64,000 bases of DNA, from the IMG/VR virus record IMGVR_UViG_3300009151_009555, one strand, 5' to 3'. The translations under genes were made by a program, and so were the position numbers. This stretch comes from a virus. Numbering within the stretch: position 1 is the stretch's first letter; every line of letters starts with the position of its first letter. This document shows, piece after piece, positions 1 to 64,000 of the stretch. The notes beneath the pieces were generated by a model. That model did no database searches, was not told where the DNA came from, and saw only the letters and a list, made by a program, of their open reading frames with translations.

Positions 1-297
1 TCATATTCCTATCTCTTTAAGTTTTTCTTCTCTTAGTATCTGTAGACATTCTGCCATTGGATACATTACGCCAATGGTATGAGACCACGACGTATTGGCT
101 TCATTGCTGTAGTCTCCATCCCATTTTCTGGGAAATCGTATCTCTATTCTAGATCCGACACCGTGAGGACCTTCCGCTATCTTATGAACGGTTCCTTCCA
201 CACCGATGAATTGTAACATTCCCTCCTCCCATCCAACCCGTGCTGAGTTGTCTTTGTCGAACTGGAACCCTTTTAATTTTTGACCTTTCTTTATCAT
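1..297 (-). CDS. hypothetical small protein with the C-terminal ...EEKLKEIGI tag; stop codon may lie beyond the window edge
   Basis: ORF 1..330 on the minus strand. The internal ATG at 297 overlaps the stop of the upstream gene (AAATATGA). The C-terminus carries the family motif KLKEIGI. Confidence 0.45.
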   Translation of the reverse strand: MIKKGQKLKGFQFDKDNSARVGWEEGMLQFIGVEGTVHKIAEGPHGVGSRIEIRFPRKWDGDYSNEANTSWSHTIGVMYPMAECLQILREEKLKEIGI

Positions 298-557
298 ATT
301 TCTTTGAGTTCTTCTTCTCTGGCATACCACTGGTCGCCTTCTTCGTCTGTGAAGTAGTAGATGTAACAGCTACCCTTCATTCCGCATTTGTCAATGGTTA
401 TGACCTTACCATCCATTTCTGCCTTATCTCCTTTATAGAATAGCGGCATGCTTATCCAATCAGGGAAAAGGTCAAGTACTTGTTGTGCCTTTGCTTTGTC
501 TCCGATTATCTCTTTTAATTTTCTCTCGAATCCTGATAAGTTGTCTAGTTCTTTCAT
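294..557 (-). CDS. hypothetical protein, 87 aa
   Basis: ORF track. It ends ...EEELKEI with ATATGA coupling to the next gene. Confidence 0.45.
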   Translation of the reverse strand: MKELDNLSGFERKLKEIIGDKAKAQQVLDLFPDWISMPLFYKGDKAEMDGKVITIDKCGMKGSCYIYYFTDEEGDQWYAREEELKEI

Positions 558-618
558 AGCTGCAATATACGGATAATATTCGATTATATTCCTATTTTAT
601 CTCCTACTTTAATATCTT

Positions 619-831
619 TCATATTCCTATTTCATTAAGTTGTCGTTCTCTCCATTCTTCGAGAGTTATGAATCTAGATTCTTTATATGTGTGTTGTTTA
701 CCAAAGTCGTTTATAATTTTTATACCACCAAATTCCCGATTGACTACATCATAACTGATACCATATCTTATTCCTTCCTGTGGTCTTCCTTTCCCCATCC
801 AATAAAAAGGTTCTATACAAACTACTTTCAT
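619..831 (-). CDS. hypothetical protein with C-terminal RERQLNEIGI tag
   Basis: ORF 619..870. The start was moved to the ATG at 831, which sits 4 nt after the stop of 836..1285. Confidence 0.45.
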   Translation of the reverse strand: MKVVCIEPFYWMGKGRPQEGIRYGISYDVVNREFGGIKIINDFGKQHTYKESRFITLEEWRERQLNEIGI

Positions 832-835
832 AGTC

Positions 836-1285
836 TTATTTCTTTGTAAGTTCTGTTGAATCGAAGCCAACGTTCTCAGCCACGCCTACTTTGTTTAATA
901 CCGTGATGTAAGTGTATTTTCCTTTTTGACTTCTTACATCGTAAGTCCCTGGGTACTTCTTCGCAAACGTACCTGATTTGAATACGACCTTATCTCCTGC
1001 AACGAATACCTCTGCGATAACTGGCTTATCCCAGCCTGGTACTAACTGATCTAATAACACTGGGTTTAATAAGTCATTCATCGCCTCACCAAAACTTTTA
1101 GTCTTACCAGCTGTTTGAACGTATCTGTCTAAGGCAGTGAAGGCACCAGGCATCTTAGCTAACTGACCACTGGCTTTGGCACCACTATATGAAGTTGTGA
1201 AGTTTCCAGTAGGTAGTTTCAAAGTAATGTAGTTGTGTTGAACATTAAGTTTCGGTGCTGCTATTTTCTTTGTCTTAGTTGCCAT
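836..1285 (-). CDS. hypothetical protein, 149 aa
   Basis: ORF track. No motif recognised. Confidence 0.5.
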   Translation of the reverse strand: MATKTKKIAAPKLNVQHNYITLKLPTGNFTTSYSGAKASGQLAKMPGAFTALDRYVQTAGKTKSFGEAMNDLLNPVLLDQLVPGWDKPVIAEVFVAGDKVVFKSGTFAKKYPGTYDVRSQKGKYTYITVLNKVGVAENVGFDSTELTKK

Positions 1286-1458
1286 ATGTTATATCGTTTG
1301 TGTTTAACAAAGATACTCAACTTTGTTGAGACTTCCAAAGGAAGTAGTGAACTTCGTGAACTCAGTAGTCATTTTATATGACTTAACAAGTGAGTAAGTA
1401 TCATATTCAATAAAACAAATAATAAAAATTCTTATATAACCTAAAAAATATATTTATT

Positions 1459-1629
1459 ATGGAAGAAGCAATGAGTGAAAGACCATCTTACGCATGGGAG
1501 AACAAACAATACTTATTAGAAGTATTTATGAACAAATTAGGAATCACTACAGAGGATCTTGAAAATGATCCAAGCTGGATGAAAGCTAAGATTAGAGAGT
1601 TCAATATCGATACGATATTAGAAAACTAA
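1459..1629 (+). CDS. possible small protein of 56 aa (MEEAMSERPSYAWENKQYLLEVFMNKLGITTEDLENDPSWMKAKIREFNIDTILEN)
   Basis: Read by eye; below the 60-aa cutoff of the ORF track. A hairpin plus T-run follows at about 1636..1668. Confidence 0.3.
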   Translation: MEEAMSERPSYAWENKQYLLEVFMNKLGITTEDLENDPSWMKAKIREFNIDTILEN

Positions 1630-1682
1630 TAAAGAAAGCCTTTGATTATTTCAGAGGCTTTTCTATTAATAATATATAATAA

Positions 1683-2414
1683 ATGAATTATATAACCACT
1701 ACATATTCGGAGTTTATGTTAAATGAGACATTAAAAACTCATGATATAAATTTAACATACAATAATGTAAATAGGGAGTTATCTCTTCTTCGCATAAATT
1801 TCACAATAAATATTAATATCAATAAAATTGAAATAACGTTATTAGATTTCCGATTTTTAAGGGATATTAAAAGTTATTTAGATGTTATAAATAACTTATT
1901 GATAGATAGACATGGGTGGTTTCCAAGTGAAATGGAAATAACAAATACATCAACATCAAAAACATTATTACCATATGATGAATCAATGTTATTGAGTGAT
2001 AATAACACATATTACCAAGATGTTAAAATAGTATATGAGGCAAAATATGATACATTAGTAAAGACACCAAATAAGTTATATCACTTATCTATACAAGAAT
2101 ATGAAAAAAATACTATTAAAAATGGATTAGTCGCAAAATCTAAATCTAAATTATCAAAACATTTAGATAGAATATACCTTTGTTCTGATGTGAAAGATTG
2201 TTATAATCTAATACCAAAGATGAATTTTATATATGGTATGCATAAGTATACTGATAAAAAAAATAAAATAAATACAAAATGGATTATCTATGAAATAGCG
2301 AGTAAAAAATTAGACTTGAAACTTTATATAGATCCAAATTATCCAAATAGCACTGCAGTTTATACAATAGATAATATATCCAGTAACAATTTAACTCCTT
2401 ATGATAAAGAGTAA
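1683..2414 (+). CDS. hypothetical Asn/Ile-rich protein, 243 aa
   Basis: Long ORF in very AT-rich DNA. No recognisable motif. Confidence 0.4.
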   Translation: MNYITTTYSEFMLNETLKTHDINLTYNNVNRELSLLRINFTINININKIEITLLDFRFLRDIKSYLDVINNLLIDRHGWFPSEMEITNTSTSKTLLPYDESMLLSDNNTYYQDVKIVYEAKYDTLVKTPNKLYHLSIQEYEKNTIKNGLVAKSKSKLSKHLDRIYLCSDVKDCYNLIPKMNFIYGMHKYTDKKNKINTKWIIYEIASKKLDLKLYIDPNYPNSTAVYTIDNISSNNLTPYDKE

Positions 2415-2419
2415 CCAGT

Positions 2420-3007
2420 TTATAATTCCAATAAAGGAACCTTTGTTCCATCAACTGCAGCTTTCTTGCAAAACCCATCATATAAAACAACTTCACCATC
2501 TTGAAAAGCATAATTACCATTATGGGTTCCTCTCCAGTTTGGACTGATATCATACATAGAGTTTGCTGCTCTTTCAACCTCTACATCATATTTAGAGAAA
2601 TCACTATACTCTAATACATCAACAGGACTTCTTAGTATAAGATAAGCTTCTGTATCTCCAAACGGTATTTTCCAAACACCATCTACTTTAACAAACCCCC
2701 GTGTTTTATTTAACATACAGTATTCATATAAGAATGGTGCCTCATGATAATCAAAGGTTATTTTAAAGACCTTACCATTATCTAATGAGAATACTGCACC
2801 AAAGACGCCGGCACCTAAGAACTCTTCAATCTTTCCAAACCTACTTTCAAATCTTTCTATATCTAAAGAATCGATAAACTTATCCATATTTTTTTCAACT
2901 TGTTCACTAACGATGTGTGATCTCATTATTAAGGATCTAAATCCTTTTCTTAATATGTCTTTTGTATTACTGGATACCATTTCATTAAATTTTCTAAGAT
3001 GTTTCAT
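2420..3007 (-). CDS. MK-N-terminal family member (MKHLRKFNE); possible protein-kinase-like ATP-binding fold
   Basis: N-terminus MKHLRKFNE. Contains a glycine loop LGAGVFGAV followed by VFKI (a VAIK-like lysine) and a DGF triplet. The upstream minus-strand sequence reads TATATAGTATATATG. Confidence 0.45.
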   Translation of the reverse strand: MKHLRKFNEMVSSNTKDILRKGFRSLIMRSHIVSEQVEKNMDKFIDSLDIERFESRFGKIEEFLGAGVFGAVFSLDNGKVFKITFDYHEAPFLYEYCMLNKTRGFVKVDGVWKIPFGDTEAYLILRSPVDVLEYSDFSKYDVEVERAANSMYDISPNWRGTHNGNYAFQDGEVVLYDGFCKKAAVDGTKVPLLEL

Positions 3008-3070
3008 ATATACTATATATATTTTTTGATTTTAAAAATAAATATATACTCTAATAAAATAAATACTATT

Positions 3071-3532
3071 ATGAAATACATTAAGTTATTCGAAAACTTC
3101 TCTGAAGAACCAAACACAATTACTGTTAAATTTTATGGTGATGATTTTATGAAACATTATTGGGAAGGAAGTCAAGGTATTAAAGTTTATCAAGAACATG
3201 GATTCGCTTCTAACTTTAAAAATCTTCAGGGTAAAGGTCATACAACTTATGGAGATGGCGGACTTGAAATGGAAAAAGATTATTATTATCCGCTATTTAA
3301 AGTAGTTGATAAAGAAAATATAAAAAATTCCTTCTGGTATTATATTGTATATGGTGGTGATGAAATAAATATAGTTCAGTCTTCAGAACATTCAGATCAA
3401 GGTATTGATATACCAAATAATTTCAATTCTTTAAAAACCATTACTCATAATTGGTATTGTAAATTTGACAATGGTGTTATTCCAGGTGAAAAAGACCACA
3501 GAGGATACTTTGAGATCGTATCTGTTAAATAA
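3071..3532 (+). CDS. MK-N-terminal family protein (MKYIKLFENF)
   Basis: ORF 2999..3532 trimmed to the ATG at 3071, which is preceded by AAATATATACTCTAATAAA. Confidence 0.55.
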   Translation: MKYIKLFENFSEEPNTITVKFYGDDFMKHYWEGSQGIKVYQEHGFASNFKNLQGKGHTTYGDGGLEMEKDYYYPLFKVVDKENIKNSFWYYIVYGGDEINIVQSSEHSDQGIDIPNNFNSLKTITHNWYCKFDNGVIPGEKDHRGYFEIVSVK

Positions 3533-3554
3533 TCTAAGAAAAAAAAATACTATT

Positions 3555-4031
3555 ATGAAACACATTAAAACATTCGAATCATACTCTGTAAACGAGAACT
3601 GGATCGGCGACGCATGGAACTGGATCAAAGAAAAACTTACTTCATGGATTTCTCGCTTGACTGGAGACTTCAAAGAAGGAGCTCAATATGCTATAGACTG
3701 GATCAAAGACAACTACGATATGATGAAAGAAACTGTAGAAGGATTAAGAAAAGCATCCGAAGTAGAAATAGAAAAGTTATTTAACTGGGTTAAATCTATT
3801 ACTTTGAATACAGACCAGATGATTCCTGCTATGGAGTCAGCAGAAGAATCTAAATCTATTCTAGATAAGATAGCTCGTATATCAGGAGCGTCTATTGCAA
3901 CTCTAGCTTGTTTTGGTGGTCCAGTAGCAGCACTTGCGGGATTGATTATGAGTAATGGTGTATTGTTTTTAGCAGGAGCTGTAGCTGCGGTAATCGCTTG
4001 GTCGATAGTTTCTGCAGTAGGAAATGAATAA
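3555..4031 (+). CDS. MK-N-terminal family protein (MKHIKTFESY) with C-terminal transmembrane helices
   Basis: ORF 3465..4031 trimmed to the ATG at 3555. The C-terminus is hydrophobic and Ala/Gly-rich. Confidence 0.55.
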   Translation: MKHIKTFESYSVNENWIGDAWNWIKEKLTSWISRLTGDFKEGAQYAIDWIKDNYDMMKETVEGLRKASEVEIEKLFNWVKSITLNTDQMIPAMESAEESKSILDKIARISGASIATLACFGGPVAALAGLIMSNGVLFLAGAVAAVIAWSIVSAVGNE

Positions 4032-4057
4032 GATAAAAAAATGAATAAGATAAAGAT

Positions 4058-4519
4058 ATGAAACATTTAAAAAGATTTAATGAAAGTAAAGAAGAAGAGT
4101 TTGATGTGGAATATATCAGACATTGCTTTGTAGATATAATCGACGAATTCAATCTAAAGATAGAAGATAAAAGCTTTAAAGAATATGATATGACAGATAA
4201 AGTGCACACAGAAGTTCCTTGTCTACAGATTGTAATCGACTTACCTAGGCTTAATGGAAGAATAGCTTTTGTAGGAGAAGTAAGCGAGTTTGAAAAGCAA
4301 TATGGTTTATGTAATGCTATAGAGGACTTGGTAAAAGCGAGCTCGGATCTAGCTAAGATATTAGAGACGGTGGATGTGGCGATTAAAAGATTGTCTGACG
4401 AATTTCCAGAGTATAAGTTCACTAACAACCATATCAATGATAAGTTGAAATCAAGAGTTCTATATGCGACTAAATCAGATGGTGATAAACCAAAGATGTT
4501 TATAACTATAACGAAATGA
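4058..4519 (+). CDS. MK-N-terminal family protein (MKHLKRFNES)
   Basis: ORF track. Same first 10 residues as the protein at 5012. Confidence 0.55.
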   Translation: MKHLKRFNESKEEEFDVEYIRHCFVDIIDEFNLKIEDKSFKEYDMTDKVHTEVPCLQIVIDLPRLNGRIAFVGEVSEFEKQYGLCNAIEDLVKASSDLAKILETVDVAIKRLSDEFPEYKFTNNHINDKLKSRVLYATKSDGDKPKMFITITK

Positions 4520-4974
4520 AAAGAATAAAAAGTTTTAAGTTATTCGAATCGGTCGATCCTGAAATAGTAGAGAAGGTATGTTCTTTATACGAGGATGTAA
4601 GGTCTATCGGGCATATCTTAGAAGAAGAAGGATTTGAGCCAGAGTATAAGATAACAGTGGTGTGCGTTCCTGAAGGAACTCTTCAGAAAGAGGTCAGAAC
4701 CATTCAGGTCAGAAAATCTGAAGAGATCAGAGGGTTCTTGAGAAGATACAACTTTATGAAACTGAGATGCTTCGTAGTAACTATAAGGAATGCCAATCCA
4801 AAAAATCTTGATCATAAAGAGTCTATTGATTTTTTCAAAGAAGAGGTCGATAGGTATTTCGCACTGTTGAAGGATCATCTGGATTATGTTCCAGAAGAGC
4901 ATATAAAAAAACAGATTTGGCATTCTACGGGACCGTACTATGATATATCTATATCTTCTGATTTTTTCAAATAA
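4516..4974 (+). CDS. MK-N-terminal family protein (MKRIKSFKLFES)
   Basis: ORF track. ATGA overlap with the upstream gene. Confidence 0.55.
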   Translation: MKRIKSFKLFESVDPEIVEKVCSLYEDVRSIGHILEEEGFEPEYKITVVCVPEGTLQKEVRTIQVRKSEEIRGFLRRYNFMKLRCFVVTIRNANPKNLDHKESIDFFKEEVDRYFALLKDHLDYVPEEHIKKQIWHSTGPYYDISISSDFFK

Positions 4975-4977
4975 TAT

Positions 4978-4994
4978 TTAATATATACTCTAAT
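4978..4994 (+). promoter_or_regulatory. class-A promoter-like motif TTTAATATATACTCTAAT, 18 nt upstream of the ATG
   Basis: One of at least 18 instances of the same motif immediately 5-prime of plus-strand MK-family genes. Confidence 0.5.
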
Positions 4995-5011
4995 AAAAAA
5001 ATAAACTAACT

Positions 5012-5410
5012 ATGAAACACTTAAAAAGATTTAACGAATCTGAGATACCAAATCCACATGCGTGGAGAAATAAGCCAGCTGCAGAAAAAGAAACAAACGT
5101 CTTAGATATGGTAAGAGGTGGTGATGTAAATGCTCTTGAAGACTTCTTACATGCAAATGAAGCAGACTTAAAAAGAAATGTTACTATGGCTGCAAAGTTT
5201 TCGGCACCAGGTACTCGTCATCAAAATAATGAAATATATGATTATGTAATGGATCACTATATCGATATAATCGATATGGAAGCTGTTGCTAAATGGTTGA
5301 AATATGACAGATCACATCGTGATTACGTGGCTTCAAAGTCTAATGGAAGAGACATTGATAGTGAAGGTAATGATTGGTATGGTTTCGATCATCCAGAAGA
5401 TCTTAAATAA
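5012..5410 (+). CDS. MK-N-terminal family protein (MKHLKRFNES)
   Basis: ORF track. Preceded by TTTAATATATACTCTAAT at 4978..4994 and followed by a terminator. Confidence 0.55.
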   Translation: MKHLKRFNESEIPNPHAWRNKPAAEKETNVLDMVRGGDVNALEDFLHANEADLKRNVTMAAKFSAPGTRHQNNEIYDYVMDHYIDIIDMEAVAKWLKYDRSHRDYVASKSNGRDIDSEGNDWYGFDHPEDLK

Positions 5411-5414
5411 TATT

Positions 5415-5443
5415 AAACCCATTCAAATCGAGTGGGTTTTTTT
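5415..5443. terminator. rho-independent terminator hairpin plus T-run
   Basis: AAACCCA...TGGGTTT stem followed by TTTTTTT. An A-run upstream gives it the potential to act on both strands. Confidence 0.5.
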
Positions 5444-5444
5444 A

Positions 5445-5633
5445 TCATGAGTTTTTCACATGACTTACATAAGATCCTATAGCGATTCCTGATAGTGTAG
5501 CCAGAGGTCCTACGAATTGTATAGGTATGAACTGGTCTAAAGTCAATTCAATACCGAATATAACAGTCCACAATATGGTTGGTAACAAGATGATTGATAC
5601 CAGTGCTGGAGTTTCTTTGATAAACTTTCTCAT
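5445..5633 (-). CDS. small membrane protein, 62 aa
   Basis: ORF track. Two hydrophobic helices. Confidence 0.4.
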   Translation of the reverse strand: MRKFIKETPALVSIILLPTILWTVIFGIELTLDQFIPIQFVGPLATLSGIAIGSYVSHVKNS

Positions 5634-5660
5634 TTTATTTTAATTTACTTTTATGAAATC

Positions 5661-6095
5661 TTAGTATTCAAACCTTTCGTCTAAATCAAATAGTTTGTCG
5701 AACTCTTCCTCTGGAAGATAATCAAGTTCTCCTATGACGCAGCAGACGAAGCTATGTGCTCTACCATATACTGGATAGTTATCCAGCACCTCTGATAGTA
5801 TCTTACCAATCTCTGTTATTGGTTTGACTTGTAGTCCAATCATAATCTCTTTCATGTTCATAACTTCATACGGGCCTTTGTCGTCGTAGCTGTATGTGCC
5901 GAACTTCTGTATGGCTTTATCAATCTTATTGATAAGATTGAGTGCATCGGGACTGATACTGACAGGTTGTTTCTTACTTCTAGTAATCTCGTCGATATAG
6001 TCGATTACGGACTCTGCTAATGAAGAGAACTCTTGTTGGTTCATTTTAGAGTCTGCCTCATTAAGCAGAGCGATGATTTTGTTTTCTATGTCCAT
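5661..6095 (-). CDS. hypothetical protein
   Basis: ORF 5661..6170 trimmed to the ATG at 6095 (MDIENKIIALL). The untrimmed N-terminus would read through the adjacent tRNA-like element. Confidence 0.45.
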   Translation of the reverse strand: MDIENKIIALLNEADSKMNQQEFSSLAESVIDYIDEITRSKKQPVSISPDALNLINKIDKAIQKFGTYSYDDKGPYEVMNMKEIMIGLQVKPITEIGKILSEVLDNYPVYGRAHSFVCCVIGELDYLPEEEFDKLFDLDERFEY

Positions 6096-6109
6096 AGTGT
6101 TTATTTTTG

Positions 6110-6215
6110 TTGTCAGGACAGGATTCGAACCTGTATGTTGAAAGTTCCGAATATCACACTCGCTTATCAACTATAATGCACTTCACTTTAGCGTATACCA
6201 TTCCGCCACCTGACT
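6110..6215 (-). tRNA. tRNA-like element, unusually long (about 106 nt); isotype unresolved
   Basis: The minus-strand reading has an acceptor AGTCAGG/CCTGACA (one mismatch) and a Leu/Ser-type D-arm GGCGGAATGGTATACGC. It has a T-arm ACAGG-TTCGAAT-CCTGT. About 56 nt lie between the D- and T-arms, too long for a standard class-II tRNA. Confidence 0.45.
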
Positions 6216-6235
6216 ATACAAATATAGTATTTATT

Positions 6236-6251
6236 TTTAATATATACTCAT
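6236..6251 (+). promoter_or_regulatory. class-A motif TTTAATATATACTCAT abutting the ATG at 6252
   Basis: Motif instance. Confidence 0.5.
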
Positions 6252-6881
6252 ATGAAGTACATAAAATTATTCGAAGCAAAAAAGACATATACACAGAAGT
6301 CAAAAGAACTTTATGATAAGTTTAATTCGCTTATAGACGAAGCGACCAAAATAGAAGTAGAGGATGTCATGAGATCCATTTTCGACATAACCGGATCGCC
6401 AACCAGCGAAAGTTATTATATAAGATGGAGTGTAAAGGGTACTAATAAGGCAGGCATTACATCGCCGCTTTTCCATGATGTGGATACTTATAAATTGGTC
6501 AAATACGCCTATGACAATCTTTTGCTGGGCAATCTTACTATGGATGCTTCTCTTTCCTATGATATTCAGTCGGTTAGAGATGAATTACTAGAGTTGGTAG
6601 AAGATGAAGTGGTTTATGTAAAGGAAACTTTAGAGTCTATGGGATATGAGTTTGACTACCAAAAATACGTTCCAACAACTGGTTCGCCCACCATAAGATT
6701 TCGTGTTATCAAAAAGGACGTGGATGGCTCTTCTATAATAGAAGATAGGGAATACTATTCTTCTTTGCCTAAGTCTATAATAAAGCCTTTTGGTTTATTT
6801 ATGATGCAGTACAAGGTTCCTGATGAAAAGGCCGCAGAGTTCGCCAATCTGTTGGGATCCGCTGACTGGTCCAAAGAATAA
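6252..6881 (+). CDS. MK-N-terminal family protein (MKYIKLFEA)
   Basis: ORF track. Preceded by TTTTTAATATATACTCAT directly at the ATG. Confidence 0.55.
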   Translation: MKYIKLFEAKKTYTQKSKELYDKFNSLIDEATKIEVEDVMRSIFDITGSPTSESYYIRWSVKGTNKAGITSPLFHDVDTYKLVKYAYDNLLLGNLTMDASLSYDIQSVRDELLELVEDEVVYVKETLESMGYEFDYQKYVPTTGSPTIRFRVIKKDVDGSSIIEDREYYSSLPKSIIKPFGLFMMQYKVPDEKAAEFANLLGSADWSKE

Positions 6882-6891
6882 AGTTTTTAAT

Positions 6892-7806
6892 ATGAAGTGG
6901 ATAAAGTTTTACGAGAATTTCAGACCGTCTGGTGGAATCCTTCCGGTCAGAGAGTTAAGACTAGAAGAGTTGAAAGAACTGCTTCGTAATAATTGTAATG
7001 ACTTTTTGGATATACTAAAGTCAGTAGACTATGACCTTGTCGGGGCGAAACAAAGTTTACTTTTCAGGAGGTCTCCAGACATGGGCGAAATTGTATACTC
7101 TAATCCAGGAAGTGCCGGCCACGAAAGAATAGCTCCTTATTCTCCGGTGGGTAACTACCATAACCTGATTATTTCTAATTTAGAATCATGGAAAGAGTAT
7201 CCAAAAAGAAACAAGTCTATATGTACTGGTAGATTCTCTAGGATAGAAATAGCACATGGTAAAGAAATCTATCTGGTTATACCATACGATAAAACAAGAA
7301 TAGGTATATCTCCAAGTATGGATATGTGGTTTGCTTTTAAAAAATTAACAAAGTATAAAGTACTTGCACCAACTGGAAATCAAAAATTTGATTATGAAAC
7401 ACCAGGATTGATTACAGACTGGTTCAAAAACATCATCGACGTGGTCTCTAAAAAGGCGGGATCACAAATAAGCGATGTTAGTTGGGCTGCCTTAAAACCT
7501 TATTTAGACCAAAGATACACTGATTTTGCCAAGGTTAAATACCAGTCACAGCCGGTTTCTAAAAAAGTAGAAGCACCTAAGTACTCTTATTTCCCTGAAT
7601 ACGATAGGAATCAAACACTACTCAATAATCTTGAAAGAGTATTAGATCCAAATGCACACGGGTTTAGTATTGGTTATATGAAAGACCTTCCAAGCATCTT
7701 CAGTCAAAAAAGTGCGGAATGTTGGTTTCAAGACGATTGTTTAATGGTCAAATGGAACCTTCTAAAAGATAAAGGAAAAGAAGAGATTCGTTCTATGTTC
7801 GAATAG
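6892..7806 (+). CDS. MK-N-terminal family protein (MKWIKFYENF), 304 aa
   Basis: ORF 6823..7806 trimmed to the internal ATG at 6892, which carries the family N-terminus. Confidence 0.5.
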   Translation: MKWIKFYENFRPSGGILPVRELRLEELKELLRNNCNDFLDILKSVDYDLVGAKQSLLFRRSPDMGEIVYSNPGSAGHERIAPYSPVGNYHNLIISNLESWKEYPKRNKSICTGRFSRIEIAHGKEIYLVIPYDKTRIGISPSMDMWFAFKKLTKYKVLAPTGNQKFDYETPGLITDWFKNIIDVVSKKAGSQISDVSWAALKPYLDQRYTDFAKVKYQSQPVSKKVEAPKYSYFPEYDRNQTLLNNLERVLDPNAHGFSIGYMKDLPSIFSQKSAECWFQDDCLMVKWNLLKDKGKEEIRSMFE

Positions 7807-8037
7807 AATTCTTATTTAATAAAACAAATTAGGAAGTTAAGAGAACCGTTTTTTTAAAAATCGTTGTCGTCGGCTGACGCCGAAAAGATGTGGTGCCTTG
7901 CGATTTATCTGATAAACTTTCTTCTATCTGAAATTATCTACTATTGCGTTGGCTAAGTCTGGAGACTTAGTTATATTATGTTCTGAAGAATAATATAAAT
8001 CATTTTTAATATATACTATAATAAATCAAATATAAGA

Positions 8038-8778
8038 ATGAAGTATTTAAAGAAATTCGAACTCTTCGAGAAGAAAGAAGAGAAATACACTGGCAAGAAT
8101 AGAATCATTCTATTAGGTCCACCAACTATTGGTAAATCAACTATTTCTAAGGCATTAGGTGAAAAGCTTGGATTAGAGGTTATATCACTTGATATGAACC
8201 AAATGAAGTTTGGTGGCTTCGGTGAAAAAGAAGAAGTTGAATGTGTAAAATGGACTCTTTCTAATAAAGTAAACACTCCAAGTATATTGGACTTTGGAGG
8301 TGGACATATCTACCAAGGAAATGCTAAAGATTTAATTAAAGGATATAATAACGTATTCGTTTTAATACCAAATGAAGACTATGAGTTAAGCAATGATATA
8401 CTGAGACAGAATTCAAGAACCCACGATATGAGAAAAATGATAGATCATATCTTAAATTCTCTTAAAAGTCCACGTTGTGAATTCTCAGATGATAAGAAAG
8501 AAAAAGCTATTGAGATTGCAAAGAAGATACATTCTGGTGGTACAGGTAAATTGGAAGAGAGTGATATACCTAAGGCAAGTTTAGATAAATTTGGTGAGGG
8601 TTTAAAAGGTGGATTTCATTCGGCTCCTAATTGGGATAAATACACCAACATGTATACTAAAAGACATGATAAGATAAATAGAAGTATAACAGATAATATC
8701 ATAGAAGCCTTTACTGAAAAGGGAAATAGAAGGTCTAAGTCTGCTATTGTAAATGATATTATAAAGAAATTGAAATAA
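8038..8778 (+). CDS. P-loop nucleotide/nucleoside kinase-like protein with MK-family N-terminus (MKYLKKFELFE)
   Basis: Walker A motif ILLGPPTIGKST, then a short kinase-like core (shikimate/adenylate-kinase-like arrangement). Confidence 0.5.
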   Translation: MKYLKKFELFEKKEEKYTGKNRIILLGPPTIGKSTISKALGEKLGLEVISLDMNQMKFGGFGEKEEVECVKWTLSNKVNTPSILDFGGGHIYQGNAKDLIKGYNNVFVLIPNEDYELSNDILRQNSRTHDMRKMIDHILNSLKSPRCEFSDDKKEKAIEIAKKIHSGGTGKLEESDIPKASLDKFGEGLKGGFHSAPNWDKYTNMYTKRHDKINRSITDNIIEAFTEKGNRRSKSAIVNDIIKKLK

Positions 8779-8780
8779 TA

Positions 8781-8960
8781 TTAAGATTTAAACAATCTTT
8801 TAATAAATCTCAATGTTTTACCTTTCTTTCTAGAATATCCAACATGTCCATTAGGAGTGTATACGTTCCAACTACCATTGTAATAAACTTCAACCTTATC
8901 ACCATTTTCAGTGAATAAGTCTCCTTCGACTGGATCGCTCGGTCGAACTGTATACATCAT
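8781..8960 (-). CDS. possible small protein of 59 aa (MMYTVRPSDPVEGDLFTENGDKVEVYYNGSWNVYTPNGHVGYSRKKGKTLRFIKRLFKS)
   Basis: Read by eye. Its ATG sits 1 nt after the stop of 8962..9222. Confidence 0.3.
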   Translation of the reverse strand: MMYTVRPSDPVEGDLFTENGDKVEVYYNGSWNVYTPNGHVGYSRKKGKTLRFIKRLFKS

Positions 8961-8961
8961 A

Positions 8962-9222
8962 TTACATATCAGATACTTCGATACTCAATGGAGTTCCATC
9001 GATTATCTCTGTGATCTCTTTGTCTAGAACTCCTTTAGGGACATAGTTGTTTATGTCGTTAACGCTCCATCTAAGACCTCTTAGTATAAGCATAATTTTT
9101 TTACCAACTGTTCGTTGTATATTCTCAATAGATTGTATCGCTTCATCTATTGTTCTAGGATTTTCGTCGTTGGCTACTGCCTTTTTGAAATCTCCTTTGG
9201 TGTCTACTATATTTACTATCAT
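8962..9222 (-). CDS. hypothetical protein, 86 aa
   Basis: ORF track. Confidence 0.45.
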   Translation of the reverse strand: MIVNIVDTKGDFKKAVANDENPRTIDEAIQSIENIQRTVGKKIMLILRGLRWSVNDINNYVPKGVLDKEITEIIDGTPLSIEVSDM

Positions 9223-9252
9223 ATATGTTTTATTATGATTATATCAATTTGT

Positions 9253-9504
9253 TTAGTCCAATATCTTCATCAACTGAAATTCTCTTTCTAACTGTTTAGA
9301 TGATGGTAATGTAGGTTTGTTATTGAACTGATACTTACTATCAATGTCGACTCCACGATGGTCACAGTTCCATGTCATTGACTTTCTGACCCATTCTTTT
9401 TCTTTGAAGTCGTATTCGAGTTTTTCTCTTCGGTGTATGGTATACCCGTTGACTACAACAATATGATGTGTTGTTTTTACTTCTTCTTGTTTCTTGAATA
9501 TCAT
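9253..9504 (-). CDS. hypothetical protein, 83 aa
   Basis: ORF track. Confidence 0.45.
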   Translation of the reverse strand: MIFKKQEEVKTTHHIVVVNGYTIHRREKLEYDFKEKEWVRKSMTWNCDHRGVDIDSKYQFNNKPTLPSSKQLEREFQLMKILD

Positions 9505-9583
9505 TGTATGTCGTATCGTTTCTACAAAGATAGTTTTTTATTTTTCAAAAATAATATATAAACAATAAAAAAAATATTTAAGA

Positions 9584-9931
9584 ATGAAACATATTAAAAA
9601 ATTTGAAAGTTTTTCTACTAATGAAGAGATAAGCTTTAAAGGAATCGCAGCAGGTGCGATGATGGCACTTATGACTGCTTGTCATAACGGTGAAGTAAAC
9701 GGTGAAGCATCAGATGTTTATACAGGTGATATGCTTGTTAAAAGAATCGAGATGGGTGGTGGAAAGCACAACTTTTTCTTAGTACACGGTGAAGACGAGC
9801 AAGGTAAACATGTTGAGTTTGCAACAGACAACCTTACTTTCAACGTAGGAGATTCTATACACGTCAACTTCGATAGTGAAGAAGCTTATCCTTTAGATGA
9901 TAGAAGCAATGTAGCAGAAATTGGATCGTAA
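9584..9931 (+). CDS. MK-N-terminal family protein (MKHIKKFESF) with a lipoprotein-like MALMTAC segment
   Basis: ORF track. A cysteine follows a hydrophobic stretch near the N-terminus. Confidence 0.5.
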   Translation: MKHIKKFESFSTNEEISFKGIAAGAMMALMTACHNGEVNGEASDVYTGDMLVKRIEMGGGKHNFFLVHGEDEQGKHVEFATDNLTFNVGDSIHVNFDSEEAYPLDDRSNVAEIGS

Positions 9932-9953
9932 TATACTATAATATAATAAAAAA

Positions 9954-9977
9954 GGGGACTAAATGGTCCCTTTTTTG
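9954..9977. terminator. terminator hairpin GGGAC/GTCCC plus T-run
   Basis: AAAAAGGGGACTAAATGGTCCCTTTTTT, lying between convergent genes. Confidence 0.5.
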
Positions 9978-10234
9978 TGTTTTAAAGCCAATATATGCTG
10001 TAGAAAGGGAAGAGATAGTTCGTTTATGGACACATGTTTCCCCGCTCCTGTTATGAGTCCATAGTTGGCGGTTCTTTCCATCCATTCTACGTCTCTTCGA
10101 TGAACTCTTATTCCGTCTATTATAATCTCAGACATGTTTATATCCTCTATAATAAATGTGTGGTCTATATCAGGATGTTTATACTCGCGGTGCTTATACT
10201 CCCTCATACTCTTCTGATAAAGAAAGCATATCAT
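9959..10234 (-). CDS. hypothetical protein
   Basis: ORF track. Start uncertain; overlaps the 3-prime end of 10194..10631. Confidence 0.35.
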   Translation of the reverse strand: MICFLYQKSMREYKHREYKHPDIDHTFIIEDINMSEIIIDGIRVHRRDVEWMERTANYGLITGAGKHVSINELSLPFLQHILALKHKKGTI

Positions 10235-10631
10235 CTAGATCTGCTTGGTTCCTAACCAACCAATCTTTGTAGAAGTCATGTAACATACCGTCTTCATCTT
10301 CGAAAGAACTTCTATCAATCCTCATAAAAGGATCTCCTTCGTAGTTTTCTTTGTCTTCTGCTAAGAAGTATCTAACACACTCTAATCCAGCCATAGAGTT
10401 TTGCTCGTTCCATACGTTGTATCCTTTTGTAGGTAGATAAAAGATGTTTGACTCTGGATGTCCTAACGACCCTCCTGTGTCCATAGCTACACATAACCCT
10501 TCTGCTATCATTTCGTCTAAGTGTTTAGCGATTGTTTCACCACCAGCAACTTTGACGATTCCAGACGTTCCTTGCCCTGTTCTTTTTTGCGTCTCGATGA
10601 ACGCCTTGTAAAATTCTTTCTTTGTCATCAT
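10194..10631 (-). CDS. hypothetical protein, 145 aa
   Basis: ORF track. Motif GGETIAKHLDEMIAEG; family not recognised. Confidence 0.45.
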   Translation of the reverse strand: MMTKKEFYKAFIETQKRTGQGTSGIVKVAGGETIAKHLDEMIAEGLCVAMDTGGSLGHPESNIFYLPTKGYNVWNEQNSMAGLECVRYFLAEDKENYEGDPFMRIDRSSFEDEDGMLHDFYKDWLVRNQADLDDMLSLSEEYEGV

Positions 10632-10640
10632 ATTTTGTTT

Positions 10641-10862
10641 TTATATTCCAATATCATTCAATCTAGCTTCTCTCCAATCTTGTTCATGCATGAAATGATT
10701 TGAATCGAATACGAACTTCAAACCATCTGAGTTTATAACATATTGATATCTATAATCATACTCATAAAAATAACCTTTCTTGAACAAAACATAGTCTACT
10801 GACTCGTTGAGTCCATATCGGTCGTTCTTGTTGTACTTTGTTTTTATGCAATAAACTTTCAT
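10641..10862 (-). CDS. C-terminal-tag family protein (...REARLNDIGI)
   Basis: ORF track. Confidence 0.5.
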   Translation of the reverse strand: MKVYCIKTKYNKNDRYGLNESVDYVLFKKGYFYEYDYRYQYVINSDGLKFVFDSNHFMHEQDWREARLNDIGI

Positions 10863-11116
10863 TCTATTCCTAATTGTGTAAGACTTATCTCTCTAAGCTC
10901 CGGTGCGAAATACTTTTTGAGTATGTCGTTGTCATCGAAGGAAATGAATCCGTGAGTTACTTCAACTCTATTCAGAGGATCTGGATTGCCGTCGCTATAT
11001 GTAAGGTGCCAACAGCTTTCGCCGGTAATATCTATTCGCCAGAGACCATATTTATACCGATTATTGAAGATCTCTTTGAATCCTATCTTCTCTATTTTTT
11101 CTATGAAGTCTTTCAT
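10859..11116 (-). CDS. C-terminal-tag family protein (...ISLTQLGIE)
   Basis: ORF 10859..11239 trimmed to the ATG at 11116, which overlaps the upstream stop (GGAATAGAATGA). Confidence 0.45.
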   Translation of the reverse strand: MKDFIEKIEKIGFKEIFNNRYKYGLWRIDITGESCWHLTYSDGNPDPLNRVEVTHGFISFDDNDILKKYFAPELREISLTQLGIE

Positions 11117-11403
11117 TCTATTCCAAGTGATTCTATTCTCATGTTTCTCAATACTGACTTCAGCATTGGTGTTATGTGTTTGGCATAAGTTGTATCTATA
11201 GAAGAGTATTCTTCTGATACAAAGTCCAGTACATAACATCCAGAACCATCAGTGCTTGAAAAAATTGCTACTCTGGTTCTTGCTATAACTTCTTTAGGAA
11301 TACCTATACCTCTCTCTACCTTTATCTGGTCGAGTTCGTCGTACAGCTTGGATTCTTTTAATGATCCATCCGTATTGTATGATATGTATAGGTACCCTTC
11401 CAT
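11113..11403 (-). CDS. C-terminal-tag family protein (...RIESLGIE)
   Basis: ORF track. Confidence 0.45.
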   Translation of the reverse strand: MEGYLYISYNTDGSLKESKLYDELDQIKVERGIGIPKEVIARTRVAIFSSTDGSGCYVLDFVSEEYSSIDTTYAKHITPMLKSVLRNMRIESLGIE

Positions 11404-11724
11404 TTATTTTTCCAATGCGATGTCTATCAGTTTATCTCTTATGTCGGTATGTGAGTATGTCTCTACTCCCATGTCGTAGTAGCCTTTGTACCTTACGCTG
11501 CCGTCAGACCAATAGTCTTCCCACCAACCGTGTCTCTTTCCGTATATGTAGTAGCCTTTGTTAAAGCATTTCCCATTACTCCAGTTGTATTCGAAGTAGC
11601 CGTGTTTGAGTCCGTCTACCCAAGTCTCTGTGAAGTGGAGTAGGCCATCAGAATGGTAGCAGGTGATTGAACCACTCTGCTTACCATCTATCTTAGTCCA
11701 GTTATTTCGAATACATTCTCCCAT
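11404..11724 (-). CDS. MORN-repeat protein
   Basis: Repeated Y-x-G-x-W/Y-x-x-G-x-x-H-G units (HGYFEYNWSNGK, GYYIYGKRHGWWEDYWSDG). Confidence 0.5.
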   Translation of the reverse strand: MGECIRNNWTKIDGKQSGSITCYHSDGLLHFTETWVDGLKHGYFEYNWSNGKCFNKGYYIYGKRHGWWEDYWSDGSVRYKGYYDMGVETYSHTDIRDKLIDIALEK

Positions 11725-11921
11725 TATCTAATTTCTTCTAGAAGGTCATAGACATCGTTTGATAAAGCTTCATACATGTCACCATCTTCGTCTTCTGATA
11801 AATCTACGATGTCGTTGTCAAGAAGGTAGTCTAGTGTTTGTTCTACTGCGTCGTCTAAATCTAACGATTCGTCTAATGTAGAATTGAACTCTACAATCTT
11901 TGTTTTTAGTTGCTTTTCCAT
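11724..11921 (-). CDS. small acidic protein, 65 aa
   Basis: ORF track. About 35% Asp/Glu. Confidence 0.4.
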   Translation of the reverse strand: MEKQLKTKIVEFNSTLDESLDLDDAVEQTLDYLLDNDIVDLSEDEDGDMYEALSNDVYDLLEEIR

Positions 11922-12391
11922 AATATTTAGTGTTAAGTTTATACAAATATAACAATTTTCTACGATATTCCGAGTTAATTTAGCATATATTCTCTTTTTG
12001 TTGACCTTTTTACTATGATTTTATTGTTAGGATATTTAGGATTCTTTGAGAAAAAACCGAAAGAAAAAACGAAAAAAATTTTTTTTCGCAAGCGAAACAT
12101 GCTATTTATTCGCCTCTGGCCTGCGGCACAAAGAACGAACATAAAGCATCTATCTTTCACTTAGAAGTTCTCTGAACACGACTTCGGTTGATTCACCATC
12201 TGGTCTTACGAAGATTAAATATCTTTTGTTGTTTATTATTCTTTCTTCTCTCCAACCAATCTTATTATGTTTTACGAGTTCATATACTTCATTGAGTTCT
12301 TTCATAAGTCTTTCATGTGTTTTTATAAAGATAATATATTATTTTAATATGATGTGGTTTTTTTAATCATAGTATTTAATATATATACTAT

Positions 12392-12988
12392 ATGAAATGG
12401 ATTAAATTATTCGAAGACTTTAACGGTGATGTATTAGAGGATGCTAAGGATATTCTTAGGCTTCACTTAGGTGAACTGGAAGAGATAGACTTTATCGGTG
12501 GAGTTCTTCAGGTCGAGATGTCGGATAAGTTAAAGGATCGAATAAGAGTCTATAAGTTATTAGAATCTCCTAATGTTAAGGATTTGAAAGCGTGTGAAGA
12601 ACACCTTGAACAAGAGACTGAAGGAGTTTCCTGGAACATCAACCTGGATTGGTATAGTGGACAGGTAGCCATCATCGGTATTGGTGAATCCATTGAGGAG
12701 TTTTTAGGTGAATGGTTGAGAGAAAGGTTTTCTGGATTGAAGAAGTTTGTTAGGGACCTAAAGAATGTAGGAGAAAGGAAACAGATATTCTACAGCGAAG
12801 GAAATGGTTTCGGAGTGTTTTACTACTACGAGGATGACACGCAAGACAAATCGGTTCATGTTTCCTTTCAAAAGATATGGGGCTTCTTCGGAACCGTTCT
12901 TTGCTTGGAAGATAGTCAGATAAGAACTATAGTTCATGAATGGCTACTTAAAGACTTCGGTCTTGATCTAGAACCAAAAATGTGGTAG
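12392..12988 (+). CDS. MK-N-terminal family protein (MKWIKLFEDF)
   Basis: ORF track. Preceded by TTTAATATATATACTAT at the ATG. Confidence 0.55.
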   Translation: MKWIKLFEDFNGDVLEDAKDILRLHLGELEEIDFIGGVLQVEMSDKLKDRIRVYKLLESPNVKDLKACEEHLEQETEGVSWNINLDWYSGQVAIIGIGESIEEFLGEWLRERFSGLKKFVRDLKNVGERKQIFYSEGNGFGVFYYYEDDTQDKSVHVSFQKIWGFFGTVLCLEDSQIRTIVHEWLLKDFGLDLEPKMW

Positions 12989-12990
12989 AT

Positions 12991-13392
12991 ATGAAACATA
13001 TAAAAACATACAAGATTTTCGAGTCTAGCCAGATATGGGACTTAGAAGACATTTGTCAAGAGATAAAGGACGAAGGGTTTAATGTTCTGATAAAAGGCGT
13101 AGAATGGGGAAAGACTCCATCATCTTTAGGAGAGGCGAAGGTAGATATAACTAACGGAAGCAGAAGAGGAAGTGGAATATCAGGAAGCAACTTCACGATG
13201 GTTCAGTCTATGAGAGACTTTCTTTTCAGACTTAAAGATTGGGCTAGAGAAGAAGGCTACGAGATATACGTGAGAAGTAACTATGGAATGCTACAGTTGA
13301 TTGATGACGGAAGAATCTTAGGTAGTGGATGTACGTGCTCTCCAAGGTACCCAGGCTTTACGATGCTTGAAATAAGCTTTGCTAAATTATGA
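12991..13392 (+). CDS. MK-N-terminal family protein (MKHIKTYKIFES)
   Basis: ORF 12982..13392 trimmed to the ATG at 12991. Confidence 0.55.
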   Translation: MKHIKTYKIFESSQIWDLEDICQEIKDEGFNVLIKGVEWGKTPSSLGEAKVDITNGSRRGSGISGSNFTMVQSMRDFLFRLKDWAREEGYEIYVRSNYGMLQLIDDGRILGSGCTCSPRYPGFTMLEISFAKL

Positions 13393-13982
13393 AACATATA
13401 AAGACATACAAGATTTTCGAGTCGGTTGAGTTGATAGATCGAGATGACATGGAAGAAATACTTCTTCCTCTAAAGGATATAGGAGTGGAATATGAAATCG
13501 GAGGAGAGCAGATTTTAGGAAAGGATTTTGTTTCTTTCGAGATAAGCAAATTCAAAGTAAGAGCATTGACTGTCCCTGATTTTACCAATATTACTAATAT
13601 GGTTGTCAATAGGGGTGAGATTTATATGGCTTCGTTTGATCCAAGACGAAACACTTATATGATTCTGAATCATGATGGTGGGAATGCACAAGAGTTTGTT
13701 CATGCGTCTCATTTAGAGATTATCGGATACAAATGGAAAGACTTACGTGACGAGGTTCTTCACCTTGTTTCTTTTATGCTTGATGAAGGTTACTTCTTTT
13801 TCTACAACAACAGTATAAAGATATCCGAAGTTGTAAACCCTAAGGGAAAGGGTTTGACATGGATGGAAGAAGATGTTTTAAACAAGACTGCTGGAAAGGG
13901 AATAGAGATGCTTGAGTCTTTGAGTCCTGAGGCTAGTATAGCGGAACTAAGGATTTCTTTTGCAAAGAAGCTAAATTCCTAA
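13389..13982 (+). CDS. MK-N-terminal family protein (MKHIKTYKIFES); tandem paralog of the preceding gene
   Basis: ORF track. ATGA overlap with the preceding gene and an identical 12-residue N-terminus. Confidence 0.55.
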   Translation: MKHIKTYKIFESVELIDRDDMEEILLPLKDIGVEYEIGGEQILGKDFVSFEISKFKVRALTVPDFTNITNMVVNRGEIYMASFDPRRNTYMILNHDGGNAQEFVHASHLEIIGYKWKDLRDEVLHLVSFMLDEGYFFFYNNSIKISEVVNPKGKGLTWMEEDVLNKTAGKGIEMLESLSPEASIAELRISFAKKLNS

Positions 13983-14432
13983 CTTTTTTAGTTTTCTATC
14001 TCTTATTTCTTGTATATCAGATATTTCACCAATCTCTTTGATTGCTTTCTTGTTTAACCACTTTGTTATCAAACATCCTTTGAATAATCCTATATAGTTG
14101 TTGCTTAGATATGAAATATTCAGACCGTAAGGAACTCCCTTTCTCTCACTTAAAGTCATTTCTTTCTCGTTCCATATATCCAATCCATATTCACGACCTT
14201 CTATATCTATGACATATCTATCTATACATGGCTGTTTTCCTTTATCGACTGCCTTTACTTTTACCTTACCTTTCTTTAGTAGTCTATGTAGACGCCATCT
14301 GTTCTTCCAGTATTTTGGTTCTCCCCAATATTCGTAGAATACCCACATACTTGCTGCGAATAACGGGAATAAGGTTATCATTATAACAATCGATAAAATA
14401 CTTTTTGAGTTGTCGTCGGTGAAGTGTGTCAT
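13971..14432 (-). CDS. C-terminal-tag family protein (...RKLKKLGI) with N-terminal transmembrane segment
   Basis: ORF track. Confidence 0.5.
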   Translation of the reverse strand: MTHFTDDNSKSILSIVIMITLFPLFAASMWVFYEYWGEPKYWKNRWRLHRLLKKGKVKVKAVDKGKQPCIDRYVIDIEGREYGLDIWNEKEMTLSERKGVPYGLNISYLSNNYIGLFKGCLITKWLNKKAIKEIGEISDIQEIRDRKLKKLGI

Positions 14433-14447
14433 TATGCTTGTTATGAT

Positions 14448-14813
14448 TTAATTTCCAAGAACCAGACTGAGAGCTTGTGTTCTCTTATCTTTTATTCTAC
14501 CTATTATGGTTCTATTGTGGTAGACATACATGTCACACCCACAACCACAGGAATCTCCTGAGTTTTTAGAAACGACTAAGTTTCCTTCTATGAAGGTAGT
14601 TTGTTCGGACCAGTCATACCCATCATTGAAGTAGTCTCTGGTATTTTTGCAGTGACGCACGTAGTGCTCTGCTTTCTTTATGGTGTTGAATATTATCATC
14701 AAATTTAAAAAGACCGATTCGTCTTTTAATCCATCGGAACAAATAGACTCGCTCGGTCTTATGCGAAACAAGCAGAGAGGCAAGGTCATGCTTGAGTTTT
14801 CCCTATCCTGCAT
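14448..14813 (-). CDS. hypothetical Cys-containing protein; start uncertain
   Basis: ORF track. The 5-prime part runs into a GC-rich palindromic patch. Confidence 0.35.
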   Translation of the reverse strand: MQDRENSSMTLPLCLFRIRPSESICSDGLKDESVFLNLMIIFNTIKKAEHYVRHCKNTRDYFNDGYDWSEQTTFIEGNLVVSKNSGDSCGCGCDMYVYHNRTIIGRIKDKRTQALSLVLGN

Positions 14814-14842
14814 AGGGGCCGGGAGTCCCTCCCGAATATCTT

Positions 14843-15031
14843 TTACTTTTTAAGTATGCTGTCTATTTTAGAATTTCTTTCCTCTTTTCTGTTTCTTAGA
14901 AGAATAGCGAACTCCATGAAAGCGATTGCTCGCTCGGTTCTTGTTATTTGTCCTGGTGCTGATTCCAATCCTCTATCTCTAAGTTCCAATAAGAACTCTA
15001 ATCTTTTCTTCTTTGTTTCTAATGCTTCCAT
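14843..15031 (-). CDS. small hypothetical protein, 62 aa
   Basis: ORF track. Confidence 0.3.
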   Translation of the reverse strand: MEALETKKKRLEFLLELRDRGLESAPGQITRTERAIAFMEFAILLRNRKEERNSKIDSILKK

Positions 15032-15128
15032 AATCTTTTTAAAATGTTATTGTGTGACTAATAGAACAAAGATATGTATATTTTTATAGTATACCTAAAA
15101 TATTTATATTTATTTTAATTATTTCCGA

Positions 15129-15518
15129 CTATTCTCTTATGAATTGCGTTGATTTTAATTTTACTCCTATGACTATCGATATAATCTCTGGGTTGCTCTT
15201 TGTCTTTATTTCGTATGTAGGCATCTCTCCCGATATGGAATAGTACCCAGTGAATGGCGATGGCTTTAGTGGATCCGCCACGTTCTTGATGAACTCGCCG
15301 GTGCCGACATTTCTATATGCTCTCAGTGATATAAGCGATATGTCGTTGGTTCCTTTTATGTTGCAGTCTTTAATCGTTTGTCCGTCTTCCGAGACGGTGA
15401 ATGTTATTCGCGCGTCCGTGTTCCTGTACGAATAGGTTCCCGCTGGAAGTTGCGCGAATATAAAGTTCGTCAGTGTCAATGCTAATAGTGTAAGTGCTTT
15501 TCTCATCTGGCTTTTCAT
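15129..15518 (-). CDS. secreted protein with Bacteroidetes-type signal peptide (...LTNFIFAQ)
   Basis: ORF 15129..15650 trimmed to the ATG at 15518, which begins MKSQMRKALTLLALTLTNFIFAQ. Confidence 0.5.
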   Translation of the reverse strand: MKSQMRKALTLLALTLTNFIFAQLPAGTYSYRNTDARITFTVSEDGQTIKDCNIKGTNDISLISLRAYRNVGTGEFIKNVADPLKPSPFTGYYSISGEMPTYEIKTKSNPEIISIVIGVKLKSTQFIRE

Positions 15519-15523
15519 TATCG

Positions 15524-15727
15524 TTATGCGAACTTTATATACACATGAACGTATGGTTCTGTCGGATCGAATCCGACCTGGTATGATTTGTATCCTAGTT
15601 CTACCATTTTTGAAACGGTTTCTGGTTTTGCGAAGATTGGTACTTGACACGAAGTGTTTCCTCTAGCTCGCGCGTTTTCTATTACCATAAGACAATAGTC
15701 TACTTCTTTTTGTATTTCTTTTTCCAT
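15524..15727 (-). CDS. hypothetical protein, 67 aa
   Basis: ORF track. Confidence 0.4.
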   Translation of the reverse strand: MEKEIQKEVDYCLMVIENARARGNTSCQVPIFAKPETVSKMVELGYKSYQVGFDPTEPYVHVYIKFA

Positions 15728-15734
15728 GTTTATT

Positions 15735-16313
15735 TTATTCCAAAATTTGATTTAGTTTATCCTCTCTCTTCTCGCTTCTAAGTTTGTACTTTGGAAGCAT
15801 CGTTATGTCCTTTATGCTGTAGATGCTGAAACGACTTGTTTGATATCTTTCTTTGGTGATAAGCCTCCCGAATATGGTGTAGACGTAGACGTCGTCTTCT
15901 ATCTCGCACTTTACGAAGTTTTTTGTGGCTTCGTCGAAGACCTCGTCGAAGTCCCATCTGCCTTCGTCCACGCACATCGTTACTATTGTAACTATAGTGA
16001 GTATGATGAACCCGATCCAAAGTCCCGCGTTCCCTCCGGCGTATTCCTTCCATCTGTAGATGTTCTTGTCCTTGCCCACGAGCGTTCCTCTTTTTCGCTG
16101 ACTATACGCTTCAATGCCATCGGAAGAATCGTACAGGTAGACCCATTCGCCGCCTATTTGCATTTCTTTGAGAATGACTCTTTCGTGCGTCTGGTCTGGT
16201 ATCGTTCCTGCGTAGGCGAAAAGTATACTGGTTATCACGATCATTATCGTCTTTACTATGTTGATTCTTATTAGTTCGAATAGGTATACGAACGGGAATA
16301 GTATTGCTTTCAT
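15735..16313 (-). CDS. membrane protein; paralog of 37495..38103
   Basis: Shares the N-terminal pattern MK..F..Y.F.L.R.N.VKTI and an internal TM plus acidic segment (DFDEVFDEATKNFVKCEIEDDVYVY versus FDFEKVFQATVSYYITCELEEGIYYY). Confidence 0.5.
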   Translation of the reverse strand: MKAILFPFVYLFELIRINIVKTIMIVITSILFAYAGTIPDQTHERVILKEMQIGGEWVYLYDSSDGIEAYSQRKRGTLVGKDKNIYRWKEYAGGNAGLWIGFIILTIVTIVTMCVDEGRWDFDEVFDEATKNFVKCEIEDDVYVYTIFGRLITKERYQTSRFSIYSIKDITMLPKYKLRSEKREDKLNQILE

Positions 16314-16564
16314 ATGAGTATTTTTTCTAGCTGTTTGTTTCTAAATTCTTCCAATGTGATGAATATCTTTGAGTTCTTTTTGGAGAAGGTTCCTTTATCG
16401 GTCTTTATATTGTATAGAGTCACGGGACAGCTCAGTTCGGAAGACCAGAAGCTTTCTTCTTCTTCAACATGGTATGTCTTATAGAGAGTAATGTCATCGG
16501 TGCACGTGTCGTGTCCTATCTTCGTGTTTACAAATACTACTTTCATATTAGAACTTGCTTGCAT
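16310..16564 (-). CDS. hypothetical protein (ends ...RNKQLEKILI, a degenerate C-terminal tag)
   Basis: ORF track. Confidence 0.45.
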   Translation of the reverse strand: MQASSNMKVVFVNTKIGHDTCTDDITLYKTYHVEEEESFWSSELSCPVTLYNIKTDKGTFSKKNSKIFITLEEFRNKQLEKILI

Positions 16565-16886
16565 TTTCTTTTAGGTGTTGATAGGATTTGTCAAAATCAT
16601 AATTATATTTTTCTAATGCAAAAGTACATTTAGTAGAACATAGACCTGTCTCTCTTCGAAGACGATTTACAATTTCAATCTTTTCTATTGAAACACCGCA
16701 TTCTCTACACAACATATTTTTATTTGAACAATCCTCGCAAACCAGGTCGCACGGTATGTGAGCGGTTGTTATATCGCAATTGCATTTGGTGCAGTTTCCC
16801 TGAGAGAAAGCGTGCAGCACAATTTTTCCTTTTAGGCATCTATCGCATTTCATAGGTTCGACTTGTTTGCGATTTGAACATACCAT
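16548..16886 (-). CDS. Cys-rich, zinc-ribbon-like protein
   Basis: More than 14 Cys arranged as C-x2-C pairs (CDRC, CTKCNC, CEDC, CREC). Confidence 0.45.
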   Translation of the reverse strand: MVCSNRKQVEPMKCDRCLKGKIVLHAFSQGNCTKCNCDITTAHIPCDLVCEDCSNKNMLCRECGVSIEKIEIVNRLRRETGLCSTKCTFALEKYNYDFDKSYQHLKENASKF

Positions 16887-17173
16887 CTTTTTTTGTCGGT
16901 TATGAGCCTTTCGTCGTAGTCGTAAAGTCCCATTATGGTTTTGCAGTGTACGCTGTCGATTTCAACAGAGTCTTTTTCGAAGTAAAGCAGACCGTTTCCT
17001 TTTCGATAGTTTAGTTTAATAGTGTCTTTGTCAACGACGGCGACCATTGTGAATGCCGTGTCCGAAATTGTTTTTAGTTGGTGGTTCCTGAATAGGCTTA
17101 TGACCTGTGCTTTGTAAAACACTGGCTGCTTTGCGCACGACATCAGTATCGATAAAAGTATCAAATATTTCAT
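16850..17173 (-). CDS. putative lipoprotein or secreted protein
   Basis: N-terminus MKYLILLSILMSCAKQ, with a Cys after a hydrophobic segment. Confidence 0.45.
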   Translation of the reverse strand: MKYLILLSILMSCAKQPVFYKAQVISLFRNHQLKTISDTAFTMVAVVDKDTIKLNYRKGNGLLYFEKDSVEIDSVHCKTIMGLYDYDERLITDKKRWYVQIANKSNL

Positions 17174-17427
17174 AGTCCTAGTTCGTTTAGTTTCTCTTCT
17201 CTCCTTACTGAAGTAGCAGATTCGGATAGTTCCAATTCGAGAACTTCTATTTCCTTTTTAGCTTCAGCTATCCTCAGTTGACACAGACTATCTTCTAGTC
17301 CACCACCATATGCTCTATCTATATCTTCGTAGTGCCAAAAATTTTTGACATATGACTTCAGAAAAGAAAGTTCTTTTTTCTTTTCTCTTCTTTCTTGTCC
17401 GCTTATTCTGAATGGGCTTTCGTTCAT
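17170..17427 (-). CDS. C-terminal-tag family protein (...REEKLNELGL)
   Basis: ORF track. Confidence 0.45.
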   Translation of the reverse strand: MNESPFRISGQERREKKKELSFLKSYVKNFWHYEDIDRAYGGGLEDSLCQLRIAEAKKEIEVLELELSESATSVRREEKLNELGL

Positions 17428-17449
17428 TCTACAAAGATAAAAATATTTT

Positions 17450-17644
17450 CTATATGTCGTATATCTTATCGAATTTAACTTCGAAGTCTTTTAGTTCTCT
17501 TGTATAGAGGTCACCATATTCAACATCTTCACGAGTATAGATGACTCCTGCCACCCATTCACCAATCTTCATTTTGGTTGTTGATATTACAATATAGACA
17601 TTACCAGTCTTTATATGTTTGAACCTATCGTTTTTGTTTACCAT
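17450..17644 (-). CDS. hypothetical protein, 64 aa
   Basis: ORF track. Confidence 0.4.
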   Translation of the reverse strand: MVNKNDRFKHIKTGNVYIVISTTKMKIGEWVAGVIYTREDVEYGDLYTRELKDFEVKFDKIYDI

Positions 17645-17661
17645 TTTTTTTTAGATTAACA

Positions 17662-18294
17662 CTATTTCTTTTTTATCATCCAAGATCCAAACCATTCTTT
17701 AGTGACTATGGGTTCGTAACCATTTTCGATACAAAACTCGTCGACTGCCGGGTTTACTCCAAACTCACCATGGTAGAATCCGTTACCACTATAGATATGT
17801 TTGTCTTTTCCATTTTCTTTGAAGTTTGGATCTTCGTTCCAGCTCATGTCGATATAATCATGTCCGCATAGATATCCACCTGGTTTAACCTTAGGATACC
17901 AAAGCTCTATATCTTGAACTACATAATCGTATGCATGGTTCGCGTCAATATAAACAAAGTCTAAAGATCCGTCTGTAAATATATCTGATGCTATTTCAGA
18001 ATTTGCTCTAACCATTACCGCTCGATTCTCATAACCTATCGTGTTATCTATGGCGGCTCCATAAATTTCACCTCTATCGAAGTTACCATGATTACTAGAA
18101 TCTATGTATTCGGTTGCATCTAACGGTGACCAAACATCTACCATATACAGAGTTCCATCCCATAGTTCTATTATCTCTTTAGAGAATTCTCCTTTGAAGG
18201 TTCCTACTTCGACCCCTTTACCATTAGGAAATTCAGATCCTATGGATTTCATCAACTCTTGTCTACTTATATCTTTCTTCTTTGCTAGATTCAT
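17662..18294 (-). CDS. class I SAM-dependent methyltransferase (Methyltransf_24 / O-methyltransferase-like)
   Basis: Motif I VEVGTFKGEFS. Later LDFVYIDANHAYDYVVQDIELWYPKVKPGGYLCGHDY, which is typical of that family. Confidence 0.6.
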   Translation of the reverse strand: MNLAKKKDISRQELMKSIGSEFPNGKGVEVGTFKGEFSKEIIELWDGTLYMVDVWSPLDATEYIDSSNHGNFDRGEIYGAAIDNTIGYENRAVMVRANSEIASDIFTDGSLDFVYIDANHAYDYVVQDIELWYPKVKPGGYLCGHDYIDMSWNEDPNFKENGKDKHIYSGNGFYHGEFGVNPAVDEFCIENGYEPIVTKEWFGSWMIKKK

Positions 18295-18439
18295 AAAATA
18301 AAATTATATTTTTTAATTTATACAAAGTAAAGTAGTTTTTGTTTTTAATATACTCTAGTGACTTTTCGATAAACAAGAAGTATGATTAAAACGATATTTA
18401 AAAATAATATATACATTATTATCAAAAAAAATAGAAACT

Positions 18440-19486
18440 ATGAGAAACTATAGATTAGAACAAGCATTCAAAACCTACAATAGAAGTATGGATGCGATAT
18501 ACATGGAACTTTATTCTTTGAAAGAATCTTGTTCTCCAAAGGAATGGACTCTTTTAAGAGAAACCTTCTTTGACAAAATAAAAGCGGTCATTGGAGGCAC
18601 AGCACATGCTGCTGGTAAAGCGGTAGGAAACGTTACTGGTGCGATAAGCAAATCAGTGGACTATGTTCATGATTTAGGAACTTCTGTATATGATAAAGGA
18701 GTAGAGCTTGGGAAGAAAGCGGTAGAGGTTACTAAAGACTTTTATAACAAAGCAAAAGGTGCTATTACTCAAGGTATCGAATCTATTAAAAAAGCACCAG
18801 GACAATTATGGGACTCAGTTACAAACTTATGTTCAACAGTTGCAGGTGAGATTGCAGAGACTTATAAAAAAGCAAAAGAAAAAGGTGAAGAATGGTTAAA
18901 AGCGGCTAAAGAAACAGCGGTAAACCTATATACTTCAATGGCAGAAGGGTTGACAAACTTATACGCATCTACAAAAGAATGGGCGACTAAAAATATGGAA
19001 GCATTCAAAAAGATGGTTATTGAGAAAAAAGCTGAACTTTTAGAAATTGCAACATCTGCGATGAAGTCTGCCAATGAAGCTATCAAAGATCTTGGTATAG
19101 CTGCTACAAAATATTTTGAAAAGTTTAAAGATGGTGCAATCAAAGTAGGTAAGAACATAGGACTGCTTGTAGGTGTATTAGTTGGTCTTCCTTTATATGG
19201 AGTTTATATAATGACCAAAAAGACTTATGAACTTGGTAATGATTTAGGTGCTGCAGCAGCAGCAGGTTTCAATAAACTTAAAGCAGGATTAGCAAATTCA
19301 TGGGAAGAGATAAAGGGTATTGGTGCAGAGATATCAAAACAATTCAAAGGTGGAAAAGAAGAAGCGGATGCAGCGTGGAACAATTTAGATGATGAACAAA
19401 AGGTAAAGATGGCTGGACAATTTGCAGGACTTGCAGTTGCAGAATCTTTTAGATATTTAAAAACATTTGAATCTTTCAATAGATAA
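18440..19486 (+). CDS. alpha-helical repeat protein (apolipoprotein/LEA-like), 348 aa
   Basis: Repeated K-A-x-x-x-A amphipathic units with a hydrophobic segment near the C-terminus. Possibly a structural or membrane-associated protein. Confidence 0.5.
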   Translation: MRNYRLEQAFKTYNRSMDAIYMELYSLKESCSPKEWTLLRETFFDKIKAVIGGTAHAAGKAVGNVTGAISKSVDYVHDLGTSVYDKGVELGKKAVEVTKDFYNKAKGAITQGIESIKKAPGQLWDSVTNLCSTVAGEIAETYKKAKEKGEEWLKAAKETAVNLYTSMAEGLTNLYASTKEWATKNMEAFKKMVIEKKAELLEIATSAMKSANEAIKDLGIAATKYFEKFKDGAIKVGKNIGLLVGVLVGLPLYGVYIMTKKTYELGNDLGAAAAAGFNKLKAGLANSWEEIKGIGAEISKQFKGGKEEADAAWNNLDDEQKVKMAGQFAGLAVAESFRYLKTFESFNR

Positions 19487-19495
19487 TAATAAAAA

Positions 19496-19521
19496 ATCGA
19501 CTTAACGGTCGATTTTTTTTT
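19496..19521 (+). terminator. terminator ATCGAC-TTAACG-GTCGAT plus T9, immediately followed by a class-A promoter
   Basis: Hairpin plus T-run directly after the stop of 18440..19486. Confidence 0.55.
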
Positions 19522-19533
19522 AATATATACTCT
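19518..19533 (+). promoter_or_regulatory. class-A motif TTTAATATATACTCT abutting the ATG at 19534
   Basis: Motif instance, directly after a terminator. Confidence 0.5.
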
Positions 19534-20241
19534 ATGATAAAGAAGTATAAAGATTTTTCAATTAACGAAGCGAAGGCTACCGAAGACGAAGAATATGACG
19601 TAAGACAGATATTGGCGGAACTTACACAGGATCTGGGATTCGAATTAGAACTAAGTAAAATTTATTATTCTGATAATAAAACACAATGGCATGAGAATTT
19701 CGACACACTTTGCCAAAATCCTGTTTTAAGAATACATCTTACCAAAAAGAACGAGCGTCTTGAAGAATCTACGATAGAAAAATTGCTTCCTTCAGTGCAT
19801 GAATGTGTGGATAGACTATCCGAGCTAGGAGAAGCAGAACTTATGAAGTTTTCTTTGGCAAGACCATATGTTACCAACAATACACTTGTCGATATTTTGA
19901 TAATGGTGACGATTGACGAAAAACCGGAGATTTCCGACCTGCCAGGGTTCTACGACTTTATAGATACTTTGAACAGAAGCTGGAGAAGCTTGAACAACAA
20001 AGTGACAAGATCATTCTCTATTGGAGAAAAAAACAAAGAGTCTGTTGTTCTGGAAAGGGAAGAGCATGGTGTTGCGACGTTTACAGAAGTTAAAGCATTG
20101 ATTAGAAAGATTTTCAATCCGTGGCCAAACAGAACTGGAAGAGAGTACGAATATGAGTTTCAAAAAGAAGGAGACAATGTAAGAATAAAATACAAAGGCT
20201 ACAAAAGATTGGACCGTATGGGTAGAGTAGTAGTTGATTAA
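19534..20241 (+). CDS. hypothetical protein, 235 aa (MIKKYKDF..., a weak family N-terminus)
   Basis: ORF track. TTTAATATATACTCT sits at the ATG. Confidence 0.5.
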   Translation: MIKKYKDFSINEAKATEDEEYDVRQILAELTQDLGFELELSKIYYSDNKTQWHENFDTLCQNPVLRIHLTKKNERLEESTIEKLLPSVHECVDRLSELGEAELMKFSLARPYVTNNTLVDILIMVTIDEKPEISDLPGFYDFIDTLNRSWRSLNNKVTRSFSIGEKNKESVVLEREEHGVATFTEVKALIRKIFNPWPNRTGREYEYEFQKEGDNVRIKYKGYKRLDRMGRVVVD

Positions 20242-20477
20242 ATACCAATCTCTCTGAGTTTCCTATCTCTTGAACCGACTTTGGTTTCCGAAAGTTCGAA
20301 TTCATAGAAGCTTCGTTGACCAGTGGTAGAAGCGTCGTCAAAAACACTTACTGTATAGATCCAGTCTGGTCCTATATGTCTTTTTTCAACTATGACTCCT
20401 TCTTTGCCGCTGTAGATTGATTGGTCGTGTATGGGTCTTATCTTCACGATATATCCAATTTCCAACTTCGAACTCAT
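20238..20477 (-). CDS. C-terminal-tag family protein (...RDRKLREIGI)
   Basis: ORF track. Confidence 0.5.
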   Translation of the reverse strand: MSSKLEIGYIVKIRPIHDQSIYSGKEGVIVEKRHIGPDWIYTVSVFDDASTTGQRSFYEFELSETKVGSRDRKLREIGI

Positions 20478-20716
20478 ATACCAAGCTCGCTTAGGTTGAC
20501 ACTTCTCAATATGTGTCTGGCTAATCTAACTGCCTCTTTTTTATCGATAACACCTCCTGCATACCCGTGTTGACCCCATTCTACACCAAAACCAAATCCT
20601 TCCACACCACCTGTAATCGCACTAGGTTCTTTTCCGATTTGTATCTTTCCTGCACCAGGAACGTCAAAGTATTCATAGTTTTCTTCGTTGAACTTTTTTA
20701 TTTCTTCTTCTGTCAT
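20474..20716 (-). CDS. C-terminal-tag family protein (...VNLSELGI)
   Basis: ORF 20474..20749 trimmed to the ATG at 20716, which overlaps the upstream stop. Confidence 0.45.
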   Translation of the reverse strand: MTEEEIKKFNEENYEYFDVPGAGKIQIGKEPSAITGGVEGFGFGVEWGQHGYAGGVIDKKEAVRLARHILRSVNLSELGI

Positions 20717-20925
20717 ATTCCAATCTTTTTTAGTTGTATCTCTCTCCATTCATCTATTGAAACGAATCTCAATGGCTGGTAGTATTCGCTGACTATTCCA
20801 CGTTCGTTCTTTATTACAACACAAAACGGATCTGCATAGTCAGAATCTATGCTGGTATACACTTTGTTTAGTGTAAGCTCTTCATCGTATCCTCTGTTGT
20901 CTATGCAGACCCATTGCTTGTTCAT
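20713..20925 (-). CDS. C-terminal-tag family protein (...REIQLKKIGI)
   Basis: ORF track. Confidence 0.5.
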   Translation of the reverse strand: MNKQWVCIDNRGYDEELTLNKVYTSIDSDYADPFCVVIKNERGIVSEYYQPLRFVSIDEWREIQLKKIGI

Positions 20926-20934
20926 ATATGTTTA

Positions 20935-20979
20935 ATGAAAAAATCCCAAAGAGTTGTCTTTGGGATTATTTTTTTTTAT
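20935..20979. terminator. bidirectional terminator (ATCCCAAAG-AGTTGT-CTTTGGGAT flanked by an A-run and a T-run)
   Basis: 9-bp stem with A6 upstream and T9 downstream. Confidence 0.55.
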
Positions 20980-20981
20980 TA

Positions 20982-21800
20982 TTATCTTATTGGAAGAGTA
21001 GCAGGAGCGTTACCAAAGATGATGGTTGTGTTTTTATTGTCTTTGATAATCTCTACTTTTTCTTTCTCAATCTCAAGTTGACGTAGTTGTAAATACTCTT
21101 GTGTGGTCATACCCATTTGATTTTGGTAGGCACGATCAGCAATCGCTTTGTTTATCTCTGCTTGTTTTCTAGAAAGTTCGGCATCGGCTCTTGCAGTCTG
21201 CGTAAGAATACTTTGGTTTTGAGCAGCCGTGTTTCTAGTTTCATTTAGAACTTGTTCTGGAGGTGTGATGGCACCAATGGATACTTGCATGATTGTTACA
21301 GGTAATCCAATACTTTTTGAGTATTTTACCATATTATTGTAGATTTCTTGCTCTAATTTGGCGGAAATCTCACGTTTACTTACTAAATCGAACATTTTGT
21401 ACACACAAGCTTTGTCTCTGACCATTGTTCGGAATGTAGCCATCAAAGAGTTTGTATACCAGTTTTCACCAAATTTTTCGTATAGTTTAGGTGTGTTACC
21501 ACTTTGTACTTGACATTTTAAGTTGGCACTGAATGAGATTGGTGTGTTATCCGAAGGCATCATGTTCGTGAATTCTTCTGTGATTGTGATAGGAGTTACG
21601 GTAAACTCTTTGTGGTCTGTTGTGAAAACACACCAAGTTGAACCTGTTGATACGGGAGATTCATCGACTCCTCCGTGTCCAAAGAACATAGGTTTATAAA
21701 CTAATACAGATTCTTGACCAGCATCTGGTTGAACTCTGTAACAAGATGTCAACATAGACACCGATAATACAAGCATTAAAATTTTCGTGATTGTTTTCAT
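20982..21800 (-). CDS. SPFH/band-7 (prohibitin/HflC-like) lipoprotein
   Basis: Signal peptide plus lipobox MLVLSVSMLTSC. The central region resembles an SPFH domain, with a coiled-coil tail (ARADAELSRKQAEINKAIADRAYQNQ). Confidence 0.55.
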   Translation of the reverse strand: MKTITKILMLVLSVSMLTSCYRVQPDAGQESVLVYKPMFFGHGGVDESPVSTGSTWCVFTTDHKEFTVTPITITEEFTNMMPSDNTPISFSANLKCQVQSGNTPKLYEKFGENWYTNSLMATFRTMVRDKACVYKMFDLVSKREISAKLEQEIYNNMVKYSKSIGLPVTIMQVSIGAITPPEQVLNETRNTAAQNQSILTQTARADAELSRKQAEINKAIADRAYQNQMGMTTQEYLQLRQLEIEKEKVEIIKDNKNTTIIFGNAPATLPIR

Positions 21801-21821
21801 ATTTTTATTTTTATTTATACA

Positions 21822-21836
21822 AATATAAGGATGTTT
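21822..21836 (-). promoter_or_regulatory. class-B box (minus-strand TCCTTATATTTGTAT; TAnnTTTG -7-like element) about 20 nt upstream of the ATG at 21800
   Basis: Recurs before minus-strand operon-first genes. Plus-strand ACAAATATAAGGA reads on the minus strand as TCCTTATATTTGT at 21822, 24677, 33886, 46852 and 61815; near-variants of the same box lie at 56475 and 58323. Confidence 0.45.
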
Positions 21837-21841
21837 TTTAA

Positions 21842-21856
21842 TTTAATATATACTCT
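21842..21856 (+). promoter_or_regulatory. class-A motif TTTAATATATACTCT abutting the ATG at 21857, within a divergent promoter region
   Basis: Motif instance. The same 56-nt gap also contains the minus-strand TCCTTATATTTGTATAA box. Confidence 0.5.
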
Positions 21857-22771
21857 ATGAAATATTTATTAGAATTCGACCAATATCTTAGTGATGACAT
21901 ACAAGACCTAAACAATGATGGTAAAAAAGAAAATCCAATCTCCGCATCTGCAAGTATAGGATTTAAAAATTTCGATCCTGAAAAAGTAGAAGTAATAGGA
22001 ACATATAAGGATGGTGCTTTTGTGGAGCTTTTCATAACCACTGCTGGTGTCATCAATGAAATAAACAAAGGCATCAAGGAAGAGACCAACAAATGGTATG
22101 GTACTTTTGGATACGAATACAGCTTAGACAAAGAAGCCTTTGATATAAAGATTGGAGAAGGAGTTATCAATACTGAATATCTTATGAAGATGGTGAACAA
22201 TAGGACGGTCTTCTACCATATATGTGAAAAAGAAAAAATCACGAACGGTGAAGATTTTTTGAATTTCATGAAAGACTTTTCGAATCTAGAGAAATACTAC
22301 CACTACAAAGGAATTTTTTTCAAAGCGGTTTTGGAAATACTAATTGCTGCAACACGAAAGGGAAACAAAGGTGAGAGAGCAGCGTTGAACTATTTTAGAT
22401 GGTTGATGAAGGTCAAAGGAACTCCAGTCACCATATATAAACCTACATTGAGAGAAGATGTCAGAGGTATAGACGGTAAGTTCAAATTCGAGAATAGTGA
22501 AATTGAAAAGACGATTCAGGTAAAGCCATATGAGAATTTTTCGATAGATAATAGAGTAGGTACTGCGACTTCCAACGGATCTTTATCGATGAATACTGAT
22601 ATTCTTATACTATACAAAGGAATAGGCACAAAAGTCGTAAGGAATAGCTCAGATGAAGAAGTTAGTTATCCTGACTTTAACTATATAATAGCAGACAAAA
22701 AAGATGTCAAAATAGTCGGAAATCAGTTTATTTTGACTAAATGGGAGTCAAAAGGTGAGAAAAAGAGATGA
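21857..22771 (+). CDS. MK-N-terminal family protein (MKYLLEFDQY), 304 aa
   Basis: ORF track. TTTAATATATACTCT sits directly at the ATG. Confidence 0.5.
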   Translation: MKYLLEFDQYLSDDIQDLNNDGKKENPISASASIGFKNFDPEKVEVIGTYKDGAFVELFITTAGVINEINKGIKEETNKWYGTFGYEYSLDKEAFDIKIGEGVINTEYLMKMVNNRTVFYHICEKEKITNGEDFLNFMKDFSNLEKYYHYKGIFFKAVLEILIAATRKGNKGERAALNYFRWLMKVKGTPVTIYKPTLREDVRGIDGKFKFENSEIEKTIQVKPYENFSIDNRVGTATSNGSLSMNTDILILYKGIGTKVVRNSSDEEVSYPDFNYIIADKKDVKIVGNQFILTKWESKGEKKR

Positions 22772-22887
22772 AAATAGTAAAATACTTCAAATTATTCGAA
22801 AGTAGGACTGCTGAGATTACAGACAAAGAGTTTGTGATGTTGGTTAAAGACAACTGTAAAAACTACTTAGCAAACCCTAAATACTAA
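22768..22887 (+). pseudogene. truncated 39-aa member of the MK-N-terminal family (MKIVKYFKLFES...), followed by an ORF-free remnant
   Basis: The family N-terminus is intact but a stop comes after 39 codons. Positions 22888..23055 carry no ORF in any frame. Confidence 0.35.
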
Positions 22888-23055
22888 AATCTGTAGTTTA
22901 AAATGAAATTCTTAATAGAATATAGAATGTTTGATATGTCTATTACCATTTGTTTAGCATCATTAGTTTGATTCTTATACGATTTATCTTTTTGATTCTG
23001 AATATTATTCTGAGTCCCTTTGGATATTTAACAGGTCCCATTCCATTTGTATGAC

Positions 23056-23283
23056 TCATTTTTTGTTTATTTTTTCAAGCATCCATTTCGCTCCTTCAAC
23101 AAATGAAAGTTCTTCTTCACATTCTTCTACTCTCAATGCCAAATCAATCTTTATGTCTCTTATCTCTTTTTTATTTTCTTCTTCGACAAGCTTCATGATT
23201 TTTCTGGTCAAAGATCCTGCGGTCTTTGTCCCGTCGTTTGCCCAATGCATTATTTGGGTTTCTATTTCTTGGTATAGTGTCAT
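23056..23283 (-). CDS. hypothetical protein, 75 aa
   Basis: ORF track. Confidence 0.45.
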   Translation of the reverse strand: MTLYQEIETQIMHWANDGTKTAGSLTRKIMKLVEEENKKEIRDIKIDLALRVEECEEELSFVEGAKWMLEKINKK

Positions 23284-23531
23284 AATCCTAATTTTGTCAG
23301 TTTTTCTTCTCTTAATCTTTCAAGGTCTTCGTTTCTTATATGTATGAAAAAATATCCTACTAAGCTTTCGTATTCGTTTAGTCTATATTGACTTATATCT
23401 AATCCAAACTTTTTTTCAAAAAGATCTACTATGAATACAAGACGTCTTACTTCAAGCTTCTTTACTTCTTCTACTAAAAGATCCGTAGTTGCTATGACTA
23501 CACCATTATGTTTTATTCCTATCTTATACAT
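23280..23531 (-). CDS. C-terminal-tag family protein (...REEKLTKLGL)
   Basis: ORF track. Confidence 0.45.
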   Translation of the reverse strand: MYKIGIKHNGVVIATTDLLVEEVKKLEVRRLVFIVDLFEKKFGLDISQYRLNEYESLVGYFFIHIRNEDLERLREEKLTKLGL

Positions 23532-23823
23532 GAAGTATTTTTTTCAGTTTGTTGTCTCTAATAACATCCTTGAATTCGTTTTCAAGCACTTCAAAGTCGT
23601 CTAAAGCGAAGTTTATCTGGTTTTTGCATCCGTTTTCGATATATGTACCGTTGTGATCGTTTTTTTTAAGTTCCAGACTGTATCTTTTCTCGAATCCCTT
23701 ATGCTCTTCGGGATTGTATATGGATATCGTGTATCTTTCATAAGACAGGAAGATACACTCGTCTCTTATAATAGAGAGATTGAATCCAATATCTTTCACA
23801 AAGTTTAAAAAGTCTTCTAACAT
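23524..23823 (-). CDS. hypothetical protein, 99 aa
   Basis: ORF track. Confidence 0.45.
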   Translation of the reverse strand: MLEDFLNFVKDIGFNLSIIRDECIFLSYERYTISIYNPEEHKGFEKRYSLELKKNDHNGTYIENGCKNQINFALDDFEVLENEFKDVIRDNKLKKILHV

Positions 23824-23841
23824 AGAACAAAGATAAGGAAA

Positions 23842-24168
23842 TTATTCTAATATTTTTCCAATCTTCCAATCTCTTAAAAAGGATTTGTAAGCGTCTATAA
23901 AAATATCGGTGTTTTTGATTTGCGAGATTACGTGCGATTTCTGGTCTATTCCATAAATTCGAAAGTCCATTGGGTCTTGTAACGTGCAGTTTACTTTTAG
24001 GTTGTTGTACTCGAACACTATTGTTCTTTCGTTCTGCGTTATGTGGTTCAGCAAGAAAGACATTTTTCTTGCTTGCTCGAGTTGCTCTTCGTTGAAGTGG
24101 TCGTCCCACTCACCTTTCATTATGTTGGCAAGGTTGTCTCTTAGGTATTTGTCGGTATCGTCTATCAT
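23842..24168 (-). CDS. hypothetical protein, 108 aa
   Basis: ORF track. Confidence 0.45.
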   Translation of the reverse strand: MIDDTDKYLRDNLANIMKGEWDDHFNEEQLEQARKMSFLLNHITQNERTIVFEYNNLKVNCTLQDPMDFRIYGIDQKSHVISQIKNTDIFIDAYKSFLRDWKIGKILE

Positions 24169-24674
24169 AGTATGGCTCTAAGTTTTCTGTCTCTCTTTTC
24201 TTCTATGCTCATTCCAAACCAGATTGTTTTCTCGTAGGCTACACGAAGTTCTTTCCAAGTAGGCATTTTGTCCCAGACACCGTATACGTCCATCGAATCG
24301 TGCCATAGTATCAGTCTTTGTATCTGGCTTTGCATGTCGTATGTATATGCCTTATATTCCGCACCGTCTCGCATTTTGGCGGTGTAAGTTTGTCGGTATT
24401 CCCAAGATCTTCTGACATCGAACCACTCTAGCTCGATGGTCTGGTCACAGGGAAGGTCGTTTAGAAAAACACCAAGCTTTGGATAATGCAGCAAATCATC
24501 TTCAATCTTTTCATATAGAAAGAATTGTCCGGTCCTAACACTTATATTTCCACTTAGAAAGTCTGTCTCGTTGTTGTTCAAATCAACTCCGTTTAAAAAG
24601 CGTTCTTCACCTTTTACATACTTAGGAAGCGGTAGCGTTCTTTCTTTTGACTTTAATAGTTCTTCTAGATTCAT
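24165..24674 (-). CDS. hypothetical protein, 169 aa
   Basis: ORF track. The minus-strand promoter-like box TCCTTATATTTGCC lies about 10 nt upstream of the ATG. Confidence 0.5.
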   Translation of the reverse strand: MNLEELLKSKERTLPLPKYVKGEERFLNGVDLNNNETDFLSGNISVRTGQFFLYEKIEDDLLHYPKLGVFLNDLPCDQTIELEWFDVRRSWEYRQTYTAKMRDGAEYKAYTYDMQSQIQRLILWHDSMDVYGVWDKMPTWKELRVAYEKTIWFGMSIEEKRDRKLRAIL

Positions 24675-24690
24675 ATGGCAAATATAAGGA

Positions 24691-25308
24691 TTATATTTTT
24701 CTAAATATCGTTATATCGTCTATTTCGATTTTTTCGAGATTTTCTATTGTCAATAAAACATCTCCGTGGCCGAGTCCCGAATTTGCGTTCTCTATTATCA
24801 AAGAGCCGCTTTCTATCTCACTAACTACTTTTTCATAAAAATCTTTTAGAGCTTTTGTAGTTCGATATGGTGAGTAACTATATACTATGTCATATTCTTT
24901 ATATGAATGATTCATTATATCATCTTCTATCAAATCTATTCCGTCTTTCCAAAAGTCTATAAGGTTTTCTTTCATGAAATCTATATAAGCGCTTTGTTTT
25001 TCTATTCCAAAAAATGAAAATGAATTTTTTGAATCCAATGATTGTAGATAAAAATCAAAAAGTGTAAAGCCTAATCCTATTCCACAATCAATCATTCTAT
25101 TAGAATCTTTTAGAAGGCCTCTTTCTTCTAATCGATTTATTAGAAATATATTCTGTTCTATATTACTTGTTATGTTATAGAATTCATTTCCTTCCAAAAA
25201 ACTTTCTGGTAAAGCAGTATTAAATTTTTGAGTCTCTTGAAAGTAAAGTACCAACTCTGGATTTGGTTCTACTTCTTCTGAATTTTTTGTATCTATAAAC
25301 TTTATCAT
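24691..25308 (-). CDS. class I SAM-dependent methyltransferase-like protein; paralog of 59023..59664
   Basis: Motif I IDCGIGLGFTLFD. Shared blocks IDQNIFL, GIEKQS.Y.D, DIVYSYSP, GS.LIEN.N.GLG. Confidence 0.5.
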   Translation of the reverse strand: MIKFIDTKNSEEVEPNPELVLYFQETQKFNTALPESFLEGNEFYNITSNIEQNIFLINRLEERGLLKDSNRMIDCGIGLGFTLFDFYLQSLDSKNSFSFFGIEKQSAYIDFMKENLIDFWKDGIDLIEDDIMNHSYKEYDIVYSYSPYRTTKALKDFYEKVVSEIESGSLIIENANSGLGHGDVLLTIENLEKIEIDDITIFRKI

Positions 25309-25520
25309 ATTCCTAGCTCGTTTAGTTTTTCTTCCCTAATCTCTTCTTGTGTTTTGAAGTATTTCTGACTCAGTTTTATCCAACGGAATTTGTCGTCGTA
25401 TATTATATAGGTGTTGTCTTTGAATTGTTCTGTGAATATTTCTTTATTGGCCAATTCGTACCATTTACCAACGGTTATTGACAGTCCGACATATTCGTTG
25501 TTTACACAAAGCACTTTCAT
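25305..25520 (-). CDS. C-terminal-tag family protein (...REEKLNELGI)
   Basis: ORF track. Confidence 0.5.
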   Translation of the reverse strand: MKVLCVNNEYVGLSITVGKWYELANKEIFTEQFKDNTYIIYDDKFRWIKLSQKYFKTQEEIREEKLNELGI

Positions 25521-26053
25521 ATTCCAATTTGATTTAGACTTACTTCTCTAATAAGATCCTTTACTATATCTCTCTGTGATTCTTTTATGTGTTTTTGGTA
25601 TATTTCAATAAAGTCTTTTTCTTTTATTTCACCTTCTTCGGAAATTATGGTATAGACTTCCTTCTTCATTTCATGAATATTCATGTATAGTTCGAAAGCA
25701 CCAGATCCCGAAACAGCAGGATTCACTCGTGTTCTTTCTACCATCGAGTCCAATATAGAAGATGCTTCTTTCATTTTCAGCTTGAAAAAATCATTGAACT
25801 CTATCAATCTGATAAAATCTTCCTTTTGAGATTCTGCACATCCGACACTACCGCTAGTTAAGTTCTTATTATCTGACCATATGACAATTCCGGTAAGTTT
25901 GGACGCCATCTGAGGCACAAAGTCCATCCATAATACATCCTCGCCTAGAAACCTCTTTATATGCTTGAATTCGGATTCCGATCTAATGATTACAGACAAG
26001 CCTCGATATCTAAGAGCCTCGCTTATTCTTTTGTCTCTGTTGATAGCAATCAT
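25517..26053 (-). CDS. C-terminal-tag family protein (...VSLNQIGI)
   Basis: ORF 25517..26185 trimmed to the ATG at 26053, which overlaps the upstream stop (GGAATATGA). Confidence 0.45.
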   Translation of the reverse strand: MIAINRDKRISEALRYRGLSVIIRSESEFKHIKRFLGEDVLWMDFVPQMASKLTGIVIWSDNKNLTSGSVGCAESQKEDFIRLIEFNDFFKLKMKEASSILDSMVERTRVNPAVSGSGAFELYMNIHEMKKEVYTIISEEGEIKEKDFIEIYQKHIKESQRDIVKDLIREVSLNQIGI

Positions 26054-26304
26054 ATTCCAAGTTCGTTTAGTTTGTCTTCTCTTTCCTTTTGCTTGTTTCT
26101 CGTGTTCCACAATTCTATGATGTCTTCCGGACGTGACTGGTTCCAATCCGCCCCGTCGCAAAGATAGCAGTCGTTGTTGGTGCAATGAATGTCATAATAC
26201 TGTTTTATTTTACCGGTTGTTTTCTCAAAACAATAGTCACTATTGTCTTCTATGATTTTCAATTTGGCTTCTGAGTTGCAGAATGGACACGGTTTTATAT
26301 TCAT
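26050..26304 (-). CDS. Lar-like zinc-ribbon protein (CPFC motif) with the C-terminal tag ...REDKLNELGI
   Basis: N-terminus MNIKPCPFCNSEAK plus a second Cys cluster, resembling the restriction-alleviation Lar family. Confidence 0.4.
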   Translation of the reverse strand: MNIKPCPFCNSEAKLKIIEDNSDYCFEKTTGKIKQYYDIHCTNNDCYLCDGADWNQSRPEDIIELWNTRNKQKEREDKLNELGI

Positions 26305-26495
26305 ATTTTTTTGCTTCTTCCTGGATGAAATTGTTGAAAATATTTTTCTTCTTTAGTATGTTCTTCGATTGCTTCTCTCTTGATCCGTTTTATGACGGTC
26401 TCTAAGTACGCTTCGATTAAGATTCTTTCGGGTGCTTTTTCCATTCTAAGTCCTTTAAGAATGTCATCTGTAATTTTTTCTGGTGTAAAGCTCAT
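26301..26495 (-). CDS. hypothetical protein, 64 aa
   Basis: ORF track. Confidence 0.4.
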   Translation of the reverse strand: MSFTPEKITDDILKGLRMEKAPERILIEAYLETVIKRIKREAIEEHTKEEKYFQQFHPGRSKKI

Positions 26496-26824
26496 ATTCC
26501 TAATGATTTTAGTTTTGTTTCTCTTTCTATTGATTTTCTGTTCTCTACTATTTCGTATAGTTCAAAAGAACTAATGTGTTTGTCATTGTATCTACACCAG
26601 CTTACTTCATAACACTCTGCTTGTGCCCAGTCATCGTCGTCTTCTGTAATATACGAATATCCGATTGAATATTTTTTATCGCCTATGAAAAATCGTATAT
26701 CTTCTCCTTGTTCCTCGCTATCGCAGATTTCGATAATCTTTCCATTAAGCTCACCTGATATGACTAACTTTTTTATATGAGCTCGTATTTTATCTGTATT
26801 CATATTCATATTGCAAATATACAA
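26492..26824 (-). CDS. C-terminal-tag family protein (...RETKLKSLGI)
   Basis: ORF track. Confidence 0.45.
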   Translation of the reverse strand: MYICNMNMNTDKIRAHIKKLVISGELNGKIIEICDSEEQGEDIRFFIGDKKYSIGYSYITEDDDDWAQAECYEVSWCRYNDKHISSFELYEIVENRKSIERETKLKSLGI

Positions 26825-26836
26825 AATGTTTTTAAA

Positions 26837-26869
26837 TAAAAAAAGTCAGACTTAATCTGACTTTTTTTA
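26837..26869. terminator. bidirectional terminator AGTCAGA-CTTAA-TCTGACT
   Basis: 7-bp stem with A-run and T-run on either side. Confidence 0.5.
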
Positions 26870-27145
26870 TTATTTAGGATTGTTTCTTTTCCATCCAAAG
26901 ATTCTTCTTTCTAGAAGACTGAATGTAAAGTTGAACTCTTTCATTAACCTTTCTGCGAATCTTTCGATTTCTTCTGCAGAAGCATCAATGTCATGTCCAT
27001 CTTCTCCTAATAACCTAATGATTTCCTCTCTACATCTTTCGAGAGTTATCGGTTGCATGTCTGATTGTTCGTTTAAAGATTCTGTAATCTCGCTGAACTT
27101 TTTAAAGTCTTTTTTCATAGAGTATATATAAAAAAAGTTAGTCAA
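26870..27145 (-). CDS. hypothetical protein, 91 aa
   Basis: ORF track. Confidence 0.45.
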   Translation of the reverse strand: MTNFFYIYSMKKDFKKFSEITESLNEQSDMQPITLERCREEIIRLLGEDGHDIDASAEEIERFAERLMKEFNFTFSLLERRIFGWKRNNPK

Positions 27146-27168
27146 ATTATTTGACTAACTTTTATTTT
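27130..27168. terminator. terminator AGTTAGTCAAA...TTTGACTAACT with flanking A/T runs
   Basis: 10-11-bp stem with A-run and T-run on either side; it follows the minus-strand gene 27167..27919. Confidence 0.5.
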
Positions 27169-27919
27169 AAAATGGATAAACGTTTTCAATCATTTCGAAT
27201 TTCTTCTTAGCGATTCTTTTAACTTTAGAGATAGGGAACTCCATGTCGTCGGTGTCAATCGCTTCTTCACAAGAGTAGCCCATGTTTGTCCAAGCGTCTG
27301 TGATGAACTCCCATTTGCCTTCGTTCTTCCATTGCTCGAAGGTATCTCGGATATCGTCTTCGTCTTTTTCTTCAATCTCTTCTTTTGAAAGGTAAGAGTC
27401 TTCTGTAATTTGACTCAATACCCATTCCTTAACTTCTTCAAAGTCTTCTTCTCCACTAACTGAATAAGCCGGATCACTGATTGAATCTTCTGCCAAAATT
27501 TCTTCGTCTTCTGTATAAACTCCGTCTCTTACAATAGCAGTTCCACAATTTGTTTCGTATTCGTCATACCAGTTGCAAACAACTTTGACATCGTCAAACT
27601 CTGCGGTGCAAATCTGGTATAGCTTGATTAAGAAACCATCTGGAAGATAGTTAGCAGTCTCAAGTTTGATGTTATCATCAACTCCACCTGTGATCCACTT
27701 AGTGCCAACATTATCGTAAAGCCAAGCGATAAGTACACCTTCGTCTGTTATAGGATACTCAGTCTCACCATTGTTGTATGGTCTTTTTAAATCTTCTTCT
27801 GTATAAAATGTTTTTACGATTGAAGTAGTGTCTCCGTTTGTTGTATCGAACATGTCGCAGATTTTATCCATCGCTTCTTGTGGTTCAATCTCAATTGTGT
27901 TGTAAATAATATTTGCCAT
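27167..27919 (-). CDS. highly acidic protein, 250 aa, transcribed directly after the cytosine methyltransferase
   Basis: About 28% Asp/Glu with many aromatic residues. No catalytic motif. Confidence 0.5.
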   Translation of the reverse strand: MANIIYNTIEIEPQEAMDKICDMFDTTNGDTTSIVKTFYTEEDLKRPYNNGETEYPITDEGVLIAWLYDNVGTKWITGGVDDNIKLETANYLPDGFLIKLYQICTAEFDDVKVVCNWYDEYETNCGTAIVRDGVYTEDEEILAEDSISDPAYSVSGEEDFEEVKEWVLSQITEDSYLSKEEIEEKDEDDIRDTFEQWKNEGKWEFITDAWTNMGYSCEEAIDTDDMEFPISKVKRIAKKKFEMIENVYPF

Positions 27920-27930
27920 TATATTTTATT

Positions 27931-28800
27931 TTAAAGTTTCATATATGAAAAGATGTGAGCAATGACATCAACAGTCCAACCGTTTCCAATCATCTTATAT
28001 CTCTGCGTTCTTGATGCAGATTCTGTGTAGTTGTCAGGAACGGTCTGAAGTCTTTCACATTCTACAGGAGTAAGTCTTCTACAAGGTTTACCAAGAGTTC
28101 TATAGTCAAGTACTCCAAGTCCACTAAGTTTGTAAAAACTAGCTACGATACAAGCTGCTTTACCGTCAAGTGGATTTTTGTGGTAGTCCCATCTTTTTTT
28201 TCCGTTTCTTAGACCATCCATATAAATCATTGCTTTTGGTGTCATAAGATGTTGTTTGTCAACTAAGTTATCATCTTCTAAAATATCTTTTAGAACAATA
28301 CCTTTATCTTCTGGTATATCAACACCAGTGATGTTTGTCCAATAAAGTCTCGGACGGTTCTGTCCAGAAAGAAGACTGGAATTGATGGCGATTGGCTCTA
28401 CACCAAGTTCTTTAGTGATGATATCTTGCCATTCTTTCTTCATTTTGACGTTTTCAAGCATAAAGTATTTAGGTTTCACTTCTCTTAAAACTCTTACGTA
28501 TTCCCAGAATATACCACTAGATCCTTCGAATCCCTTGCCATTTCCTGCGTTTGAGAAGCTTTGGCACGGACTTCCACCGAAAAGAAGGTCGATTTTAGGC
28601 AAATCAGAGCCTTTTACGTCTCTTACATCACCTAAATGTATGGTATTCGGGTAGTTTTTCTTTGTTATTCCAATAGCAAACTTGTCAATCTCCGACGCGT
28701 AATAGTTGTCGTATTTGATACCAAGTTTGTTTAGTGCAATCTGACCACACGACATTCCGTCGAATAGCGATAACACGTTTATGTTCTTACTTTGCTCCAT
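27931..28800 (-). CDS. dcm: DNA (cytosine-5)-methyltransferase
   Basis: Motif I LFDGMSCG, motif IV GGSPCQSFSNAG, motif VI ENVK. Confidence 0.9.
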   Translation of the reverse strand: MEQSKNINVLSLFDGMSCGQIALNKLGIKYDNYYASEIDKFAIGITKKNYPNTIHLGDVRDVKGSDLPKIDLLFGGSPCQSFSNAGNGKGFEGSSGIFWEYVRVLREVKPKYFMLENVKMKKEWQDIITKELGVEPIAINSSLLSGQNRPRLYWTNITGVDIPEDKGIVLKDILEDDNLVDKQHLMTPKAMIYMDGLRNGKKRWDYHKNPLDGKAACIVASFYKLSGLGVLDYRTLGKPCRRLTPVECERLQTVPDNYTESASRTQRYKMIGNGWTVDVIAHIFSYMKL

Positions 28801-28959
28801 TTAGTATTTTATTTATTTTAGACTCTTTTATCTCGGTCTTTGTTTAAAACATAGAATAAAAATGTTTACAGACCTAATTTTGTAATATATAATGAATGAT
28901 TTTAAAACTTATTAAGACTTACGTCAAATGGCGTATAAGAACTCGTTCTAACTGGTAGA

Positions 28960-29298
28960 TTAGTATGCGGTTGTATACTTAGCATCAAATCCACCTGTTT
29001 TTGTATATTCATCGTTGACTTCACCGCCTTCTAACCAAGAATCTTCTCCTTTCCAGGCTGAATTACTATATTCAGTCCACTCTGGTTCCCACAGCTTGTT
29101 TAGTTCGCTTAAAGTTTCTTCACTGAACTCTTCCCAGATTTCTTCAAGCTCGTATCTGTTTTCGTTAAGGTAAGATAAAAATTCTTCATCGCTTTCTCCT
29201 TCGAAAGGAAATGATATGTTTTTAAAATCTTGTGTATTTAAGTTAGCAACCTCAGTTGTATTATAAACCGTTACTCTTTCACATTTTCTAATTTGCAT
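28960..29298 (-). CDS. acidic hypothetical protein, 112 aa
   Basis: ORF track. Confidence 0.45.
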   Translation of the reverse strand: MQIRKCERVTVYNTTEVANLNTQDFKNISFPFEGESDEEFLSYLNENRYELEEIWEEFSEETLSELNKLWEPEWTEYSNSAWKGEDSWLEGGEVNDEYTKTGGFDAKYTTAY

Positions 29299-29315
29299 AA
29301 TTATTATTTTAAAAA

Positions 29316-29516
29316 TTAATATTCTTCGATTTCAAAATCTTCTATTTCTTCGTTTTTGATTTTATCCCACTCTAAATCTTGATCTGCTTGGTAGTCTAAA
29401 TCTGCCAAGAACGCGTCTGGATCTTGTTCGAATTGTTCTACCTGTTCGTCTGTAAGACTTGTTGAATACTTACATACAGTTGTGTAAGATTCAAACCATG
29501 TTAGTTTTTTTCCCAT
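29316..29516 (-). CDS. small acidic protein, 66 aa
   Basis: ORF track. Confidence 0.4.
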   Translation of the reverse strand: MGKKLTWFESYTTVCKYSTSLTDEQVEQFEQDPDAFLADLDYQADQDLEWDKIKNEEIEDFEIEEY

Positions 29517-29518
29517 GT

Positions 29519-29869
29519 TTATTTTATTATTTGATTTAACTTCATTTCTCTTATTATAGAAGGATTCAATAACAATGTTTCAGTATCAAACCACTGAAAT
29601 CTTTTTCCGCCATCATATGAATATACTGCAGATGTTTGTTCTGTTTCTTCTCGAAACACAATCTTGCTATGATCTAACTTAATAAAGCTGTAGAACGAAT
29701 AGTCGAACATTCTGTCTTCTGAATCGATGTTTTGGTAGATTATCTGAAAGGCATAAGTTCCCTTCATCGCTTCTTCAAGCATTTCTTCTATGTCGGATTT
29801 TAGAACCATCATGCGATGTTTTTGCATGTGACTTGTAATCTCATTTCGTATGTATTCTACTATCTCCAT
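29519..29869 (-). CDS. hypothetical protein, 116 aa
   Basis: ORF track. Confidence 0.45.
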   Translation of the reverse strand: MEIVEYIRNEITSHMQKHRMMVLKSDIEEMLEEAMKGTYAFQIIYQNIDSEDRMFDYSFYSFIKLDHSKIVFREETEQTSAVYSYDGGKRFQWFDTETLLLNPSIIREMKLNQIIK

Positions 29870-30002
29870 AGATTTTTTTTATCTTTTCTCTTCTTCGTCC
29901 TCTCTTACCTATTATCCAATGTATATGAAATAGATTTGTAGATGTTGGAGTCGGTAGTATACGGATCTTTCCGGTTCCACTCGGTAGCCAAATGTCTTTC
30001 AT
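29859..30002 (-). CDS. possible 47-aa ORF (MKDIWLPSGTGKIRILP...) overlapping its neighbours
   Basis: Its ATG overlaps the TGA of 29999..30451 (TATGA). It also overlaps the start of 29519..29869 in another frame. Confidence 0.25.
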
Positions 30003-30451
30003 AGCAAGTATTTGTCTATTATTCCTATAAACTCATATAACTCTGAATCTAAAAGATTTTGTTTTAGTTTGTTCAGATGTTCTTTACTTTCACATTCTGA
30101 TACTACCTTTTCGAATTCTACACTGGTTCCATTATAAAGAGCACTTATTGCATCTACTATAAAGATATTTCCAGACAAACTATCTTCGTTGATCTTTTTA
30201 ATCTTTTCGGTAAAAGTATTATGACAATCTTTGATGTATTCACGAGGAGTCATATCGCCTAATGTTTCTGCCATCAACTCTAGCATTGATTGTCTATCTA
30301 CTTCATATGTAGAATGTTTTAATAACATATCAAAAATAAACCCAACTACAAGTTCTCTATCTTCAATATGAGATAGTATAATTTCTAATTGTGATTTGTT
30401 TTGATAGGTCTTATCAAGTATACAATCATATATTTTATCTAAATCTGACAT
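29999..30451 (-). CDS. hypothetical protein, 150 aa
   Basis: ORF track. Confidence 0.45.
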   Translation of the reverse strand: MSDLDKIYDCILDKTYQNKSQLEIILSHIEDRELVVGFIFDMLLKHSTYEVDRQSMLELMAETLGDMTPREYIKDCHNTFTEKIKKINEDSLSGNIFIVDAISALYNGTSVEFEKVVSECESKEHLNKLKQNLLDSELYEFIGIIDKYLL

Positions 30452-30525
30452 AATATTATATTTTATACAAATGTAATAAAAAAACGGTAAAAAATATCTA
30501 ATATATAAAAAAAAATATTTTAAAT

Positions 30526-30735
30526 ATGGAAATTAAAGGAACTATAGTATTTACAGAAACTGGATTCATATTGACACCAAAAGATGGTGAAGTTGAAGTA
30601 TATCAAAAAAATGAAATAGTTGGAAATCAATATACGGTTTTAGATGGAATTAAATACAAATGGGTAAACCAACCTAAGAAGGTAGATACTATCATCGAGA
30701 TTTCTGACGAAGATGATTCTGACGAAGAAGAATAA
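30526..30735 (+). CDS. small protein with acidic C-terminus, 69 aa
   Basis: ORF track. Followed by the terminator AGCCGC-TTAGA-GCGGCT plus T7 at 30734..30763. Confidence 0.45.
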   Translation: MEIKGTIVFTETGFILTPKDGEVEVYQKNEIVGNQYTVLDGIKYKWVNQPKKVDTIIEISDEDDSDEEE

Positions 30736-30767
30736 AAAAAGCCGCTTAGAGCGGCTTTTTTTATTCA

Positions 30768-31322
30768 TTATTCTCCGTTTAATAACCAGTCAATCTTACT
30801 ATCTCTTATTGTATCTCTTCCAAGAACTTTGTTTATCTTGGACAAATTATCGTCTGTCATTTTCTTTAGATCATCGTTTTGCTGTGTTATGGCTTTCTCA
30901 TAGACTTCATAGAAAAATTGATAGACTTCTGAATCCAAATCACACCTATAATAATAGTTGTTGTATCCACTGGTTAGAATTATTCTTTTTATTTTGAAGT
31001 TGCTATAGGCAGAGAACTCTATTTTCAGTGTCACTGAATCTTTTTTGAACTCCATTTCATTGTAGCTAAAATTACATGACCAAGCATCTACTTTTATCGC
31101 ATGGAATAGCTGTTCGAAAGTATCCTGAATATAAGAATCGGTGTTGAACATATCTATGGATTTGAATCCATCTACATCAGTATCCAACTTTATTTTCTTA
31201 GGCCTTTCTTTGTTTATTTCTTTCTTTTGATCAACTTTTGGCTTTACTCCAAAGAAAGCGTAAAAAGGATCAAGTATCCAACTAATCATTCCCATATTGT
31301 TTAATTTTATAAATATACTCAA
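30768..31322 (-). CDS. hypothetical protein, 184 aa
   Basis: ORF track. Confidence 0.45.
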   Translation of the reverse strand: MSIFIKLNNMGMISWILDPFYAFFGVKPKVDQKKEINKERPKKIKLDTDVDGFKSIDMFNTDSYIQDTFEQLFHAIKVDAWSCNFSYNEMEFKKDSVTLKIEFSAYSNFKIKRIILTSGYNNYYYRCDLDSEVYQFFYEVYEKAITQQNDDLKKMTDDNLSKINKVLGRDTIRDSKIDWLLNGE

Positions 31323-31328
31323 AATTGA

Positions 31329-31574
31329 CTATATACCGATGCTTTTGAGCTTCTTTTCTCTCAATTTGCTTAGATATTCGTCTTTAGTTATAAACATGTC
31401 AGTCAAATGCGGACTGGTTCCTTTACTTTCTACCAAGAAACTTGCGACTATATTTCCGTGTTGGTCCGGTTGTACGTCCCTTAGGTTCACACGGATCGGA
31501 TTACACAAAGTACCATTGTTGTTGTTGTATCGGAAATCGCAGATAGATTCTATCAAGTCGTAGTCAAGTTTCAT
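31329..31574 (-). CDS. C-terminal-tag family protein (...REKKLKSIGI)
   Basis: ORF track. Confidence 0.5.
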   Translation of the reverse strand: MKLDYDLIESICDFRYNNNNGTLCNPIRVNLRDVQPDQHGNIVASFLVESKGTSPHLTDMFITKDEYLSKLREKKLKSIGI

Positions 31575-32203
31575 TTCTTTTTCTCCAGTTTTTTGACAAG
31601 TGCTCTTTCTGTTTTAAGATTTGATTTGGCAGTAAGATAGTTGGCAACCTGATCTTCAGTTACTGGCGTTATTACCTTCAACTGTTTTGTATATTCCCTT
31701 TTTATACTATCCCATCTGTAGTCAATCTCGGCATGATCCGTTATTGTGGCATAGCTGTATATACTCAACAAAGTATAATACCATTCTACACTGTCTGTGA
31801 CTTGTAACAGGAATTGGTTTCTATATTTGGCAAAAAACTTCTTTACTTCACCATCATCTGTCTTAGGCAAGAACTCCCATTCTTTTAGAGTAGATTTTTT
31901 AGTGGTTTTATCAAGTTTAGACTTTGAGAATATCTCTATGAATTTGGAGTAAAGCACGGACTTTTCATCCGCGACTTCAAGCAACGATCCAAGTTGAACT
32001 TCTCTTTTTAGAGAGTCTAAATATCCATCGATACTCACTTTCTCAAGTGTTTCAAATACTTCAATCGTTCCATCGGTATCGGTAAGCTTTTTAAGATTCT
32101 TAAGCATTTCCTTTTCCGTGTAGTAGAATTTTGTATCAGAATACGAATATTGGTTTTGAGGACCATAGACGTGCTTGAATGTTACTTTCCAAATCTTAGC
32201 CAT
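31571..32203 (-). CDS. hypothetical protein, 210 aa
   Basis: ORF track. Confidence 0.45.
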   Translation of the reverse strand: MAKIWKVTFKHVYGPQNQYSYSDTKFYYTEKEMLKNLKKLTDTDGTIEVFETLEKVSIDGYLDSLKREVQLGSLLEVADEKSVLYSKFIEIFSKSKLDKTTKKSTLKEWEFLPKTDDGEVKKFFAKYRNQFLLQVTDSVEWYYTLLSIYSYATITDHAEIDYRWDSIKREYTKQLKVITPVTEDQVANYLTAKSNLKTERALVKKLEKKK

Positions 32204-32209
32204 AGTTTA

Positions 32210-32557
32210 TTATTTTTCAGTTTCGTTTTCTCCTAAGACCTCATTGATCTTTTGGTCTCTGATGTAGTCTAATGTAGCAGCTTTGTAACGAGTCTCTTTA
32301 AACTCATAAGGCATTGCAAAAGAAACAGAGTCCCAGTATGGTGAATCCCAAGAAGAGTAAGTTCCTTCTAATTGAACAAAAAAGTTGTATTTCAAAAAAC
32401 TCATACAGATTGTGTACTCATTTCCATCTCCATAGTTTGCCTCATATACTACGCTGATTTCGTCTTTTTTACTATATGATTCGTTGTAAAGTTCGTAGAA
32501 CCAATCATAGTCTTGTGCATTTACTTTACTGATAATTTCGTCTCTTGTAATTTCCAT
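32210..32557 (-). CDS. hypothetical protein, 115 aa
   Basis: ORF track. Confidence 0.45.
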   Translation of the reverse strand: MEITRDEIISKVNAQDYDWFYELYNESYSKKDEISVVYEANYGDGNEYTICMSFLKYNFFVQLEGTYSSWDSPYWDSVSFAMPYEFKETRYKAATLDYIRDQKINEVLGENETEK

Positions 32558-32560
32558 TTT

Positions 32561-33280
32561 TTATTTGTTTTTAATAGTTGCATATTTTTTATAAAAGCTG
32601 GACTTTGTTGGTATCCAGTATTTTTCGTTCCAGTTCTGAATGACATAGTCTGCCAGCCAAACTGGGTGTAGTCTTGTAACCAAAGCTTGTTGTGCAAATT
32701 GGTAAGCGACTCTATCTGGACTATTCGGGAATCTTTCAATCGCTATAACGAAAGCTTCTTCAAACATAAGTTCAGTTTTGTCAATTTCTGACAAAGATAA
32801 GAATTTTTCCGGTAATGGCATAACTTCTTCTCCGTTTATTATTTTTTTATAAGTAGGATTTGGATTTAGCAACTGGTGCATTTCATCGTGTCCTACTTTT
32901 CTTCTTACTTTATCTTCAAAGAACTTTCCAGGTTTTACCTCAAACTCTGTTCTCTTTTGATCACCGTGTATAGTTACCCAATACTCTCTAAGCATTTTCA
33001 GAAACTCTGGAATAACTTTACATCCTTTTATCTGAAGGAATCTGATATCTGACATTGTCTTCTTCCAATGTATATCATAGATAGCATGAGAAACTTTCAA
33101 CGTATAGATTTCATTTACAGTCATTTCTCTATCTGGTGAGAAAGGCATGTAGTAGTACTCTTCCTTACCTACTATTGACTTCTTCATTTGTGACTCGTCA
33201 TTGGTAATCCAATCGATATCATTTGGCGTTCTAAAGTCGTCAAAGTATTTCTTTATCAAATGTGATCCAAATAGATGCAT
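32561..33280 (-). CDS. nucleotidyltransferase-fold (Pol-beta superfamily) protein
   Basis: The N-terminal segment LFGSHLIKKYFDDFRTPNDIDWI matches the hG[GS]-x(9-13)-DhD pattern. Confidence 0.4.
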   Translation of the reverse strand: MHLFGSHLIKKYFDDFRTPNDIDWITNDESQMKKSIVGKEEYYYMPFSPDREMTVNEIYTLKVSHAIYDIHWKKTMSDIRFLQIKGCKVIPEFLKMLREYWVTIHGDQKRTEFEVKPGKFFEDKVRRKVGHDEMHQLLNPNPTYKKIINGEEVMPLPEKFLSLSEIDKTELMFEEAFVIAIERFPNSPDRVAYQFAQQALVTRLHPVWLADYVIQNWNEKYWIPTKSSFYKKYATIKNK

Positions 33281-33864
33281 TATAAGAATATTTGTTTTAG
33301 TTGTAGTAATACTGATTTAAGTTGTTTAGGATTTTCAAAAGGATACATATATGTTCCTGGAGGTGTAGCAGTTTCAATAAACATAACTCGTGTGAAGTAT
33401 TCTTCTACAAAGAAACGAGATTCTGTTTTTTCTAAAATATTTGGACATTTTGGTTCTGATGTAAGAAGACCACATACCCAAGATCCTGCTTTCTTTTCTA
33501 AAAGGACATAAGGGTGTCTGAAAATTGGGTGCATAAGAACATCTCCTTTTTTGAATCTTGTAGGAACTTTCTTTTTCTTTGGACCACCAATAATAAGTTC
33601 TTCTGTTGGTTGAGAAGCAACGGTTGTTTTAACAGCAGGTGCGGGTGCTCCTGGAGCTACTGCGGTAAGAGGTGAGTCTGACAATGCGTTTACAAAAGAT
33701 TCAACTTCAGCCTTGTCTAATTTTAGCTTCATCTTTTTTACGAAAGACATTTTTGTGGTATTTGATACCATCTTATTTGGTAGTGCAGTAAGCCAACCTT
33801 GAAGTTTTTGAATATCGTATTGTCCTTTTATTTTTTCTTGAAGAATCTCCTTTGTCATGCTCAT
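33280..33864 (-). CDS. hypothetical protein, 194 aa
   Basis: ORF track. Pro/Ala-rich linker in the middle. Confidence 0.45.
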   Translation of the reverse strand: MSMTKEILQEKIKGQYDIQKLQGWLTALPNKMVSNTTKMSFVKKMKLKLDKAEVESFVNALSDSPLTAVAPGAPAPAVKTTVASQPTEELIIGGPKKKKVPTRFKKGDVLMHPIFRHPYVLLEKKAGSWVCGLLTSEPKCPNILEKTESRFFVEEYFTRVMFIETATPPGTYMYPFENPKQLKSVLLQLKQIFL

Positions 33865-34175
33865 AGTCTGTCTTGTTTGTTTTACAAATATAAGGAAATA
33901 TTTACAATCTACAAACCTAACTGAGAAAGTTTGTAATCACGAATGAATGTTTTTATGCTGACTTTTTTAAAATAACTGGCATGGAAGTATCTTCCATCGT
34001 CTATGTGAAAGTAGGTTTGATCCAGTCTTGCACCTTTTTTTCGTTTTCGTTTTTCTTGTCCTACTATAAGTACAAGCTCTTCTCCTAAGAAAAGGTAGGT
34101 ATTCCATGCTTCTGCAATGTTTCCCAGTACTGGCCGTGTGGCTTTTCTATTGTTGTTTCTGCGATATTTTGTTTT

Positions 34176-34577
34176 TTATATTCCTAAATCATTTAACTTT
34201 TTTCCTCTTATAAGAGCAGGGTTATGTATTGCGTATACTGAGTTCTTTGTTATTATTATACAATCTTCTATTATTCGATCAACTACCGATGTTCTCCAGT
34301 GTCCTACTGCCAACGAGTTTCCTATTTGAGGCGGACCGTCAAGAACTCCTTTTATAGAATGTCCTGCGTAGATGTTTGATCTCATTGACATTTTTGGTGT
34401 TCCTATGATTGCCTTATCTGTCTTCATGAATGAATATTCTTCTGAACAATGTTCTCTTAATATCTTTACATAAGAATCACACGGCTCGCCTGCGTTGTAG
34501 ACGACCATCATCATTTGTTTTTTGTCCTTTATAGGAGAAAGTATGGTTCCTATCTTGTATAGTTCTACTTCGTTCAT
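34176..34577 (-). CDS. C-terminal-tag family protein (...KKLNDLGI)
   Basis: ORF track. No coupled ATG follows the stop; about 310 nt of ORF-free DNA lie downstream. Confidence 0.45.
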   Translation of the reverse strand: MNEVELYKIGTILSPIKDKKQMMMVVYNAGEPCDSYVKILREHCSEEYSFMKTDKAIIGTPKMSMRSNIYAGHSIKGVLDGPPQIGNSLAVGHWRTSVVDRIIEDCIIITKNSVYAIHNPALIRGKKLNDLGI

Positions 34578-34792
34578 AGTCCAAGTTCTTTTAGCTTGTC
34601 GTCTCTTAGTTTAGAAATGAGTTCGTATTTATCGGATATGAATCTGGTTTCACTGATACGATTACCATTATCATCTTCTAAATCATAACCTCTCATAGAA
34701 TCTTCACCAACTATTTTAAACTGATGTCCTTTCTTGTATATCTTATTGTTAAACTCAAAGTCTTCTAAGAAGACAACTCTTTCACCTTTCAT
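34574..34792 (-). CDS. C-terminal-tag family protein (...RDDKLKELGL)
   Basis: ORF track. Confidence 0.45.
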   Translation of the reverse strand: MKGERVVFLEDFEFNNKIYKKGHQFKIVGEDSMRGYDLEDDNGNRISETRFISDKYELISKLRDDKLKELGL

Positions 34793-34804
34793 ATTTTTAC
34801 ATTT

Positions 34805-35164
34805 TTATATTCCTAAATCCGAAATCTTTTTTTCTCTGATTTCTACTTTCTTTATTTCGTACCAGTCGTTTAGTAGGTCTCTGGATTCGATTCCACTATT
34901 ACTATAAACTACTTCTTTTATGAACGACACCATACCAGCCTTACTTATTTCAAATGGTATTATCACGTTTTTAGAAAAAGATTTTTTTGTCTTCCAGTTT
35001 CTGATTAAGATTCTAAGAACATCTTTTTCTTGCCAAACAAATATTACATAAAGATGTGTGTCGCTATAGTGTCTTTCGTTATCCACAAACAATGAGGAAG
35101 ATTCCATCATCATTTCTTTAACGAAGTGTTCGTCGAGTACTTTAAATACTTTATCTTTCAGCAT
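34805..35164 (-). CDS. C-terminal-tag family protein (...REKKISDLGI)
   Basis: ORF track. Confidence 0.45.
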   Translation of the reverse strand: MLKDKVFKVLDEHFVKEMMMESSSLFVDNERHYSDTHLYVIFVWQEKDVLRILIRNWKTKKSFSKNVIIPFEISKAGMVSFIKEVVYSNSGIESRDLLNDWYEIKKVEIREKKISDLGI

Positions 35165-35375
35165 CGAATATTATCTTTAGTTTGTTATTTCTTATATCTA
35201 CTTTTGATAAAGGTTTTCGTCTTCCCTGATCGGCACACCAATAGCATCTTGCACCCTCATGTTGATAGTGTAGTGTAAATGTGTATGAGCAATCTTCGCA
35301 ATAATATTTATCGCAGGTATCGCAAATAAAATCTTCGTCTACATTTGTGGAATAACATATATGACAATGTATCAT
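35151..35375 (-). CDS. Cys-rich zinc-finger-like protein, 74 aa
   Basis: CHIC...CDTC...CEDC...CYWC pattern. Confidence 0.45.
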   Translation of the reverse strand: MIHCHICYSTNVDEDFICDTCDKYYCEDCSYTFTLHYQHEGARCYWCADQGRRKPLSKVDIRNNKLKIIFDAER

Positions 35376-35710
35376 ATTCCGAGATTGTTTAGTTTTCTTT
35401 CTCTTTCGATTGAGATTTTGTCGACCATTTCACATATTCTTTTATGTCCTTCTTCAGCTTCGTCGTATGTATGGTATCGTTCTTGGTAGTCGTCATGTTC
35501 GCCACCAAATACCATTGTCTCAAAAAGAACTGGAGTGCCGTCGCCTATTAGTCCGGACAATCCATGATCCATGGAAAGGAATACGGTAGATATTTTAGAT
35601 TGTCCAATTTCGGTACTGAATAAACGAGTGGTGATTGGTAAACTCGCGTCTATCATTTCCTGTATACCTCCAACAAGCTCTGTTTCTCTTCCGTTCAATC
35701 TATAATACAT
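35372..35710 (-). CDS. C-terminal-tag family protein (...RERKLNNLGI)
   Basis: ORF track. Confidence 0.45.
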   Translation of the reverse strand: MYYRLNGRETELVGGIQEMIDASLPITTRLFSTEIGQSKISTVFLSMDHGLSGLIGDGTPVLFETMVFGGEHDDYQERYHTYDEAEEGHKRICEMVDKISIERERKLNNLGI

Positions 35711-35730
35711 AACACAAATATAAGAATAAT

Positions 35731-35746
35731 TTTTAATATATACTTT
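35731..35746 (+). promoter_or_regulatory. class-A motif TTTTAATATATACTTT abutting the ATG at 35747
   Basis: Motif instance. Confidence 0.5.
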
Positions 35747-37273
35747 ATGAATAGTAAATTGTTTAGATACTCTGACTTTTTAAACGAGAGTAAGATAGAG
35801 ATGTTGCTTGAAGCAAACATAACGTACGGGGTTCTTTTTAGTAAGATGTTGGACCAAATAGATTCGCCGGTCGCAACGGCACTTTCAAACCTTTCTGGAA
35901 CGGAAGTAGACGTGAACACAAACTTTGTAGATGTCAACAGAGATAAAGACGATGTTGTTTTTTTCAAACCTGACGATAAGGTTTCTAAGGCGGCGATGAC
36001 TCCGCATCCAGGTGCTGCATATGACATGTTGAGTAAAAATGTATTGGGAGACGAATATAGGATTCCAGCAACGAATCAGATTGGTGAGATTGTAAAGGAA
36101 TACACAAAGGAAGAGGTTATGGCTATTTCAAGTGGTAATTTTGATTTTATGTACGACAACGGTGGAAAGCTGGTACTTTTTATGTGGAGAGATTCCAATG
36201 GTGTCGGTAAATGTTTTTATGATGTTAGATCGATTACTTTTGGACCTGAAGCAGTAAAGCAATCAGAGGTTAGTGTTGGAAGATTTGTAAGAGCCATTCT
36301 TAAAAAAGCAAATGTTGATTTCAAAGATTCTGAGATAGAAGACTTTGTTTACAAATACAGAGCAGAGGTTGCTAAACTTGGTGATGTTTTTTCTAGGTTT
36401 AAATTGCCTGAAGGTGAGGATATAAGAAAATACTATCATCACGATAAGTATGAAAATGATAAAGGAACTTTAGGAAGTTCTTGTATGAGATATAATAGGT
36501 GTCAGGAATATCTGGACATCTACGTGAAGAATCCAGATCAGTGCAAACTGGTGGTTCTTATGTCGGACGAAAAGGACGACGCGATATGCGGAAGGGCGAT
36601 TCTTTGGACCGACCACGAAGGTAGAAGATTGATGGACAGGATCTATACCAACAGGACACAGGACGAGCAGCTTTTCAAGGACTTTGCTAAAAAGAACGGA
36701 TTCTATCACAAAAGAAATCAGAACATGAGCGAATATGAACCTTTCATAACTCCTGATGGTGAAGAAGAGACTATAGGAACTAAAATAGTTCTTTCTCAAA
36801 TTTTGTACAGGTATTTTCCTTATATGGATAGTTTCAAATACTTCTTTGAAGGACATGGAGACAGACCATCATATCTTACAAACTCAAGCAGGTTTGACTA
36901 TGACTTCGAGCTTACCGATACGGATGGTGGAAATAGTAGTTCAAACGGTGGATGCGATTGTTGTGGTGGTGATGAAACCGTAGAATGCTACGAATGTAAT
37001 GGTAGAGGAAGCTTTAGATGTCAGAACTGCGATGATGGAGTTATCGAATGTGATACTTGTGGTGGTGCACACGAAATGGAATGTACTGACTGTGATGGAT
37101 CTGGAAAAAATGAAGATGATAGTGAATGTTCGGGATGCTCAGGAACTGGAACACATACTTGTGAAAATTGTGGTGGTGAGGATATAGTGTGTGACGAATG
37201 TAGCGGTGAAGGAAGAATCGAATGTGATGATTGTGTAGGAAACGGTAGTGTTCCTTGTCCAGATTGTCAATAA
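35747..37273 (+). CDS. large protein; N-terminal domain paralogous to 52546..54405 (GSSCMRY.RC core) plus C-terminal DnaJ-type CxxCxGxG zinc-finger repeats
   Basis: Shared block LGSSCMRYNRCQEYLDIYVKNPDQCKLVVLMSDE...GRAILW. The C-terminal 100 aa hold at least 8 CxxC units, many as CxxCxGxG. TTTTAATATATACTTT sits directly at the ATG. Confidence 0.6.
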   Translation: MNSKLFRYSDFLNESKIEMLLEANITYGVLFSKMLDQIDSPVATALSNLSGTEVDVNTNFVDVNRDKDDVVFFKPDDKVSKAAMTPHPGAAYDMLSKNVLGDEYRIPATNQIGEIVKEYTKEEVMAISSGNFDFMYDNGGKLVLFMWRDSNGVGKCFYDVRSITFGPEAVKQSEVSVGRFVRAILKKANVDFKDSEIEDFVYKYRAEVAKLGDVFSRFKLPEGEDIRKYYHHDKYENDKGTLGSSCMRYNRCQEYLDIYVKNPDQCKLVVLMSDEKDDAICGRAILWTDHEGRRLMDRIYTNRTQDEQLFKDFAKKNGFYHKRNQNMSEYEPFITPDGEEETIGTKIVLSQILYRYFPYMDSFKYFFEGHGDRPSYLTNSSRFDYDFELTDTDGGNSSSNGGCDCCGGDETVECYECNGRGSFRCQNCDDGVIECDTCGGAHEMECTDCDGSGKNEDDSECSGCSGTGTHTCENCGGEDIVCDECSGEGRIECDDCVGNGSVPCPDCQ

Positions 37274-37498
37274 CTAATCTATACCTAAATATTTAAGAAT
37301 AGAATCTCGCCTCTCATTAAGAGGAGCGAGGTCTTTTTCATATACCCATGTTAGGTGACGGTCTTCTTCTCGATCGCATATGGTTGATATAAAATATTTT
37401 TCGTGGTTTCTCATTTTCTCCAACACGATACATTTTCCAGGAAACCATTCTTTCATATTGTGTCCTTCACAGAACTCTACTATCTGACCGATTCTCAT
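37274..37498 (-). CDS. hypothetical protein, 74 aa
   Basis: ORF track. Confidence 0.4.
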   Translation of the reverse strand: MRIGQIVEFCEGHNMKEWFPGKCIVLEKMRNHEKYFISTICDREEDRHLTWVYEKDLAPLNERRDSILKYLGID

Positions 37499-38103
37499 AC
37501 ACCAATCTCTTCAAGCTTACTTACTCTGTTTTGAGTTTTTGTTTTCCATACAGGACAACTTTTGATGTTTGTCATGTTGTATATTCTGAAGGCTTTGGCA
37601 ACATAGTTGTATTCATTACCTAAAGGTCTGTCTGACTTACCAAGAAATCTTTCTCCATAGAAGTAGTAGTATATGCCTTCTTCGAGCTCGCACGTTATGT
37701 AGTATGATACGGTTGCTTGAAATACTTTTTCAAAATCGAAGCTCAAATCATTATCAGCTGCGAATATTCCAACGATTGGAAATATACAAAGTACGACAAA
37801 CACTACCCATATAAGTATATTTAGATCGTTATATGAATATGATATTATCTTTCCGTTTTTTATCTGAGGTACTTTATCAAATGTCTGTACCTCATATGTA
37901 AACTGACTATTGGATATATCCTGTGTTACATAGAAGTATTGTCCATCTTTCTGATATTGATAGTCAATCTTGTCTTCGTTTCTGATATCTTTTAGACTGT
38001 TCAAAAATGGTGCTACGACTGCAATCAATATACAAGCAATAGTCTTTATGAGGTTTGTTCTTAAAAGATTGAATGTGTAAAGAAGTGCGAATGGCATTTT
38101 CAT
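37495..38103 (-). CDS. membrane protein; paralog of 15735..16313 (ends ...VSKLEEIGV)
   Basis: See the paralog description at 15735..16313. Confidence 0.5.
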   Translation of the reverse strand: MKMPFALLYTFNLLRTNLIKTIACILIAVVAPFLNSLKDIRNEDKIDYQYQKDGQYFYVTQDISNSQFTYEVQTFDKVPQIKNGKIISYSYNDLNILIWVVFVVLCIFPIVGIFAADNDLSFDFEKVFQATVSYYITCELEEGIYYYFYGERFLGKSDRPLGNEYNYVAKAFRIYNMTNIKSCPVWKTKTQNRVSKLEEIGV

Positions 38104-38122
38104 ATTATTTAACTTTAGAATC

Positions 38123-38665
38123 TTACCAAGTAAGACGGTTGTGTTTAAAAAAATCTTTATGAATGGTTCCGTTGTCGACTAATGTGAATAACATGTTTCC
38201 CAATGCTTTAGCTTTCATGTCGAACTCTTCAAAAGTTCCGTTATTGGTTATAACCATATCGGCGGCACTCATAGTTATTTTGTTAGTGTTTTCTTCTGTC
38301 CCTAAACGCTTAGACGCGTCTACCCATATGATTACATCGAATAAGTCTTTTGATGCCTTAAACTCTTCCAAATCACGCATACCAACATAGCAGTCGTATC
38401 CTTTCAGGATGTCTTTTGCCAAACGAGCACGGTCGTTTTTGTTGTAGCCACAAATCATTTTATACCATAGTGTTCTATGATTCACTCTGTCTTCAAAACA
38501 TTGTTCCATAGTCGAATAACCAAACTCTTCTGCAATCTCGTCGAAGATGAATATCTCCATGGCCATTTCGGACGAAGATTTGAACGTCATTCCAAAATGT
38601 TCGTTAAGACGCTCTGCCAATGTATCTTTCCCATTGCGAGCCGTTCCCAGAATTAAAATCTTCAT
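38123..38665 (-). CDS. deoxynucleoside monophosphate kinase (T4 gp1-like)
   Basis: P-loop ILGTARNGKDT and C-terminal MVITNNGTFEEF. These resemble my recollection of T4 dNMP kinase (FLSGVKRSGKDT ... LVITNDGSLEELF). Confidence 0.55.
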   Translation of the reverse strand: MKILILGTARNGKDTLAERLNEHFGMTFKSSSEMAMEIFIFDEIAEEFGYSTMEQCFEDRVNHRTLWYKMICGYNKNDRARLAKDILKGYDCYVGMRDLEEFKASKDLFDVIIWVDASKRLGTEENTNKITMSAADMVITNNGTFEEFDMKAKALGNMLFTLVDNGTIHKDFFKHNRLTW

Positions 38666-39028
38666 TTAGTCTTTATTAAAGTATTTGTCTACTTGAACTG
38701 CGGCAATTGCAAGTAAAATTGAGAATCCTAATGCACCTAATATCCAAATAGGACTATCGGTTAGTGCTGCCATAATACCTGGTACAATGATTGTTGTGAG
38801 CCAAGCGGCAATAAGAATAGGAGTAGTTGCTTTCTTTTTAGCAATTTTATTCTTTCTTTCGGACCAAACTAATCTTTCAAGTGCGTCTTCCATGTCTTTT
38901 CCGTATGCTGGAACAACATGAGTAGTACCATCCAATTCTTGGATAGTTACACTATATTTAAAATAACCTGGGTGGTCTTTACTTTCTCTGATTAATGTAC
39001 AATCAATCGCTTTTCTTCTTGTTTTCAT
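38666..39028 (-). CDS. membrane protein with two C-terminal TM helices, 120 aa
   Basis: ORF track. Hydrophobic C-terminus. Confidence 0.45.
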   Translation of the reverse strand: MKTRRKAIDCTLIRESKDHPGYFKYSVTIQELDGTTHVVPAYGKDMEDALERLVWSERKNKIAKKKATTPILIAAWLTTIIVPGIMAALTDSPIWILGALGFSILLAIAAVQVDKYFNKD

Positions 39029-39092
39029 ATCTTATTATTATACTGCAAATATATGAATAGTTTTTGAATAATATAAAAATAATATATAACAT

Positions 39093-39731
39093 ATGAAAAT
39101 ATTAAAATCATTCAAAGTTTTTGAAAGTGGTCTTCTAAGTGAGGTTCCTACTCATTTTATCCCACTCAATAGTGTTGGATACTATATAGATCCAAATGAT
39201 GGTATGACTTATGCTATGTTGAAAAATGGTGGATATGAAGACGAACCATATCCGTCAGATGAAGTTTTTGAAGAGGATGGTGAACCATGGGAAGTACTTT
39301 CCGACGAAGATAAAGCTACAGTAAACTCTGTATGGAGAAGTTGTGAGGAAGTGGTAAAGCCTTTGATAGATTGGAATCTTATAGAAGATATCAAAGATGT
39401 TGCTTTAGCAAACGAGATATTCGACAAGGGATATACTTTAAAAGTAGAGGTCAAAGAACAAGACGTTGCAGAAAACATCTATGTTGAATGGATCGCTCAT
39501 GATAAAGACGACAAACACTATTATAAATTCTTCAAACAAATTTTTAGTCAGATAGAAAACACCAATGGTGATTTTTCTTATAAGATATCGGTATATAGAA
39601 AAGGACCTGCTGGAGGATATTTACCAATACCCAAAGGATCAAAAGATGAGATAGATGTTTTAGAAATGATTGCACAGGTAAAAGGAATGAATCCTGATAA
39701 AGAGTTAAGAATATTCTATTCGAAATGGTAA
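39093..39731 (+). CDS. MK-N-terminal family protein (MKILKSFKVFESGLL)
   Basis: ORF track. Its N-terminus closely matches the minus-strand gene 45784..46326 (MRIIKSFKMFESGLP). Confidence 0.5.
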   Translation: MKILKSFKVFESGLLSEVPTHFIPLNSVGYYIDPNDGMTYAMLKNGGYEDEPYPSDEVFEEDGEPWEVLSDEDKATVNSVWRSCEEVVKPLIDWNLIEDIKDVALANEIFDKGYTLKVEVKEQDVAENIYVEWIAHDKDDKHYYKFFKQIFSQIENTNGDFSYKISVYRKGPAGGYLPIPKGSKDEIDVLEMIAQVKGMNPDKELRIFYSKW

Positions 39732-39934
39732 AGAGATTGGATCTTCATGGAATAAAGCACGTCGATGTAGAAGTGTTAGTAGAGGACTTCGTTCTCTCTG
39801 CCAAGCCTACGTGTTATATAGTCACTGGAAACTCCACCACAATGAAGAAGAAATCGATAGAGATTTTAGAAAGACACGGATTCAAATGGATGATAATGTC
39901 TCACAACCTTGGGGAAATCATAATAACAGGATGA
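39725..39934 (+). CDS. Smr-domain protein, 69 aa
   Basis: LDLHGIKHVDVEVLVEDFV...YIVTGNSTT...ILERHG matches the Smr (small MutS-related) pattern. Confidence 0.55.
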   Translation: MVKRLDLHGIKHVDVEVLVEDFVLSAKPTCYIVTGNSTTMKKKSIEILERHGFKWMIMSHNLGEIIITG

Positions 39935-40626
39935 AGACAATTTTATTTTTAATACTATTACCATTTAGTATTTTTTCACAACAGGATACAATAAGAGATA
40001 CGGTTAAGGTTTCTTTGGACAACAATATAAACGGTGCTTATACAAAGTACAACAATAGTAATATTGTAAACATTGGATTTGTTGGAGACAACTCTTTATC
40101 TTATAAGAAATTTAAATTGACCACTACTAGCAACTATGCACTTTCTTTTAAAAACATAATAACTGCCAATGAGTTTGTTGAGAAGACTAATGTTGGATAT
40201 GGAAACGCATTTCTTTCACACATCTACACAAATTCTTTTGTTAGATCAATAAAGAACGACAACTCATTTGGTATTGGATACGGACATAAGTTTAAAATAT
40301 CAAAAGTTGATTTAGGATTATCCTACGCAATTCTTTATCAAAGAACATCATATCTAAATAATACTTATATTGAGGTTGAAAGAAGTTCTTTTAGAGGAAA
40401 GATAAAGTATAATGGTAATCTTGTTGGATTTTCTACTGAGATGTACTATCAACCAAGTTTTAAGTCGATGAAAAACTATATCATTTATGGAAACGTGAAG
40501 TTAGTTTTTCTACCAAAGAAAAAGCTAAACTTTATTTTACAAGATGCAATCAACTATATAAGTACAAGCAAGGTTAAAATGCTTCATAACCTCGCGTTTG
40601 GAGTTGGATATACTTTTAAGAATTGA
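39931..40626 (+). CDS. secreted outer-membrane beta-barrel-like protein
   Basis: ORF 39811..40626 trimmed to the ATG at 39931. Signal peptide MKTILFLILLPFSIFSQQD, then alternating hydrophobic and polar strands with many G/Y/N, ending GVGYTFKN. Confidence 0.4.
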   Translation: MKTILFLILLPFSIFSQQDTIRDTVKVSLDNNINGAYTKYNNSNIVNIGFVGDNSLSYKKFKLTTTSNYALSFKNIITANEFVEKTNVGYGNAFLSHIYTNSFVRSIKNDNSFGIGYGHKFKISKVDLGLSYAILYQRTSYLNNTYIEVERSSFRGKIKYNGNLVGFSTEMYYQPSFKSMKNYIIYGNVKLVFLPKKKLNFILQDAINYISTSKVKMLHNLAFGVGYTFKN

Positions 40627-41256
40627 TTAGTGATTACTCTTTTCTTTACTATCTAAAGAAAAGAATTCGTCGTTTACTATAGGGCTTTCTTTTGTAGTCT
40701 CTGTAGTTTTCTTTGGAGTTTCTTTCCCTTTTTTCTTAACAAGCTTTAGATATATGCAGCTAATTTCTTCAAAAGAAAGGTTAGATTTCTTACCATTTAT
40801 GTCTATAGTACATGCGACTACATTTCCTTCGATATATCCTTTTTCTGAATCGATTCTATCAAAACTTCTTGCGTTTGGACCATCTTCTGTAAAAATTTTG
40901 TTTGTATAGTAACATGTTTTATATTCTAACATTCTTCTAACATACTCAAAGCTTAAGTTGAATTGAAGTTTTCTATCTTGGGCAGATTGGTATATGTTTA
41001 TGAGTTTTTTTGCAACTTCTACATCACTTATACAAGATTGTCTTATTTGTTGAGTTATTTGTGGTTTTTGCTCTATTGTTTGTACTTGTATTGGGTTTTC
41101 TACACTTTTTTCTGTTATTTGTACTTGTATTGGGTTTTCTACCTTTTTTTCTGTTATTTGTACAGGTGTTTGTTCTTTAGATATAGGAGTTTTTGTTTCT
41201 TTTCGAACTGTTCTAGCTTTTCTTTTAGGCTTTAGTTCTTGTTCTTTTTCTTCCAT
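40627..41256 (-). CDS. protein with N-terminal tandem repeat (PIQVQITEKSVEN x2) and a C-terminal basic region
   Basis: A nucleotide tandem repeat of about 39 nt x2 lies at 41070..41170. The C-terminal segment FDRIDSEKGYIEGNVVACTIDINGKKS has a weak HNH/His-Me-like flavour. Confidence 0.4.
   Translation of the reverse strand: MEEKEQELKPKRKARTVRKETKTPISKEQTPVQITEKKVENPIQVQITEKSVENPIQVQTIEQKPQITQQIRQSCISDVEVAKKLINIYQSAQDRKLQFNLSFEYVRRMLEYKTCYYTNKIFTEDGPNARSFDRIDSEKGYIEGNVVACTIDINGKKSNLSFEEISCIYLKLVKKKGKETPKKTTETTKESPIVNDEFFSLDSKEKSNH
41070..41170. repeat. tandem direct repeat of about 39 nt x2 inside gene 40627..41256
   Basis: TTTTCTGTTATTTGTACTTGTATTGGGTTTTCTAC occurs twice in tandem, encoding PIQVQITEKSVEN repeats. 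Confidence 0.6.
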
Positions 41257-41303
41257 TTATGTGTGTTATGTTTGGAAGTTATATGGTAAATATTTCAAAT
41301 AGT

Positions 41304-41549
41304 TTAAACTAATGATATGAAGTTCAAAGCTTGACTTTCTAAAACAAAATGAGGTATATTTTCTTTATACCAAAAGTTACATACATAAACTTTTCCACCA
41401 TTGGTGTCGTTTGTTATCTCAACTACATCAAAAGTACTAGAGTCTGAATTAAATCCAAATCTTATTCTTTTAGGTTTTGTAGTTACGGTTCCTATTTTTT
41501 GCATAATGGTTACATCACTACCACTATATTGTATGTTTAGATTTGACAT
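41304..41549 (-). CDS. hypothetical protein, 81 aa
   Basis: ORF track. Confidence 0.4.
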   Translation of the reverse strand: MSNLNIQYSGSDVTIMQKIGTVTTKPKRIRFGFNSDSSTFDVVEITNDTNGGKVYVCNFWYKENIPHFVLESQALNFISLV

Positions 41550-41550
41550 T

Positions 41551-41751
41551 TCATGTATTTTTTATTTTATCTGCAATACTTTTGGTGTACAGTTCTTCTA
41601 GATCTGCTTCCAATTCTTTATCGGAAATTTTTCTATTTCGAACAGCATCATGCCATTCATTTGATTCAAATCTTTTATATACAGAATATTTACCATTATC
41701 TTCTACATAGATAATAGTGTATTTCATTTCTATAGATTTTACTATATTCAT
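41551..41751 (-). CDS. hypothetical protein, 66 aa
   Basis: ORF track. Confidence 0.4.
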   Translation of the reverse strand: MNIVKSIEMKYTIIYVEDNGKYSVYKRFESNEWHDAVRNRKISDKELEADLEELYTKSIADKIKNT

Positions 41752-42068
41752 CAGTTCATTATTATTTCTTCTAATCTAAATGCAGCATTGCAGATTATCT
41801 CTTTATTTGGATGCATATCATTTGGACATTTTAGAAGAAATTCAAACTCTTTGTTTTCTTCTAATTTTACATTCAAAAGAATCTTTGTATTCAGTGGCCA
41901 TTTTTCTTCATCTGTAGAAGATTCAATCTTCAAATCGACCAAGAAGGGATGGCGGTGTAAACTCCATTCTATTTCATCCACTACTACAACTACATATTCA
42001 TGTACTTTGCTTTTGGACAATCTAAATTTTATTTTTGTTCCTACTTTAAATTCTGAAAAGTCTACCAT
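41751..42068 (-). CDS. hypothetical protein, 105 aa
   Basis: ORF track. Confidence 0.45.
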   Translation of the reverse strand: MVDFSEFKVGTKIKFRLSKSKVHEYVVVVVDEIEWSLHRHPFLVDLKIESSTDEEKWPLNTKILLNVKLEENKEFEFLLKCPNDMHPNKEIICNAAFRLEEIIMN

Positions 42069-42425
42069 AATATTTATTTTTTAAATATAATAACAATCTA
42101 TATATTAAAATATGAATTTTGTTTATTTTTTAAAAAGTTTTATTTTTCAATATAAATTCAAAAAAAGTTATTATATTTGTAAAAATATTCAAAAGGGAGA
42201 AAACTTTTTTAATATATAAGAATATAAATAAAGTCAAAAAGATTTGGTGGAATGAAAAACTCTACATATCTTTGTAAAAGAATTAAAAACAACAATTAAA
42301 AAACTAAATAAAATGAGAACAATTATCAACATAGAAGCGATAGGATATGCATATGAGGCGGGGAGCCTTGTAAGTAGACTGTCTTTGTCTGTTGAGTAGT
42401 TTTCAAGATTACGAAATTCGATAAA

Positions 42426-42453
42426 CCCAGTCTCAAAAAGACTGGGTTTTTTT
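42426..42453 (+). terminator. terminator CCCAGTCT-CAAAA-AGACTGGG plus T7, just upstream of the tRNA array
   Basis: 8-bp perfect stem plus T-run. No protein gene ends here, so it may terminate a small RNA. Confidence 0.45.
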
Positions 42454-42463
42454 GTTTATATAT

Positions 42464-42537
42464 GGTCCGTTAGTGAAGTGGTTTAACACGTCTCACTTTC
42501 TATGAGAAGATCATGGGTTCGAATCCCATACGGACTA
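42464..42537 (+). tRNA. tRNA with anticodon TTC (Glu-like), atypical U at position 37
   Basis: Acceptor GGTCCGT/ACGGACT (G1-U72), anticodon stem TCTCA/TGAGA, loop CTTTCTA, T-arm ATGGG-TTCGAAT-CCCAT. No CCA encoded. Confidence 0.65.
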
Positions 42538-42545
42538 CAAAATAT

Positions 42546-42628
42546 TGGAAGGTGGCCGAGTGGTTAAAGGCGGCAGACTGTAAATCTGCTCTCGCAAGAG
42601 TACGGGGGTTCGAATCCCTCCCTTCCAA
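42546..42628 (+). tRNA. tRNA-Tyr (GTA), class II with long variable arm (bacterial type)
   Basis: TGGAAGG acceptor, GGCCGAGTGGTTAAAGGC D-arm, GCAGA-CTGTAAA-TCTGC anticodon arm, 13-nt variable arm, T-arm GGGGG-TTCGAAT-CCCTC. Confidence 0.85.
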
Positions 42629-42675
42629 CAACCAGGTTCTGGTAATCTATTAAGTTAGTTTAACAGAATCAAAAT

Positions 42676-42747
42676 GGTCCATTCGTCTAGTGGTAAGGAC
42701 GTTAGGTTTTCAACCTAGAGACAGGGGTTCAATTCCCCTATGGACTG
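42676..42747 (+). tRNA. tRNA-Glu (TTC)
   Basis: GGTCCAT acceptor, D-arm GTCTAGTGGTAAGGAC, loop TTTTCAA, T-arm AGGGG-TTCAATT-CCCCT. 72 nt. Confidence 0.85.
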
Positions 42748-42753
42748 CAATAT

Positions 42754-42820
42754 GCCGGTGAACGGGTGGAAGCCAGGTCTGTAAAACCTTTGCTCGTGGG
42801 TTCGATACCCACCAACGGCA
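42754..42820 (+). tRNA. degenerate, short tRNA-like sequence (67 nt; GTA anticodon loop, Tyr-like); possible tRNA pseudogene
   Basis: Good T-arm GTGGG-TTCGATA-CCCAC. The acceptor GCCGGTG/CAACGGC has a G-A mismatch, the D-arm cannot be folded canonically, and the anticodon stem has 4 bp. Confidence 0.35.
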
Positions 42821-42825
42821 CATAT

Positions 42826-42899
42826 TGGTAAGTAGCTTAGACGGTAGAAGCATGTGTCTTATACACACAAGATAGTGGGTTCGATACCCACCTTACCAA
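42826..42899 (+). tRNA. tRNA-Ile (TAT)
   Basis: Acceptor TGGTAAG/CTTACCA, D-stem GCTT/AAGC, anticodon arm TGTGT-CTTATAC-ACACA (anticodon UAU, reads AUA), T-arm GTGGG-TTCGATA-CCCAC. Confidence 0.75.
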
Positions 42900-42910
42900 C
42901 AACAAAATAT

Positions 42911-42998
42911 GCAGGTGTCGCCTAGTTGGTCGATGGCTCCGGATTTCCAATCCGGTCAGATAAGGTTCACATCGTGGGTTCGAATCCCACTACCTGCT
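42911..42998 (+). tRNA. tRNA with anticodon TCC (Gly) but a class-II-like 18-nt variable region; discriminator U
   Basis: Acceptor GCAGGTG/TACCTGC, D-arm GCCTAGTTGGTCGATGGC, anticodon arm CCGGA-TTTCCAA-TCCGG, variable region TCAGATAAGGTTCACATC, T-arm GTGGG-TTCGAAT-CCCAC. Confidence 0.65.
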
Positions 42999-43038
42999 CA
43001 AACCGAATAGAGACAAGTGCTCATTTAATATATATTAA

Positions 43039-43785
43039 ATGAAACCTTGGGATGAAAATGAATTAAGTTTGGCAATATCTATGATAGAGTCAAAAAAAAC
43101 TTATAAAGAGATAAGTGAAAAATTAAATAGAAGCGAAAGAAGTATTAGAGAAAAACTGAGAAGAAATGGATATAAATATTTTGATTTTATAGATATTTAT
43201 GAAGATTTAAAATGTATAGAGTGTGATAAAATATTTACAGATAAAAAAATAAATAATAGAAAATTCTGCACAAGATCTTGCTCGGTTAAATTTAATAATA
43301 AATTTAAAATAAAAAATGGAAATTATGCAGTTAAAAATTCAATTGAAAAGGATTGTAAATTCTGTAATAAAAAATTAGTAAATAAAGAAAGAGTTAAAAC
43401 GTTTTGTAATAAAAAGTGTCAAAAAAATTATGAAAGGAAAATAATTTATGAAAAAATAGAAAAAGGAACATATGAATATAAAAATTCTAGAAAATATAAA
43501 GATTATTTAATTGATAAATATGGTAATAAATGTATGAAATGTGAATGGTGTGAGATTAATGAAGTAACAGGTAAAGTTCCAATTCAATTAGAACATAAAG
43601 ATGGTAATTCAAATAATAACAATCTTAATAATTTAGAGTTACTTTGTCCTAATTGTCATTCTTTAACTAGCACATATGGTTACCTAAACAAGGGTAATGG
43701 TAGGGATGAACGAAAAAAATATAGAGATTATATAAAAAATCTAACATTAGATGAATTGATTGAAATGAAAATAAAAATTGGATAG
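43039..43785 (+). mobile_element. HNH homing-endonuclease gene (N-terminal HTH-like region plus C-terminal HNH motif) inserted within the tRNA cluster
   Basis: The protein has IQLEHKDGNSNNNNLNNLELLCPNCHS (HNH motif) and several C-x2-C pairs. It is extremely AT-rich even for this genome and is flanked by tRNAs on both sides. Confidence 0.75.
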
Positions 43786-43847
43786 AATATAAAAAGACTT
43801 GAGTTTCAAAGTACACGAAACAACGAAGGTTAGTCTTCCTTCAATTT

Positions 43848-43921
43848 GGGGCTATGGTGACAACTGGCTAACACACCGCACTTGCAATGCGGAGATGGGG
43901 TATCGTACACCCCTAGCTCCA
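43848..43921 (+). tRNA. probable tRNA-Ala (TGC) with G3-U70 and an atypical T-loop (ATCGTAC)
   Basis: Acceptor GGGGCTA/TAGCTCC with a G3-T70 wobble, anticodon arm CCGCA-CTTGCAA-TGCGG, T-stem GGGGT/ACCCC. The T-loop has A54/T58 instead of T54/A58. Confidence 0.55.
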
Positions 43922-43947
43922 CAAAATTAAAAAAAATAAAAAGCAAT

Positions 43948-44241
43948 ATGAAAAAAGAATTTGATGAGAGTAAAGAAATTTTACTTAAAACATTAAATAA
44001 ATTACCAAAAGTAGATGGATATTTAGGTTATCTAGTTAATAAACATAATAATAATGTTGTATCTTTGTTTGAAGATAAAGAAGATACTATTATGTATCAT
44101 CAGTTAATGTTGTTGGTTATTGAAAAATATGAGTTTGATTGTGGTAATTATACAACTAATGGGATGACATATAAATTAAATAAAGATTGGGATGAAATAG
44201 TGATAGAATATGGTGGTTCATTATTACTACCATTTTTATAA
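43948..44241 (+). CDS. hypothetical protein, 97 aa (MKKEFDESKEILLK...)
   Basis: ORF 43882..44241 trimmed so it does not run through the tRNA. Its start lies inside a 29-nt cassette AAAAAAAATAAAAAGCAATATGAAAAAA that is repeated at 44243. Confidence 0.4.
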   Translation: MKKEFDESKEILLKTLNKLPKVDGYLGYLVNKHNNNVVSLFEDKEDTIMYHQLMLLVIEKYEFDCGNYTTNGMTYKLNKDWDEIVIEYGGSLLLPFL

Positions 44242-44262
44242 ATAAAAAAAATAAAAAGCAAT

Positions 44263-44406
44263 ATGAAAAAAAGTAAAGAAGTATTAACAGGAAGTTTTGA
44301 ATCATCAAAAGAAAAAATGAGAAGAGATACAAATGATCATGTATTTAAGTTTATAACAAAGATGATAAAACGAAAAGGGAAAAAAAAATTAAAAACTAAT
44401 GTATAA
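44263..44406 (+). CDS. possible small basic protein, 47 aa
   Basis: Starts in the second copy of the 29-nt cassette. Below the ORF-track cutoff. Confidence 0.25.
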   Translation: MKKSKEVLTGSFESSKEKMRRDTNDHVFKFITKMIKRKGKKKLKTNV

Positions 44407-44674
44407 ATTAACTAATGGTATGTGGATTCAAATTGTATTTTGTAAACCACCTAAAGAAACAGAAGAAGAAAAAATTGTTTTAGAATACACCGAAATGTTA
44501 AACTTATCAAAAGGTTGGTCAGTTATTACAGCTTATAAAGTAGAAAGTGAAAATTTCCCAACTGATAAGTGGGGTGTTGTTTTATTACGTGATGATAAAG
44601 AAATGGCTGAACATCATTTAAAACTTGCTGAGAAATCTAAACAATGTTTTGAGTTGATGAAATTGCGAGAATAG
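44399..44674 (+). CDS. hypothetical protein, 91 aa
   Basis: ORF track. Its stop overlaps the first 10 nt of tRNA-Gly. Confidence 0.4.
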   Translation: MYKLTNGMWIQIVFCKPPKETEEEKIVLEYTEMLNLSKGWSVITAYKVESENFPTDKWGVVLLRDDKEMAEHHLKLAEKSKQCFELMKLRE

Positions 44675-44736
44675 CTCAGTGGTAGAGCATCTGGTTGCCA
44701 ATCAGAAGGTCGCGGGTTCAAGCCCCGTTTCTCGCT
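44665..44736 (+). tRNA. tRNA-Gly (GCC)
   Basis: GCGAGAA/TTCTCGC acceptor, D-arm GCTCAGTGGTAGAGC, loop TTGCCAA, T-arm GCGGG-TTCAAGC-CCCGT, discriminator U. Confidence 0.9.
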
Positions 44737-44740
44737 CAAA

Positions 44741-44814
44741 GGGGAATTAGCTCAGTTGGCTAGAGCGCTTGCCTGGCAGGCAAGAGGTGACCGGTTCAAT
44801 CCCGGTATTCTCCA
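44741..44814 (+). tRNA. tRNA-Ala (GGC) with G3-U70
   Basis: GGGGAAT/ATTCTCC acceptor with a G3-T70 wobble, D-arm GCTCAGTTGGCTAGAGC, anticodon arm CTTGC-CTGGCAG-GCAAG, T-arm ACCGG-TTCAATC-CCGGT. Confidence 0.9.
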
Positions 44815-44891
44815 CAAAATATTAGGTGGCTTAGAAAACCTTCCTTATATTTGTATAAGTAATAACAACTATCATTTTTCTTTGTCAAAAG

Positions 44892-45413
44892 GTGGAGAAA
44901 AAATTTCAAAGAAATTTGAAAAAAAAAGAAAAATGTAGTATGAAAACAAACAAAGACCAATTTGGTGACCGTATGAAAATGTTCGCTCTGAAAGGAATCA
45001 AAAAAGAAACTAAAAAAATAATTATGAAATTAAATGAAATTTTATCCTCAAGTGAGGAATTGACAAGAGTTTACTCAACAAATAATTACGATCTATTTGG
45101 ATTTATTGATGGTAATAGAAATGTAAATAACTCAAATCTTAAAAAGATTAAAGAGTCTATGAGTAAAAAACATTTTATATCTAAGACTATGAAATTTGAT
45201 AATGAATTAATTAAGGATTTTATTATTGAGAAAGATCCTACCGTAAAAAGAAAAAATATCATTTTTGAAAATGTTTATATTTCAGGAGAATTAATAATGG
45301 CTCCTTACAGAGAACTTATTTGGTCTAATAAATTTAGTGTTAAGTTAGAAGACTACGAACTTAGACTAAAAGAAAAGTCGAGAGATAATAAACTTAATGA
45401 ATTGGGAATATAG
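44892..45413 (+). CDS. plus-strand member of the C-terminal-tag family (...RDNKLNELGI); start uncertain (alternative ATG at 44940)
   Basis: ORF track. Followed by the terminator GAGGTTT-T-AAACCTC plus T8 at 45414..45442. Confidence 0.45.
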   Translation: MEKKFQRNLKKKEKCSMKTNKDQFGDRMKMFALKGIKKETKKIIMKLNEILSSSEELTRVYSTNNYDLFGFIDGNRNVNNSNLKKIKESMSKKHFISKTMKFDNELIKDFIIEKDPTVKRKNIIFENVYISGELIMAPYRELIWSNKFSVKLEDYELRLKEKSRDNKLNELGI

Positions 45414-45473
45414 AAAAAAGAGGTTTTAAACCTCTTTTTTTGTTTTTGGGAAGTTTTTTCTCACAGAGAACTT

Positions 45474-45773
45474 ATGAACAAAAACGGATCTGACAAGCAA
45501 GAGATGCTTTTCCAAAAAGGAATCAACTGGAATGATTATCCGGCGTTCTTCAAAAGAGGAACCTACGTTCAGAGAAAAAGAGTTCTGACTCCATTCACAT
45601 CAGAAGAGATTGAAAAACTTCCAGTAAAACACAATGCTAGAAAAGATCCTAACTATGTGATTGAAAGATGGATTGTTGATAGAGTTGATCTACCACCTCT
45701 TTCAAAGATTGAAAACAAATCAGATGTTATTATCTGGGGTAAAGATGTAGAACTAAAAAGTCCAGCTGAATAG
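45474..45773 (+). CDS. hypothetical protein, 99 aa
   Basis: ORF track. Followed by a bidirectional hairpin CCAGCT-GAAT-AGCTGG plus T7 at 45761..45787. Confidence 0.45.
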   Translation: MNKNGSDKQEMLFQKGINWNDYPAFFKRGTYVQRKRVLTPFTSEEIEKLPVKHNARKDPNYVIERWIVDRVDLPPLSKIENKSDVIIWGKDVELKSPAE

Positions 45774-45783
45774 CTGGACTTTT

Positions 45784-46326
45784 TTATTTTATGTTAAAAG
45801 TAAATTTTATGGTTCCGTCTTTCAAATCATCTGGTTCCTGTTCTAGTTCATCGAGTGCTTGGTTGAATTTGTCGGTTACATCTTCTATAGTCTTTGTATG
45901 TCCATTCTTTTGACCTTTTGCAGACTTTCCAAAGAATTCGAATCCTACAAAATCAATATTTCCATTTAGTAGTTCAGAAATAGCGTCTTTCAATTCGTCT
46001 GTTATAATAGCTTGTTTGAATTCTGTATTAAGTTCAGAGTATTTTAGATTGGTTCCTCCTGTAACAACTTCTTCACCCCATTCGTTTTCGTGTTCATCCC
46101 AATAGTCAGCAAAACGTAATACAACTTCTATCATAGTTCCAAATTTGCTTTCGTTAGGTGTTATGAATACCAAATATTGTTTTTTCAATTTCTTTCCGTC
46201 TTTTTCGTAAGTTGCATTTGGATAGTAGTGTCCATCTAATATTTCTTTTATTCTTAATTTTATTGGCTCATAGTCTTTGTATGGAAGTCCAGATTCGAAC
46301 ATTTTGAAACTTTTTATTATTCTCAT
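45784..46326 (-). CDS. MK-N-terminal family protein on the minus strand (MRIIKSFKMFESGLP)
   Basis: ORF track. The first 15 residues closely match 39093..39731. Confidence 0.5.
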   Translation of the reverse strand: MRIIKSFKMFESGLPYKDYEPIKLRIKEILDGHYYPNATYEKDGKKLKKQYLVFITPNESKFGTMIEVVLRFADYWDEHENEWGEEVVTGGTNLKYSELNTEFKQAIITDELKDAISELLNGNIDFVGFEFFGKSAKGQKNGHTKTIEDVTDKFNQALDELEQEPDDLKDGTIKFTFNIK

Positions 46327-46352
46327 TTTTTAAAATTGTACTTTATGTATAT

Positions 46353-46393
46353 ATAAAAAAAGCGTGTCAAAAAATTGACACGCTTTATAAAAT
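46353..46393 (-). terminator. terminator GCGTGTCAA-AAAA-TTGACACGC with T7 on the minus strand
   Basis: 9-bp stem, downstream of the minus-strand gene 46409..46837. Confidence 0.55.
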
Positions 46394-46408
46394 TTTGTAT
46401 GAGATATT

Positions 46409-46837
46409 TTATCCGATTACTTCTTTGATAACTTCAGATACGACTTTTCTATCTACTGGTAATCCTGCAAACTCTTTCATGATTTGACCGATGTTTGTTA
46501 TACCTGCAACTTTTAAATCTGTTATCTTATTAAAGATTTCTTCTTTTGATAATTGCTTTGGAAGATAAGCTTCAATAATTGCTAATTCTACTACGGCTTG
46601 TACTATATCTTCACCTTTGCCATCAACTGGTGATAATGACTTTATTGTCTCGTTTAAAGACTTTACCGTTTTGTTCAAGATCTTTATAATTTCATCATCT
46701 GATAAAGTTTCAACTCCTGTATTCTTTTCAATAGTTTGAATTTCACCTTTAATTACAGATAGCAAGTTCTTTGCTACGGTGTTCTTCGCTCTGAATGCAG
46801 TCATGTAGTCTGCACTGATTCTTTCTTTTAGTGTCAT
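46409..46837 (-). CDS. GatB/YqeY-domain protein
   Basis: ORF 46409..46879 trimmed to the ATG at 46837 (MTLKERISADY...). The internal block AIIEAYLPKQLSKEEIFNKI matches the YqeY pattern AIIEEYLPKQLSEEEI. The minus-strand box TCCTTATATTTACAA lies about 20 nt upstream. Confidence 0.6.
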   Translation of the reverse strand: MTLKERISADYMTAFRAKNTVAKNLLSVIKGEIQTIEKNTGVETLSDDEIIKILNKTVKSLNETIKSLSPVDGKGEDIVQAVVELAIIEAYLPKQLSKEEIFNKITDLKVAGITNIGQIMKEFAGLPVDRKVVSEVIKEVIG

Positions 46838-47229
46838 GTCTTTTTGTTTTAGGTTGTAAATATAAGGAGGATTTTTCAATCCACCAAATATGAAGAGTTG
46901 GAACGCCTGTCGATTATGGTTGGAACCCTAGAACCTTGTGTATCGACTTTTAGTGACCTCATCACTTAGGATTACCTTTTAATATGCTTTCGCCTCGGTT
47001 GAGCAGTGTTACCATTCTGCTCGTTTAATTTCTTCATAGATTGGAATTTATCATATAAAAAAGTGTTTATACCAATCAATTTACACTTTTACACCTTTCG
47101 ATTCTTTATATATCTATAATACGGGGCAGTTCATCATTTTTTATGAAAGGTGTAAACTTATTCACTGACTACTTACTGCAATTTTAAAAATCGATCAAAT
47201 CATTCTGAAAGATTTTATATATAACTTAT

Positions 47230-47448
47230 ATGAGTGAGTTGCTTAAAAAGTTGGGAATAGAGAAGGAAAAAGTTTTCAATAAAGACTTTGACTACTTCTA
47301 TGACCTTTATAAACAGAAAGCTTTGGACTATGGAAGAAAAGGTGAACTTAGGTTTTTAAAAGAACGTGGTAAAGTCATCATCTATGTTGTTATGGATGAC
47401 ATTGGTTGTCCTGATTCAGACGAAGATGATCAAATTTATCTAGACTGA
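47230..47448 (+). CDS. hypothetical protein, 72 aa
   Basis: ORF track. Preceded by TTTATATATAACTTAT at the ATG. Confidence 0.45.
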   Translation: MSELLKKLGIEKEKVFNKDFDYFYDLYKQKALDYGRKGELRFLKERGKVIIYVVMDDIGCPDSDEDDQIYLD

Positions 47449-48027
47449 TTTTTTGTAGAGAATAGATTCGACTATCTCACAGAAGATGTTTCCTATAAGA
47501 AGATGAGACTCGTTTATTCTAGGTCGATTGTTTGATGGTACTGATATGATTTCACCACAACATTCTGACATAAGTCCTGGGTCTTCACCGGTAAGTCCTA
47601 TTGTCTTCATTCCTAATCTATTTGCCATATTTAGTGCGTTGATTACACTTTTAGAATTTCCTGATGAAGAAACTGCTATAAGCATGTCACCTGGATTTCC
47701 TTGTGCTAATATCATTCTAGCATAGACTTCATCAAAAGAGTATTGATTCGAAATAGATGTTATGTATGATGAGTTTGTATGTAGAGCCTCTACATTAAGA
47801 GGTGGTCTATCATAATAGAATATTCCAGTTAGTTGAGATGCAATCTGTTGTGTTATTGTTGCCGACCCACCATTACCACATAGCAGTATCTTTCCACCAT
47901 TCTTCAATGTCGCTGCGATTTCTTTAGATACTACATCTATTGTAAATACCAATACATCATCTTCTATGATAGAGTTTTTAATTATCATAGATTCTCTAAA
48001 TCTATCTTTTATATATTGGTTATCCAT
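47440..48027 (-). CDS. gmhA: phosphoheptose isomerase (sedoheptulose-7-phosphate isomerase, SIS domain)
   Basis: KILLCGNGGSA...QIASQLTG and LIAVSSSGNSKSVINA match the GmhA signature blocks (E. coli [23 protein letters not shown] / LLGISTSGNSANVIKA, as recalled). Confidence 0.85.
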   Translation of the reverse strand: MDNQYIKDRFRESMIIKNSIIEDDVLVFTIDVVSKEIAATLKNGGKILLCGNGGSATITQQIASQLTGIFYYDRPPLNVEALHTNSSYITSISNQYSFDEVYARMILAQGNPGDMLIAVSSSGNSKSVINALNMANRLGMKTIGLTGEDPGLMSECCGEIISVPSNNRPRINESHLLIGNIFCEIVESILYKKSV

Positions 48028-48118
48028 AATAATTATATTTTTAATAATTAAAATGTTTTATTTATCTATTAAGACATCGATAGTTAAATATATACTTTAA
48101 TTAAAAAAAGTAGTTAAA

Positions 48119-51100
48119 ATGATACTTATTCAACAGATTTCAAATCTAGATTTAGAATATATTGATGATATAAAAGAATGCCTAAGACATAATGTTTTAA
48201 ACCCTATAATAGACACAATTGTAATTTTTTCAAATTGTAAGAATTTTGAAAGTAGTATAAAAATAGATTCCAGAAAAATAAAGTATTTTGAAGTTGAAAT
48301 TGACCTTTTCGAGATGATGAAATATGGTAAGAAAAACTCTAAAAATTTCATAATATATAGCTCACCATTTTTAAAGTTTGGTATTGATTTAAAGAAGGTG
48401 ATGACTTTCGACATGGAAAATGTTTTAAAAGAGGAAAATTGTTACTACATCTTCGATAAACGATTGGATATTAAAAATAAAAGAAATATAGAGGATATTT
48501 TAGATGGTCAAAAGCTACCAAATAGTTTGAATCTACAAAAGATGGGCTATTACACAAAAGGATTTCAATATAATTCTTACGATTGGAAAGTTTCAAGAAC
48601 ATATAAAGAGAAGAAGGTTGAATTAATATCTGAGAAGTTTGAATTACCTAAAATACCTAATAAAGTTGAACAAAAAATAATTGATATAATACCATCAAAA
48701 AGAGTTGGTATTAAAAAATTAGATGTGGTTATTGTATCTGTGAACTATAATGATTTTTTGATAGTTTCTTTAGAGAACAATATAGATATTTTTGAAAATA
48801 TAACAGTTGTTACTTCATCTAGTGACTTTCTATGTCAAAAGATATGTGAGAAGTTTGGGGTAAAATGTATTGTTACTGATGTGATGTATGAGAATAATGC
48901 AGTTTTCAATAAAGGTAAAGCTATAAATGAGGGAATAAGGTCTATTATGGATCCAGACTACATTCTTTTACTAGATGCGGATATTGTTGTTATGAATAAA
49001 ATAGATTTAGATACTTTAGAAGATAACTTTTTATATACATCCGAAAGATATATTGTTCCAAACTATGATTCGTATAAAAGATATATTTATGGTGATAATG
49101 AAAAATTCCGAGTTGATCCAGATAATGGTTTAGGATTTTTTCAATTGTTTAATTATTCCAAAGGAATAAAATATTCAGAACTTTTTGATAATGCTGCAGT
49201 TTCTGATATTAAATTTAGAGACAAATTCAAAGAAAAAAGAAATATTGGTAAAAGGGTATTACACTTAGGTACTGATTCTAATTGGGATGGTAGAAAATCA
49301 AAAATATTTTTGAATTATAATGAATTTATATTTCTTTTAGAAAAAAAACCATTTGATATAAATTCATATTTTGATAAAATCTATTGTCTTAATTTAGATA
49401 GAAGAGTTGATAGGTGGGAGATAGTGGATCACATGTTCAAAAAAAACAACATAAATGTAGAACGATTTTCTGCCATAGATGGAGAAAAGATATCGGATCT
49501 GGAATTTTCGGACACTGGCTTAGACGAGGATCAATGTAGTAATAAAGGTCTGATAGAAAACAAAAATTCGCTGGCTTGTCTTTTAAGCCATCTTGAGATA
49601 ATAAAAGAAGCTAAACTAAACAATTATAAAAGAATATTGATATTTGAAGATGATGTTGTATTTTCCAAATCATTTAAGAAAGATATATCGAAAATAGAAT
49701 CATATAATTGGAAGCTTTTGTATTTAGGGGCAAGTCAGTTTGACTGGGAAAATATTGAAATAAGCAACAATCATTATAAATGCAGAAAGACATTGGGAAC
49801 ATTCGCGTATGCGATTGATTCCAGTATCTATGACGATATAATTGGTGTGCTTTCGAAAAGAGAGAAATCGATTGACAACATACTTTCGGATATACAAAAA
49901 AAATACAAAAGGAGTTCGTTTGTTGCTTACCCAAACATAGTAATTTCTGATGTTTCCGATTCTGATATAAGAAAATCAAAAGACAAAATCGATTATGCAA
50001 AAATAGTAAGGTGGGACATGAGTAATTTTGAATTTACGAAGATTTTAAAAAAGGTCAGTATTGTCATACCATGCTACAATCAGTCGGAATTTTTAATCGA
50101 ATGTATAGATAGTTGCTTGTCACAAACCGTTTTACCAGATTCTATATTGGTTCTGTTGATGGATAAGAAATCAATCTCGATGAAGCAACTTTTGAAATCC
50201 AAATCCAAAAAAATAAAATGTTTTATATCGAATAGAAGATATTTGTCGAATGCCAGGAACTATCTAATAGACAAAGTAGATACCGAATACTTCATACCAC
50301 TTGATGCCGATGATAAGATACCATCGAACTTTATCGAGGAAATATCATTGATAGATGCTGATGTCGTCTATGTAGGATCCAAATATTTTGGAGGTGTTTC
50401 TGGATGCTGGCCAAATCCAATAACAGAAGAAATCAATTGGTCAAAGCTAACGACTTTTAGAAGAAATTCATTGGTCTGCACTGCTTTGATAAAAAAAGAT
50501 TCGTTTATGAAATCTGGAAGGTACAGTGATAATCTCTGGGCGTTCGAAGACATGGATCTCTGGATAAAGATGTACAAGAACGGCATGGATTTCAAGAAAT
50601 GTAATGGGACTTTCTTAAGCTATAGAAAGTATTTGTCTCAAAATTCTCTACTATCTAAGACAAACTCGGATTCGAAAAACACAGAAATTCTTAAAAAGGA
50701 AATAATGAAGGATAGTTTCTATTCAAAGACCCCTAAGATAATACACTGGGTTTGGCTTGGGAAACGGCCGGTTCCTCAGGAAGTAATCGATACATGGTAT
50801 AGAAATCTTCCAGATTCTGAATGGCGTTATATGATGTGGAATGAAGAAAACTTCGATATGGAATCATGTGATTTTTTGAAGAAGGCCTATTCACTGAAAA
50901 AATATGGAATATGTGTCGACTATATCAGAGCAAAGGTGTTACATGATTTTGGTGGAATATGGCTAGATGCAGATTGTGTCATAAACTGTGATATATCACC
51001 ATTTTTGCAATGGGACTTTTTCGCCAGCTGGGAAAATGAGAGCTACCTAAACATAGGATTGATAGGGTGTAGCCCAAATCTTGTCGCGATGAAGAATATA

Positions 51101-51433
51101 CTTGACTATTATACAGATATAAAAGTTTCGGAAAATGTATTGGTTTCAAACCATTCTTTTGTTAAAGAGATAGGGACCGGGCCTATGGTTCTGACTAGAG
51201 AGATTTTGAAGATAGAAGATATCATGAATGGTGGATTTTCGAATAGCTTCGAGAAGGATGGTAAGAGATACCTTATCGAGACACCGGACGTATTTGTTTT
51301 AGATGATTCGGAAAATGGTCATATCAATTACGCGGTGCATCTGTTTGATGGATCTTGGACGGATAAGAAAGAAGAATGGTCGGTCGTTGTGAGAAATTCC
51401 TACGATTCGTGGAAAATAAAGAACAGAATATGA
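48119..51433 (+). CDS. 1104-aa multi-domain glycosyltransferase (GT-A/DxD domain, GT25-like, GT2, GT32-like)
   Basis: Domain 1: VVIVSVNYND...LLLDADIVV. Domain 2: YCLNLDRRVDRWEIV...FSAIDG...LIFEDD (GT25/Lic2B-like). Domain 3: VSIVIPCYNQSEFLIECIDSCLSQT...LDADDKI (GT2). Domain 4: IIHWVWLGKRPVP...DYIRAKVLHDFGGIWLDADCV (GT32/Och1-like). Confidence 0.85.
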   Translation: MILIQQISNLDLEYIDDIKECLRHNVLNPIIDTIVIFSNCKNFESSIKIDSRKIKYFEVEIDLFEMMKYGKKNSKNFIIYSSPFLKFGIDLKKVMTFDMENVLKEENCYYIFDKRLDIKNKRNIEDILDGQKLPNSLNLQKMGYYTKGFQYNSYDWKVSRTYKEKKVELISEKFELPKIPNKVEQKIIDIIPSKRVGIKKLDVVIVSVNYNDFLIVSLENNIDIFENITVVTSSSDFLCQKICEKFGVKCIVTDVMYENNAVFNKGKAINEGIRSIMDPDYILLLDADIVVMNKIDLDTLEDNFLYTSERYIVPNYDSYKRYIYGDNEKFRVDPDNGLGFFQLFNYSKGIKYSELFDNAAVSDIKFRDKFKEKRNIGKRVLHLGTDSNWDGRKSKIFLNYNEFIFLLEKKPFDINSYFDKIYCLNLDRRVDRWEIVDHMFKKNNINVERFSAIDGEKISDLEFSDTGLDEDQCSNKGLIENKNSLACLLSHLEIIKEAKLNNYKRILIFEDDVVFSKSFKKDISKIESYNWKLLYLGASQFDWENIEISNNHYKCRKTLGTFAYAIDSSIYDDIIGVLSKREKSIDNILSDIQKKYKRSSFVAYPNIVISDVSDSDIRKSKDKIDYAKIVRWDMSNFEFTKILKKVSIVIPCYNQSEFLIECIDSCLSQTVLPDSILVLLMDKKSISMKQLLKSKSKKIKCFISNRRYLSNARNYLIDKVDTEYFIPLDADDKIPSNFIEEISLIDADVVYVGSKYFGGVSGCWPNPITEEINWSKLTTFRRNSLVCTALIKKDSFMKSGRYSDNLWAFEDMDLWIKMYKNGMDFKKCNGTFLSYRKYLSQNSLLSKTNSDSKNTEILKKEIMKDSFYSKTPKIIHWVWLGKRPVPQEVIDTWYRNLPDSEWRYMMWNEENFDMESCDFLKKAYSLKKYGICVDYIRAKVLHDFGGIWLDADCVINCDISPFLQWDFFASWENESYLNIGLIGCSPNLVAMKNILDYYTDIKVSENVLVSNHSFVKEIGTGPMVLTREILKIEDIMNGGFSNSFEKDGKRYLIETPDVFVLDDSENGHINYAVHLFDGSWTDKKEEWSVVVRNSYDSWKIKNRI

Positions 51434-52563
51434 GAGTAGCAGTATTCAACAACTATAAAGAGCATCTTTTTGTAGATCCTAAACCTACAGGTATAAGAAA
51501 TGTGATAGATTATGACAATATAGGAAATATTGTATTCTTAGAATCCATTTCAAGAGAACTGGATGCGGATTCTATAAGCATTTATGATTTTATACTAAAC
51601 TATAAATTGTATGAAGAAAGATATGATATGCTCATACTTTCATTAGCAAATATGGTTTCTCCTGGATATAGCATTTCTGAAGATTTTATGACGGCGTTGG
51701 AGAAGACCAAGATACCAATCTGTATATTCTCAATAGGAGTTCAGGCACAGACAGAAGATGAGCTTTATAAAAATACATTGAGTTCAAATGTTAGAAGAAT
51801 ATTAGAACTATCTAATAAAAGTGGAACAACTATTGGATTGAGAGGTGAGACGACAAAGGCTTATTTAGATAGAGAAGGAGTCAAGAACACGCATGTAATT
51901 GGATGTCCGTCACTGTTCTATAAGAAAAGCATACCTATCAAAAATGGAACTGGACCGAAAGATATATTACTTAGTGGTGGGTTTGAAGGATATTGGAGAG
52001 ATCCTCTATCGAAGATGTTCAATTTTGGATATAAATATTGCAGGTCCTATCTGGTCCAAAGTGAGTCCAGGATTCTATTTGACAAATATAAAATATCGGA
52101 GATAGAGTTGAATACATGGAATGTTTCCAAAGAAAAGAAATCATATCTGATGTGCAGAGGTTATGACTATCTTTATTATTGTCATCCGAATCTAGACAAA
52201 TTAGATTTGGAAAATTGGTTTATAGATAATTCGATTTTCCTAAACGATTTTGATAATTGGATGGAGTCGATGAACACGTATGATATGCATATAGGTGCTA
52301 GGTTTCATGGATCTGTTATGAGCACACTAGCTGGAGTACCTACGTTGATATTGGTAGGAGATTTAAGAGTTAAGGAGTTTGTGGAATTCCACGGTTTACC
52401 AAACATGAACATCTTCGACTTCGATGAAGATGTTAAGCCAAAAGATTTATATGATATGATTGATTATCAAAAATATGAAAGTAGATATGATAATCTTAAA
52501 TCTAACTACATCGGATATTTGAATAGAAATGGCTTGGAGTTTAAGTTAAATCCAACCCTCTAA
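51430..52563 (+). CDS. polysaccharide pyruvyl transferase-like protein (CsaB/WcaK family), tentative
   Basis: ORF 51376..52563 trimmed to the ATG at 51430, which overlaps the GT stop (ATATGA). The C-terminal block MHIGARFHGSVMSTLAGVPTLIL resembles the conserved C-terminal region of pyruvyl transferases. Confidence 0.4.
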   Translation: MRVAVFNNYKEHLFVDPKPTGIRNVIDYDNIGNIVFLESISRELDADSISIYDFILNYKLYEERYDMLILSLANMVSPGYSISEDFMTALEKTKIPICIFSIGVQAQTEDELYKNTLSSNVRRILELSNKSGTTIGLRGETTKAYLDREGVKNTHVIGCPSLFYKKSIPIKNGTGPKDILLSGGFEGYWRDPLSKMFNFGYKYCRSYLVQSESRILFDKYKISEIELNTWNVSKEKKSYLMCRGYDYLYYCHPNLDKLDLENWFIDNSIFLNDFDNWMESMNTYDMHIGARFHGSVMSTLAGVPTLILVGDLRVKEFVEFHGLPNMNIFDFDEDVKPKDLYDMIDYQKYESRYDNLKSNYIGYLNRNGLEFKLNPTL

Positions 52564-54405
52564 GTTATTAAGTCTTCTTTTCAAAGATTGAAGTAAATAA
52601 CGGTTTGCTTTGATATAGTCTTCGTCGTTCAAGAAATCTTTGTTGTCTGGCTCATTAAAGACTAATCTTTTTTGTCTTCCAGAACCTAATACTCCTTCCA
52701 TGTTTTCTATCTGGTTTATCTTCTCTTTTAAATCTTTAAGTATTGTTTGCTTAGTCATTGCATCCATTTTGTAGTTGTACGCAAACCTGTCAGTCCAATA
52801 GAAGCTCTTCTCATTTGTTTTAAGTCCAAGTGCTTGACAATCTTCTGATATAAAGTTTCCTTTCTCAGTTTTGAAGACTTTTACACCATGGTCGTTGAAG
52901 TAGTATTTTCCGTTTTCTCCTTTGCTGAGTACGTCACCTGCAATATAGTCGCTGTCGTGTTCAAACTTTTTAAGATATTCTCCACACTCCATACTATCAA
53001 GACTCACCATGTTTTTGTCTTGGTCTGAAAGTGTTTCGGTTCCTGTTCTACATTCTTGTAGGTCCGAATCTTCTTCTATCCAGTTTATACACTGCATTTG
53101 GTCATCCTCCAAAAAGTTATCGTCGTACCATTCAGAATAAACGGAATCGTTTTCGTGTATCCAGTTTCCGGTTACACAGTCTCTTATTATAGAACTATAC
53201 TCATCTGGATACCATCCTCTATTTGATCCGTACTCGACGTGCATTGCGTCCTCTCTGTATATCCAGTCTCCCAAAGGATCTGAATAGATTGCCTCGCTTT
53301 CTGGTATTCTACAGTCGAAATAGTCAGACCATTTTCCTGAAGTGTCGTCATATGAACCATCAGTATGTGTCATTATGTAACAACCTTCGTAGTCTTCGTC
53401 ATCGTCGTTTATTAAAAGGTTTTTGGATCTCAAAAGCCTTTTGAATGTGTCCATATAAGGATACATATCGAAGTCGTGGCTTTTTAACTCTACGGTTGCT
53501 CTTAAGCCGAAGTATTCTTCATCACCTAGCTTGAAGTCTTTGCTTGCTCCGTATTGTGATGTAAGTCTTTTAAGCCATCCTTGCTTGTCTGCGTATTGTT
53601 GAAACATCAATTTTGTTGCATCATCTATGGCATAGATTCTATCCATGTAGTATTCAACATTATCTATGTTAATCTCTTTTATTTTCCAGATTAGAACTCT
53701 TCCTCTAATCTCTTCACCATCTTCACTTTTTAGTATCAATAGTCTACAAACTTCTGGGTTTTCAGAGTAGATGTTTAAGTATTGACCACATCTTGGATAT
53801 CTCATACAAGAGCTTCCAAGCTCTCCTGTTTCGAACTCGTATTGCTTTTCGTTATACCAATGTTTTATTTCATTGCCTTCTACCAATACGAATTCTGCAT
53901 CAGTGTCTCCAATCTTTTTGAAAAGGTTTGTAAACTCTTCTACTTCTTTGTTATTGTATTTATCAGGAAAAATTTGATTTACAAGTTTGGCAATCTTAGC
54001 ATCACTTCTTGCTTTGTCTTTAAGACTCCAGGGTTCGCTGTTGTATATGTAGTTCACGTCGCTTTGTGATATCGTTCCGTCTTCTATTTTTGTATGGATT
54101 CTACTGAGTGCATCTAGTCCGACACCATGTATTTTTGTAAACTCTTCAATTGATTTCTTTAAAGAATTGACTGCTTTTTTTATTTGTGTAAATGAAAAGT
54201 ATCCTTCTTTATCAGACATACCAATAAAAGTCATATCTGGTTTTACGTCTGTATATTCGACATCTATTAAGTCTTTTGCAATCTTATTTTTTAAACTAAG
54301 TTTGTATAAAGAATCTTTGAACTCTTTTGTATAATAAATCATTGATTCATTTACTACGTTCTCAAACAATCTTTCACCTAAAAATGTGTTATATCTTGAT
54401 ATCAT
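52546..54405 (-). CDS. large acidic protein, 619 aa; paralog of the N-terminal domain of 35747..37273
   Basis: Shared block HWYNEKQYEFETGELGSSCMRYPRCGQYLNIYSENPEVCRLLILKSEDGEEIRGRVLIW. The C-terminal half is Asp/Glu/Trp/Tyr-rich. Confidence 0.6.
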   Translation of the reverse strand: MISRYNTFLGERLFENVVNESMIYYTKEFKDSLYKLSLKNKIAKDLIDVEYTDVKPDMTFIGMSDKEGYFSFTQIKKAVNSLKKSIEEFTKIHGVGLDALSRIHTKIEDGTISQSDVNYIYNSEPWSLKDKARSDAKIAKLVNQIFPDKYNNKEVEEFTNLFKKIGDTDAEFVLVEGNEIKHWYNEKQYEFETGELGSSCMRYPRCGQYLNIYSENPEVCRLLILKSEDGEEIRGRVLIWKIKEINIDNVEYYMDRIYAIDDATKLMFQQYADKQGWLKRLTSQYGASKDFKLGDEEYFGLRATVELKSHDFDMYPYMDTFKRLLRSKNLLINDDDEDYEGCYIMTHTDGSYDDTSGKWSDYFDCRIPESEAIYSDPLGDWIYREDAMHVEYGSNRGWYPDEYSSIIRDCVTGNWIHENDSVYSEWYDDNFLEDDQMQCINWIEEDSDLQECRTGTETLSDQDKNMVSLDSMECGEYLKKFEHDSDYIAGDVLSKGENGKYYFNDHGVKVFKTEKGNFISEDCQALGLKTNEKSFYWTDRFAYNYKMDAMTKQTILKDLKEKINQIENMEGVLGSGRQKRLVFNEPDNKDFLNDEDYIKANRYLLQSLKRRLNNLEGWI

Positions 54406-54470
54406 AACATATATATAAAAAAATCTATATTAAAAAATAATATATAGAGTATAAAAAAAATATTTAAATT

Positions 54471-54722
54471 ATGGAAAATCCTAAGTACTTAGTGAATATA
54501 CACTATTCTAATCCTTATAGAAGTGGATCAATAGGAACAATGTCTGCTAGTGGACTATGGGAAACATTACCAGTTACTTCAGGTGGATGGTTCGTAGCAA
54601 CTATGCCAGAAATAAGAATTTCTGCAACAGGTTCAACTTATGCGGATGCATTAAATGCTCTTTTAGTAATTGCTACAGCATCGACTACATACGACGCTGC
54701 TCAAGGTCCAGTGAAAAACTAA
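54471..54722 (+). CDS. hypothetical protein, 83 aa
   Basis: ORF track. AATAATATATAGAGTAT lies upstream. Confidence 0.45.
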   Translation: MENPKYLVNIHYSNPYRSGSIGTMSASGLWETLPVTSGGWFVATMPEIRISATGSTYADALNALLVIATASTTYDAAQGPVKN

Positions 54723-54746
54723 TAGTATATTTTCTATATAATTTTT

Positions 54747-54977
54747 ATGGGTAAATATATTGTTGGGTTTGGTAGTGAAATGACCGATATGCCTTTGTCT
54801 TTTTTTGAAGGACTTAGTATATTAAGGGAAGAACTTGTCGGAGATACTTATTTCATAAAGTTTGAAAACGGTGATTCTGATATGACTTTCTGTATACATC
54901 AAAATGAATACAAGCGTGTAAAGATTGATTTGAGAGATAAGAAGATACAAAATATTATAAACAAAAAAGAGAGCTAA
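54747..54977 (+). CDS. hypothetical protein, 76 aa
   Basis: ORF track. Followed by the terminator AGAGAGC-TAAT-GCTCTCT plus T8 at 54963..54993. Confidence 0.45.
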   Translation: MGKYIVGFGSEMTDMPLSFFEGLSILREELVGDTYFIKFENGDSDMTFCIHQNEYKRVKIDLRDKKIQNIINKKES

Positions 54978-54990
54978 TGCTCTCTTTTTT

Positions 54991-55152
54991 TTATTTCTCT
55001 TTAGTTGCAATCCAAATTAGTATATAGATCCAAAATGCTGATGGTATAAATATAAATCCTATTCTCCAAACAATTGCTGAAATGTTCGTTGAGTCTTCCA
55101 ATCCTCCACAGACTCCTGCTATGTAGGAATTTTTTCGTCTTTTAAATTCCAT
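54991..55152 (-). CDS. PspC-domain small membrane protein, 53 aa
   Basis: Read by eye: MEFKRRKNSYIAGVCGGLEDSTNISAIVWRIGFIFIPSAFWIYILIWIATKEK. The IAGVCGGL motif plus a following TM helix is the PspC signature. Confidence 0.5.
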   Translation of the reverse strand: MEFKRRKNSYIAGVCGGLEDSTNISAIVWRIGFIFIPSAFWIYILIWIATKEK

Positions 55153-55154
55153 TT

Positions 55155-55586
55155 TTATTTAAGTGTTTCGTTTATTCGTTGTTCTCTGAATGATTGCATG
55201 TCCATATTTGTTTCTTTAAACTCAAAAAATGTTAAATTGACCATCTTATCATATTGTTGAGCTTCTTCTTTACTCGCCTTAGGATGTAAGACATTTTCAT
55301 AGGATGACCAGATATCTTTCTTCTCAATCATACCATATTTCTCAACAAGTTTTTTGTTGAAGTCTTCATATGTATCGATATCAACTGTCAAAATTTCTTC
55401 CATATCGTATGAGTAGTTTGCGATGTTTTCGGTCTTGAACTCTTCTATGTTCAGATCCTCGACTTTTTTTATGGCATCTTCTTTCGAGAAGACTATGGTA
55501 TCCGGTGTTCCACCGCCACCATCAAACTCCGAATATATGTTGTCGTCGTATTCGAATCCTTTTCTTAAAATAACATATGCTTTCAT
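55155..55586 (-). CDS. hypothetical acidic protein, 143 aa
   Basis: ORF track. Confidence 0.45.
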   Translation of the reverse strand: MKAYVILRKGFEYDDNIYSEFDGGGGTPDTIVFSKEDAIKKVEDLNIEEFKTENIANYSYDMEEILTVDIDTYEDFNKKLVEKYGMIEKKDIWSSYENVLHPKASKEEAQQYDKMVNLTFFEFKETNMDMQSFREQRINETLK

Positions 55587-56041
55587 ATTCCTAATTGATT
55601 TAATTTTATACTTCTTTTTTTCTTTTCGTCCATAAGTATCTCTACTTCATGTCTTTTAAGCCAAGACCCGGTCATGAAGTTTAGTATGGCTTGTTTGTTT
55701 GCTGGATCTTTGGCGTAGCTGTCGTGTGATCTATAGTCGATTGCTTTTACCTTTACACTATCCACGGATACTTCCAAAATCTCTACTTCGTATGTAACAG
55801 TGAACGGAATAGGTTTTTCATCGTCGCTGCCTTTAGTTGATAGTCCGTATCCTGGAACAATCGCGTTGTCTCCTGGTTCTATCTCAACAAGTTCTTGTGC
55901 GTCTTCTTTGGTTTTGTTTAGATCCAATTTTGCTTTGTCTAACTCTTTGTTCAGTTCTATCACTTTGGTAAATAAAATCATAGCAAATACGATAGATATT
56001 AAAGTAAGAGATGCTAAAACAAGCATTATTATATTAGTCAT
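55583..56041 (-). CDS. membrane-anchored C-terminal-tag family protein (...KRSIKLNQLGI)
   Basis: ORF track. N-terminal TM helix. Confidence 0.5.
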   Translation of the reverse strand: MTNIIMLVLASLTLISIVFAMILFTKVIELNKELDKAKLDLNKTKEDAQELVEIEPGDNAIVPGYGLSTKGSDDEKPIPFTVTYEVEILEVSVDSVKVKAIDYRSHDSYAKDPANKQAILNFMTGSWLKRHEVEILMDEKKKRSIKLNQLGI

Positions 56042-56453
56042 TTCCTAAAAGTTTTGTAAGGTTTGCGTTTCTGTTTATAATATTGTCTCCACCAACAAGC
56101 TTTTTGATATGATCGACTGAATATTTGTATGATGTTCCGTTTGGTGCTTGTGCAATGACCGGGTATTTTCTATTCTTTGTTTTGATGTCTGTGATGATCA
56201 TCTCTCCCATGTTTGCATTAAACGACAAGCCGATTACGTTTTGAGTAAATCCTAATCTACGGCATATACCTTCATAGATAGAATCTACTTTCTCGCTTTT
56301 TTCGGTAGTCGAAACTTTCATTGTCGCTGAATAGTATGCACTGTTGTATTTTATGGATCCAAAAGATATGGATACACCTTCTTCTTTTTCGATTTGAGCA
56401 ATTGCTGCTTGTATCTTCGCTTGTACTTTGTTTATCTTAGTATCTGTTATCAT
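56034..56453 (-). CDS. hypothetical protein
   Basis: ORF 56034..56480 trimmed to the ATG at 56453 (MITDTKINKV). Confidence 0.4.
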   Translation of the reverse strand: MITDTKINKVQAKIQAAIAQIEKEEGVSISFGSIKYNSAYYSATMKVSTTEKSEKVDSIYEGICRRLGFTQNVIGLSFNANMGEMIITDIKTKNRKYPVIAQAPNGTSYKYSVDHIKKLVGGDNIINRNANLTKLLGND

Positions 56454-56528
56454 ATCTTTTCCCTTTCTACAAATATACAAAAAATGCCGATATAAAATAT
56501 ATCGGCATTAAAAAAATACTAAAAAAGA

Positions 56529-56849
56529 TTATTTCTTCTCACCAGTAATAATCTTGACATTGGTTGTAACTGCGTCCATCATGTCTTTCATTGCTTCGTG
56601 ATAAGCGATAAAAGCTTTGTGGTACTTCATGTTGTTTTCCAATATCTCTTTCGAGTTTTTAAGAGTAGATTCAGTTCCTTTGGTGAAAGTATTGAATACT
56701 TCAAATGGATTTGTGAACATGTTCTTAACAAGCTCGTTTGTATCCAAATTGGATTTGGATTTCTCAGACATGTCTTTATAGACAGTTGTCAATGTTTCTT
56801 TTTGAATTTCGGCCATCTTTTGCCAGTTTTCCATTATTTTTTCTATCAT
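56529..56849 (-). CDS. hypothetical protein, 106 aa
   Basis: ORF track. Confidence 0.45.
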   Translation of the reverse strand: MIEKIMENWQKMAEIQKETLTTVYKDMSEKSKSNLDTNELVKNMFTNPFEVFNTFTKGTESTLKNSKEILENNMKYHKAFIAYHEAMKDMMDAVTTNVKIITGEKK

Positions 56850-56869
56850 ATCTATTTTATTTAATTTTT

Positions 56870-57301
56870 TTAAAAAGTTGGAGGTTCTATCAATTTTTCT
56901 GAAGATTCTTCTTCATTTTTAAGATTCTCTGCAACATATTCCAAATAATCAATATTTTGCTTAGTACTTTCTGTGACATTATCGGAATATTCCAAAATAG
57001 AATCTATTTTAGTATCTCTTTCTAATATTTTGAATTTCTGTTTCAGAAAATCTTCAATCTCATTGCTGAAGCTTACATTGTTCTTCTTCAGCTCGTCGTA
57101 GTATGGTTTTCCCAATACATTGAGTGTTGATATCATCATTGCTGTAGTTCCGTCTATATAACCAGATACTTCTACATCTTCTCCCAATATGTGGTACTTT
57201 GTTTTAGCTATAGTAGTAGTATTGAAAATAGTTCCTTGTAATCCACTACTACTAATCGTGGTAGAGTTGCTATTGTAATATGGATTTAAATGTATTGCCA
57301 T
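56870..57301 (-). CDS. hypothetical protein, 143 aa
   Basis: ORF track. Confidence 0.45.
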   Translation of the reverse strand: MAIHLNPYYNSNSTTISSSGLQGTIFNTTTIAKTKYHILGEDVEVSGYIDGTTAMMISTLNVLGKPYYDELKKNNVSFSNEIEDFLKQKFKILERDTKIDSILEYSDNVTESTKQNIDYLEYVAENLKNEEESSEKLIEPPTF

Positions 57302-57386
57302 ATTTTTTATATTAAATATTTTGAAAAAGTTGAAAAACGGGTTTTAAAAGTAAATATATACAATATAAAAAAATAAAAATTATAAT

Positions 57387-58028
57387 ATGAAACATATTAA
57401 AACATTTGAAAGTTTTTCTCCAGTAAATGAAGAATTCTTAGGATTGGACAGACTTTGGGATAAAGCTAAAGATGCTGTTTCTGCTTGGGCTGACAGAAGA
57501 AAAAAAGCTGCGGCTGAAGGATTACTACAAGTTATTGATTCAAAAGGAGAAGATCCAGAAATGCAAAAAGCATTAGCTGATATGAAAGCGGCTGCTACAA
57601 GATTATCTCCAGAAGATAAAGAAATTATTGCTTCTTTTGCAGAAGGAAATATTCCTGAAGTTCCAGAAGGACCTGAAGATGTTGAGATTAAAGAAATTGC
57701 GGAATCTTTGAGAAGTAAAAAACTTATCAGAGAATCTATTCAGATTATTTTAGAAGAAGAAGGTTTGGCCGCAAAAATCGCTAAATACTTAGGTTTAAGT
57801 GTTGCTTCTATTTCTTTTGTTACTTGCATTATAAGTGTTATCAAAATGGCTATTATAGGTCATGGATATACTGTGATATTTGCAGGATTAACATTAGGAA
57901 CTATTGTAGGAATCTTAATGGGTGCTACTTTCTTAGCAGCTATTATTGGTGGTATAGGTTATGCTAATGATATGGAAGATCCAAAACCGAGAATTCCATC
58001 TGGCCGTCCACAACCACGAAGAAGATAA
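57387..58028 (+). CDS. MK-N-terminal family protein (MKHIKTFESF) with C-terminal TM helices and a Pro/Arg tail
   Basis: ORF track. TAAATATATACAATAT lies 17 nt upstream. A terminator follows at 58044..58077. Confidence 0.55.
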   Translation: MKHIKTFESFSPVNEEFLGLDRLWDKAKDAVSAWADRRKKAAAEGLLQVIDSKGEDPEMQKALADMKAAATRLSPEDKEIIASFAEGNIPEVPEGPEDVEIKEIAESLRSKKLIRESIQIILEEEGLAAKIAKYLGLSVASISFVTCIISVIKMAIIGHGYTVIFAGLTLGTIVGILMGATFLAAIIGGIGYANDMEDPKPRIPSGRPQPRRR

Positions 58029-58055
58029 TAAAAATATTGAAAATAAAAAAGAGAG

Positions 58056-58292
58056 TTATTTGCTCTCTTTTTTGTTTTCAATATCTTTTAACTGTTTTTC
58101 AACTTCTGCGTCTATACCAGATTCTTTAAGACAAAACTTAACGATAAAGTAGTTAATAAACAAAATCATAATCGCAAATGGAATACTTGTGAAGATTTCT
58201 TTCAATCCTACCAAAGATAATATAAAGATAAACATTACCAACGTGAAGATGTGGTGTATCGTTTTATAGTTTTTTAAATAAAAGTTTTTCAT
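58056..58292 (-). CDS. small membrane protein, 78 aa
   Basis: ORF track. Two hydrophobic helices. Confidence 0.4.
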   Translation of the reverse strand: MKNFYLKNYKTIHHIFTLVMFIFILSLVGLKEIFTSIPFAIMILFINYFIVKFCLKESGIDAEVEKQLKDIENKKESK

Positions 58293-58339
58293 AGTTTCTC
58301 TGTTTTGATTTGTTTGTTTTACAAATATACGAATCTTTT

Positions 58340-58774
58340 TTAGATACCCAAATTTTTTAGAGATTTTTCTCTTTTAAATGATTTAATTTTTGCTTGGTCC
58401 ATTGTTTCTTCTTGTCTTCTACAAACTTCCACTATGTCGTTTTTTAATATTCTTCCCAGCCAGTCTATATGTACAAAGGTATAGATTCTCTTTTCATCTA
58501 TCTCACTATCGAGATGTTGAATCATAGTATATCCTTTATTGTGTTTATATTTTCTGATTGATCCAAAGTCGTATATCTTTGTCTTGTTGATCCAACCAAC
58601 CGGTATCGTCTTCCTGAACCGCGGAAGGTATATCAGATATATTATGATACTATGTAGAAAAGAGATACCCTTCCATTTTATGGAAATAGCCTCTAATATA
58701 ATGTATAGAATAAATAGACATCCGGCTATTCCTAGCGAGATTATTATAGTTCCGTCTTTGAGTATTTCTATCAT
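58340..58774 (-). CDS. membrane C-terminal-tag family protein (...EKSLKNLGI)
   Basis: ORF track. Confidence 0.5.
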   Translation of the reverse strand: MIEILKDGTIIISLGIAGCLFILYIILEAISIKWKGISFLHSIIIYLIYLPRFRKTIPVGWINKTKIYDFGSIRKYKHNKGYTMIQHLDSEIDEKRIYTFVHIDWLGRILKNDIVEVCRRQEETMDQAKIKSFKREKSLKNLGI

Positions 58775-58813
58775 ATTTTCACCAAAGATAGTTCTTTTTT
58801 ATATATATATTCT

Positions 58814-59026
58814 ATGAATAAAATTATTTTTGGCTTATTACTTCTTTTCTCATGTGCGGCCAAAGGACCTAACTATAGCAACAATAGAAATGGAGAACAA
58901 AGGATGAACACCGTTTTGAAAGAGGGTAAGAGAATGAGAAAACAGATGTCTAATGCCAGAAAAAAAGGTGCACGTGAGAAAATAGGAATCACGCTAAGCC
59001 CTAAAAAAAGAAGAAAATACGTATGA
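58814..59026 (+). CDS. small basic putative lipoprotein, 70 aa
   Basis: N-terminus MNKIIFGLLLLFSCAAK with a Cys after a hydrophobic stretch. TTTTTATATATATATTCT lies at the ATG. Confidence 0.45.
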   Translation: MNKIIFGLLLLFSCAAKGPNYSNNRNGEQRMNTVLKEGKRMRKQMSNARKKGAREKIGITLSPKKRRKYV

Positions 59027-59664
59027 GTGAAAGAAAAACACTTGGATTATCACCACTTATCATAGTTGAACCAAATTCGACTCTTGTGGAATATTACCAA
59101 AAAGCAAAGGAATTTGAAATGAGAGAGATGTTAGTTAGTAAGGTAGATGGTGATGAATGGCTTTATATACAAAGTAACATAGACCAAAACATATTCTTAC
59201 TAAAGAAATTAGAAAATCTTGGATTGATTCCAGATTCTGGAAAGATATGTGATTGTGGAATTGGACTGGGAACAGCGATATTTGACATCTATTTACAGTC
59301 TAAAGATCTTGGAAAAAAATACTCCTTCGTAGGAATAGAAAAACAATCAAAATACGTAGACTATCTTATTAAAGAACTTTTGTCATTTTGGAATGATGAT
59401 TTGGAAATAATATTAGGGGATTTAATGTGTCAAAGATATGACAATTTTGATATTGTCTATAGTTATACTCCCTTTAAGGATGTTGAAAAGCTAAGACAGT
59501 TCTATCTTAAAGTAATATCTGAAATGTCTGAAGGATCTATTCTGATTGAAAATAAAAATTGGGGATTAGGAGAAGGTGAAATTCTTTCTTCTATATCAGA
59601 TGATATAACGCCAATCGATTTGGATGGATTGACAGTATTTCAAAAAAAAAGCGTATCTAAATGA
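59023..59664 (+). CDS. class I SAM-dependent methyltransferase-like protein; paralog of 24691..25308
   Basis: Motif I ICDCGIGLGTAIFD and the same shared blocks as its paralog. A terminator follows at 59643..59677. Confidence 0.5.
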   Translation: MSERKTLGLSPLIIVEPNSTLVEYYQKAKEFEMREMLVSKVDGDEWLYIQSNIDQNIFLLKKLENLGLIPDSGKICDCGIGLGTAIFDIYLQSKDLGKKYSFVGIEKQSKYVDYLIKELLSFWNDDLEIILGDLMCQRYDNFDIVYSYTPFKDVEKLRQFYLKVISEMSEGSILIENKNWGLGEGEILSSISDDITPIDLDGLTVFQKKSVSK

Positions 59665-59676
59665 TACGCTTTTTTA

Positions 59677-61785
59677 TTAGTTGATTCCTAAGGAAGTTAT
59701 TTTTTTGTCTCGTAAGAAACTTTTTAGCTTGTTTATATCGTGATCTTCATCAATCTCGATTATTTTCGTTCCCTCTGGGAAGTCAAGGAAAGGTTCACCT
59801 CCACCCTGTATGTAAACAAGATCATCATTTGGATCGAAGTCTGTTGCGAATCCGCCTTTTTCAAGTTTTACTCCAACTCTGATTGTACCTTGAAAGTTTG
59901 GAATCAATAGTGCCGATGTTCCACCAAGCTCGTCTGTACCGTTTTTATTGATGAATTTCTCATACTCTTTGAAAGTAGTCGCAGAAGCGAATCCTGCAGT
60001 TTCGAAGTAGATGTCGTCTTTTCTCTGACCACCGACTCTGATATCTAAACCATAGAAGTCGTCTGTTAAAGTTACATCAGCATCACTATAGTGTGCAGTA
60101 TCTGGAGCACTCCATAAAATTACATCTGTTGGTTCGTCATAAGTCAAAAGCTCTTGAGTTTGGTATCCGTTATCAACCTCGATAGTTTCTTTGGATGATT
60201 CTAAGCCTTTGAAATCTTCATCAGTAACCTCGTCAGTAACTTCTTCTTTCTCATAAGAGTTTGACCCTGCTGCTTTGTCGAAATCAGGATCTTGCTCGAA
60301 TCCTTTTTTAATCATCTTAGCAACAAGTTGGTGCCAGTTTAAAGTTCCACTATATGTAATGTCTCCATCATCGTTTAAGTTAAACTTACCATCAATATCG
60401 ATTGATTTGATAGATTTCTGTATTGTGTTTAACTCAATAAAGTCTTTTTTGATTTGGTCAAGTTCGTCTTCGGTAAGTTCTTCGGTACTCTTATTCAAAT
60501 AATCTTTAGAGTAGTCAGATCCTTTCTTAGCAATCTTAATCAAATTATATCCTTCAGTAAGCATATTAAAAAGAACATCTTTTTTAAGCTTCATGATATC
60601 AGCGATTTTGTCCGCGATGTGTCGAGACGATTCGTCTAACCCAGTGTCGTGTTTCTTTTCTTCTGATACAAAGAATACATAACCATTTGGTTCTTCGTTA
60701 GGTTGCATCGTATCAAGTCTAGTCTCAAGAATACCAAGTTTTTCTTTATTCTCAGTAATCTTAGATTCTGCTTGTTTGACATCCATCTTAAACTTGTTGA
60801 TTTCTTTCTGATGGTCTTCGATACGAGATTTAAGTTCGTTGACTTTGTCTTCGTTCATCTTACGGAAAGACTCTTCCATAAAAGAAAGTGCAACTGATTT
60901 TGTTTCTTCAACTGGTTCTTCAACTACTACGATTTCTTCTTCAACAACTTCATCTGTTGTTTCTGTATCGTCTGAATCACCAAACAACATATCTAATACT
61001 GACAATCCTTTGTCAGATAATTCTTTGATTTCTTCCATCTTTTTATCTTCTTCTTCAAATATTGATCTTAGTTTATCAATCGGTTTTTCGTTTTCTACTT
61101 CTAAGTAACATCTTTTTCCATCGATGTCTGCAAACTCTAAGTTTGCCACTACGAACTTTTGTGCATAACCAGTAACATCTGTTTCATCAATCTCGTCAAT
61201 CAATCGTTGAATCATAGCAGCATCAGAAAAGTTTGTTCCTTCTTGCTCTTCGAACTTAATAGTTCCTTCGTCACAGATTGTAATCTTAAAGATAGCACCT
61301 TCTAACATACCAGATAATTTCTCACCTTTCACAAAAGCGATGTCTCTGATATATCGAATCTTAGCACCGTTTACAGCAGATACGAAGCTTAAGAATTTTC
61401 TTTTCGGCTTGAACTCACCAATGATAATTTCTTTAACTTCTTCAACTTCTTCAGTTGATTCTTCTTTACTAACCGGTAAGAATTCCTTTTTCAATTCATG
61501 ATCATAAACTTCTTGTCCTAAGTTCTTATCGTTTATGAAGTCTTGGATAAATTTGGTAAAATTAAAATCTTCAAAATATTCTTGCATATGTTTATCATTT
61601 GGATAAATAACCAATTCGTCATTTACTACTTCTAAGAAACAAGTACAATCTTCCCAAGCATCGCCAGGTCCTTCATCGCCAACATAAACTAATATTTTAG
61701 TTTTTTTCTCACCATCTTTAGATTCAAAATGAGTAATGTTTGTTTTCTTTCTTACTATTAATGTAGCCGTTTTTTCCGTTAACAT
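59677..61785 (-). CDS. 702-aa acidic coiled-coil protein ending with a tag variant (...RDKKITSLGIN)
   Basis: ORF track. Long Glu/Asp-rich and coiled-coil central region. The minus-strand box GTTCCTTATATTTGTTGAA lies upstream. Confidence 0.55.
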   Translation of the reverse strand: MLTEKTATLIVRKKTNITHFESKDGEKKTKILVYVGDEGPGDAWEDCTCFLEVVNDELVIYPNDKHMQEYFEDFNFTKFIQDFINDKNLGQEVYDHELKKEFLPVSKEESTEEVEEVKEIIIGEFKPKRKFLSFVSAVNGAKIRYIRDIAFVKGEKLSGMLEGAIFKITICDEGTIKFEEQEGTNFSDAAMIQRLIDEIDETDVTGYAQKFVVANLEFADIDGKRCYLEVENEKPIDKLRSIFEEEDKKMEEIKELSDKGLSVLDMLFGDSDDTETTDEVVEEEIVVVEEPVEETKSVALSFMEESFRKMNEDKVNELKSRIEDHQKEINKFKMDVKQAESKITENKEKLGILETRLDTMQPNEEPNGYVFFVSEEKKHDTGLDESSRHIADKIADIMKLKKDVLFNMLTEGYNLIKIAKKGSDYSKDYLNKSTEELTEDELDQIKKDFIELNTIQKSIKSIDIDGKFNLNDDGDITYSGTLNWHQLVAKMIKKGFEQDPDFDKAAGSNSYEKEEVTDEVTDEDFKGLESSKETIEVDNGYQTQELLTYDEPTDVILWSAPDTAHYSDADVTLTDDFYGLDIRVGGQRKDDIYFETAGFASATTFKEYEKFINKNGTDELGGTSALLIPNFQGTIRVGVKLEKGGFATDFDPNDDLVYIQGGGEPFLDFPEGTKIIEIDEDHDINKLKSFLRDKKITSLGIN

Positions 61786-61814
61786 ATTTTAAATTTTAGA
61801 TTTATTCAACAAAT

Positions 61815-61831
61815 ATAAGGAACTTATTTTA
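61815..61831 (-). promoter_or_regulatory. class-B box GTTCCTTATATTTGTTG upstream of the 702-aa gene
   Basis: Motif instance. Confidence 0.45.
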
Positions 61832-61888
61832 ATAAAAAAGAAAATACACTAAAAAAGCGGATTTAATTTCATGTAACATCATGATATA

Positions 61889-63124
61889 CTATATACTTAT
61901 ATTTACTTTGTCGTAAATTTTTACTCTGGCCATAAGTTCTGTTCCTAACTTTTCAACAATACCAACTACTAATGCATTACCCATAAAAAACGCTCTTTTT
62001 GTCGGTGTGACACCTTCTATGTAAGTATGATTGTCAGGAAACATATTTAATCTTTCAAGTTCTAAAGGTGTTAGTCTTCTATGTGTGTCTCCTACTTTAA
62101 TAACATGTTTGAATCTCGACGCGGATTTCCCACCCTCACCAGTTATGATTGTTCTTGAAGGTTTGTCGATTGGATCTGGAAAAGTCATTCCACCTTCTGA
62201 ATAAAAATATTCAAATCCATCTGCAGTAGTTCTTTTCTCTTTTTTCGCACCTTTCAGGTATTCCCATTTTGTTAAATCATCTACAAAGAATTCTTTTTCG
62301 ATTTTTCCAGATTCTAAAATATCTCCTAATACTGTTCTTGGTCCACTATAATCAGCAGCTACTTTCTTAGTCATTACCATACCATCTATCATCACTCCAG
62401 AGTTTTCAAAAGGAGATGTTTTCTTTCCTTTGTTGAAGTCAGAAGATACAGAAAGAATATCTCCTTTTATGTTGAAATGAAGAAACCTTTCTTCGTTTTT
62501 GATTGTAGGAAAAGATCTTGTTGATATTCCATTATCAATAAGCCAAGCCGCTTGATTTTCTTTTATTGTTTCGTAGATGTCAGTTCCTTTTAAGAATCCC
62601 ATTATGAAAACTCTTTTCCTTCTTTGAGGCATTCCATAGTCCGCAGCATTGATTACTCTCCACTCTACAGCATAACCAAGTTCTTCTAAGCTTTTTAGAA
62701 TGACCGCAAAGTCTCTGCCCCTTTGTGCTGTTGGTGATTTCAATATTCTATCTACGTTCTCTAAAAGAATGTATTTAGGTTTTACTTCTTTATCTCTAAG
62801 AATTTTGTGTATTGACCACCAAAGAACTCCTTTCTTTCCAATAAGTCCTTTTGAGTTTTGTGATGTACTTGCTACAGAATAATCTTGACATGGAAATCCA
62901 CCAACTAATAAATCAAAGTCTGGCATCTTACTTACATCAACATCATTCACATCTATGTTTGTGTGTCCATCAGATCCAAATCTTGCTTCATAAACTTCAG
63001 AAGCCCATTGTTTTTTTGTACTTGGTTCCCATTGATTACTGAATACCACTTCATATCCACCAGCTCTTTCAAGTCCTACTCTGAATCCACCAACACCTGC
63101 AAAAAGTTCTGCTACTCTTATCAT
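61889..63124 (-). CDS. dcm: DNA (cytosine-5)-methyltransferase, second copy
   Basis: Motif I LFAGVGGFRVG, motif IV GGFPCQDYS, motif VI LLENVDRIL. Confidence 0.9.
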   Translation of the reverse strand: MIRVAELFAGVGGFRVGLERAGGYEVVFSNQWEPSTKKQWASEVYEARFGSDGHTNIDVNDVDVSKMPDFDLLVGGFPCQDYSVASTSQNSKGLIGKKGVLWWSIHKILRDKEVKPKYILLENVDRILKSPTAQRGRDFAVILKSLEELGYAVEWRVINAADYGMPQRRKRVFIMGFLKGTDIYETIKENQAAWLIDNGISTRSFPTIKNEERFLHFNIKGDILSVSSDFNKGKKTSPFENSGVMIDGMVMTKKVAADYSGPRTVLGDILESGKIEKEFFVDDLTKWEYLKGAKKEKRTTADGFEYFYSEGGMTFPDPIDKPSRTIITGEGGKSASRFKHVIKVGDTHRRLTPLELERLNMFPDNHTYIEGVTPTKRAFFMGNALVVGIVEKLGTELMARVKIYDKVNISI

Positions 63125-63453
63125 ATTCCTAATTTCTCTAGTTTTTTATCTCTTCTCCATTGTTCATCTGGTCGAACTGTTCCTGGATGAAGAGTTGTCG
63201 TATAGTTTTTGTTGTCTGTTATGTTTAACCTCCACCCATACGCATACTTTATATATCCAGACACTACGTAGTTGCCGTAGTATTCTGTTGCACCTTTACT
63301 TGTTTTCTCACATGTCATTCCTATAGGATACCATCTTTTGAGTATCTCTTCCTGTATGTTGTGTGTTGTATGATTGAATCTATAAAGTTCTTCTTGTGTA
63401 TTCTTACCTTCATATTCCCAATACGTCATTGCTTTCTTTCCGTATGTACTCAT
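63121..63453 (-). CDS. C-terminal-tag family protein (...RDKKLEKLGI)
   Basis: ORF track. Confidence 0.5.
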   Translation of the reverse strand: MSTYGKKAMTYWEYEGKNTQEELYRFNHTTHNIQEEILKRWYPIGMTCEKTSKGATEYYGNYVVSGYIKYAYGWRLNITDNKNYTTTLHPGTVRPDEQWRRDKKLEKLGI

Positions 63454-63869
63454 ATAGATTCTTCTAATAGGTTATCAAGCTTTGAATCTCTGTTCTCCGC
63501 CAATGTTTTTATTTCTTGAACAAATATTCGATATATCTTTTTCTCGTTTATTATGTTGAGTGATATGTTTGCGGTCGGTCCTGCATATCCGTTCGATGTA
63601 GAAGATATTATTGGATTGTCTATTATAATCGTCTTTAGAAATTCGTATCCAATAGGAAGTATGGTTTCAAACTCCATTTCTTTTTTTATCTGAAAGAAGA
63701 AAGATTTATTTTCAGGTCCATATTCATGCATCGTTTCTATCTCGACTATTGCCAAAAAAGTTCCATCTAGTATATTTACATCCACAACTTTAGAAAAAGG
63801 AGGAACTTCAATACGTACATTGTCTGTATAGTCGTTCATCAACTGGTTGTATGTCTTAAATTTCTTCAT
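63450..63869 (-). CDS. hypothetical protein, 139 aa
   Basis: ORF track. Confidence 0.45.
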   Translation of the reverse strand: MKKFKTYNQLMNDYTDNVRIEVPPFSKVVDVNILDGTFLAIVEIETMHEYGPENKSFFFQIKKEMEFETILPIGYEFLKTIIIDNPIISSTSNGYAGPTANISLNIINEKKIYRIFVQEIKTLAENRDSKLDNLLEESI

Positions 63870-63903
63870 ACTATTTATATGATTATATAAAAAATGGTTT
63901 AAC

Positions 63904-63935
63904 TAAAAAAGAGGAATACCCGAAGATATTCCTCT
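63904..63935 (-). terminator. minus-strand terminator GAGGAATA-loop-TATTCCTC plus T6
   Basis: 8-bp stem. The T-run is on the minus strand, downstream of the partial tRNA. Confidence 0.45.
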
Positions 63936-63968
63936 CATAAAGAACTATGATGTTCTTTTACACAAACG

Positions 63969-64000
63969 TGGTCCAGGAGGGACTCGAACCCCCGACTTCA
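63969..64000 (-). tRNA. 3-prime part of a minus-strand tRNA truncated by the window edge
   Basis: The minus-strand reading ...GGGGG-TTCGAGT-CCCTC-CTGGACC-A is a T-arm plus acceptor 3-prime half. Confidence 0.4.

Follow-up and report, generated by a model that had tools for sequence, protein, structure and literature searches.

A decapeptide of the form R-D/E-x-K-L-x-x-L-G-I forms the C-terminus of roughly one in four small and probably early proteins, with little else in common, that are encoded in the window, the whole 64,000-nt stretch of an uncultured giant bacteriophage analysed here. The tag is real, it is modular and it is under selection as a peptide. Its proposed function is that of a C-terminal docking helix for one shared cytoplasmic partner, a proposal to which we give about an even chance.

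The C-terminal pattern R-[DE]-x-[KQR]-[LI]-x-x-[LI]-G-[IL] was carried by 28 ORFs, which agrees with the "about 28" tagged proteins of the original prediction, and the tag was found again at all six positions quoted there (25305, 26050, 35372, 31329, 63121 and, on the + strand, 44892/44940). The strict pattern alone retrieved 21-24 ORFs; the total of 28 also includes the LGIE, LGIN, LGID, LGL and IGV forms, two ORFs missed by the gene caller (11113-11403 and 23280-23531) and one short remnant (33909). The chance expectation from amino-acid composition was 0.006 matches among 624 ORFs. A further ~14 genes displayed a related variant ending such as ...ILE, ...ILL or ...LLNGE (REDKLNQILE, RDRKLRAIL and RDSKLDNLLEESI among them), and tags and variants together made up roughly 36-40 of the ~138 called genes of the window. 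Tagged ORFs and variants are given below with strand, C-terminal end and stop.

1..297, - strand: tagged ORF, ...REEKLKEIGI, ATATGA, at the window edge
619..831, - strand: tagged ORF, 70 aa, SH3-like family, ...RERQLNEIGI, ATATGA
10641..10862, - strand: tagged ORF, SH3-like family, ...REARLNDIGI, TAA
10859..11116, - strand: tagged ORF, ...REISLTQLGIE, ATGA overlap (start probably the ATG overlapping the stop of 11113-11403; longest ORF extends to 11239)
11113..11403, - strand: tagged ORF, ...RNMRIESLGIE, ATGA overlap
13971..14432, - strand: tagged ORF, N-terminal membrane anchor, ...RDRKLKKLGI, TAG, convergent end, no downstream gene
17170..17427, - strand: tagged ORF, ...REEKLNELGL, ATGA overlap
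20238..20477, - strand: tagged ORF, ...RDRKLREIGI, TAA, convergent end
20474..20749, - strand: tagged ORF, ...RSVNLSELGI, ATGA overlap; LR756502 ortholog ends RIVNLEELGI
20713..20925, - strand: tagged ORF, SH3-like family, ...REIQLKKIGI, ATATGA
23280..23531, - strand: tagged ORF, ...REEKLTKLGL, ATGA overlap
25305..25520, - strand: tagged ORF, SH3-like family, ...REEKLNELGI, ATGA overlap
25517..26053, - strand: tagged ORF, ...REVSLNQIGI, ATGA overlap
26050..26304, - strand: tagged ORF, Lar-like zinc ribbon (residues 2-70), then REDKLNELGI (75-84), ATGA overlap
26492..26809, - strand: tagged ORF, ...RETKLKSLGI, ATGA overlap; TATATTTG promoter box at 26821
31329..31574, - strand: tagged ORF, ...REKKLKSIGI, TAG
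33909..33941, - strand: tag remnant or very short ORF, ...RDYKLSQLGL, TAG, inside an intergenic gap
34176..34577, - strand: tagged ORF, ...RGKKLNDLGI, TAA
34574..34792, - strand: tagged ORF, ...RDDKLKELGL, ATGA overlap; LR756502 ortholog ends RDDKLKDLGI
34805..35164, - strand: tagged ORF, ...REKKISDLGI, TAA
35372..35710, - strand: tagged ORF, ...RERKLNNLGI, ATGA overlap
37274..37498, - strand: degenerate tag, ...RRDSILKYLGID, TAG, convergent end
37495..38103, - strand: tagged ORF, two membrane segments, ...RVSKLEEIGV, ATGA overlap
44940..45413, + strand: tagged ORF, the sole + strand one of the 28, ...RDNKLNELGI, TAG; TATATTTG box at 44846
55583..56041, - strand: tagged ORF, N-terminal membrane anchor, ...RSIKLNQLGI, ATGA overlap
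58340..58774, - strand: tagged ORF, membrane-anchored, ...REKSLKNLGI, TAA
59677..61785, - strand: tagged ORF, 702 aa, ...RDKKITSLGIN, TAA, convergent end; LR756502 ortholog ends RDGKISTILDENKK
63121..63453, - strand: tagged ORF, ...RDKKLEKLGI, ATGA overlap
1459..1629, + strand: variant tag, ...REFNIDTILEN; ortholog REANIDKVLDK
9253..9504, - strand: variant tag, ...REFQLMKILD
15735..16313, - strand: variant tag, membrane protein, paralog of 37495-38103, ...REDKLNQILE
16310..16564, - strand: variant tag, SH3-like family, ...RNKQLEKILI
24165..24674, - strand: variant tag, ...RDRKLRAIL; ortholog RDMQINRLLR
29519..29869, - strand: variant tag, ...REMKLNQIIK
30768..31295, - strand: variant tag, ...RDSKIDWLLNGE; ortholog REDKLNKILG
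32210..32557, - strand: variant tag with extension, ...RDQKINEVLGENETEK; ortholog RDKKIETVLKPDTKL
35151..35375, - strand: variant tag, ...RNNKLKIIFDAER
54747..54977, + strand: variant tag, ...RDKKIQNIINKKES
55155..55586, - strand: weak variant, ...REQRINETLK
56034..56453, - strand: variant tag, ...RNANLTKLLGND; ortholog RNANIERLIG
63450..63869, - strand: variant tag, ...RDSKLDNLLEESI

The motif is a C-terminal one. No internal copy was found within the called proteins of the window, and among 181 distinct occurrences it stood at the exact C-terminus in 160 and one residue before it in 16, internal copies being almost absent. Arg and Lys are its most conserved residues; position -7 was occupied by K in 155 and by Q in 13 of 199 tags.

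The tag is phage-specific and restricted to one clade of freshwater and environmental huge phages of worldwide occurrence, including the megaphages LR756502 (642 kb; 41 tags) and LR745206 (635 kb; 12 tags in 100 kb). Sixty IMG/VR stretches contained 1-13 tags each, and the motif was kept across genomes of 22-43% GC. Body-level homologs common with the window or LR756502 were present in 41 of 62 loci, and the window/LR756502 orthologs, 25-66% identical, retained the tag or a variant of it. In conserved orthologs the tag may be followed by 1-7 extra residues before the stop, and Leu can replace Gly at -2, so that a free carboxylate is not strictly required. Whether D, E or N is preferred at -9 varied by genome across unrelated proteins (p = 4e-7), a shift that would fit co-evolution with a receptor but could instead reflect paralogy within genomes. 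In 596 Gb of bacterial genomes, 18 pattern matches included only 4 true C-terminal tags, on which count a host-protein origin or mimicry was rejected; two of the 4 were on tiny contigs that were probably mis-binned. In the cultured jumbo phage PTm1, which infects Tenacibaculum (Bacteroidota), the initial 100 kb were free of tags. When 8 kb of window sequence were compared with 50,697 phage records in a near-identity DNA search, nothing was returned, and tblastn with one tagged protein detected LR756502 only (E = 0.02). Literature searches, motif strings included, yielded no description of the tag; the motif is apparently undescribed so far, as the original prediction had supposed for a C-terminal tag family of this kind.

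Codon counts in 23 independent homologous pairs demonstrated that selection acts on the peptide. Tag codons were identical in 129 cases, synonymous in 51 and non-synonymous in 49, and the corresponding counts for the bodies were 741, 366 and 789. Synonymous differences were equally frequent in tags and bodies (51/180 and 366/1107 of the same-residue codons, respectively) and non-synonymous differences were half as frequent in the tags. The synonymous variation and the constraint at the protein level, both proposed from a few examples, are thereby given numbers: AGA alternates with CGT, CTA with TTA, CTT and TTG, and GGA with GGT, and the Ile codon is freely chosen. GGA, ATA and CTA were modestly over-used, and some nucleotide-level or ancestry signal therefore persists.

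The claim that the tag almost always ends in an ATATGA overlap with the next gene was overstated. Seventeen of the 28 tagged ORFs end ...A-TGA, the overlapping downstream gene being verified for 15 of them; 11 have a TAA or TAG stop, and four of these (13971, 20238, 37274 and 59677) sit where two genes converge, so that no gene follows them. The overlap was still enriched in the window (12 of 24 tagged genes vs 12 of 114 others, odds ratio 8.5), and it was present in 105 of 148 tags across the loci and in 21 of 41 in LR756502. Untagged genes within the same arrays overlap too. Since the tag occurs in related genomes and is equally conserved where the overlap is missing, it is not the coupling artefact against which the original prediction had cautioned. 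GGA usage was alike in overlapping and non-overlapping tags (65% vs 71%), and the idea of a codon choice tuned for the overlapping start was dropped for this reason. The overlap looks secondary: a terminal Ile encoded as ATA may, together with TGA, provide a free ATG for the next gene in tight operons devoid of Shine-Dalgarno sequences.

Two alternatives place the signal in the nucleotides or in translation. A DNA-level repeat, i.e. a recombination linker, mobile mini-element or promoter incidentally read as protein, would account for the recurrence at gene junctions and for the presence of some codon bias, and the element resembles the PeSL cassettes of T4-type phages. However, what is conserved is the amino-acid sequence, whose codons change freely at synonymous sites, not the nucleotides regardless of codon position, the motif holds over the entire GC range and the promoter boxes are in intergenic gaps, not in the tags. 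The tag and body codon counts largely refute this reading, which we hardly credit. The other alternative, in a host that does not use Shine-Dalgarno pairing, is that the last 30 nt or the nascent decapeptide serves termination-reinitiation or forms the initiation region of the next gene. The enriched overlap, the tag directly adjoining the stop codon and the over-use of GGA and ATA are in its favour, and the usual tag codons place an A at -3, -6, -12 and -13 of the overlapping start, where it favours initiation in Flavobacterium (PMC6847099). It is nevertheless improbable: synonymous divergence is as fast in the tags as in the bodies, the overlap is missing in 20 of 41 tags in LR756502 and in 11 of 28 in the window, where four lie at convergent ends, the GGA bias does not follow the overlap, untagged neighbours overlap as well, and the 1-7 extra residues accepted by orthologs break any fixed spacing in the ribosome tunnel.

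The sigma-A promoter consensus of Bacteroidota consists of a -7 box TAnnTTTG and a -33 TTTG element (PMC6847099). The -7 box was found at most 70 nt upstream of 13 of 59 gap-preceded window genes, compared with 4% of random windows, and the exact TATATTTG was located 4-29 nt upstream of the ATG of 10 minus-strand genes; the full two-box pattern was rare. Tagged genes in the window were found behind TATATTTG boxes, and genes behind another motif, AATATATAC, were never tagged. From these sequences, the tagged genes appear to belong to accessory-gene arrays behind promoters of the sigma-A type, and the genes of these arrays are probably early genes. The boxes lie in intergenic gaps, which gives no support to a promoter element inside the tag, as had been considered. 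Neither promoter motif clustered with tag-rich regions in LR756502, and the promoter-class argument is therefore limited to the window.

The bodies bearing the tag are diverse, and include an SH3-like barrel, the Lar zinc ribbon, membrane-anchored proteins and the 702-aa protein. With the tag removed, BLASTP found one similar pair only among 36 window bodies, and no Pfam or PHROG family was common to the 36 window proteins scanned; the same scan of 100 tagged proteins from other loci gave two unrelated single Pfam hits and no common family. Altogether 194 tagged proteins fell into 134 BLAST clusters. The original view of unrelated bodies thus holds at this level, while profile searches united 45 of 219 tagged proteins in one SH3-like superfamily even without the tag (224 database clusters, none with a Pfam domain). 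ORF 26050-26304 matched the Lar family PF14354 with 30.2 bits (gathering cut-off 28.6), and residues 2-70 covered profile positions 2-58 of 58, leaving the tag (75-84) outside the domain; it was kept in 26 of 28 Lar-like orthologs. Membrane anchors were present in 5 of 37 tagged proteins, and their positive-inside pattern predicts a cytoplasmic C-terminus.

The tag would form a short amphipathic helix that spans about -14 to -3 and ends in a Gly-Ile cap, the h-x-x-h-G-h pattern being that of a Schellman-type C-cap. On a helical wheel, the conserved positions (hydrophobic -11, R-10, K-7, L-6 and L/I-3) are all on one face and the variable ones (-9, -8, -5 and -4) on the opposite face. This arrangement points to a single binding surface, from which we infer the existence of one common partner and can only suggest its identity. 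The tag may then work as an address label, by which one receptor gathers a large number of unrelated effector bodies. We would favour a tether to an AAA+ unfoldase/protease or to the adaptor of such a machine. The tagged proteins could be its shared substrates, with the tag as a degron of early proteins, or they could be adaptors themselves, much like the SspB XB peptide or an F-box. No candidate receptor stood out among the window proteins, and those conserved in LR756502 were only DUF7275, YqeY, a P-loop kinase and proteins with no assigned function. A PDB search with a 20-column tag profile returned only a weak match, probably by chance, to the synaptobrevin R-SNARE segment ERDQKLSEL (E = 0.12).

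The SH3-like family raises the possibility of a structural helix with no shared partner. In the model of its fold, the barrel is followed by a helix (57-67), in keeping with a modular tag, but this helix is modelled at pLDDT 90 and may simply belong to the fold. On this view a superfamily of small, very rapidly evolving proteins has the tag as its terminal helix, kept by descent and occasionally transferred by in-frame recombination because it stabilises small folds or protects C-termini. The 45 superfamily members, the alternation of IGI with ILL, ILD and LLQDV endings inside one family, the extended variants conserved in orthologs and a codon bias suggestive of common DNA ancestry are consistent with it. 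Yet the same motif follows the Lar zinc ribbon (where the Pfam model ends earlier), membrane-anchored proteins and the 702-aa protein, it is borne by 134 BLAST clusters, and its most conserved Arg and Lys are mid-face, whereas a surface packed and buried against unrelated bodies would rarely show such residues there. We consider this explanation rather unlikely. An assembly or packaging role had also been put forward; the tag might then direct many small anti-defence proteins into the head for ejection. A tag of ~10 C-terminal residues on unrelated cargo and its presence on a Lar-like anti-restriction protein are compatible with this, and its L-G-I element is, to our mind, reminiscent of encapsulin cargo peptides. 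Such a role is very unlikely, however, because five tagged proteins are membrane-anchored and the genes lie behind host-type promoters, in accessory arrays and not in structural modules; the cargo would also have to be about a quarter of the genes of the region.

The docking helix may, more tentatively, represent a dedicated addressing system for the megaphage early proteome, in which one receptor, phage-encoded or a Bacteroidota hub, reads a genome-encoded C-terminal zip code carried by at least a hundred small, unrelated effectors. One switch could then control the recruitment, localisation or destruction of all proteins of one temporal class, and newly captured genes would join the programme by in-frame recombination with an existing tag. 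A single motif of 10 residues marks roughly one window gene in four, and the largest known phage genomes have it as well. Almost all the tagged proteins are 'hypothetical' dark matter, and the handle that they share makes them directly accessible to experiment: with one peptide as bait, the receptor could be isolated and more than 100 protein families of obscure role assigned to one functional class. The motif further serves as an easy sequence marker of the phage clade and of its early/accessory gene class, and it is a clean case for separating peptide selection from the constraints of overlapping genes.

tmRNA tagging, encapsulin cargo and secretion signals all provide examples of short terminal address peptides common to unrelated proteins; to our knowledge, no such system has been described for the early proteome of a phage. 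Among tags of this sort, encapsulin cargo-loading peptides and the T4 capsid targeting sequence are likewise short, terminal and found on unrelated cargo of HK97-fold capsid systems. The encapsulin motif differs from the phage tag, though, and the T4 sequence is N-terminal and cleaved off; instead of soluble cargo expressed with a shell, 5 of 37 tagged proteins are membrane-anchored, in accessory arrays behind host-type TATATTTG boxes. The beta-clamp motif (QL[SD]LF; QLVLGL at the Pol IV C-terminus) shares the extreme C-terminal position, the L-G-L/I end and the Q/K-L start. The tag, [KQR]-L-x-x-[LI]-G-[IL], departs from the consensus QL[SD]LF or QLxLxL by a spacing one residue longer, no aromatic residue and the infrequent Q at -7, and is predicted to be helical where the clamp motif is extended. 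PeSL cassettes are also repeated at junctions of small early genes in hyperplastic regions, but these are intergenic DNA elements (promoter plus stem-loop), unlike a tag conserved as peptide through free synonymous change. The PRANC/F-box-like motif of poxvirus ankyrin proteins joins variable viral bodies by a constant short C-terminal helix to one hub; being a longer domain of a eukaryotic virus with a known partner, Skp1, it resembles the tag in logic only. ARAGORN detected no tmRNA in the window or LR756502, and a tmRNA-derived origin was rejected because of this. The ssrA tag and the SspB XB peptide of ClpXP are likewise C-terminal peptides of ~10-11 residues on many unrelated proteins, with one cytoplasmic reader as proposed for the phage tag. 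The phage tag has no sequence resemblance to ...YALAA (ssrA) or LRVVK (SspB XB), and it is encoded within each gene whereas ssrA is added by tmRNA, but all combine conserved residues upstream with a non-polar terminus.

All six tags quoted in the original prediction were present where it had placed them, and its figure of about 28 small tagged proteins agreed with our count of 28. A strict pattern for the ten-residue C-terminal tag, R-x-x-[KRQ]-[LIMV]-x-x-[LIMV]-G-[ILVM] followed by 0-2 residues at the ORF end, was found in 21 ORFs of the window. The total reached 28 when forms with S or N at position −7 (counted back from the C-terminus) or with one extra residue were added, along with two ORFs passed over by the greedy gene caller (11113-11403 and 23280-23531) and a short remnant at 33909. 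Given the amino-acid composition of the window proteins, 0.006 matches were expected by chance in 624 ORFs, and no internal match was found in the called proteins of the window. About 14 further genes end in a recognisable variant (REDKLNQILE, RNKQLEKILI, RDRKLRAIL, RDSKIDWLLNGE, RDSKLDNLLEESI and others), and tagged and variant genes make up about 36-40 of the approximately 138 genes in the window. The tagged proteins are 70-202 aa long with a single exception of 702 aa, and tags were carried by 23 of 87 minus-strand genes versus 1 of 35 plus-strand genes of the window (p = 0.002).

The window is part of a 69.8-kb metagenomic contig, and contigs of JGI samples 3300027749 and 3300010885 likewise encode protein 26050-26304. 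The original prediction had held that a tag missing from related genomes would be a coupling artefact only; the tag is present in them. LR756502, a 642-kb uncultured phage from a French freshwater lake (PMC9723777), has homologs of 29 window proteins. It carries 41 tags, 38 of them in the terminal stretches of the record (0-75 kb and 575-642 kb), and 12 tags were found in 100 kb from the ends of a second megaphage, LR745206 (635 kb). A degenerate DNA pattern of the tag matched 60 IMG/VR contig stretches with 1-13 tags each, on contigs of up to 483 kb, and 41 of 62 tag-pattern loci have other proteins in common with the window or LR756502. The pattern matched 18 sites in 596 Gb of genomes from bacteria and archaea, and four of them were real C-terminal tags. 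Two of these four sites are on short contigs, almost certainly pieces of phage DNA that were mis-binned into bacterial MAGs:

L075, 4.2-kb contig binned as Cloacimonadota, 11 tagged small ORFs
L072, 3.5-kb contig binned as Acidimicrobiaceae, 4 tagged small ORFs

L075 is a tandem array of approximately 75-aa paralogs ending ...EEYRNKRLEEIGI. The first 100 kb of the Tenacibaculum phage PTm1, a cultured Bacteroidota jumbo phage, contained no tags. From this distribution, in phages versus the 596 Gb of genomes and PTm1, the tag is taken to be a phage feature typical of one broad huge-phage clade and not a host motif.

The ATATGA stop/start overlap with the next gene, said to be almost always present, was overstated: 17 of the 28 tags end in ...A-TGA, with the downstream overlapping gene verified for 15, and 11 end in TAA or TAG. 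Overlap is nevertheless enriched, occurring in 12 of 24 strictly tagged genes versus 12 of 114 other genes of the window (odds ratio 8.5). It was also found for 105 of 148 tags in other phage loci and for 21 of 41 in LR756502. Four of the TAA/TAG tags (13971, 20238, 37274 and 59677) adjoin a convergent neighbour and therefore have no downstream gene for coupling. Untagged genes of the same window arrays overlap as well, and some of the enrichment therefore follows from the dense packing of the arrays in which the tagged genes lie.

Codons were compared in 23 independent homologous pairs of tagged genes. The tag codons comprised 129 identical codons, 51 synonymous and 49 non-synonymous differences, and those of the bodies, the proteins minus the tag, 741, 366 and 789, respectively. 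The synonymous share of same-residue codons was 28% in the tag versus 33% in the bodies, and amino-acid change in the tag was half that in the bodies. The protein constraint that had been proposed was thereby upheld, and a mere coupling artefact was not borne out, as the comparison points to the peptide. Arg in the tag is encoded by AGA, AGG, CGT, CGA and CGC, Leu by five or six codons and Gly by GGA, GGT, GGG and GGC, while in non-overlapping tags the last Ile is ATA, ATT or ATC and the stop TAA or TAG. The motif is kept across genomes of 22% to 43% GC. Because synonymous change is normal, codons and stops are freely chosen and the GC range is wide, the tag is a motif selected as a peptide, neither a DNA repeat nor an overlap artefact. 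Some codon bias remains: GGA for Gly(−2) is used in 65-71% of tags versus 35% in the background, with or without overlap, ATA for Ile(−1) in 76% of non-overlapping tags versus about 44%, and CTA at Leu(−6) in 12 of 22 window tags versus a background of 15%. These biases are independent of overlap, and orthologous tags diverge synonymously at a normal rate; the biases may stem either from a common DNA origin of the tags or from a weak preference at the nucleotide level. The usual tag codons put A at −3, −6, −12 and −13 of the overlapping start, where A is a positive initiation determinant in Flavobacterium (PMC6847099).

That the tagged bodies are unrelated, as originally claimed, holds for pairwise comparison: BLASTP without the tag found one similar pair only among 36 window proteins. 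Profile iteration, however, unites 45 of 219 tagged proteins in one family of approximately 70 aa. When the window and other loci were pooled, 194 tagged proteins fell into 134 clusters. The 70-aa family has 224 clusters in a collection of 5.8 billion proteins, all metagenomic 'hypothetical protein' and none with a Pfam domain, and its model (pLDDT 93) shows a predicted SH3-like barrel with the tag helix after it. In the Lar-type zinc ribbon encoded by ORF 26050-26304, the Pfam domain is covered in full by residue 70, ahead of the tag at residues 75-84; 26 of 28 Lar-like orthologs retain the tag. Five tagged or variant window proteins have N-terminal membrane segments, and in at least two of these (13971 and 58340) a run of basic residues follows, which suggests that the C-terminus is cytoplasmic. 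The tag is absent from all Pfam-annotated enzymes of the window, among them two C5 methylases, glycosyltransferases, and SIS and YqeY domain proteins.

The motif profile was built on 199 distinct tags, in which R(−10) and G(−2) are invariant because the search pattern demanded both. D, E or N occupies position −9 in 89% of the tags, and K occupies −7 in 78%, the remainder there being R or Q. L stands at −6 in 93% and I at −1 in 87%, with L or I at −3; the logo is biased at −4 and −1 by an IMG/VR seed pattern that demanded E and Ile there. Position −11 is usually hydrophobic and −8, −5 and −4 are variable; the preference at −9 differs among genomes, across unrelated proteins. In the alignment of 36 tagged and variant window proteins, selected for R, this Arg is the sole invariant residue besides the initiator Met; it is also invariant in the SH3-like family alignment and nearly so among Lar-like orthologs. 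One example of the 14-residue tag peptide is EEIREEKLNELGI. On a helical wheel, positions −11, −7, −3, −10 and −6 would span about 140 degrees, and all conserved residues would therefore lie on a single face. AlphaFold2 predicted the tag as a terminal helix followed by a short coil both in the Lar-like 26050-26304 (helix 71-81, pLDDT 74-80) and in the 70-aa protein 619-831 (helix 57-67, pLDDT about 90).

Among 181 distinct occurrences in the window and related loci, the core was at the exact C-terminus in 160, one residue before it in 16 and elsewhere in 5. A free carboxylate would not be strictly needed, since LR756502 orthologs of window genes retain forms such as RDGKISTILDENKK or RDKKIETVLKPDTKL, and within one family ...IGI alternates with ...ILL, ...ILD and ...LLQDV. 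In a profile search of PDB, the tag core RDxKLxEL matched ERDQKLSEL, the zero-layer segment of an R-SNARE, synaptobrevin (E = 0.12). The resemblance is probably due to chance; such a sequence can put an Arg inside a helical-bundle core.

Several other genes of the window were identified:

27931-28800 and 61889-63124, minus strand, two C5 cytosine DNA methyltransferases
35747-37273, plus strand, 508-aa protein with about nine CxxCxGxG-like repeats of DnaJ zinc-finger type in its C-terminal ~100 residues
42464-44815, plus strand, eight tRNA genes: Glu, Tyr, Glu, Ile(tat), Gly(tcc), Ala(tgc), Gly(gcc), Ala(ggc)
48119-51433, plus strand, 1104-aa protein with three glycosyltransferase domains (GT25, GT2, DXD sugar-binding region)

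SIS, YqeY and SPFH/Band-7 domain proteins are also encoded in the region, and with the methyltransferases and glycosyltransferases they form an accessory, anti-defence-like gene set. The 508-aa protein lies amid the tagged arrays on the opposite strand; it had no Pfam or PHROG match and is conserved full-length in LR756502 at 35% identity. The tRNA order is nearly that of the LR756502 cluster at 389161-391227, in a genome with 46 tRNAs and no tmRNA.

Two classes of promoter box, TATATTTG and AATATATAC, were distinguished in the window, and the motif positions were as follows:

6226, 8034, 11951, 21827, 24686, 26821, 33892, 35722, 39053, 52090, 56477, 58329, 61817, minus strand, (C)CTTATATTTG boxes
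31822, 42172, 44846, plus strand, (C)CTTATATTTG boxes
4981, 8009, 12381, 18407, 19523, 21846, 35736, 48088, 57354, plus strand, TTTAATATATAC(T), strongly conserved
27129, 46354, minus strand, TTTAATATATAC(T)

Of the 16 exact TATATTTG boxes, 13 belong to the minus strand, and most of these precede by 4-29 nt the ATGs of the minus-strand arrays, where the tags are; the plus-strand box at 44846 is 86 nt upstream of the sole plus-strand tagged gene. The (C)CTTATATTTG boxes, upstream of tagged arrays and in one case of the tRNA cluster, fit TAnnTTTG, the −7 element of the Bacteroidetes primary sigma factor, sigma-A (PMC6847099). These motifs suggest a host from the Bacteroidota whose RNA polymerase would read the tagged genes, which are therefore probably early. 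TTTAATATATAC(T) looks like a phage-specific promoter, perhaps middle or late. It precedes the ATG of plus-strand genes by either 3 nt, which would give leaderless mRNAs, or 20-25 nt, and the window genes that immediately follow it all lack the tag. A regional separation of the two motifs was not found in LR756502.

Selection on the peptide beyond that on the bodies, the strict terminal position and the occurrence on unrelated folds, membrane-anchored ones included, argue for a modular docking helix, as do the confinement to one gene class and one phage clade and the genome-specific preference at −9 across unrelated proteins. Its one conserved face would dock the unrelated bodies to a single putative cytoplasmic partner, a reading that we consider to have an even chance of being right. 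An AAA+ unfoldase/protease, or an adaptor of one, is our preferred guess for the partner, since machines of this kind recognise short C-terminal peptides on soluble and membrane proteins alike. If the helix were only a structural cap, passed down within a fast-evolving superfamily, the SH3-like family and the interchange of Gly and Leu would be accommodated; this reading is unlikely, as the tag also ends Lar, membrane-anchored and 702-aa proteins and its Arg and Lys are central on the conserved face.

A role in translational coupling, to which the enriched overlap and the A-rich codons could be ascribed, is less likely still: synonymous change is free, tags exist at convergent ends, codon bias is equal without overlap and the distance from tag to stop varies. 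Membrane anchors and the promoter class of the tagged genes make a capsid packaging tag very improbable, and the codon comparison in the 23 homologous pairs leaves a DNA repeat scarcely credible.

The motif was not found in Pfam, PHROG or PDB entries, and a full-text literature search gave no description of it, in agreement with the original prediction, which had recognised no described family of such C-terminal tags in phages. The tag does not match the beta-clamp binding consensus, is not added by tmRNA as the ssrA tag is, does not mark soluble co-expressed cargo of the encapsulin or capsid-targeting type and is not conserved at the DNA level like a junction repeat. Its logic is like that of the ssrA tag, the SspB XB peptide, encapsulin cargo peptides, the T4 capsid targeting sequence and the poxvirus PRANC motif, although it is a member of none of these. 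The idea of a shared terminal address peptide is known, and here it would occur in a new setting and with a putative receptor.

Follow-up and report, generated by a model that had tools for sequence, protein, structure and literature searches.

An N-terminal leader on unrelated proteins of a very large phage as a possible capsid-targeting sequence

Introduction

Why should kinase-like, lipoprotein-like and membrane-type proteins of a single virus all begin with nearly the same ten residues? The question is raised by a 64-kb stretch of viral DNA (IMG/VR record IMGVR_UViG_3300009151_009555; the whole stretch, 64,000 nucleotides long, is the window below), which is part of a very large phage genome. 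A preliminary description proposed that selection acts at least partly on the peptide itself and, by analogy to the capsid-targeting sequence (CTS) of T4, that the peptide might be a packaging or sorting signal. Below we describe the leader, its carriers and its genomic surroundings, and weigh what it might be for.

A common start on unrelated proteins

An N-terminal peptide of about 10 residues is common to 18 otherwise unrelated proteins of the window. The canonical start is M[KR]x[ILV][KR]x[FY], read from the first ATG of ORFs no shorter than 35 aa. It occurs in 17 ORFs, compared with a mean of 0.12 and a maximum of 1 in 100 second-order Markov simulations, and one weaker member (21857, MKYLLEFDQY) completes the set; a degenerate DNA pattern for MKxIKxFExF has four matches in the window and none in 100 shuffles. 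The preliminary description was right about the shared start and about the existence of genes at all 18 positions listed, but counted about 19 proteins and gave 2420 and 45784 for two minus-strand genes whose stop ends these are, their starts being at 3007 and 46326. The proteins range from 39 aa, as had been reported, to 304 aa rather than 305; most are acidic (pI of about 5), and their genes make up about 14% of those in the window.

The distances given here for the members are those to a promoter-like box treated below. The gene at 2420..3007 (−; 195 aa; box 8 nt upstream) starts MKHLRKFNEM, of the MKHLKRFNE subtype, and the body of its product has a glycine-rich loop of kinase-like type. 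On the plus strand follow 3071..3532 (153 aa, MKYIKLFENFSEE; box 22 nt upstream), 3555..4031 (158 aa, MKHIKTFESYSVNE), with a hydrophobic glycine-rich C-terminal segment (maximum KD19 2.32), and 4058..4519 (153 aa, MKHLKRFNES), which has no box upstream and shares an ATGA overlap with 4516..4974 (152 aa, MKRIKSFKLFES), of a two-residue-insertion subtype. MKHLKRFNES returns at 5012..5410 (132 aa; box 24 nt upstream), after which come 6252..6881 (209 aa, MKYIKLFEAKK; box 5 nt upstream), 6892..7806 (304 aa, MKWIKFYENFRPSGG), 8038..8778 (246 aa, MKYLKKFELFEKK; box 22 nt upstream) and 9584..9931 (115 aa), in which MKHIKKFESFSTNEE leads into a lipoprotein-like signal (..LMTAC). Three further genes stand in a row, 12392..12988 (198 aa, MKWIKLFEDFNGDVLE; box 6 nt upstream), the operon-internal, boxless 12991..13392 (133 aa, MKHIKTYKIFESS) and, in ATGA overlap with it and likewise boxless, 13389..13982 (197 aa, MKHIKTYKIFESV). 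The weak member at 21857..22771 (304 aa, MKYLLEFDQYLSDD; box 4 nt upstream) overlaps in the same way with 22768..22887 (39 aa, MKIVKYFKLFES), and the remaining members are 39093..39731 (212 aa, MKILKSFKVFESGLLSE; box 4 nt upstream), 45784..46326 (−; 180 aa, MRIIKSFKMFESG; box 21-22 nt upstream) and 57387..58028 (+; 213 aa, MKHIKTFESFSPVNEE; box 26 nt upstream), the last with hydrophobic C-terminal segments.

Five more genes of the window encode a degenerate leader whose end reads [FY]x[DE]Fx[ILV]NE or nearly so: 1683..2414 (+; 243 aa, MNYITTTYSEFMLNE before T; box 4 nt upstream), 19534..20241 (+; 235 aa, MIKKYKDFSINE before A; box 4 nt upstream), 35747..37273 (+; 508 aa, MNSKLFRYSDFLNE before S; box 4 nt upstream), 52546..54405 (−; 619 aa, MISRYNTFLGERLFENVVNE before S; box 4-5 nt upstream) and 26870..27118 (−; 82 aa from the ATG at 27118, MKKDFKKFSEITE before S). 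The 35747 protein has homologues in megaphage LR756502 and in Cellulophaga phages, and the 619-aa protein is its paralogue. A leader-like peptide also forms the C-terminal end of a 348-aa protein (18440..19486; peptide FRYLKTFESFNR, directly before the stop, at 19448..19486, +), immediately followed by a hairpin terminator and then the next box. Another 27 window proteins carry a second tag, R[ED]xKLxxLGI, at their C-terminal end.

Behind the leader the proteins have nothing detectable in common. With the first 16 residues removed, BLASTP (E<=1e-4) found no body similarity among the 17 members of the window, each a singleton, just as the claim of unrelated bodies had it, and 261 leader proteins fall into 205 BLASTP clusters. 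No leader protein of the window reaches the Pfam threshold; the P-loop matches of the 8038 protein are weak, and because its P-loop NTPase/kinase-like domain begins at residue 22 the leader is an add-on there. The Pfam domain of an L100 leader protein begins at residue 18, and bodies found behind leaders include ankyrin, GNAT, AAA/MoxR, ATP-grasp, PAP2 and CHAP folds, among others; cargo in other phages comprises cytidylyltransferases, ATP-grasp enzymes and a PAP2 phosphatase. In an AlphaFold2 model of the 6892 protein, residues 1-18 have a pLDDT of about 26. This protein keeps its leader in metagenomic homologues, and in the jumbo phages Atu_ph07 and RsoM2USA its homologues start with short leaders of a different kind, again ending in LxE (MKWNDLNE/A and ..FKAFLQE/T).

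Selection on the peptide

Conservation of the leader acts on the peptide, as had been claimed at least in part. Where two leaders of the window have the same residue in codons 2-8, the codons differ in 215 of 534 pairs, third positions varying between members as first described. Body codon usage predicts 252 differing pairs, and synonymous sites are randomised to about 85%. Replacements are conservative (I/V/L, F/Y/W, K/R), codon usage at positions 7, 8, 10, 11 and 13 equals that of the bodies, and both AGY and TCN serve for Ser and both CTN and TTR for Leu. At the nucleotide level there is a modest bias, with codon 3 C-ending, codon 6 A-ending, T-runs avoided and AAA favoured at codons 2 and 5. 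Any two leaders of the window share an identical run of at most 20 nt, with a mean identity of 68% over the first 24 nt. Information content reaches background after residue 13; in 248 of 270 leader instances no in-frame ATG lies further upstream, and the preceding stop is a median of 4 codons away.

Distribution, late-gene box and head modules

A database search, which the preliminary description had suggested, finds the leader in at least 120 IMG/VR stretches, with as many as 15 genes in 15 kb and the consensus MKHIKLFE[EQ]F[ILV]NE; matches in bacterial genomes are mostly single and fall in ordinary cellular genes. Two subtypes recur across phages, MKHLKRFNES and MKxIKSFK[LIVM]FES, the latter with an apparent internal repeat, and in L101 a leader lies inside a fused ORF. 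The carriers sampled, of 21% to 46% GC, are uncultured phages whose heads are of T4 type and whose start regions look like those of Bacteroidota, and their hosts are probably Bacteroidota; gp20, gp21 and gp23 homologues occur in the same loci as the leader genes, and PHROG matches include head maturation protease, late sigma factor, gp2 and gp4. Among relatives of the carriers' MCPs are LR756500, the Lak megaphages and LR756502, the last being the closest relative of the window. The leader was found in no cultured phage; it is absent from the sampled parts of PTm1, MaF61, Lak-C1 and LR756500 and from all of phi38:1.

Leader genes tend to follow a promoter-like box, a T-run plus TAATATATAC/AAATATATAC, as at 3040..3048 (+). 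Plus-strand copies start at 1670, 3040, 4979, 6238, 8007, 9552, 12377, 18405, 19521, 21844, 35734, 39080 and 57352, 4-8 or 21-26 nt ahead of the ATG; on the minus strand the box is seen at 46349..46357, and the first bases of copies are at about 3024, 27132, 46357 and 54419. The TTTTTAATATATAC box precedes 11 of 17 canonical members and three degenerate ones in the window versus none of 22 genes with the C-terminal tag (Fisher p=1.2e-5 for canonical members, 6e-8 with degenerate members included), and six leader genes are operon-internal and boxless. The same box stands ahead of portal, protease and other head genes in LR756502 and five further loci (L017, L043, L061, L032 and L086), and relatives with this arrangement encode a gp55-like late sigma factor. 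Portal, protease-scaffold, MCP and the glycosyltransferase at 48119 follow the box and have no leader. The regions upstream are rich in A and lack a Shine-Dalgarno sequence (12 of 203 are SD-like). Related Bacteroidetes phages encode the ribosomal protein bS21 beside their head genes, proposed to favour late phage transcripts (PMC9723584).

Head genes are absent from the window itself, which is therefore tied to a gp21-type protease only through its relatives. Each of 74 complete T4-like head modules encodes a protein of 110-140 aa between portal and protease, where T4 has gp67/gp68; HHalign finds it similar to neither. It begins with the canonical leader in 41 modules and with recognisable variants in all but three of the other 33, most variants ending [ILV]xE before A, D or S. 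Two leader proteins lie between protease and MCP in L051, and two leader genes directly 5′ of the portal in LR756502.

To judge from its letters, the end of the consensus leader, [ILV]xE followed by A or S, has the pattern of a T4 gp21 protease site. Of the leaders, 51% have an [ILV]xE whose E is residue 8 and 39% one whose E is residue 13, compared with 1.4% per position in bodies; E13 is followed by A or S in 46%, versus a background of 11.5%. MCPs of the same modules start MANLINE/AEI, a predicted gp21-type site that parallels FLTE then AEIGG in T4 gp23, where the cut falls between E and A; the LR756502 MCP has no obvious LxE propeptide. The FE/S cleavage site first proposed for the window's leaders would suit only part of them by the [ILV]xE pattern: most lack the [ILV]NE part, and four or five of the 18 have no [ILV]xE in the first 20 residues (4058, 5012, 9584 and 3007; in 6892 it occurs only at position 21).

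What the leader may do

The likeliest reading, which we put at about even, is that the leader acts like the T4 CTS, loading unrelated late proteins into the head and later being removed. A capsid-targeting or propeptide role is favoured because a conserved head-module protein carries the leader, because the consensus ends in a gp21-type site also predicted on MCPs and because the leader genes of the window follow the box that precedes head genes in relatives; on these same grounds T4 appears to have been the right analogue to choose at the outset. In a clade of uncultured, probably Bacteroidota-infecting large phages with T4-type heads, we posit, the leader of about 8-13 residues would serve as a zip code on otherwise unrelated late proteins. 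Amphipathic MKxIKxFExF, hydrophobic at positions 4, 7 and 10, could dock on the scaffolding core or the protease-scaffold of the prohead, so that its bearer is enclosed in the head; a gp21-family prohead protease would then remove the leader at [ILV]-x-E (..KLFE/ and/or ..F[ILV]NE/A or S), and on ejection the cargo would presumably pass into the next host along with the DNA. We infer all four steps, from docking and packaging to cleavage and ejection; if the leader is indeed a packaging signal, the share of window genes bearing it would imply an unusually large packaged proteome. This, the acidity of most members, the window leaders that lack [ILV]NE and the missing likeness of the head-module protein to gp67/gp68 weigh against the reading.

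Metabolic enzymes and the lipoprotein-like precursor (9584) fit poorly as capsid cargo, and so wide a range, taking in membrane proteins, would sit more easily with a peptide address for another destination, an amphipathic helix for a single shared partner, be it a chaperone of the phage or host, a protease or unfoldase (making the leader a timed degron), a membrane, or a replication or assembly compartment. The leader would then be no more than a hallmark of late proteins. Conservation at the peptide level and the periodic spacing of hydrophobic residues agree with this, as does the C-terminal tag on another gene class of the same genome, which suggests a general tagging logic. We nevertheless hold it to be unlikely, since it leaves unexplained both the leader on the portal-protease protein of the 74 head modules and the [ILV]xE/A or S end in common with the MCP N-terminus, and the motif has no hydrophobic core of Sec/Tat type.

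That the first 8-13 codons are instead optimised as RNA and/or nascent peptide, for initiation of late mRNAs on Shine-Dalgarno-less and possibly phage-modified Bacteroidota ribosomes or, in a variant, on leaderless or short-leader transcripts from the TAATATATA box, seems improbable to us. The box lies 4-8 nt from the ATG in about half of cases, so some transcripts may be nearly leaderless, and the A-rich upstream regions, the codon biases noted above and the phage bS21 (PMC9723584) point the same way. Yet synonymous sites are close to random, codons for F7, E8, F10 and E13 are used as in the bodies, and substitutions keep residue chemistry, not bases; together with the boxless operon-internal members and the head genes that have the box and no leader, this also disfavours the constrained leaderless initiation region that the preliminary description had offered as its alternative. 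Nor does the enrichment of A/S after E13 have an obvious translational rationale. Least credible, and in our estimate very unlikely, is that the leader is a functionless leftover of an ancestral gene or cassette (promoter, start and first codons), duplicated and recombined, with bodies diverged or swapped behind the common start. Recurring subtypes, the frequent joint travel of box and leader, the remnant at the 18440 C-terminus and the leader inside the fused L101 ORF speak for it, but keeping 10-13 residues across the whole GC range with randomised synonymous sites needs selection, the bodies have unrelated Pfam folds, and so short an identical run at such identity is a poor substrate for homologous exchange.

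Comparison with known systems

Short N-terminal signals of several kinds resemble the leader in part. In Firmicutes, ribosomal protein L27 and the capsid and scaffold proteins of phage 80alpha carry an N-terminal extension cut by the host Prp protease. Like the leader, this extension (..KLNLQFFA/S) is short, conserved, found on unrelated proteins including phage head proteins and served by a dedicated protease; it differs in motif, in host phylum, in relying on a host enzyme and in being known from only two phage proteins. The capsid-targeting signal of P1 DarB is likewise N-terminal, its first 30 residues being enough to bring both this anti-restriction protein and heterologous reporters inside the capsid (PMC9024508). 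Unlike the leader, it has been described on DarB alone rather than as a many-protein motif, and shows no sequence resemblance. A further parallel comes from the large phages phiKZ, 201phi2-1 and SPN3US, where processing after Glu affects dozens of proteins inside the head, the propeptides of head and ejection proteins being cut after S/A-x-E by a distant gp21 homologue; these propeptides share the cleavage motif only, with no common leader sequence (PMC9026906).

The nearest parallel may be T4, where internal proteins IPI, IPII and IPIII and Alt carry a CTS that prohead protease gp21 removes (PMC9026906, PMC3012670); in MKTYQEFIAE, residues 4 and 7 serve targeting and 8 and 10, within L/I-x-E, processing (PMC9026906). 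The leader differs in sequence and is three residues longer (MKHIKLFEQFINE); over 10-13 residues the likeness is best read as analogy. Variants in the window often lack the second protease site, cargo includes enzymes and membrane-type proteins, hosts are probably Bacteroidota, and the 18-23 carriers in 64 kb here, with up to 15 in 15 kb elsewhere, compare with a handful in T4. In both, however, a short leader starting MK stands on otherwise unrelated proteins, is hydrophobic or aromatic where T4 has its targeting residues (positions 4 and 7) and closes with [ILV]-x-E then A/S; in both, a gp20/gp21/gp23-type head goes with a gp55-like late sigma factor, and cargo genes lie dispersed beyond the head module (PMC9026906, PMC3012670).

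The leader is shared by unrelated genes

The window has a GC content of ~34% and densely packed small ORFs, and a megablast search against phage records returned no relative at the nucleotide level. Membership was defined by a six-frame regular-expression scan for ORFs of ≥35 aa that start M[KR]x[ILV][KR]x[FY]; 17 window ORFs fit this pattern, whereas second-order Markov simulations of the window predict a mean of 0.12 and a maximum of 1, and a degenerate DNA pattern for MKxIKxFExF occurs four times in the window versus never in 100 shuffles. Real genes stand at all 18 coordinates listed in the preliminary description, with two corrections: 2420 and 45784, reported there as starts, are the stop ends of existing minus-strand genes that begin at 3007 and 46326, and the plus-strand gene at 21857 encodes a peptide (MKYLLEFDQY) that makes it only a weak member. 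The proposal that the protein bodies are unrelated held up, as BLASTP with the first 16 residues cut off gave no member-to-member match at E ≤ 1e-4; no Pfam family rose above threshold among all members.

Individual proteins show how the leader sits on its carrier. The 8038 protein has weak Pfam matches to P-loop NTPases in which profile position 1 corresponds to residue 22, making its first 21 residues an extension before a normal kinase-type start. In an AlphaFold2 model of the 6892 protein, residues 1-18 have very low confidence and the body is partly confident; the overall model (mean pLDDT 54) is too poor for a fold search. Metagenomic homologs of this protein retain the leader down to 34% identity, and its homologs in the jumbo phages Atu_ph07 and RsoM2USA carry other short leaders that end in LxE, MKWNDLNE followed by A and ..MTFKAFLQE followed by T.

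Selection acts mainly on the peptide

Among same-residue pairs at codons 2-8 of the window leaders, different codons are used in 215 of 534, against 252 expected from body usage; synonymous sites are ~85% randomized, and the longest identical in-register run between any two leaders is 20 nt. Across 261 nonidentical leader proteins, codon usage at F7, E8, F10, position 11, and E13 cannot be told apart from that of the bodies, AGY as well as TCN codons encode Ser at position 9, Leu at position 6 likewise draws on CTN and TTR, and replacements are conservative (I/V/L at 4, F/Y at 7, F/Y/W at 10, K/R at 2 and 5). This codon variety and the conservative substitutions argue that selection acts mainly on the peptide, in line with the earlier claim. 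The sole nucleotide-level signals in the 261 leaders, an excess of AAA at codons 2 and 5, a C-ending codon 3, and a codon 6 that ends in A and avoids a final T, are minor RNA-level preferences like those to be expected around any start codon.

Distribution among viruses and range of cargo

The leader pattern occurs in at least 120 stretches of IMG/VR contigs and, among the matches listed, many stretches hold 2-15 leader genes per ≤15 kb on contigs of up to 501 kb. Unselected positions yield a longer consensus, M-K-[HY]-I-K-[LT]-F-E-x-F-[ILV]-N-E, and information content is at background beyond residue 13. An upstream in-frame ATG is absent in 248 of 270 cases and the upstream stop lies at a median of 4 codons; thus, the leaders are true N-termini. 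They are also modular: BLASTP divides the 261 proteins into 205 body clusters, the carrier domains are unrelated (ankyrin, GNAT, AAA/MoxR, ATP-grasp, cytidylyltransferase, PAP2, CHAP, amine oxidase, and others), different Pfam domains begin directly behind the leader, and the carriers span GC contents from 21% to 46% and more than 200 unrelated protein families.

The leader is restricted to viral contigs. The strict pattern has no match in 185,579 bacterial and archaeal genomes, where a loose pattern finds mostly single matches in ordinary cellular genes (e.g., Dcm methylases) and a few phage-like MAG contigs; the strict-pattern zero and the scatter of loose matches rule out a host-encoded family. 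One apparent carrier, the L118 5′-3′ exonuclease, was a regular-expression false positive in which an internal Met had been matched. A Pfam Gp23 match among 150 representatives could not be traced to one protein, and T4 gp23 tblastn matches lie in ORFs without the leader, so we draw no claim from it. No Pfam family was found for the leader, and its peptide strings are absent from the searchable literature; keyword searches returned only papers on T4, P1, SPN3US, and bS21, with no description of the leader.

The best relatives of the window proteins come from uncultured megaphages, the closest being the 642-kb genome LR756502, and from Cellulophaga and jumbo phages. With two leader proteins as queries, tblastn found uncultured megaphages only, or nothing. 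No cultured carrier was found among the phages sampled; the leader is missing from Cellulophaga phi38:1 over its whole genome, from the final 50 kb of Tenacibaculum PTm1, from a 41-kb portion of Flavobacterium MaF61, and, in Lak-C1 as in LR756500, from the head region. Positions -20 to -1 of leader genes are A-rich, and a Shine-Dalgarno sequence occurs in 12 of 203; A-rich, Shine-Dalgarno-poor start regions are typical of Bacteroidota, and by composition the initiation regions of leader genes are Bacteroidota-type.

A probable late promoter precedes many leader genes

A promoter-like DNA motif, here called the box, reads TTTTTAATATATAC(T) or a T-run plus TAATATATAC (also given as TAATATATA). 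Its distance to the start codon is 4-8 or 21-26 nt, a spacing short enough to predict leaderless or nearly leaderless mRNAs. Copies are found on the plus strand of the window at 1670, 3040, 4979, 6238, 8007, 9552, 12377, 18405, 19521, 21844, 35734, 39080, 43026, 48086, 54438, and 57352 and on the minus strand at 3024, 27132, 46357, and 54419. Among canonical leader genes, 11 of 17 have the box upstream, as do three degenerate ones, whereas it precedes none of 22 genes encoding a second, C-terminal shared peptide (C-tag); its association with the leader has an odds ratio of 12.6 and p = 1.2e-5 for canonical members and p = 6e-8 with degenerate members included. The six boxless canonical members (4058, 4516, 6892, 12991, 13389, and 22768) are operon-internal.

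The box or an GATATATAA variant is also found ahead of the portal, the protease-scaffold, and further head genes in the IMG/VR loci L017, L043, L061, L032, L086, and L051 and in LR756502, and head genes as well as other genes stand behind it without a leader. The T4 late promoter, TATAAATA, is similar to the box; this likeness and the presence of a gp55-like sigma factor in box-carrying relatives suggest that the box is probably the late promoter of the clade and that leader genes would be late genes.

A leader protein is conserved in the head module

Searches by tblastn with T4 gp20, gp21, and gp23 revealed a T4-type head module in many leader-bearing loci (L005, L032, L061, L086, and others). 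The 74 further modules described below and LR756502, the closest relative of the window, are of this type as well; T4-type head genes are present wherever a head module is within reach of leader-bearing viral contigs, and none lie within the 64-kb window. PHROG profiles confirm this picture, also in LR756502: the protease is of the head-maturation kind and is fused to a scaffold-like region, the late sigma factor is gp55-like, and proteins resembling gp2 and gp4 are present. The gp23-type capsid protein (MCP) is closest to those of LR756500, Prevotella Lak megaphages, Sphingomonas phage PAU, LR756502, and Tenacibaculum and Flavobacterium jumbo phages.

In L061-type loci, the gene order is gp2-like, portal, a ~113-aa leader protein (starting MKIIKTFEDFISE, then A), protease-scaffold, and MCP. 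A search by MCP alignment added 80 loci, 74 of them with portal, protease, and MCP all present, and in all 74 complete modules a 110-140 aa protein lies between portal and protease. This intervening protein carries the canonical leader in 41 modules; the other 33 have recognizable variants, most ending in [ILV]xE (e.g., MKMKIIKTFEEFVAE followed by A, MKIKTFNQFITE followed by A, and MKNDFKIIKTFEDFIAE followed by D), in all but three cases, the 265-aa protein of L305, L306, and L315. Two leader proteins lie between protease and MCP in L051, and two lie immediately upstream of the portal in LR756502. In the genome, the head-module leader protein occupies the place of the T4 prohead-core proteins gp67/gp68; HHalign detected no similarity to gp67 or gp68, and ten such proteins scanned with PHROG yielded no informative annotation.

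Many leaders end in a pattern resembling prohead-protease sites

The T4 protease gp21 cleaves after Glu in L/I-x-E, and the capsid targeting sequence (CTS) of the internal protein IPIII comprises its first 10 residues, MKTYQEFIAE, of which 4 and 7 serve targeting and 8 and 10 processing (PMC9026906). Of the 261 leaders, 51% have an [ILV]xE that ends at position 8 and 39% have one that ends at position 13, versus 1.4% per position in bodies, and Ala or Ser directly follows E13 in 46%, versus a background of 11.5%; in the window, the motif ends at position 8-17 in 13 of the 17 tabulated members and is absent before position 20 in the other four. MCPs of the same modules start MANL[IL]NE, followed by AEI(R/K)xTW, which parallels the FLTE then AEIGG string at the cleavage site of T4 gp23.

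Two local arrangements touch on these sites. In one subgroup of the L271-L350 head modules, the MCP starts MANLINSAEV rather than MANLINEAEI, replacing Glu with Ser at the predicted cut, and the neighboring leader protein starts MKHL[KQ]TFKN[YF]SNLTE, followed by D; leader and protease specificity may co-vary here. In L101, a leader (MKYIKTFESFLNE) appears at residue 229 of a 373-aa ORF (709-1830, plus strand), directly after ..KLINE-NNNIN, and the ORF resembles a fusion of two genes whose junction is flanked by protease-type sites.

A C-terminal tag and other features of the window

The C-tag, R-[ED]-x-K-L-x-x-[LI]-G-[IL]-stop, ends 27 window proteins of 70-702 aa with mutually unrelated bodies. 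The stop ends lie on the minus strand at 1, 619, 10641, 10859, 11113, 13971, 16310, 17170, 20238, 20713, 23280, 25305, 25517, 26050, 26492, 31329, 34176, 34574, 34805, 35372, 37274, 37495, 55583, 58340, 59677, and 63121 and on the plus strand only at 45413, so that C-tag proteins are almost all encoded opposite to leader genes; none of the 27 has the N-terminal leader, and none lies behind the box. The DNA GGAATATGA or a close variant ends 19 of the 27 genes, with the stop overlapping the ATG of the next gene, and the C-tag may therefore be partly shaped by translational coupling; it is kept even where no gene follows, e.g., at 13971. Fifteen IMG/VR loci (contigs of 8-476 kb, most >80 kb) contain it, with up to 10 copies per 15 kb, and several also have the leader and the box. 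The tag may be loosely akin to C-terminal clamp-binding tails such as QLVLGL.

The 348-aa protein encoded at 18440..19486 (plus strand) contains a hydrophobic segment and weakly resembles tape-measure proteins. At its C-terminus (19448-19486, plus strand) is a leader-like peptide (..YLKTFESFNR; ..FRYLKTFESFNR-stop), followed by a hairpin terminator and the next box; this end may be what is left of a downstream gene since lost, or the signal may have been copied to a C-terminus. Two large paralogs, of 508 aa (35747-37273, plus strand) and 619 aa (52546-54405, minus strand), have a common GSSCMRYxRCxxYLxIY core, which in the 35747 protein is accompanied by a C-terminal run of CxxC zinc-knuckle-like repeats. 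Their homologs number up to 15 per megaphage genome, with one in Cellulophaga phages (Calle_1, phi38:1 gp037), and the pair has no Pfam or PHROG annotation. Judged from their translations, accessory genes at 27931-28800, 61889-63124, and 46409-48027 (all minus strand) and 48119-52563 (plus strand) would encode two Dcm-type cytosine methyltransferases, YqeY/GatB-like and SIS-domain (phosphoheptose isomerase-like) proteins, and a 1104-aa multidomain glycosyltransferase followed by a 395-aa protein, a predicted sugar/modification module.

Possible functions of the leader

The best-supported reading is an inferred route in which the amphipathic leader peptide would dock late proteins into the assembling prohead, a gp21-family protease would then cut it off, and the packaged cargo would later be ejected; we give such a T4-CTS-like role about an even chance. 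It builds on peptide-level selection, modularity, confinement to viral contigs, the leader of a conserved head-module protein, the protease-site pattern, and the shared box. Several observations count against it. The window itself holds no head genes, four or five window leaders lack [ILV]xE in their first 20 residues (in 6892 it first appears at position 21), the window leaders are of the short form (MKHIKTFESF..), most members are acidic, and ~14% of window genes carry the leader, a high fraction. The LR756502 MCP has no evident LxE propeptide, and some cargo is odd for a capsid, such as the lipoprotein-like 9584 protein and, in other phages, metabolic enzymes. The leader could instead serve as a peptide handle that takes proteins to some other shared partner or destination, a reading that we regard as doubtful. 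That it is a translational or late-expression element, akin to the leaderless initiation region offered earlier as the alternative, is unlikely because the same box stands before head genes that lack the leader, no box precedes six of the members, and synonymous sites are near random, with codon choice at most positions equal to that in the bodies. More improbable still, in our view, is that the leader is a functionless remnant left by cassette duplication.

Other readings were rejected. A Sec, Tat, or lipoprotein signal peptide is at odds with an amphipathic, charged leader (K2, K5, E8, E13) that has no hydrophobic core; strongly hydrophobic 19-mers occur only in 3555 and 57387, both C-terminal, and 9584 has a separate signal-like segment behind the leader. 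Descent of the carriers from one paralogous family with a shared N-terminal domain is contradicted by bodies without BLASTP similarity and by the differing Pfam domains right after the leader. The idea of a recombination linker was dismissed along with these two.

The T4-CTS-like role and the C-tag may be combined in a reading that we offer only tentatively. Huge Bacteroidota-type phages might use two short tags to route much of their accessory proteome: the N-terminal MKxIKxFExF(INE) would load dozens to >100 late proteins (kinases, acetyltransferases, ankyrin, and membrane-active proteins) into the capsid for co-injection, an effector arsenal far above the internal proteins of T4, and the C-terminal R[ED]xKLxxLGI would label a different set of small proteins, perhaps early ones, bound for a second shared partner.

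Significance and comparison with known systems

If capsid targeting is true, the leader would provide a sequence-only readout of the injected proteome in a large uncultured environmental clade of jumbo- and megaphages, with orphan genes by the hundred flagged as candidates for antidefense proteins or for effectors acting in the first minute. The T4 CTS principle would then be ancient and scaled up roughly tenfold in huge phages, with a bearing on why huge capsids and genomes evolve, and the leader would be a ready-made tag for protein delivery by Bacteroidota phages. Even with another destination, a 13-residue tag that spans GC contents of 21% to 46% and >200 unrelated families would represent an unexplained addressing system.

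The T4 CTS is the closest known system, and the analogy drawn to it in the preliminary description extends to several details: both peptides begin with MK and have a hydrophobic residue 4 and Phe as residue 7, and many of the leaders also end in [ILV]xE with A or S behind it. The likeness to MKTYQEFIAE is a resemblance of pattern only, ten residues being too few for a significance test. The P1 DarB signal (PMC9024508) and the head-protein propeptides of phiKZ and SPN3US (PMC9026906) are functional analogs in which no common leader occurs. Unlike the T4 CTS, from which it differs in sequence, length, scale (18-23 genes in 64 kb), breadth of cargo, and likely host phylum, the leader is conserved across a very wide uncultured clade.
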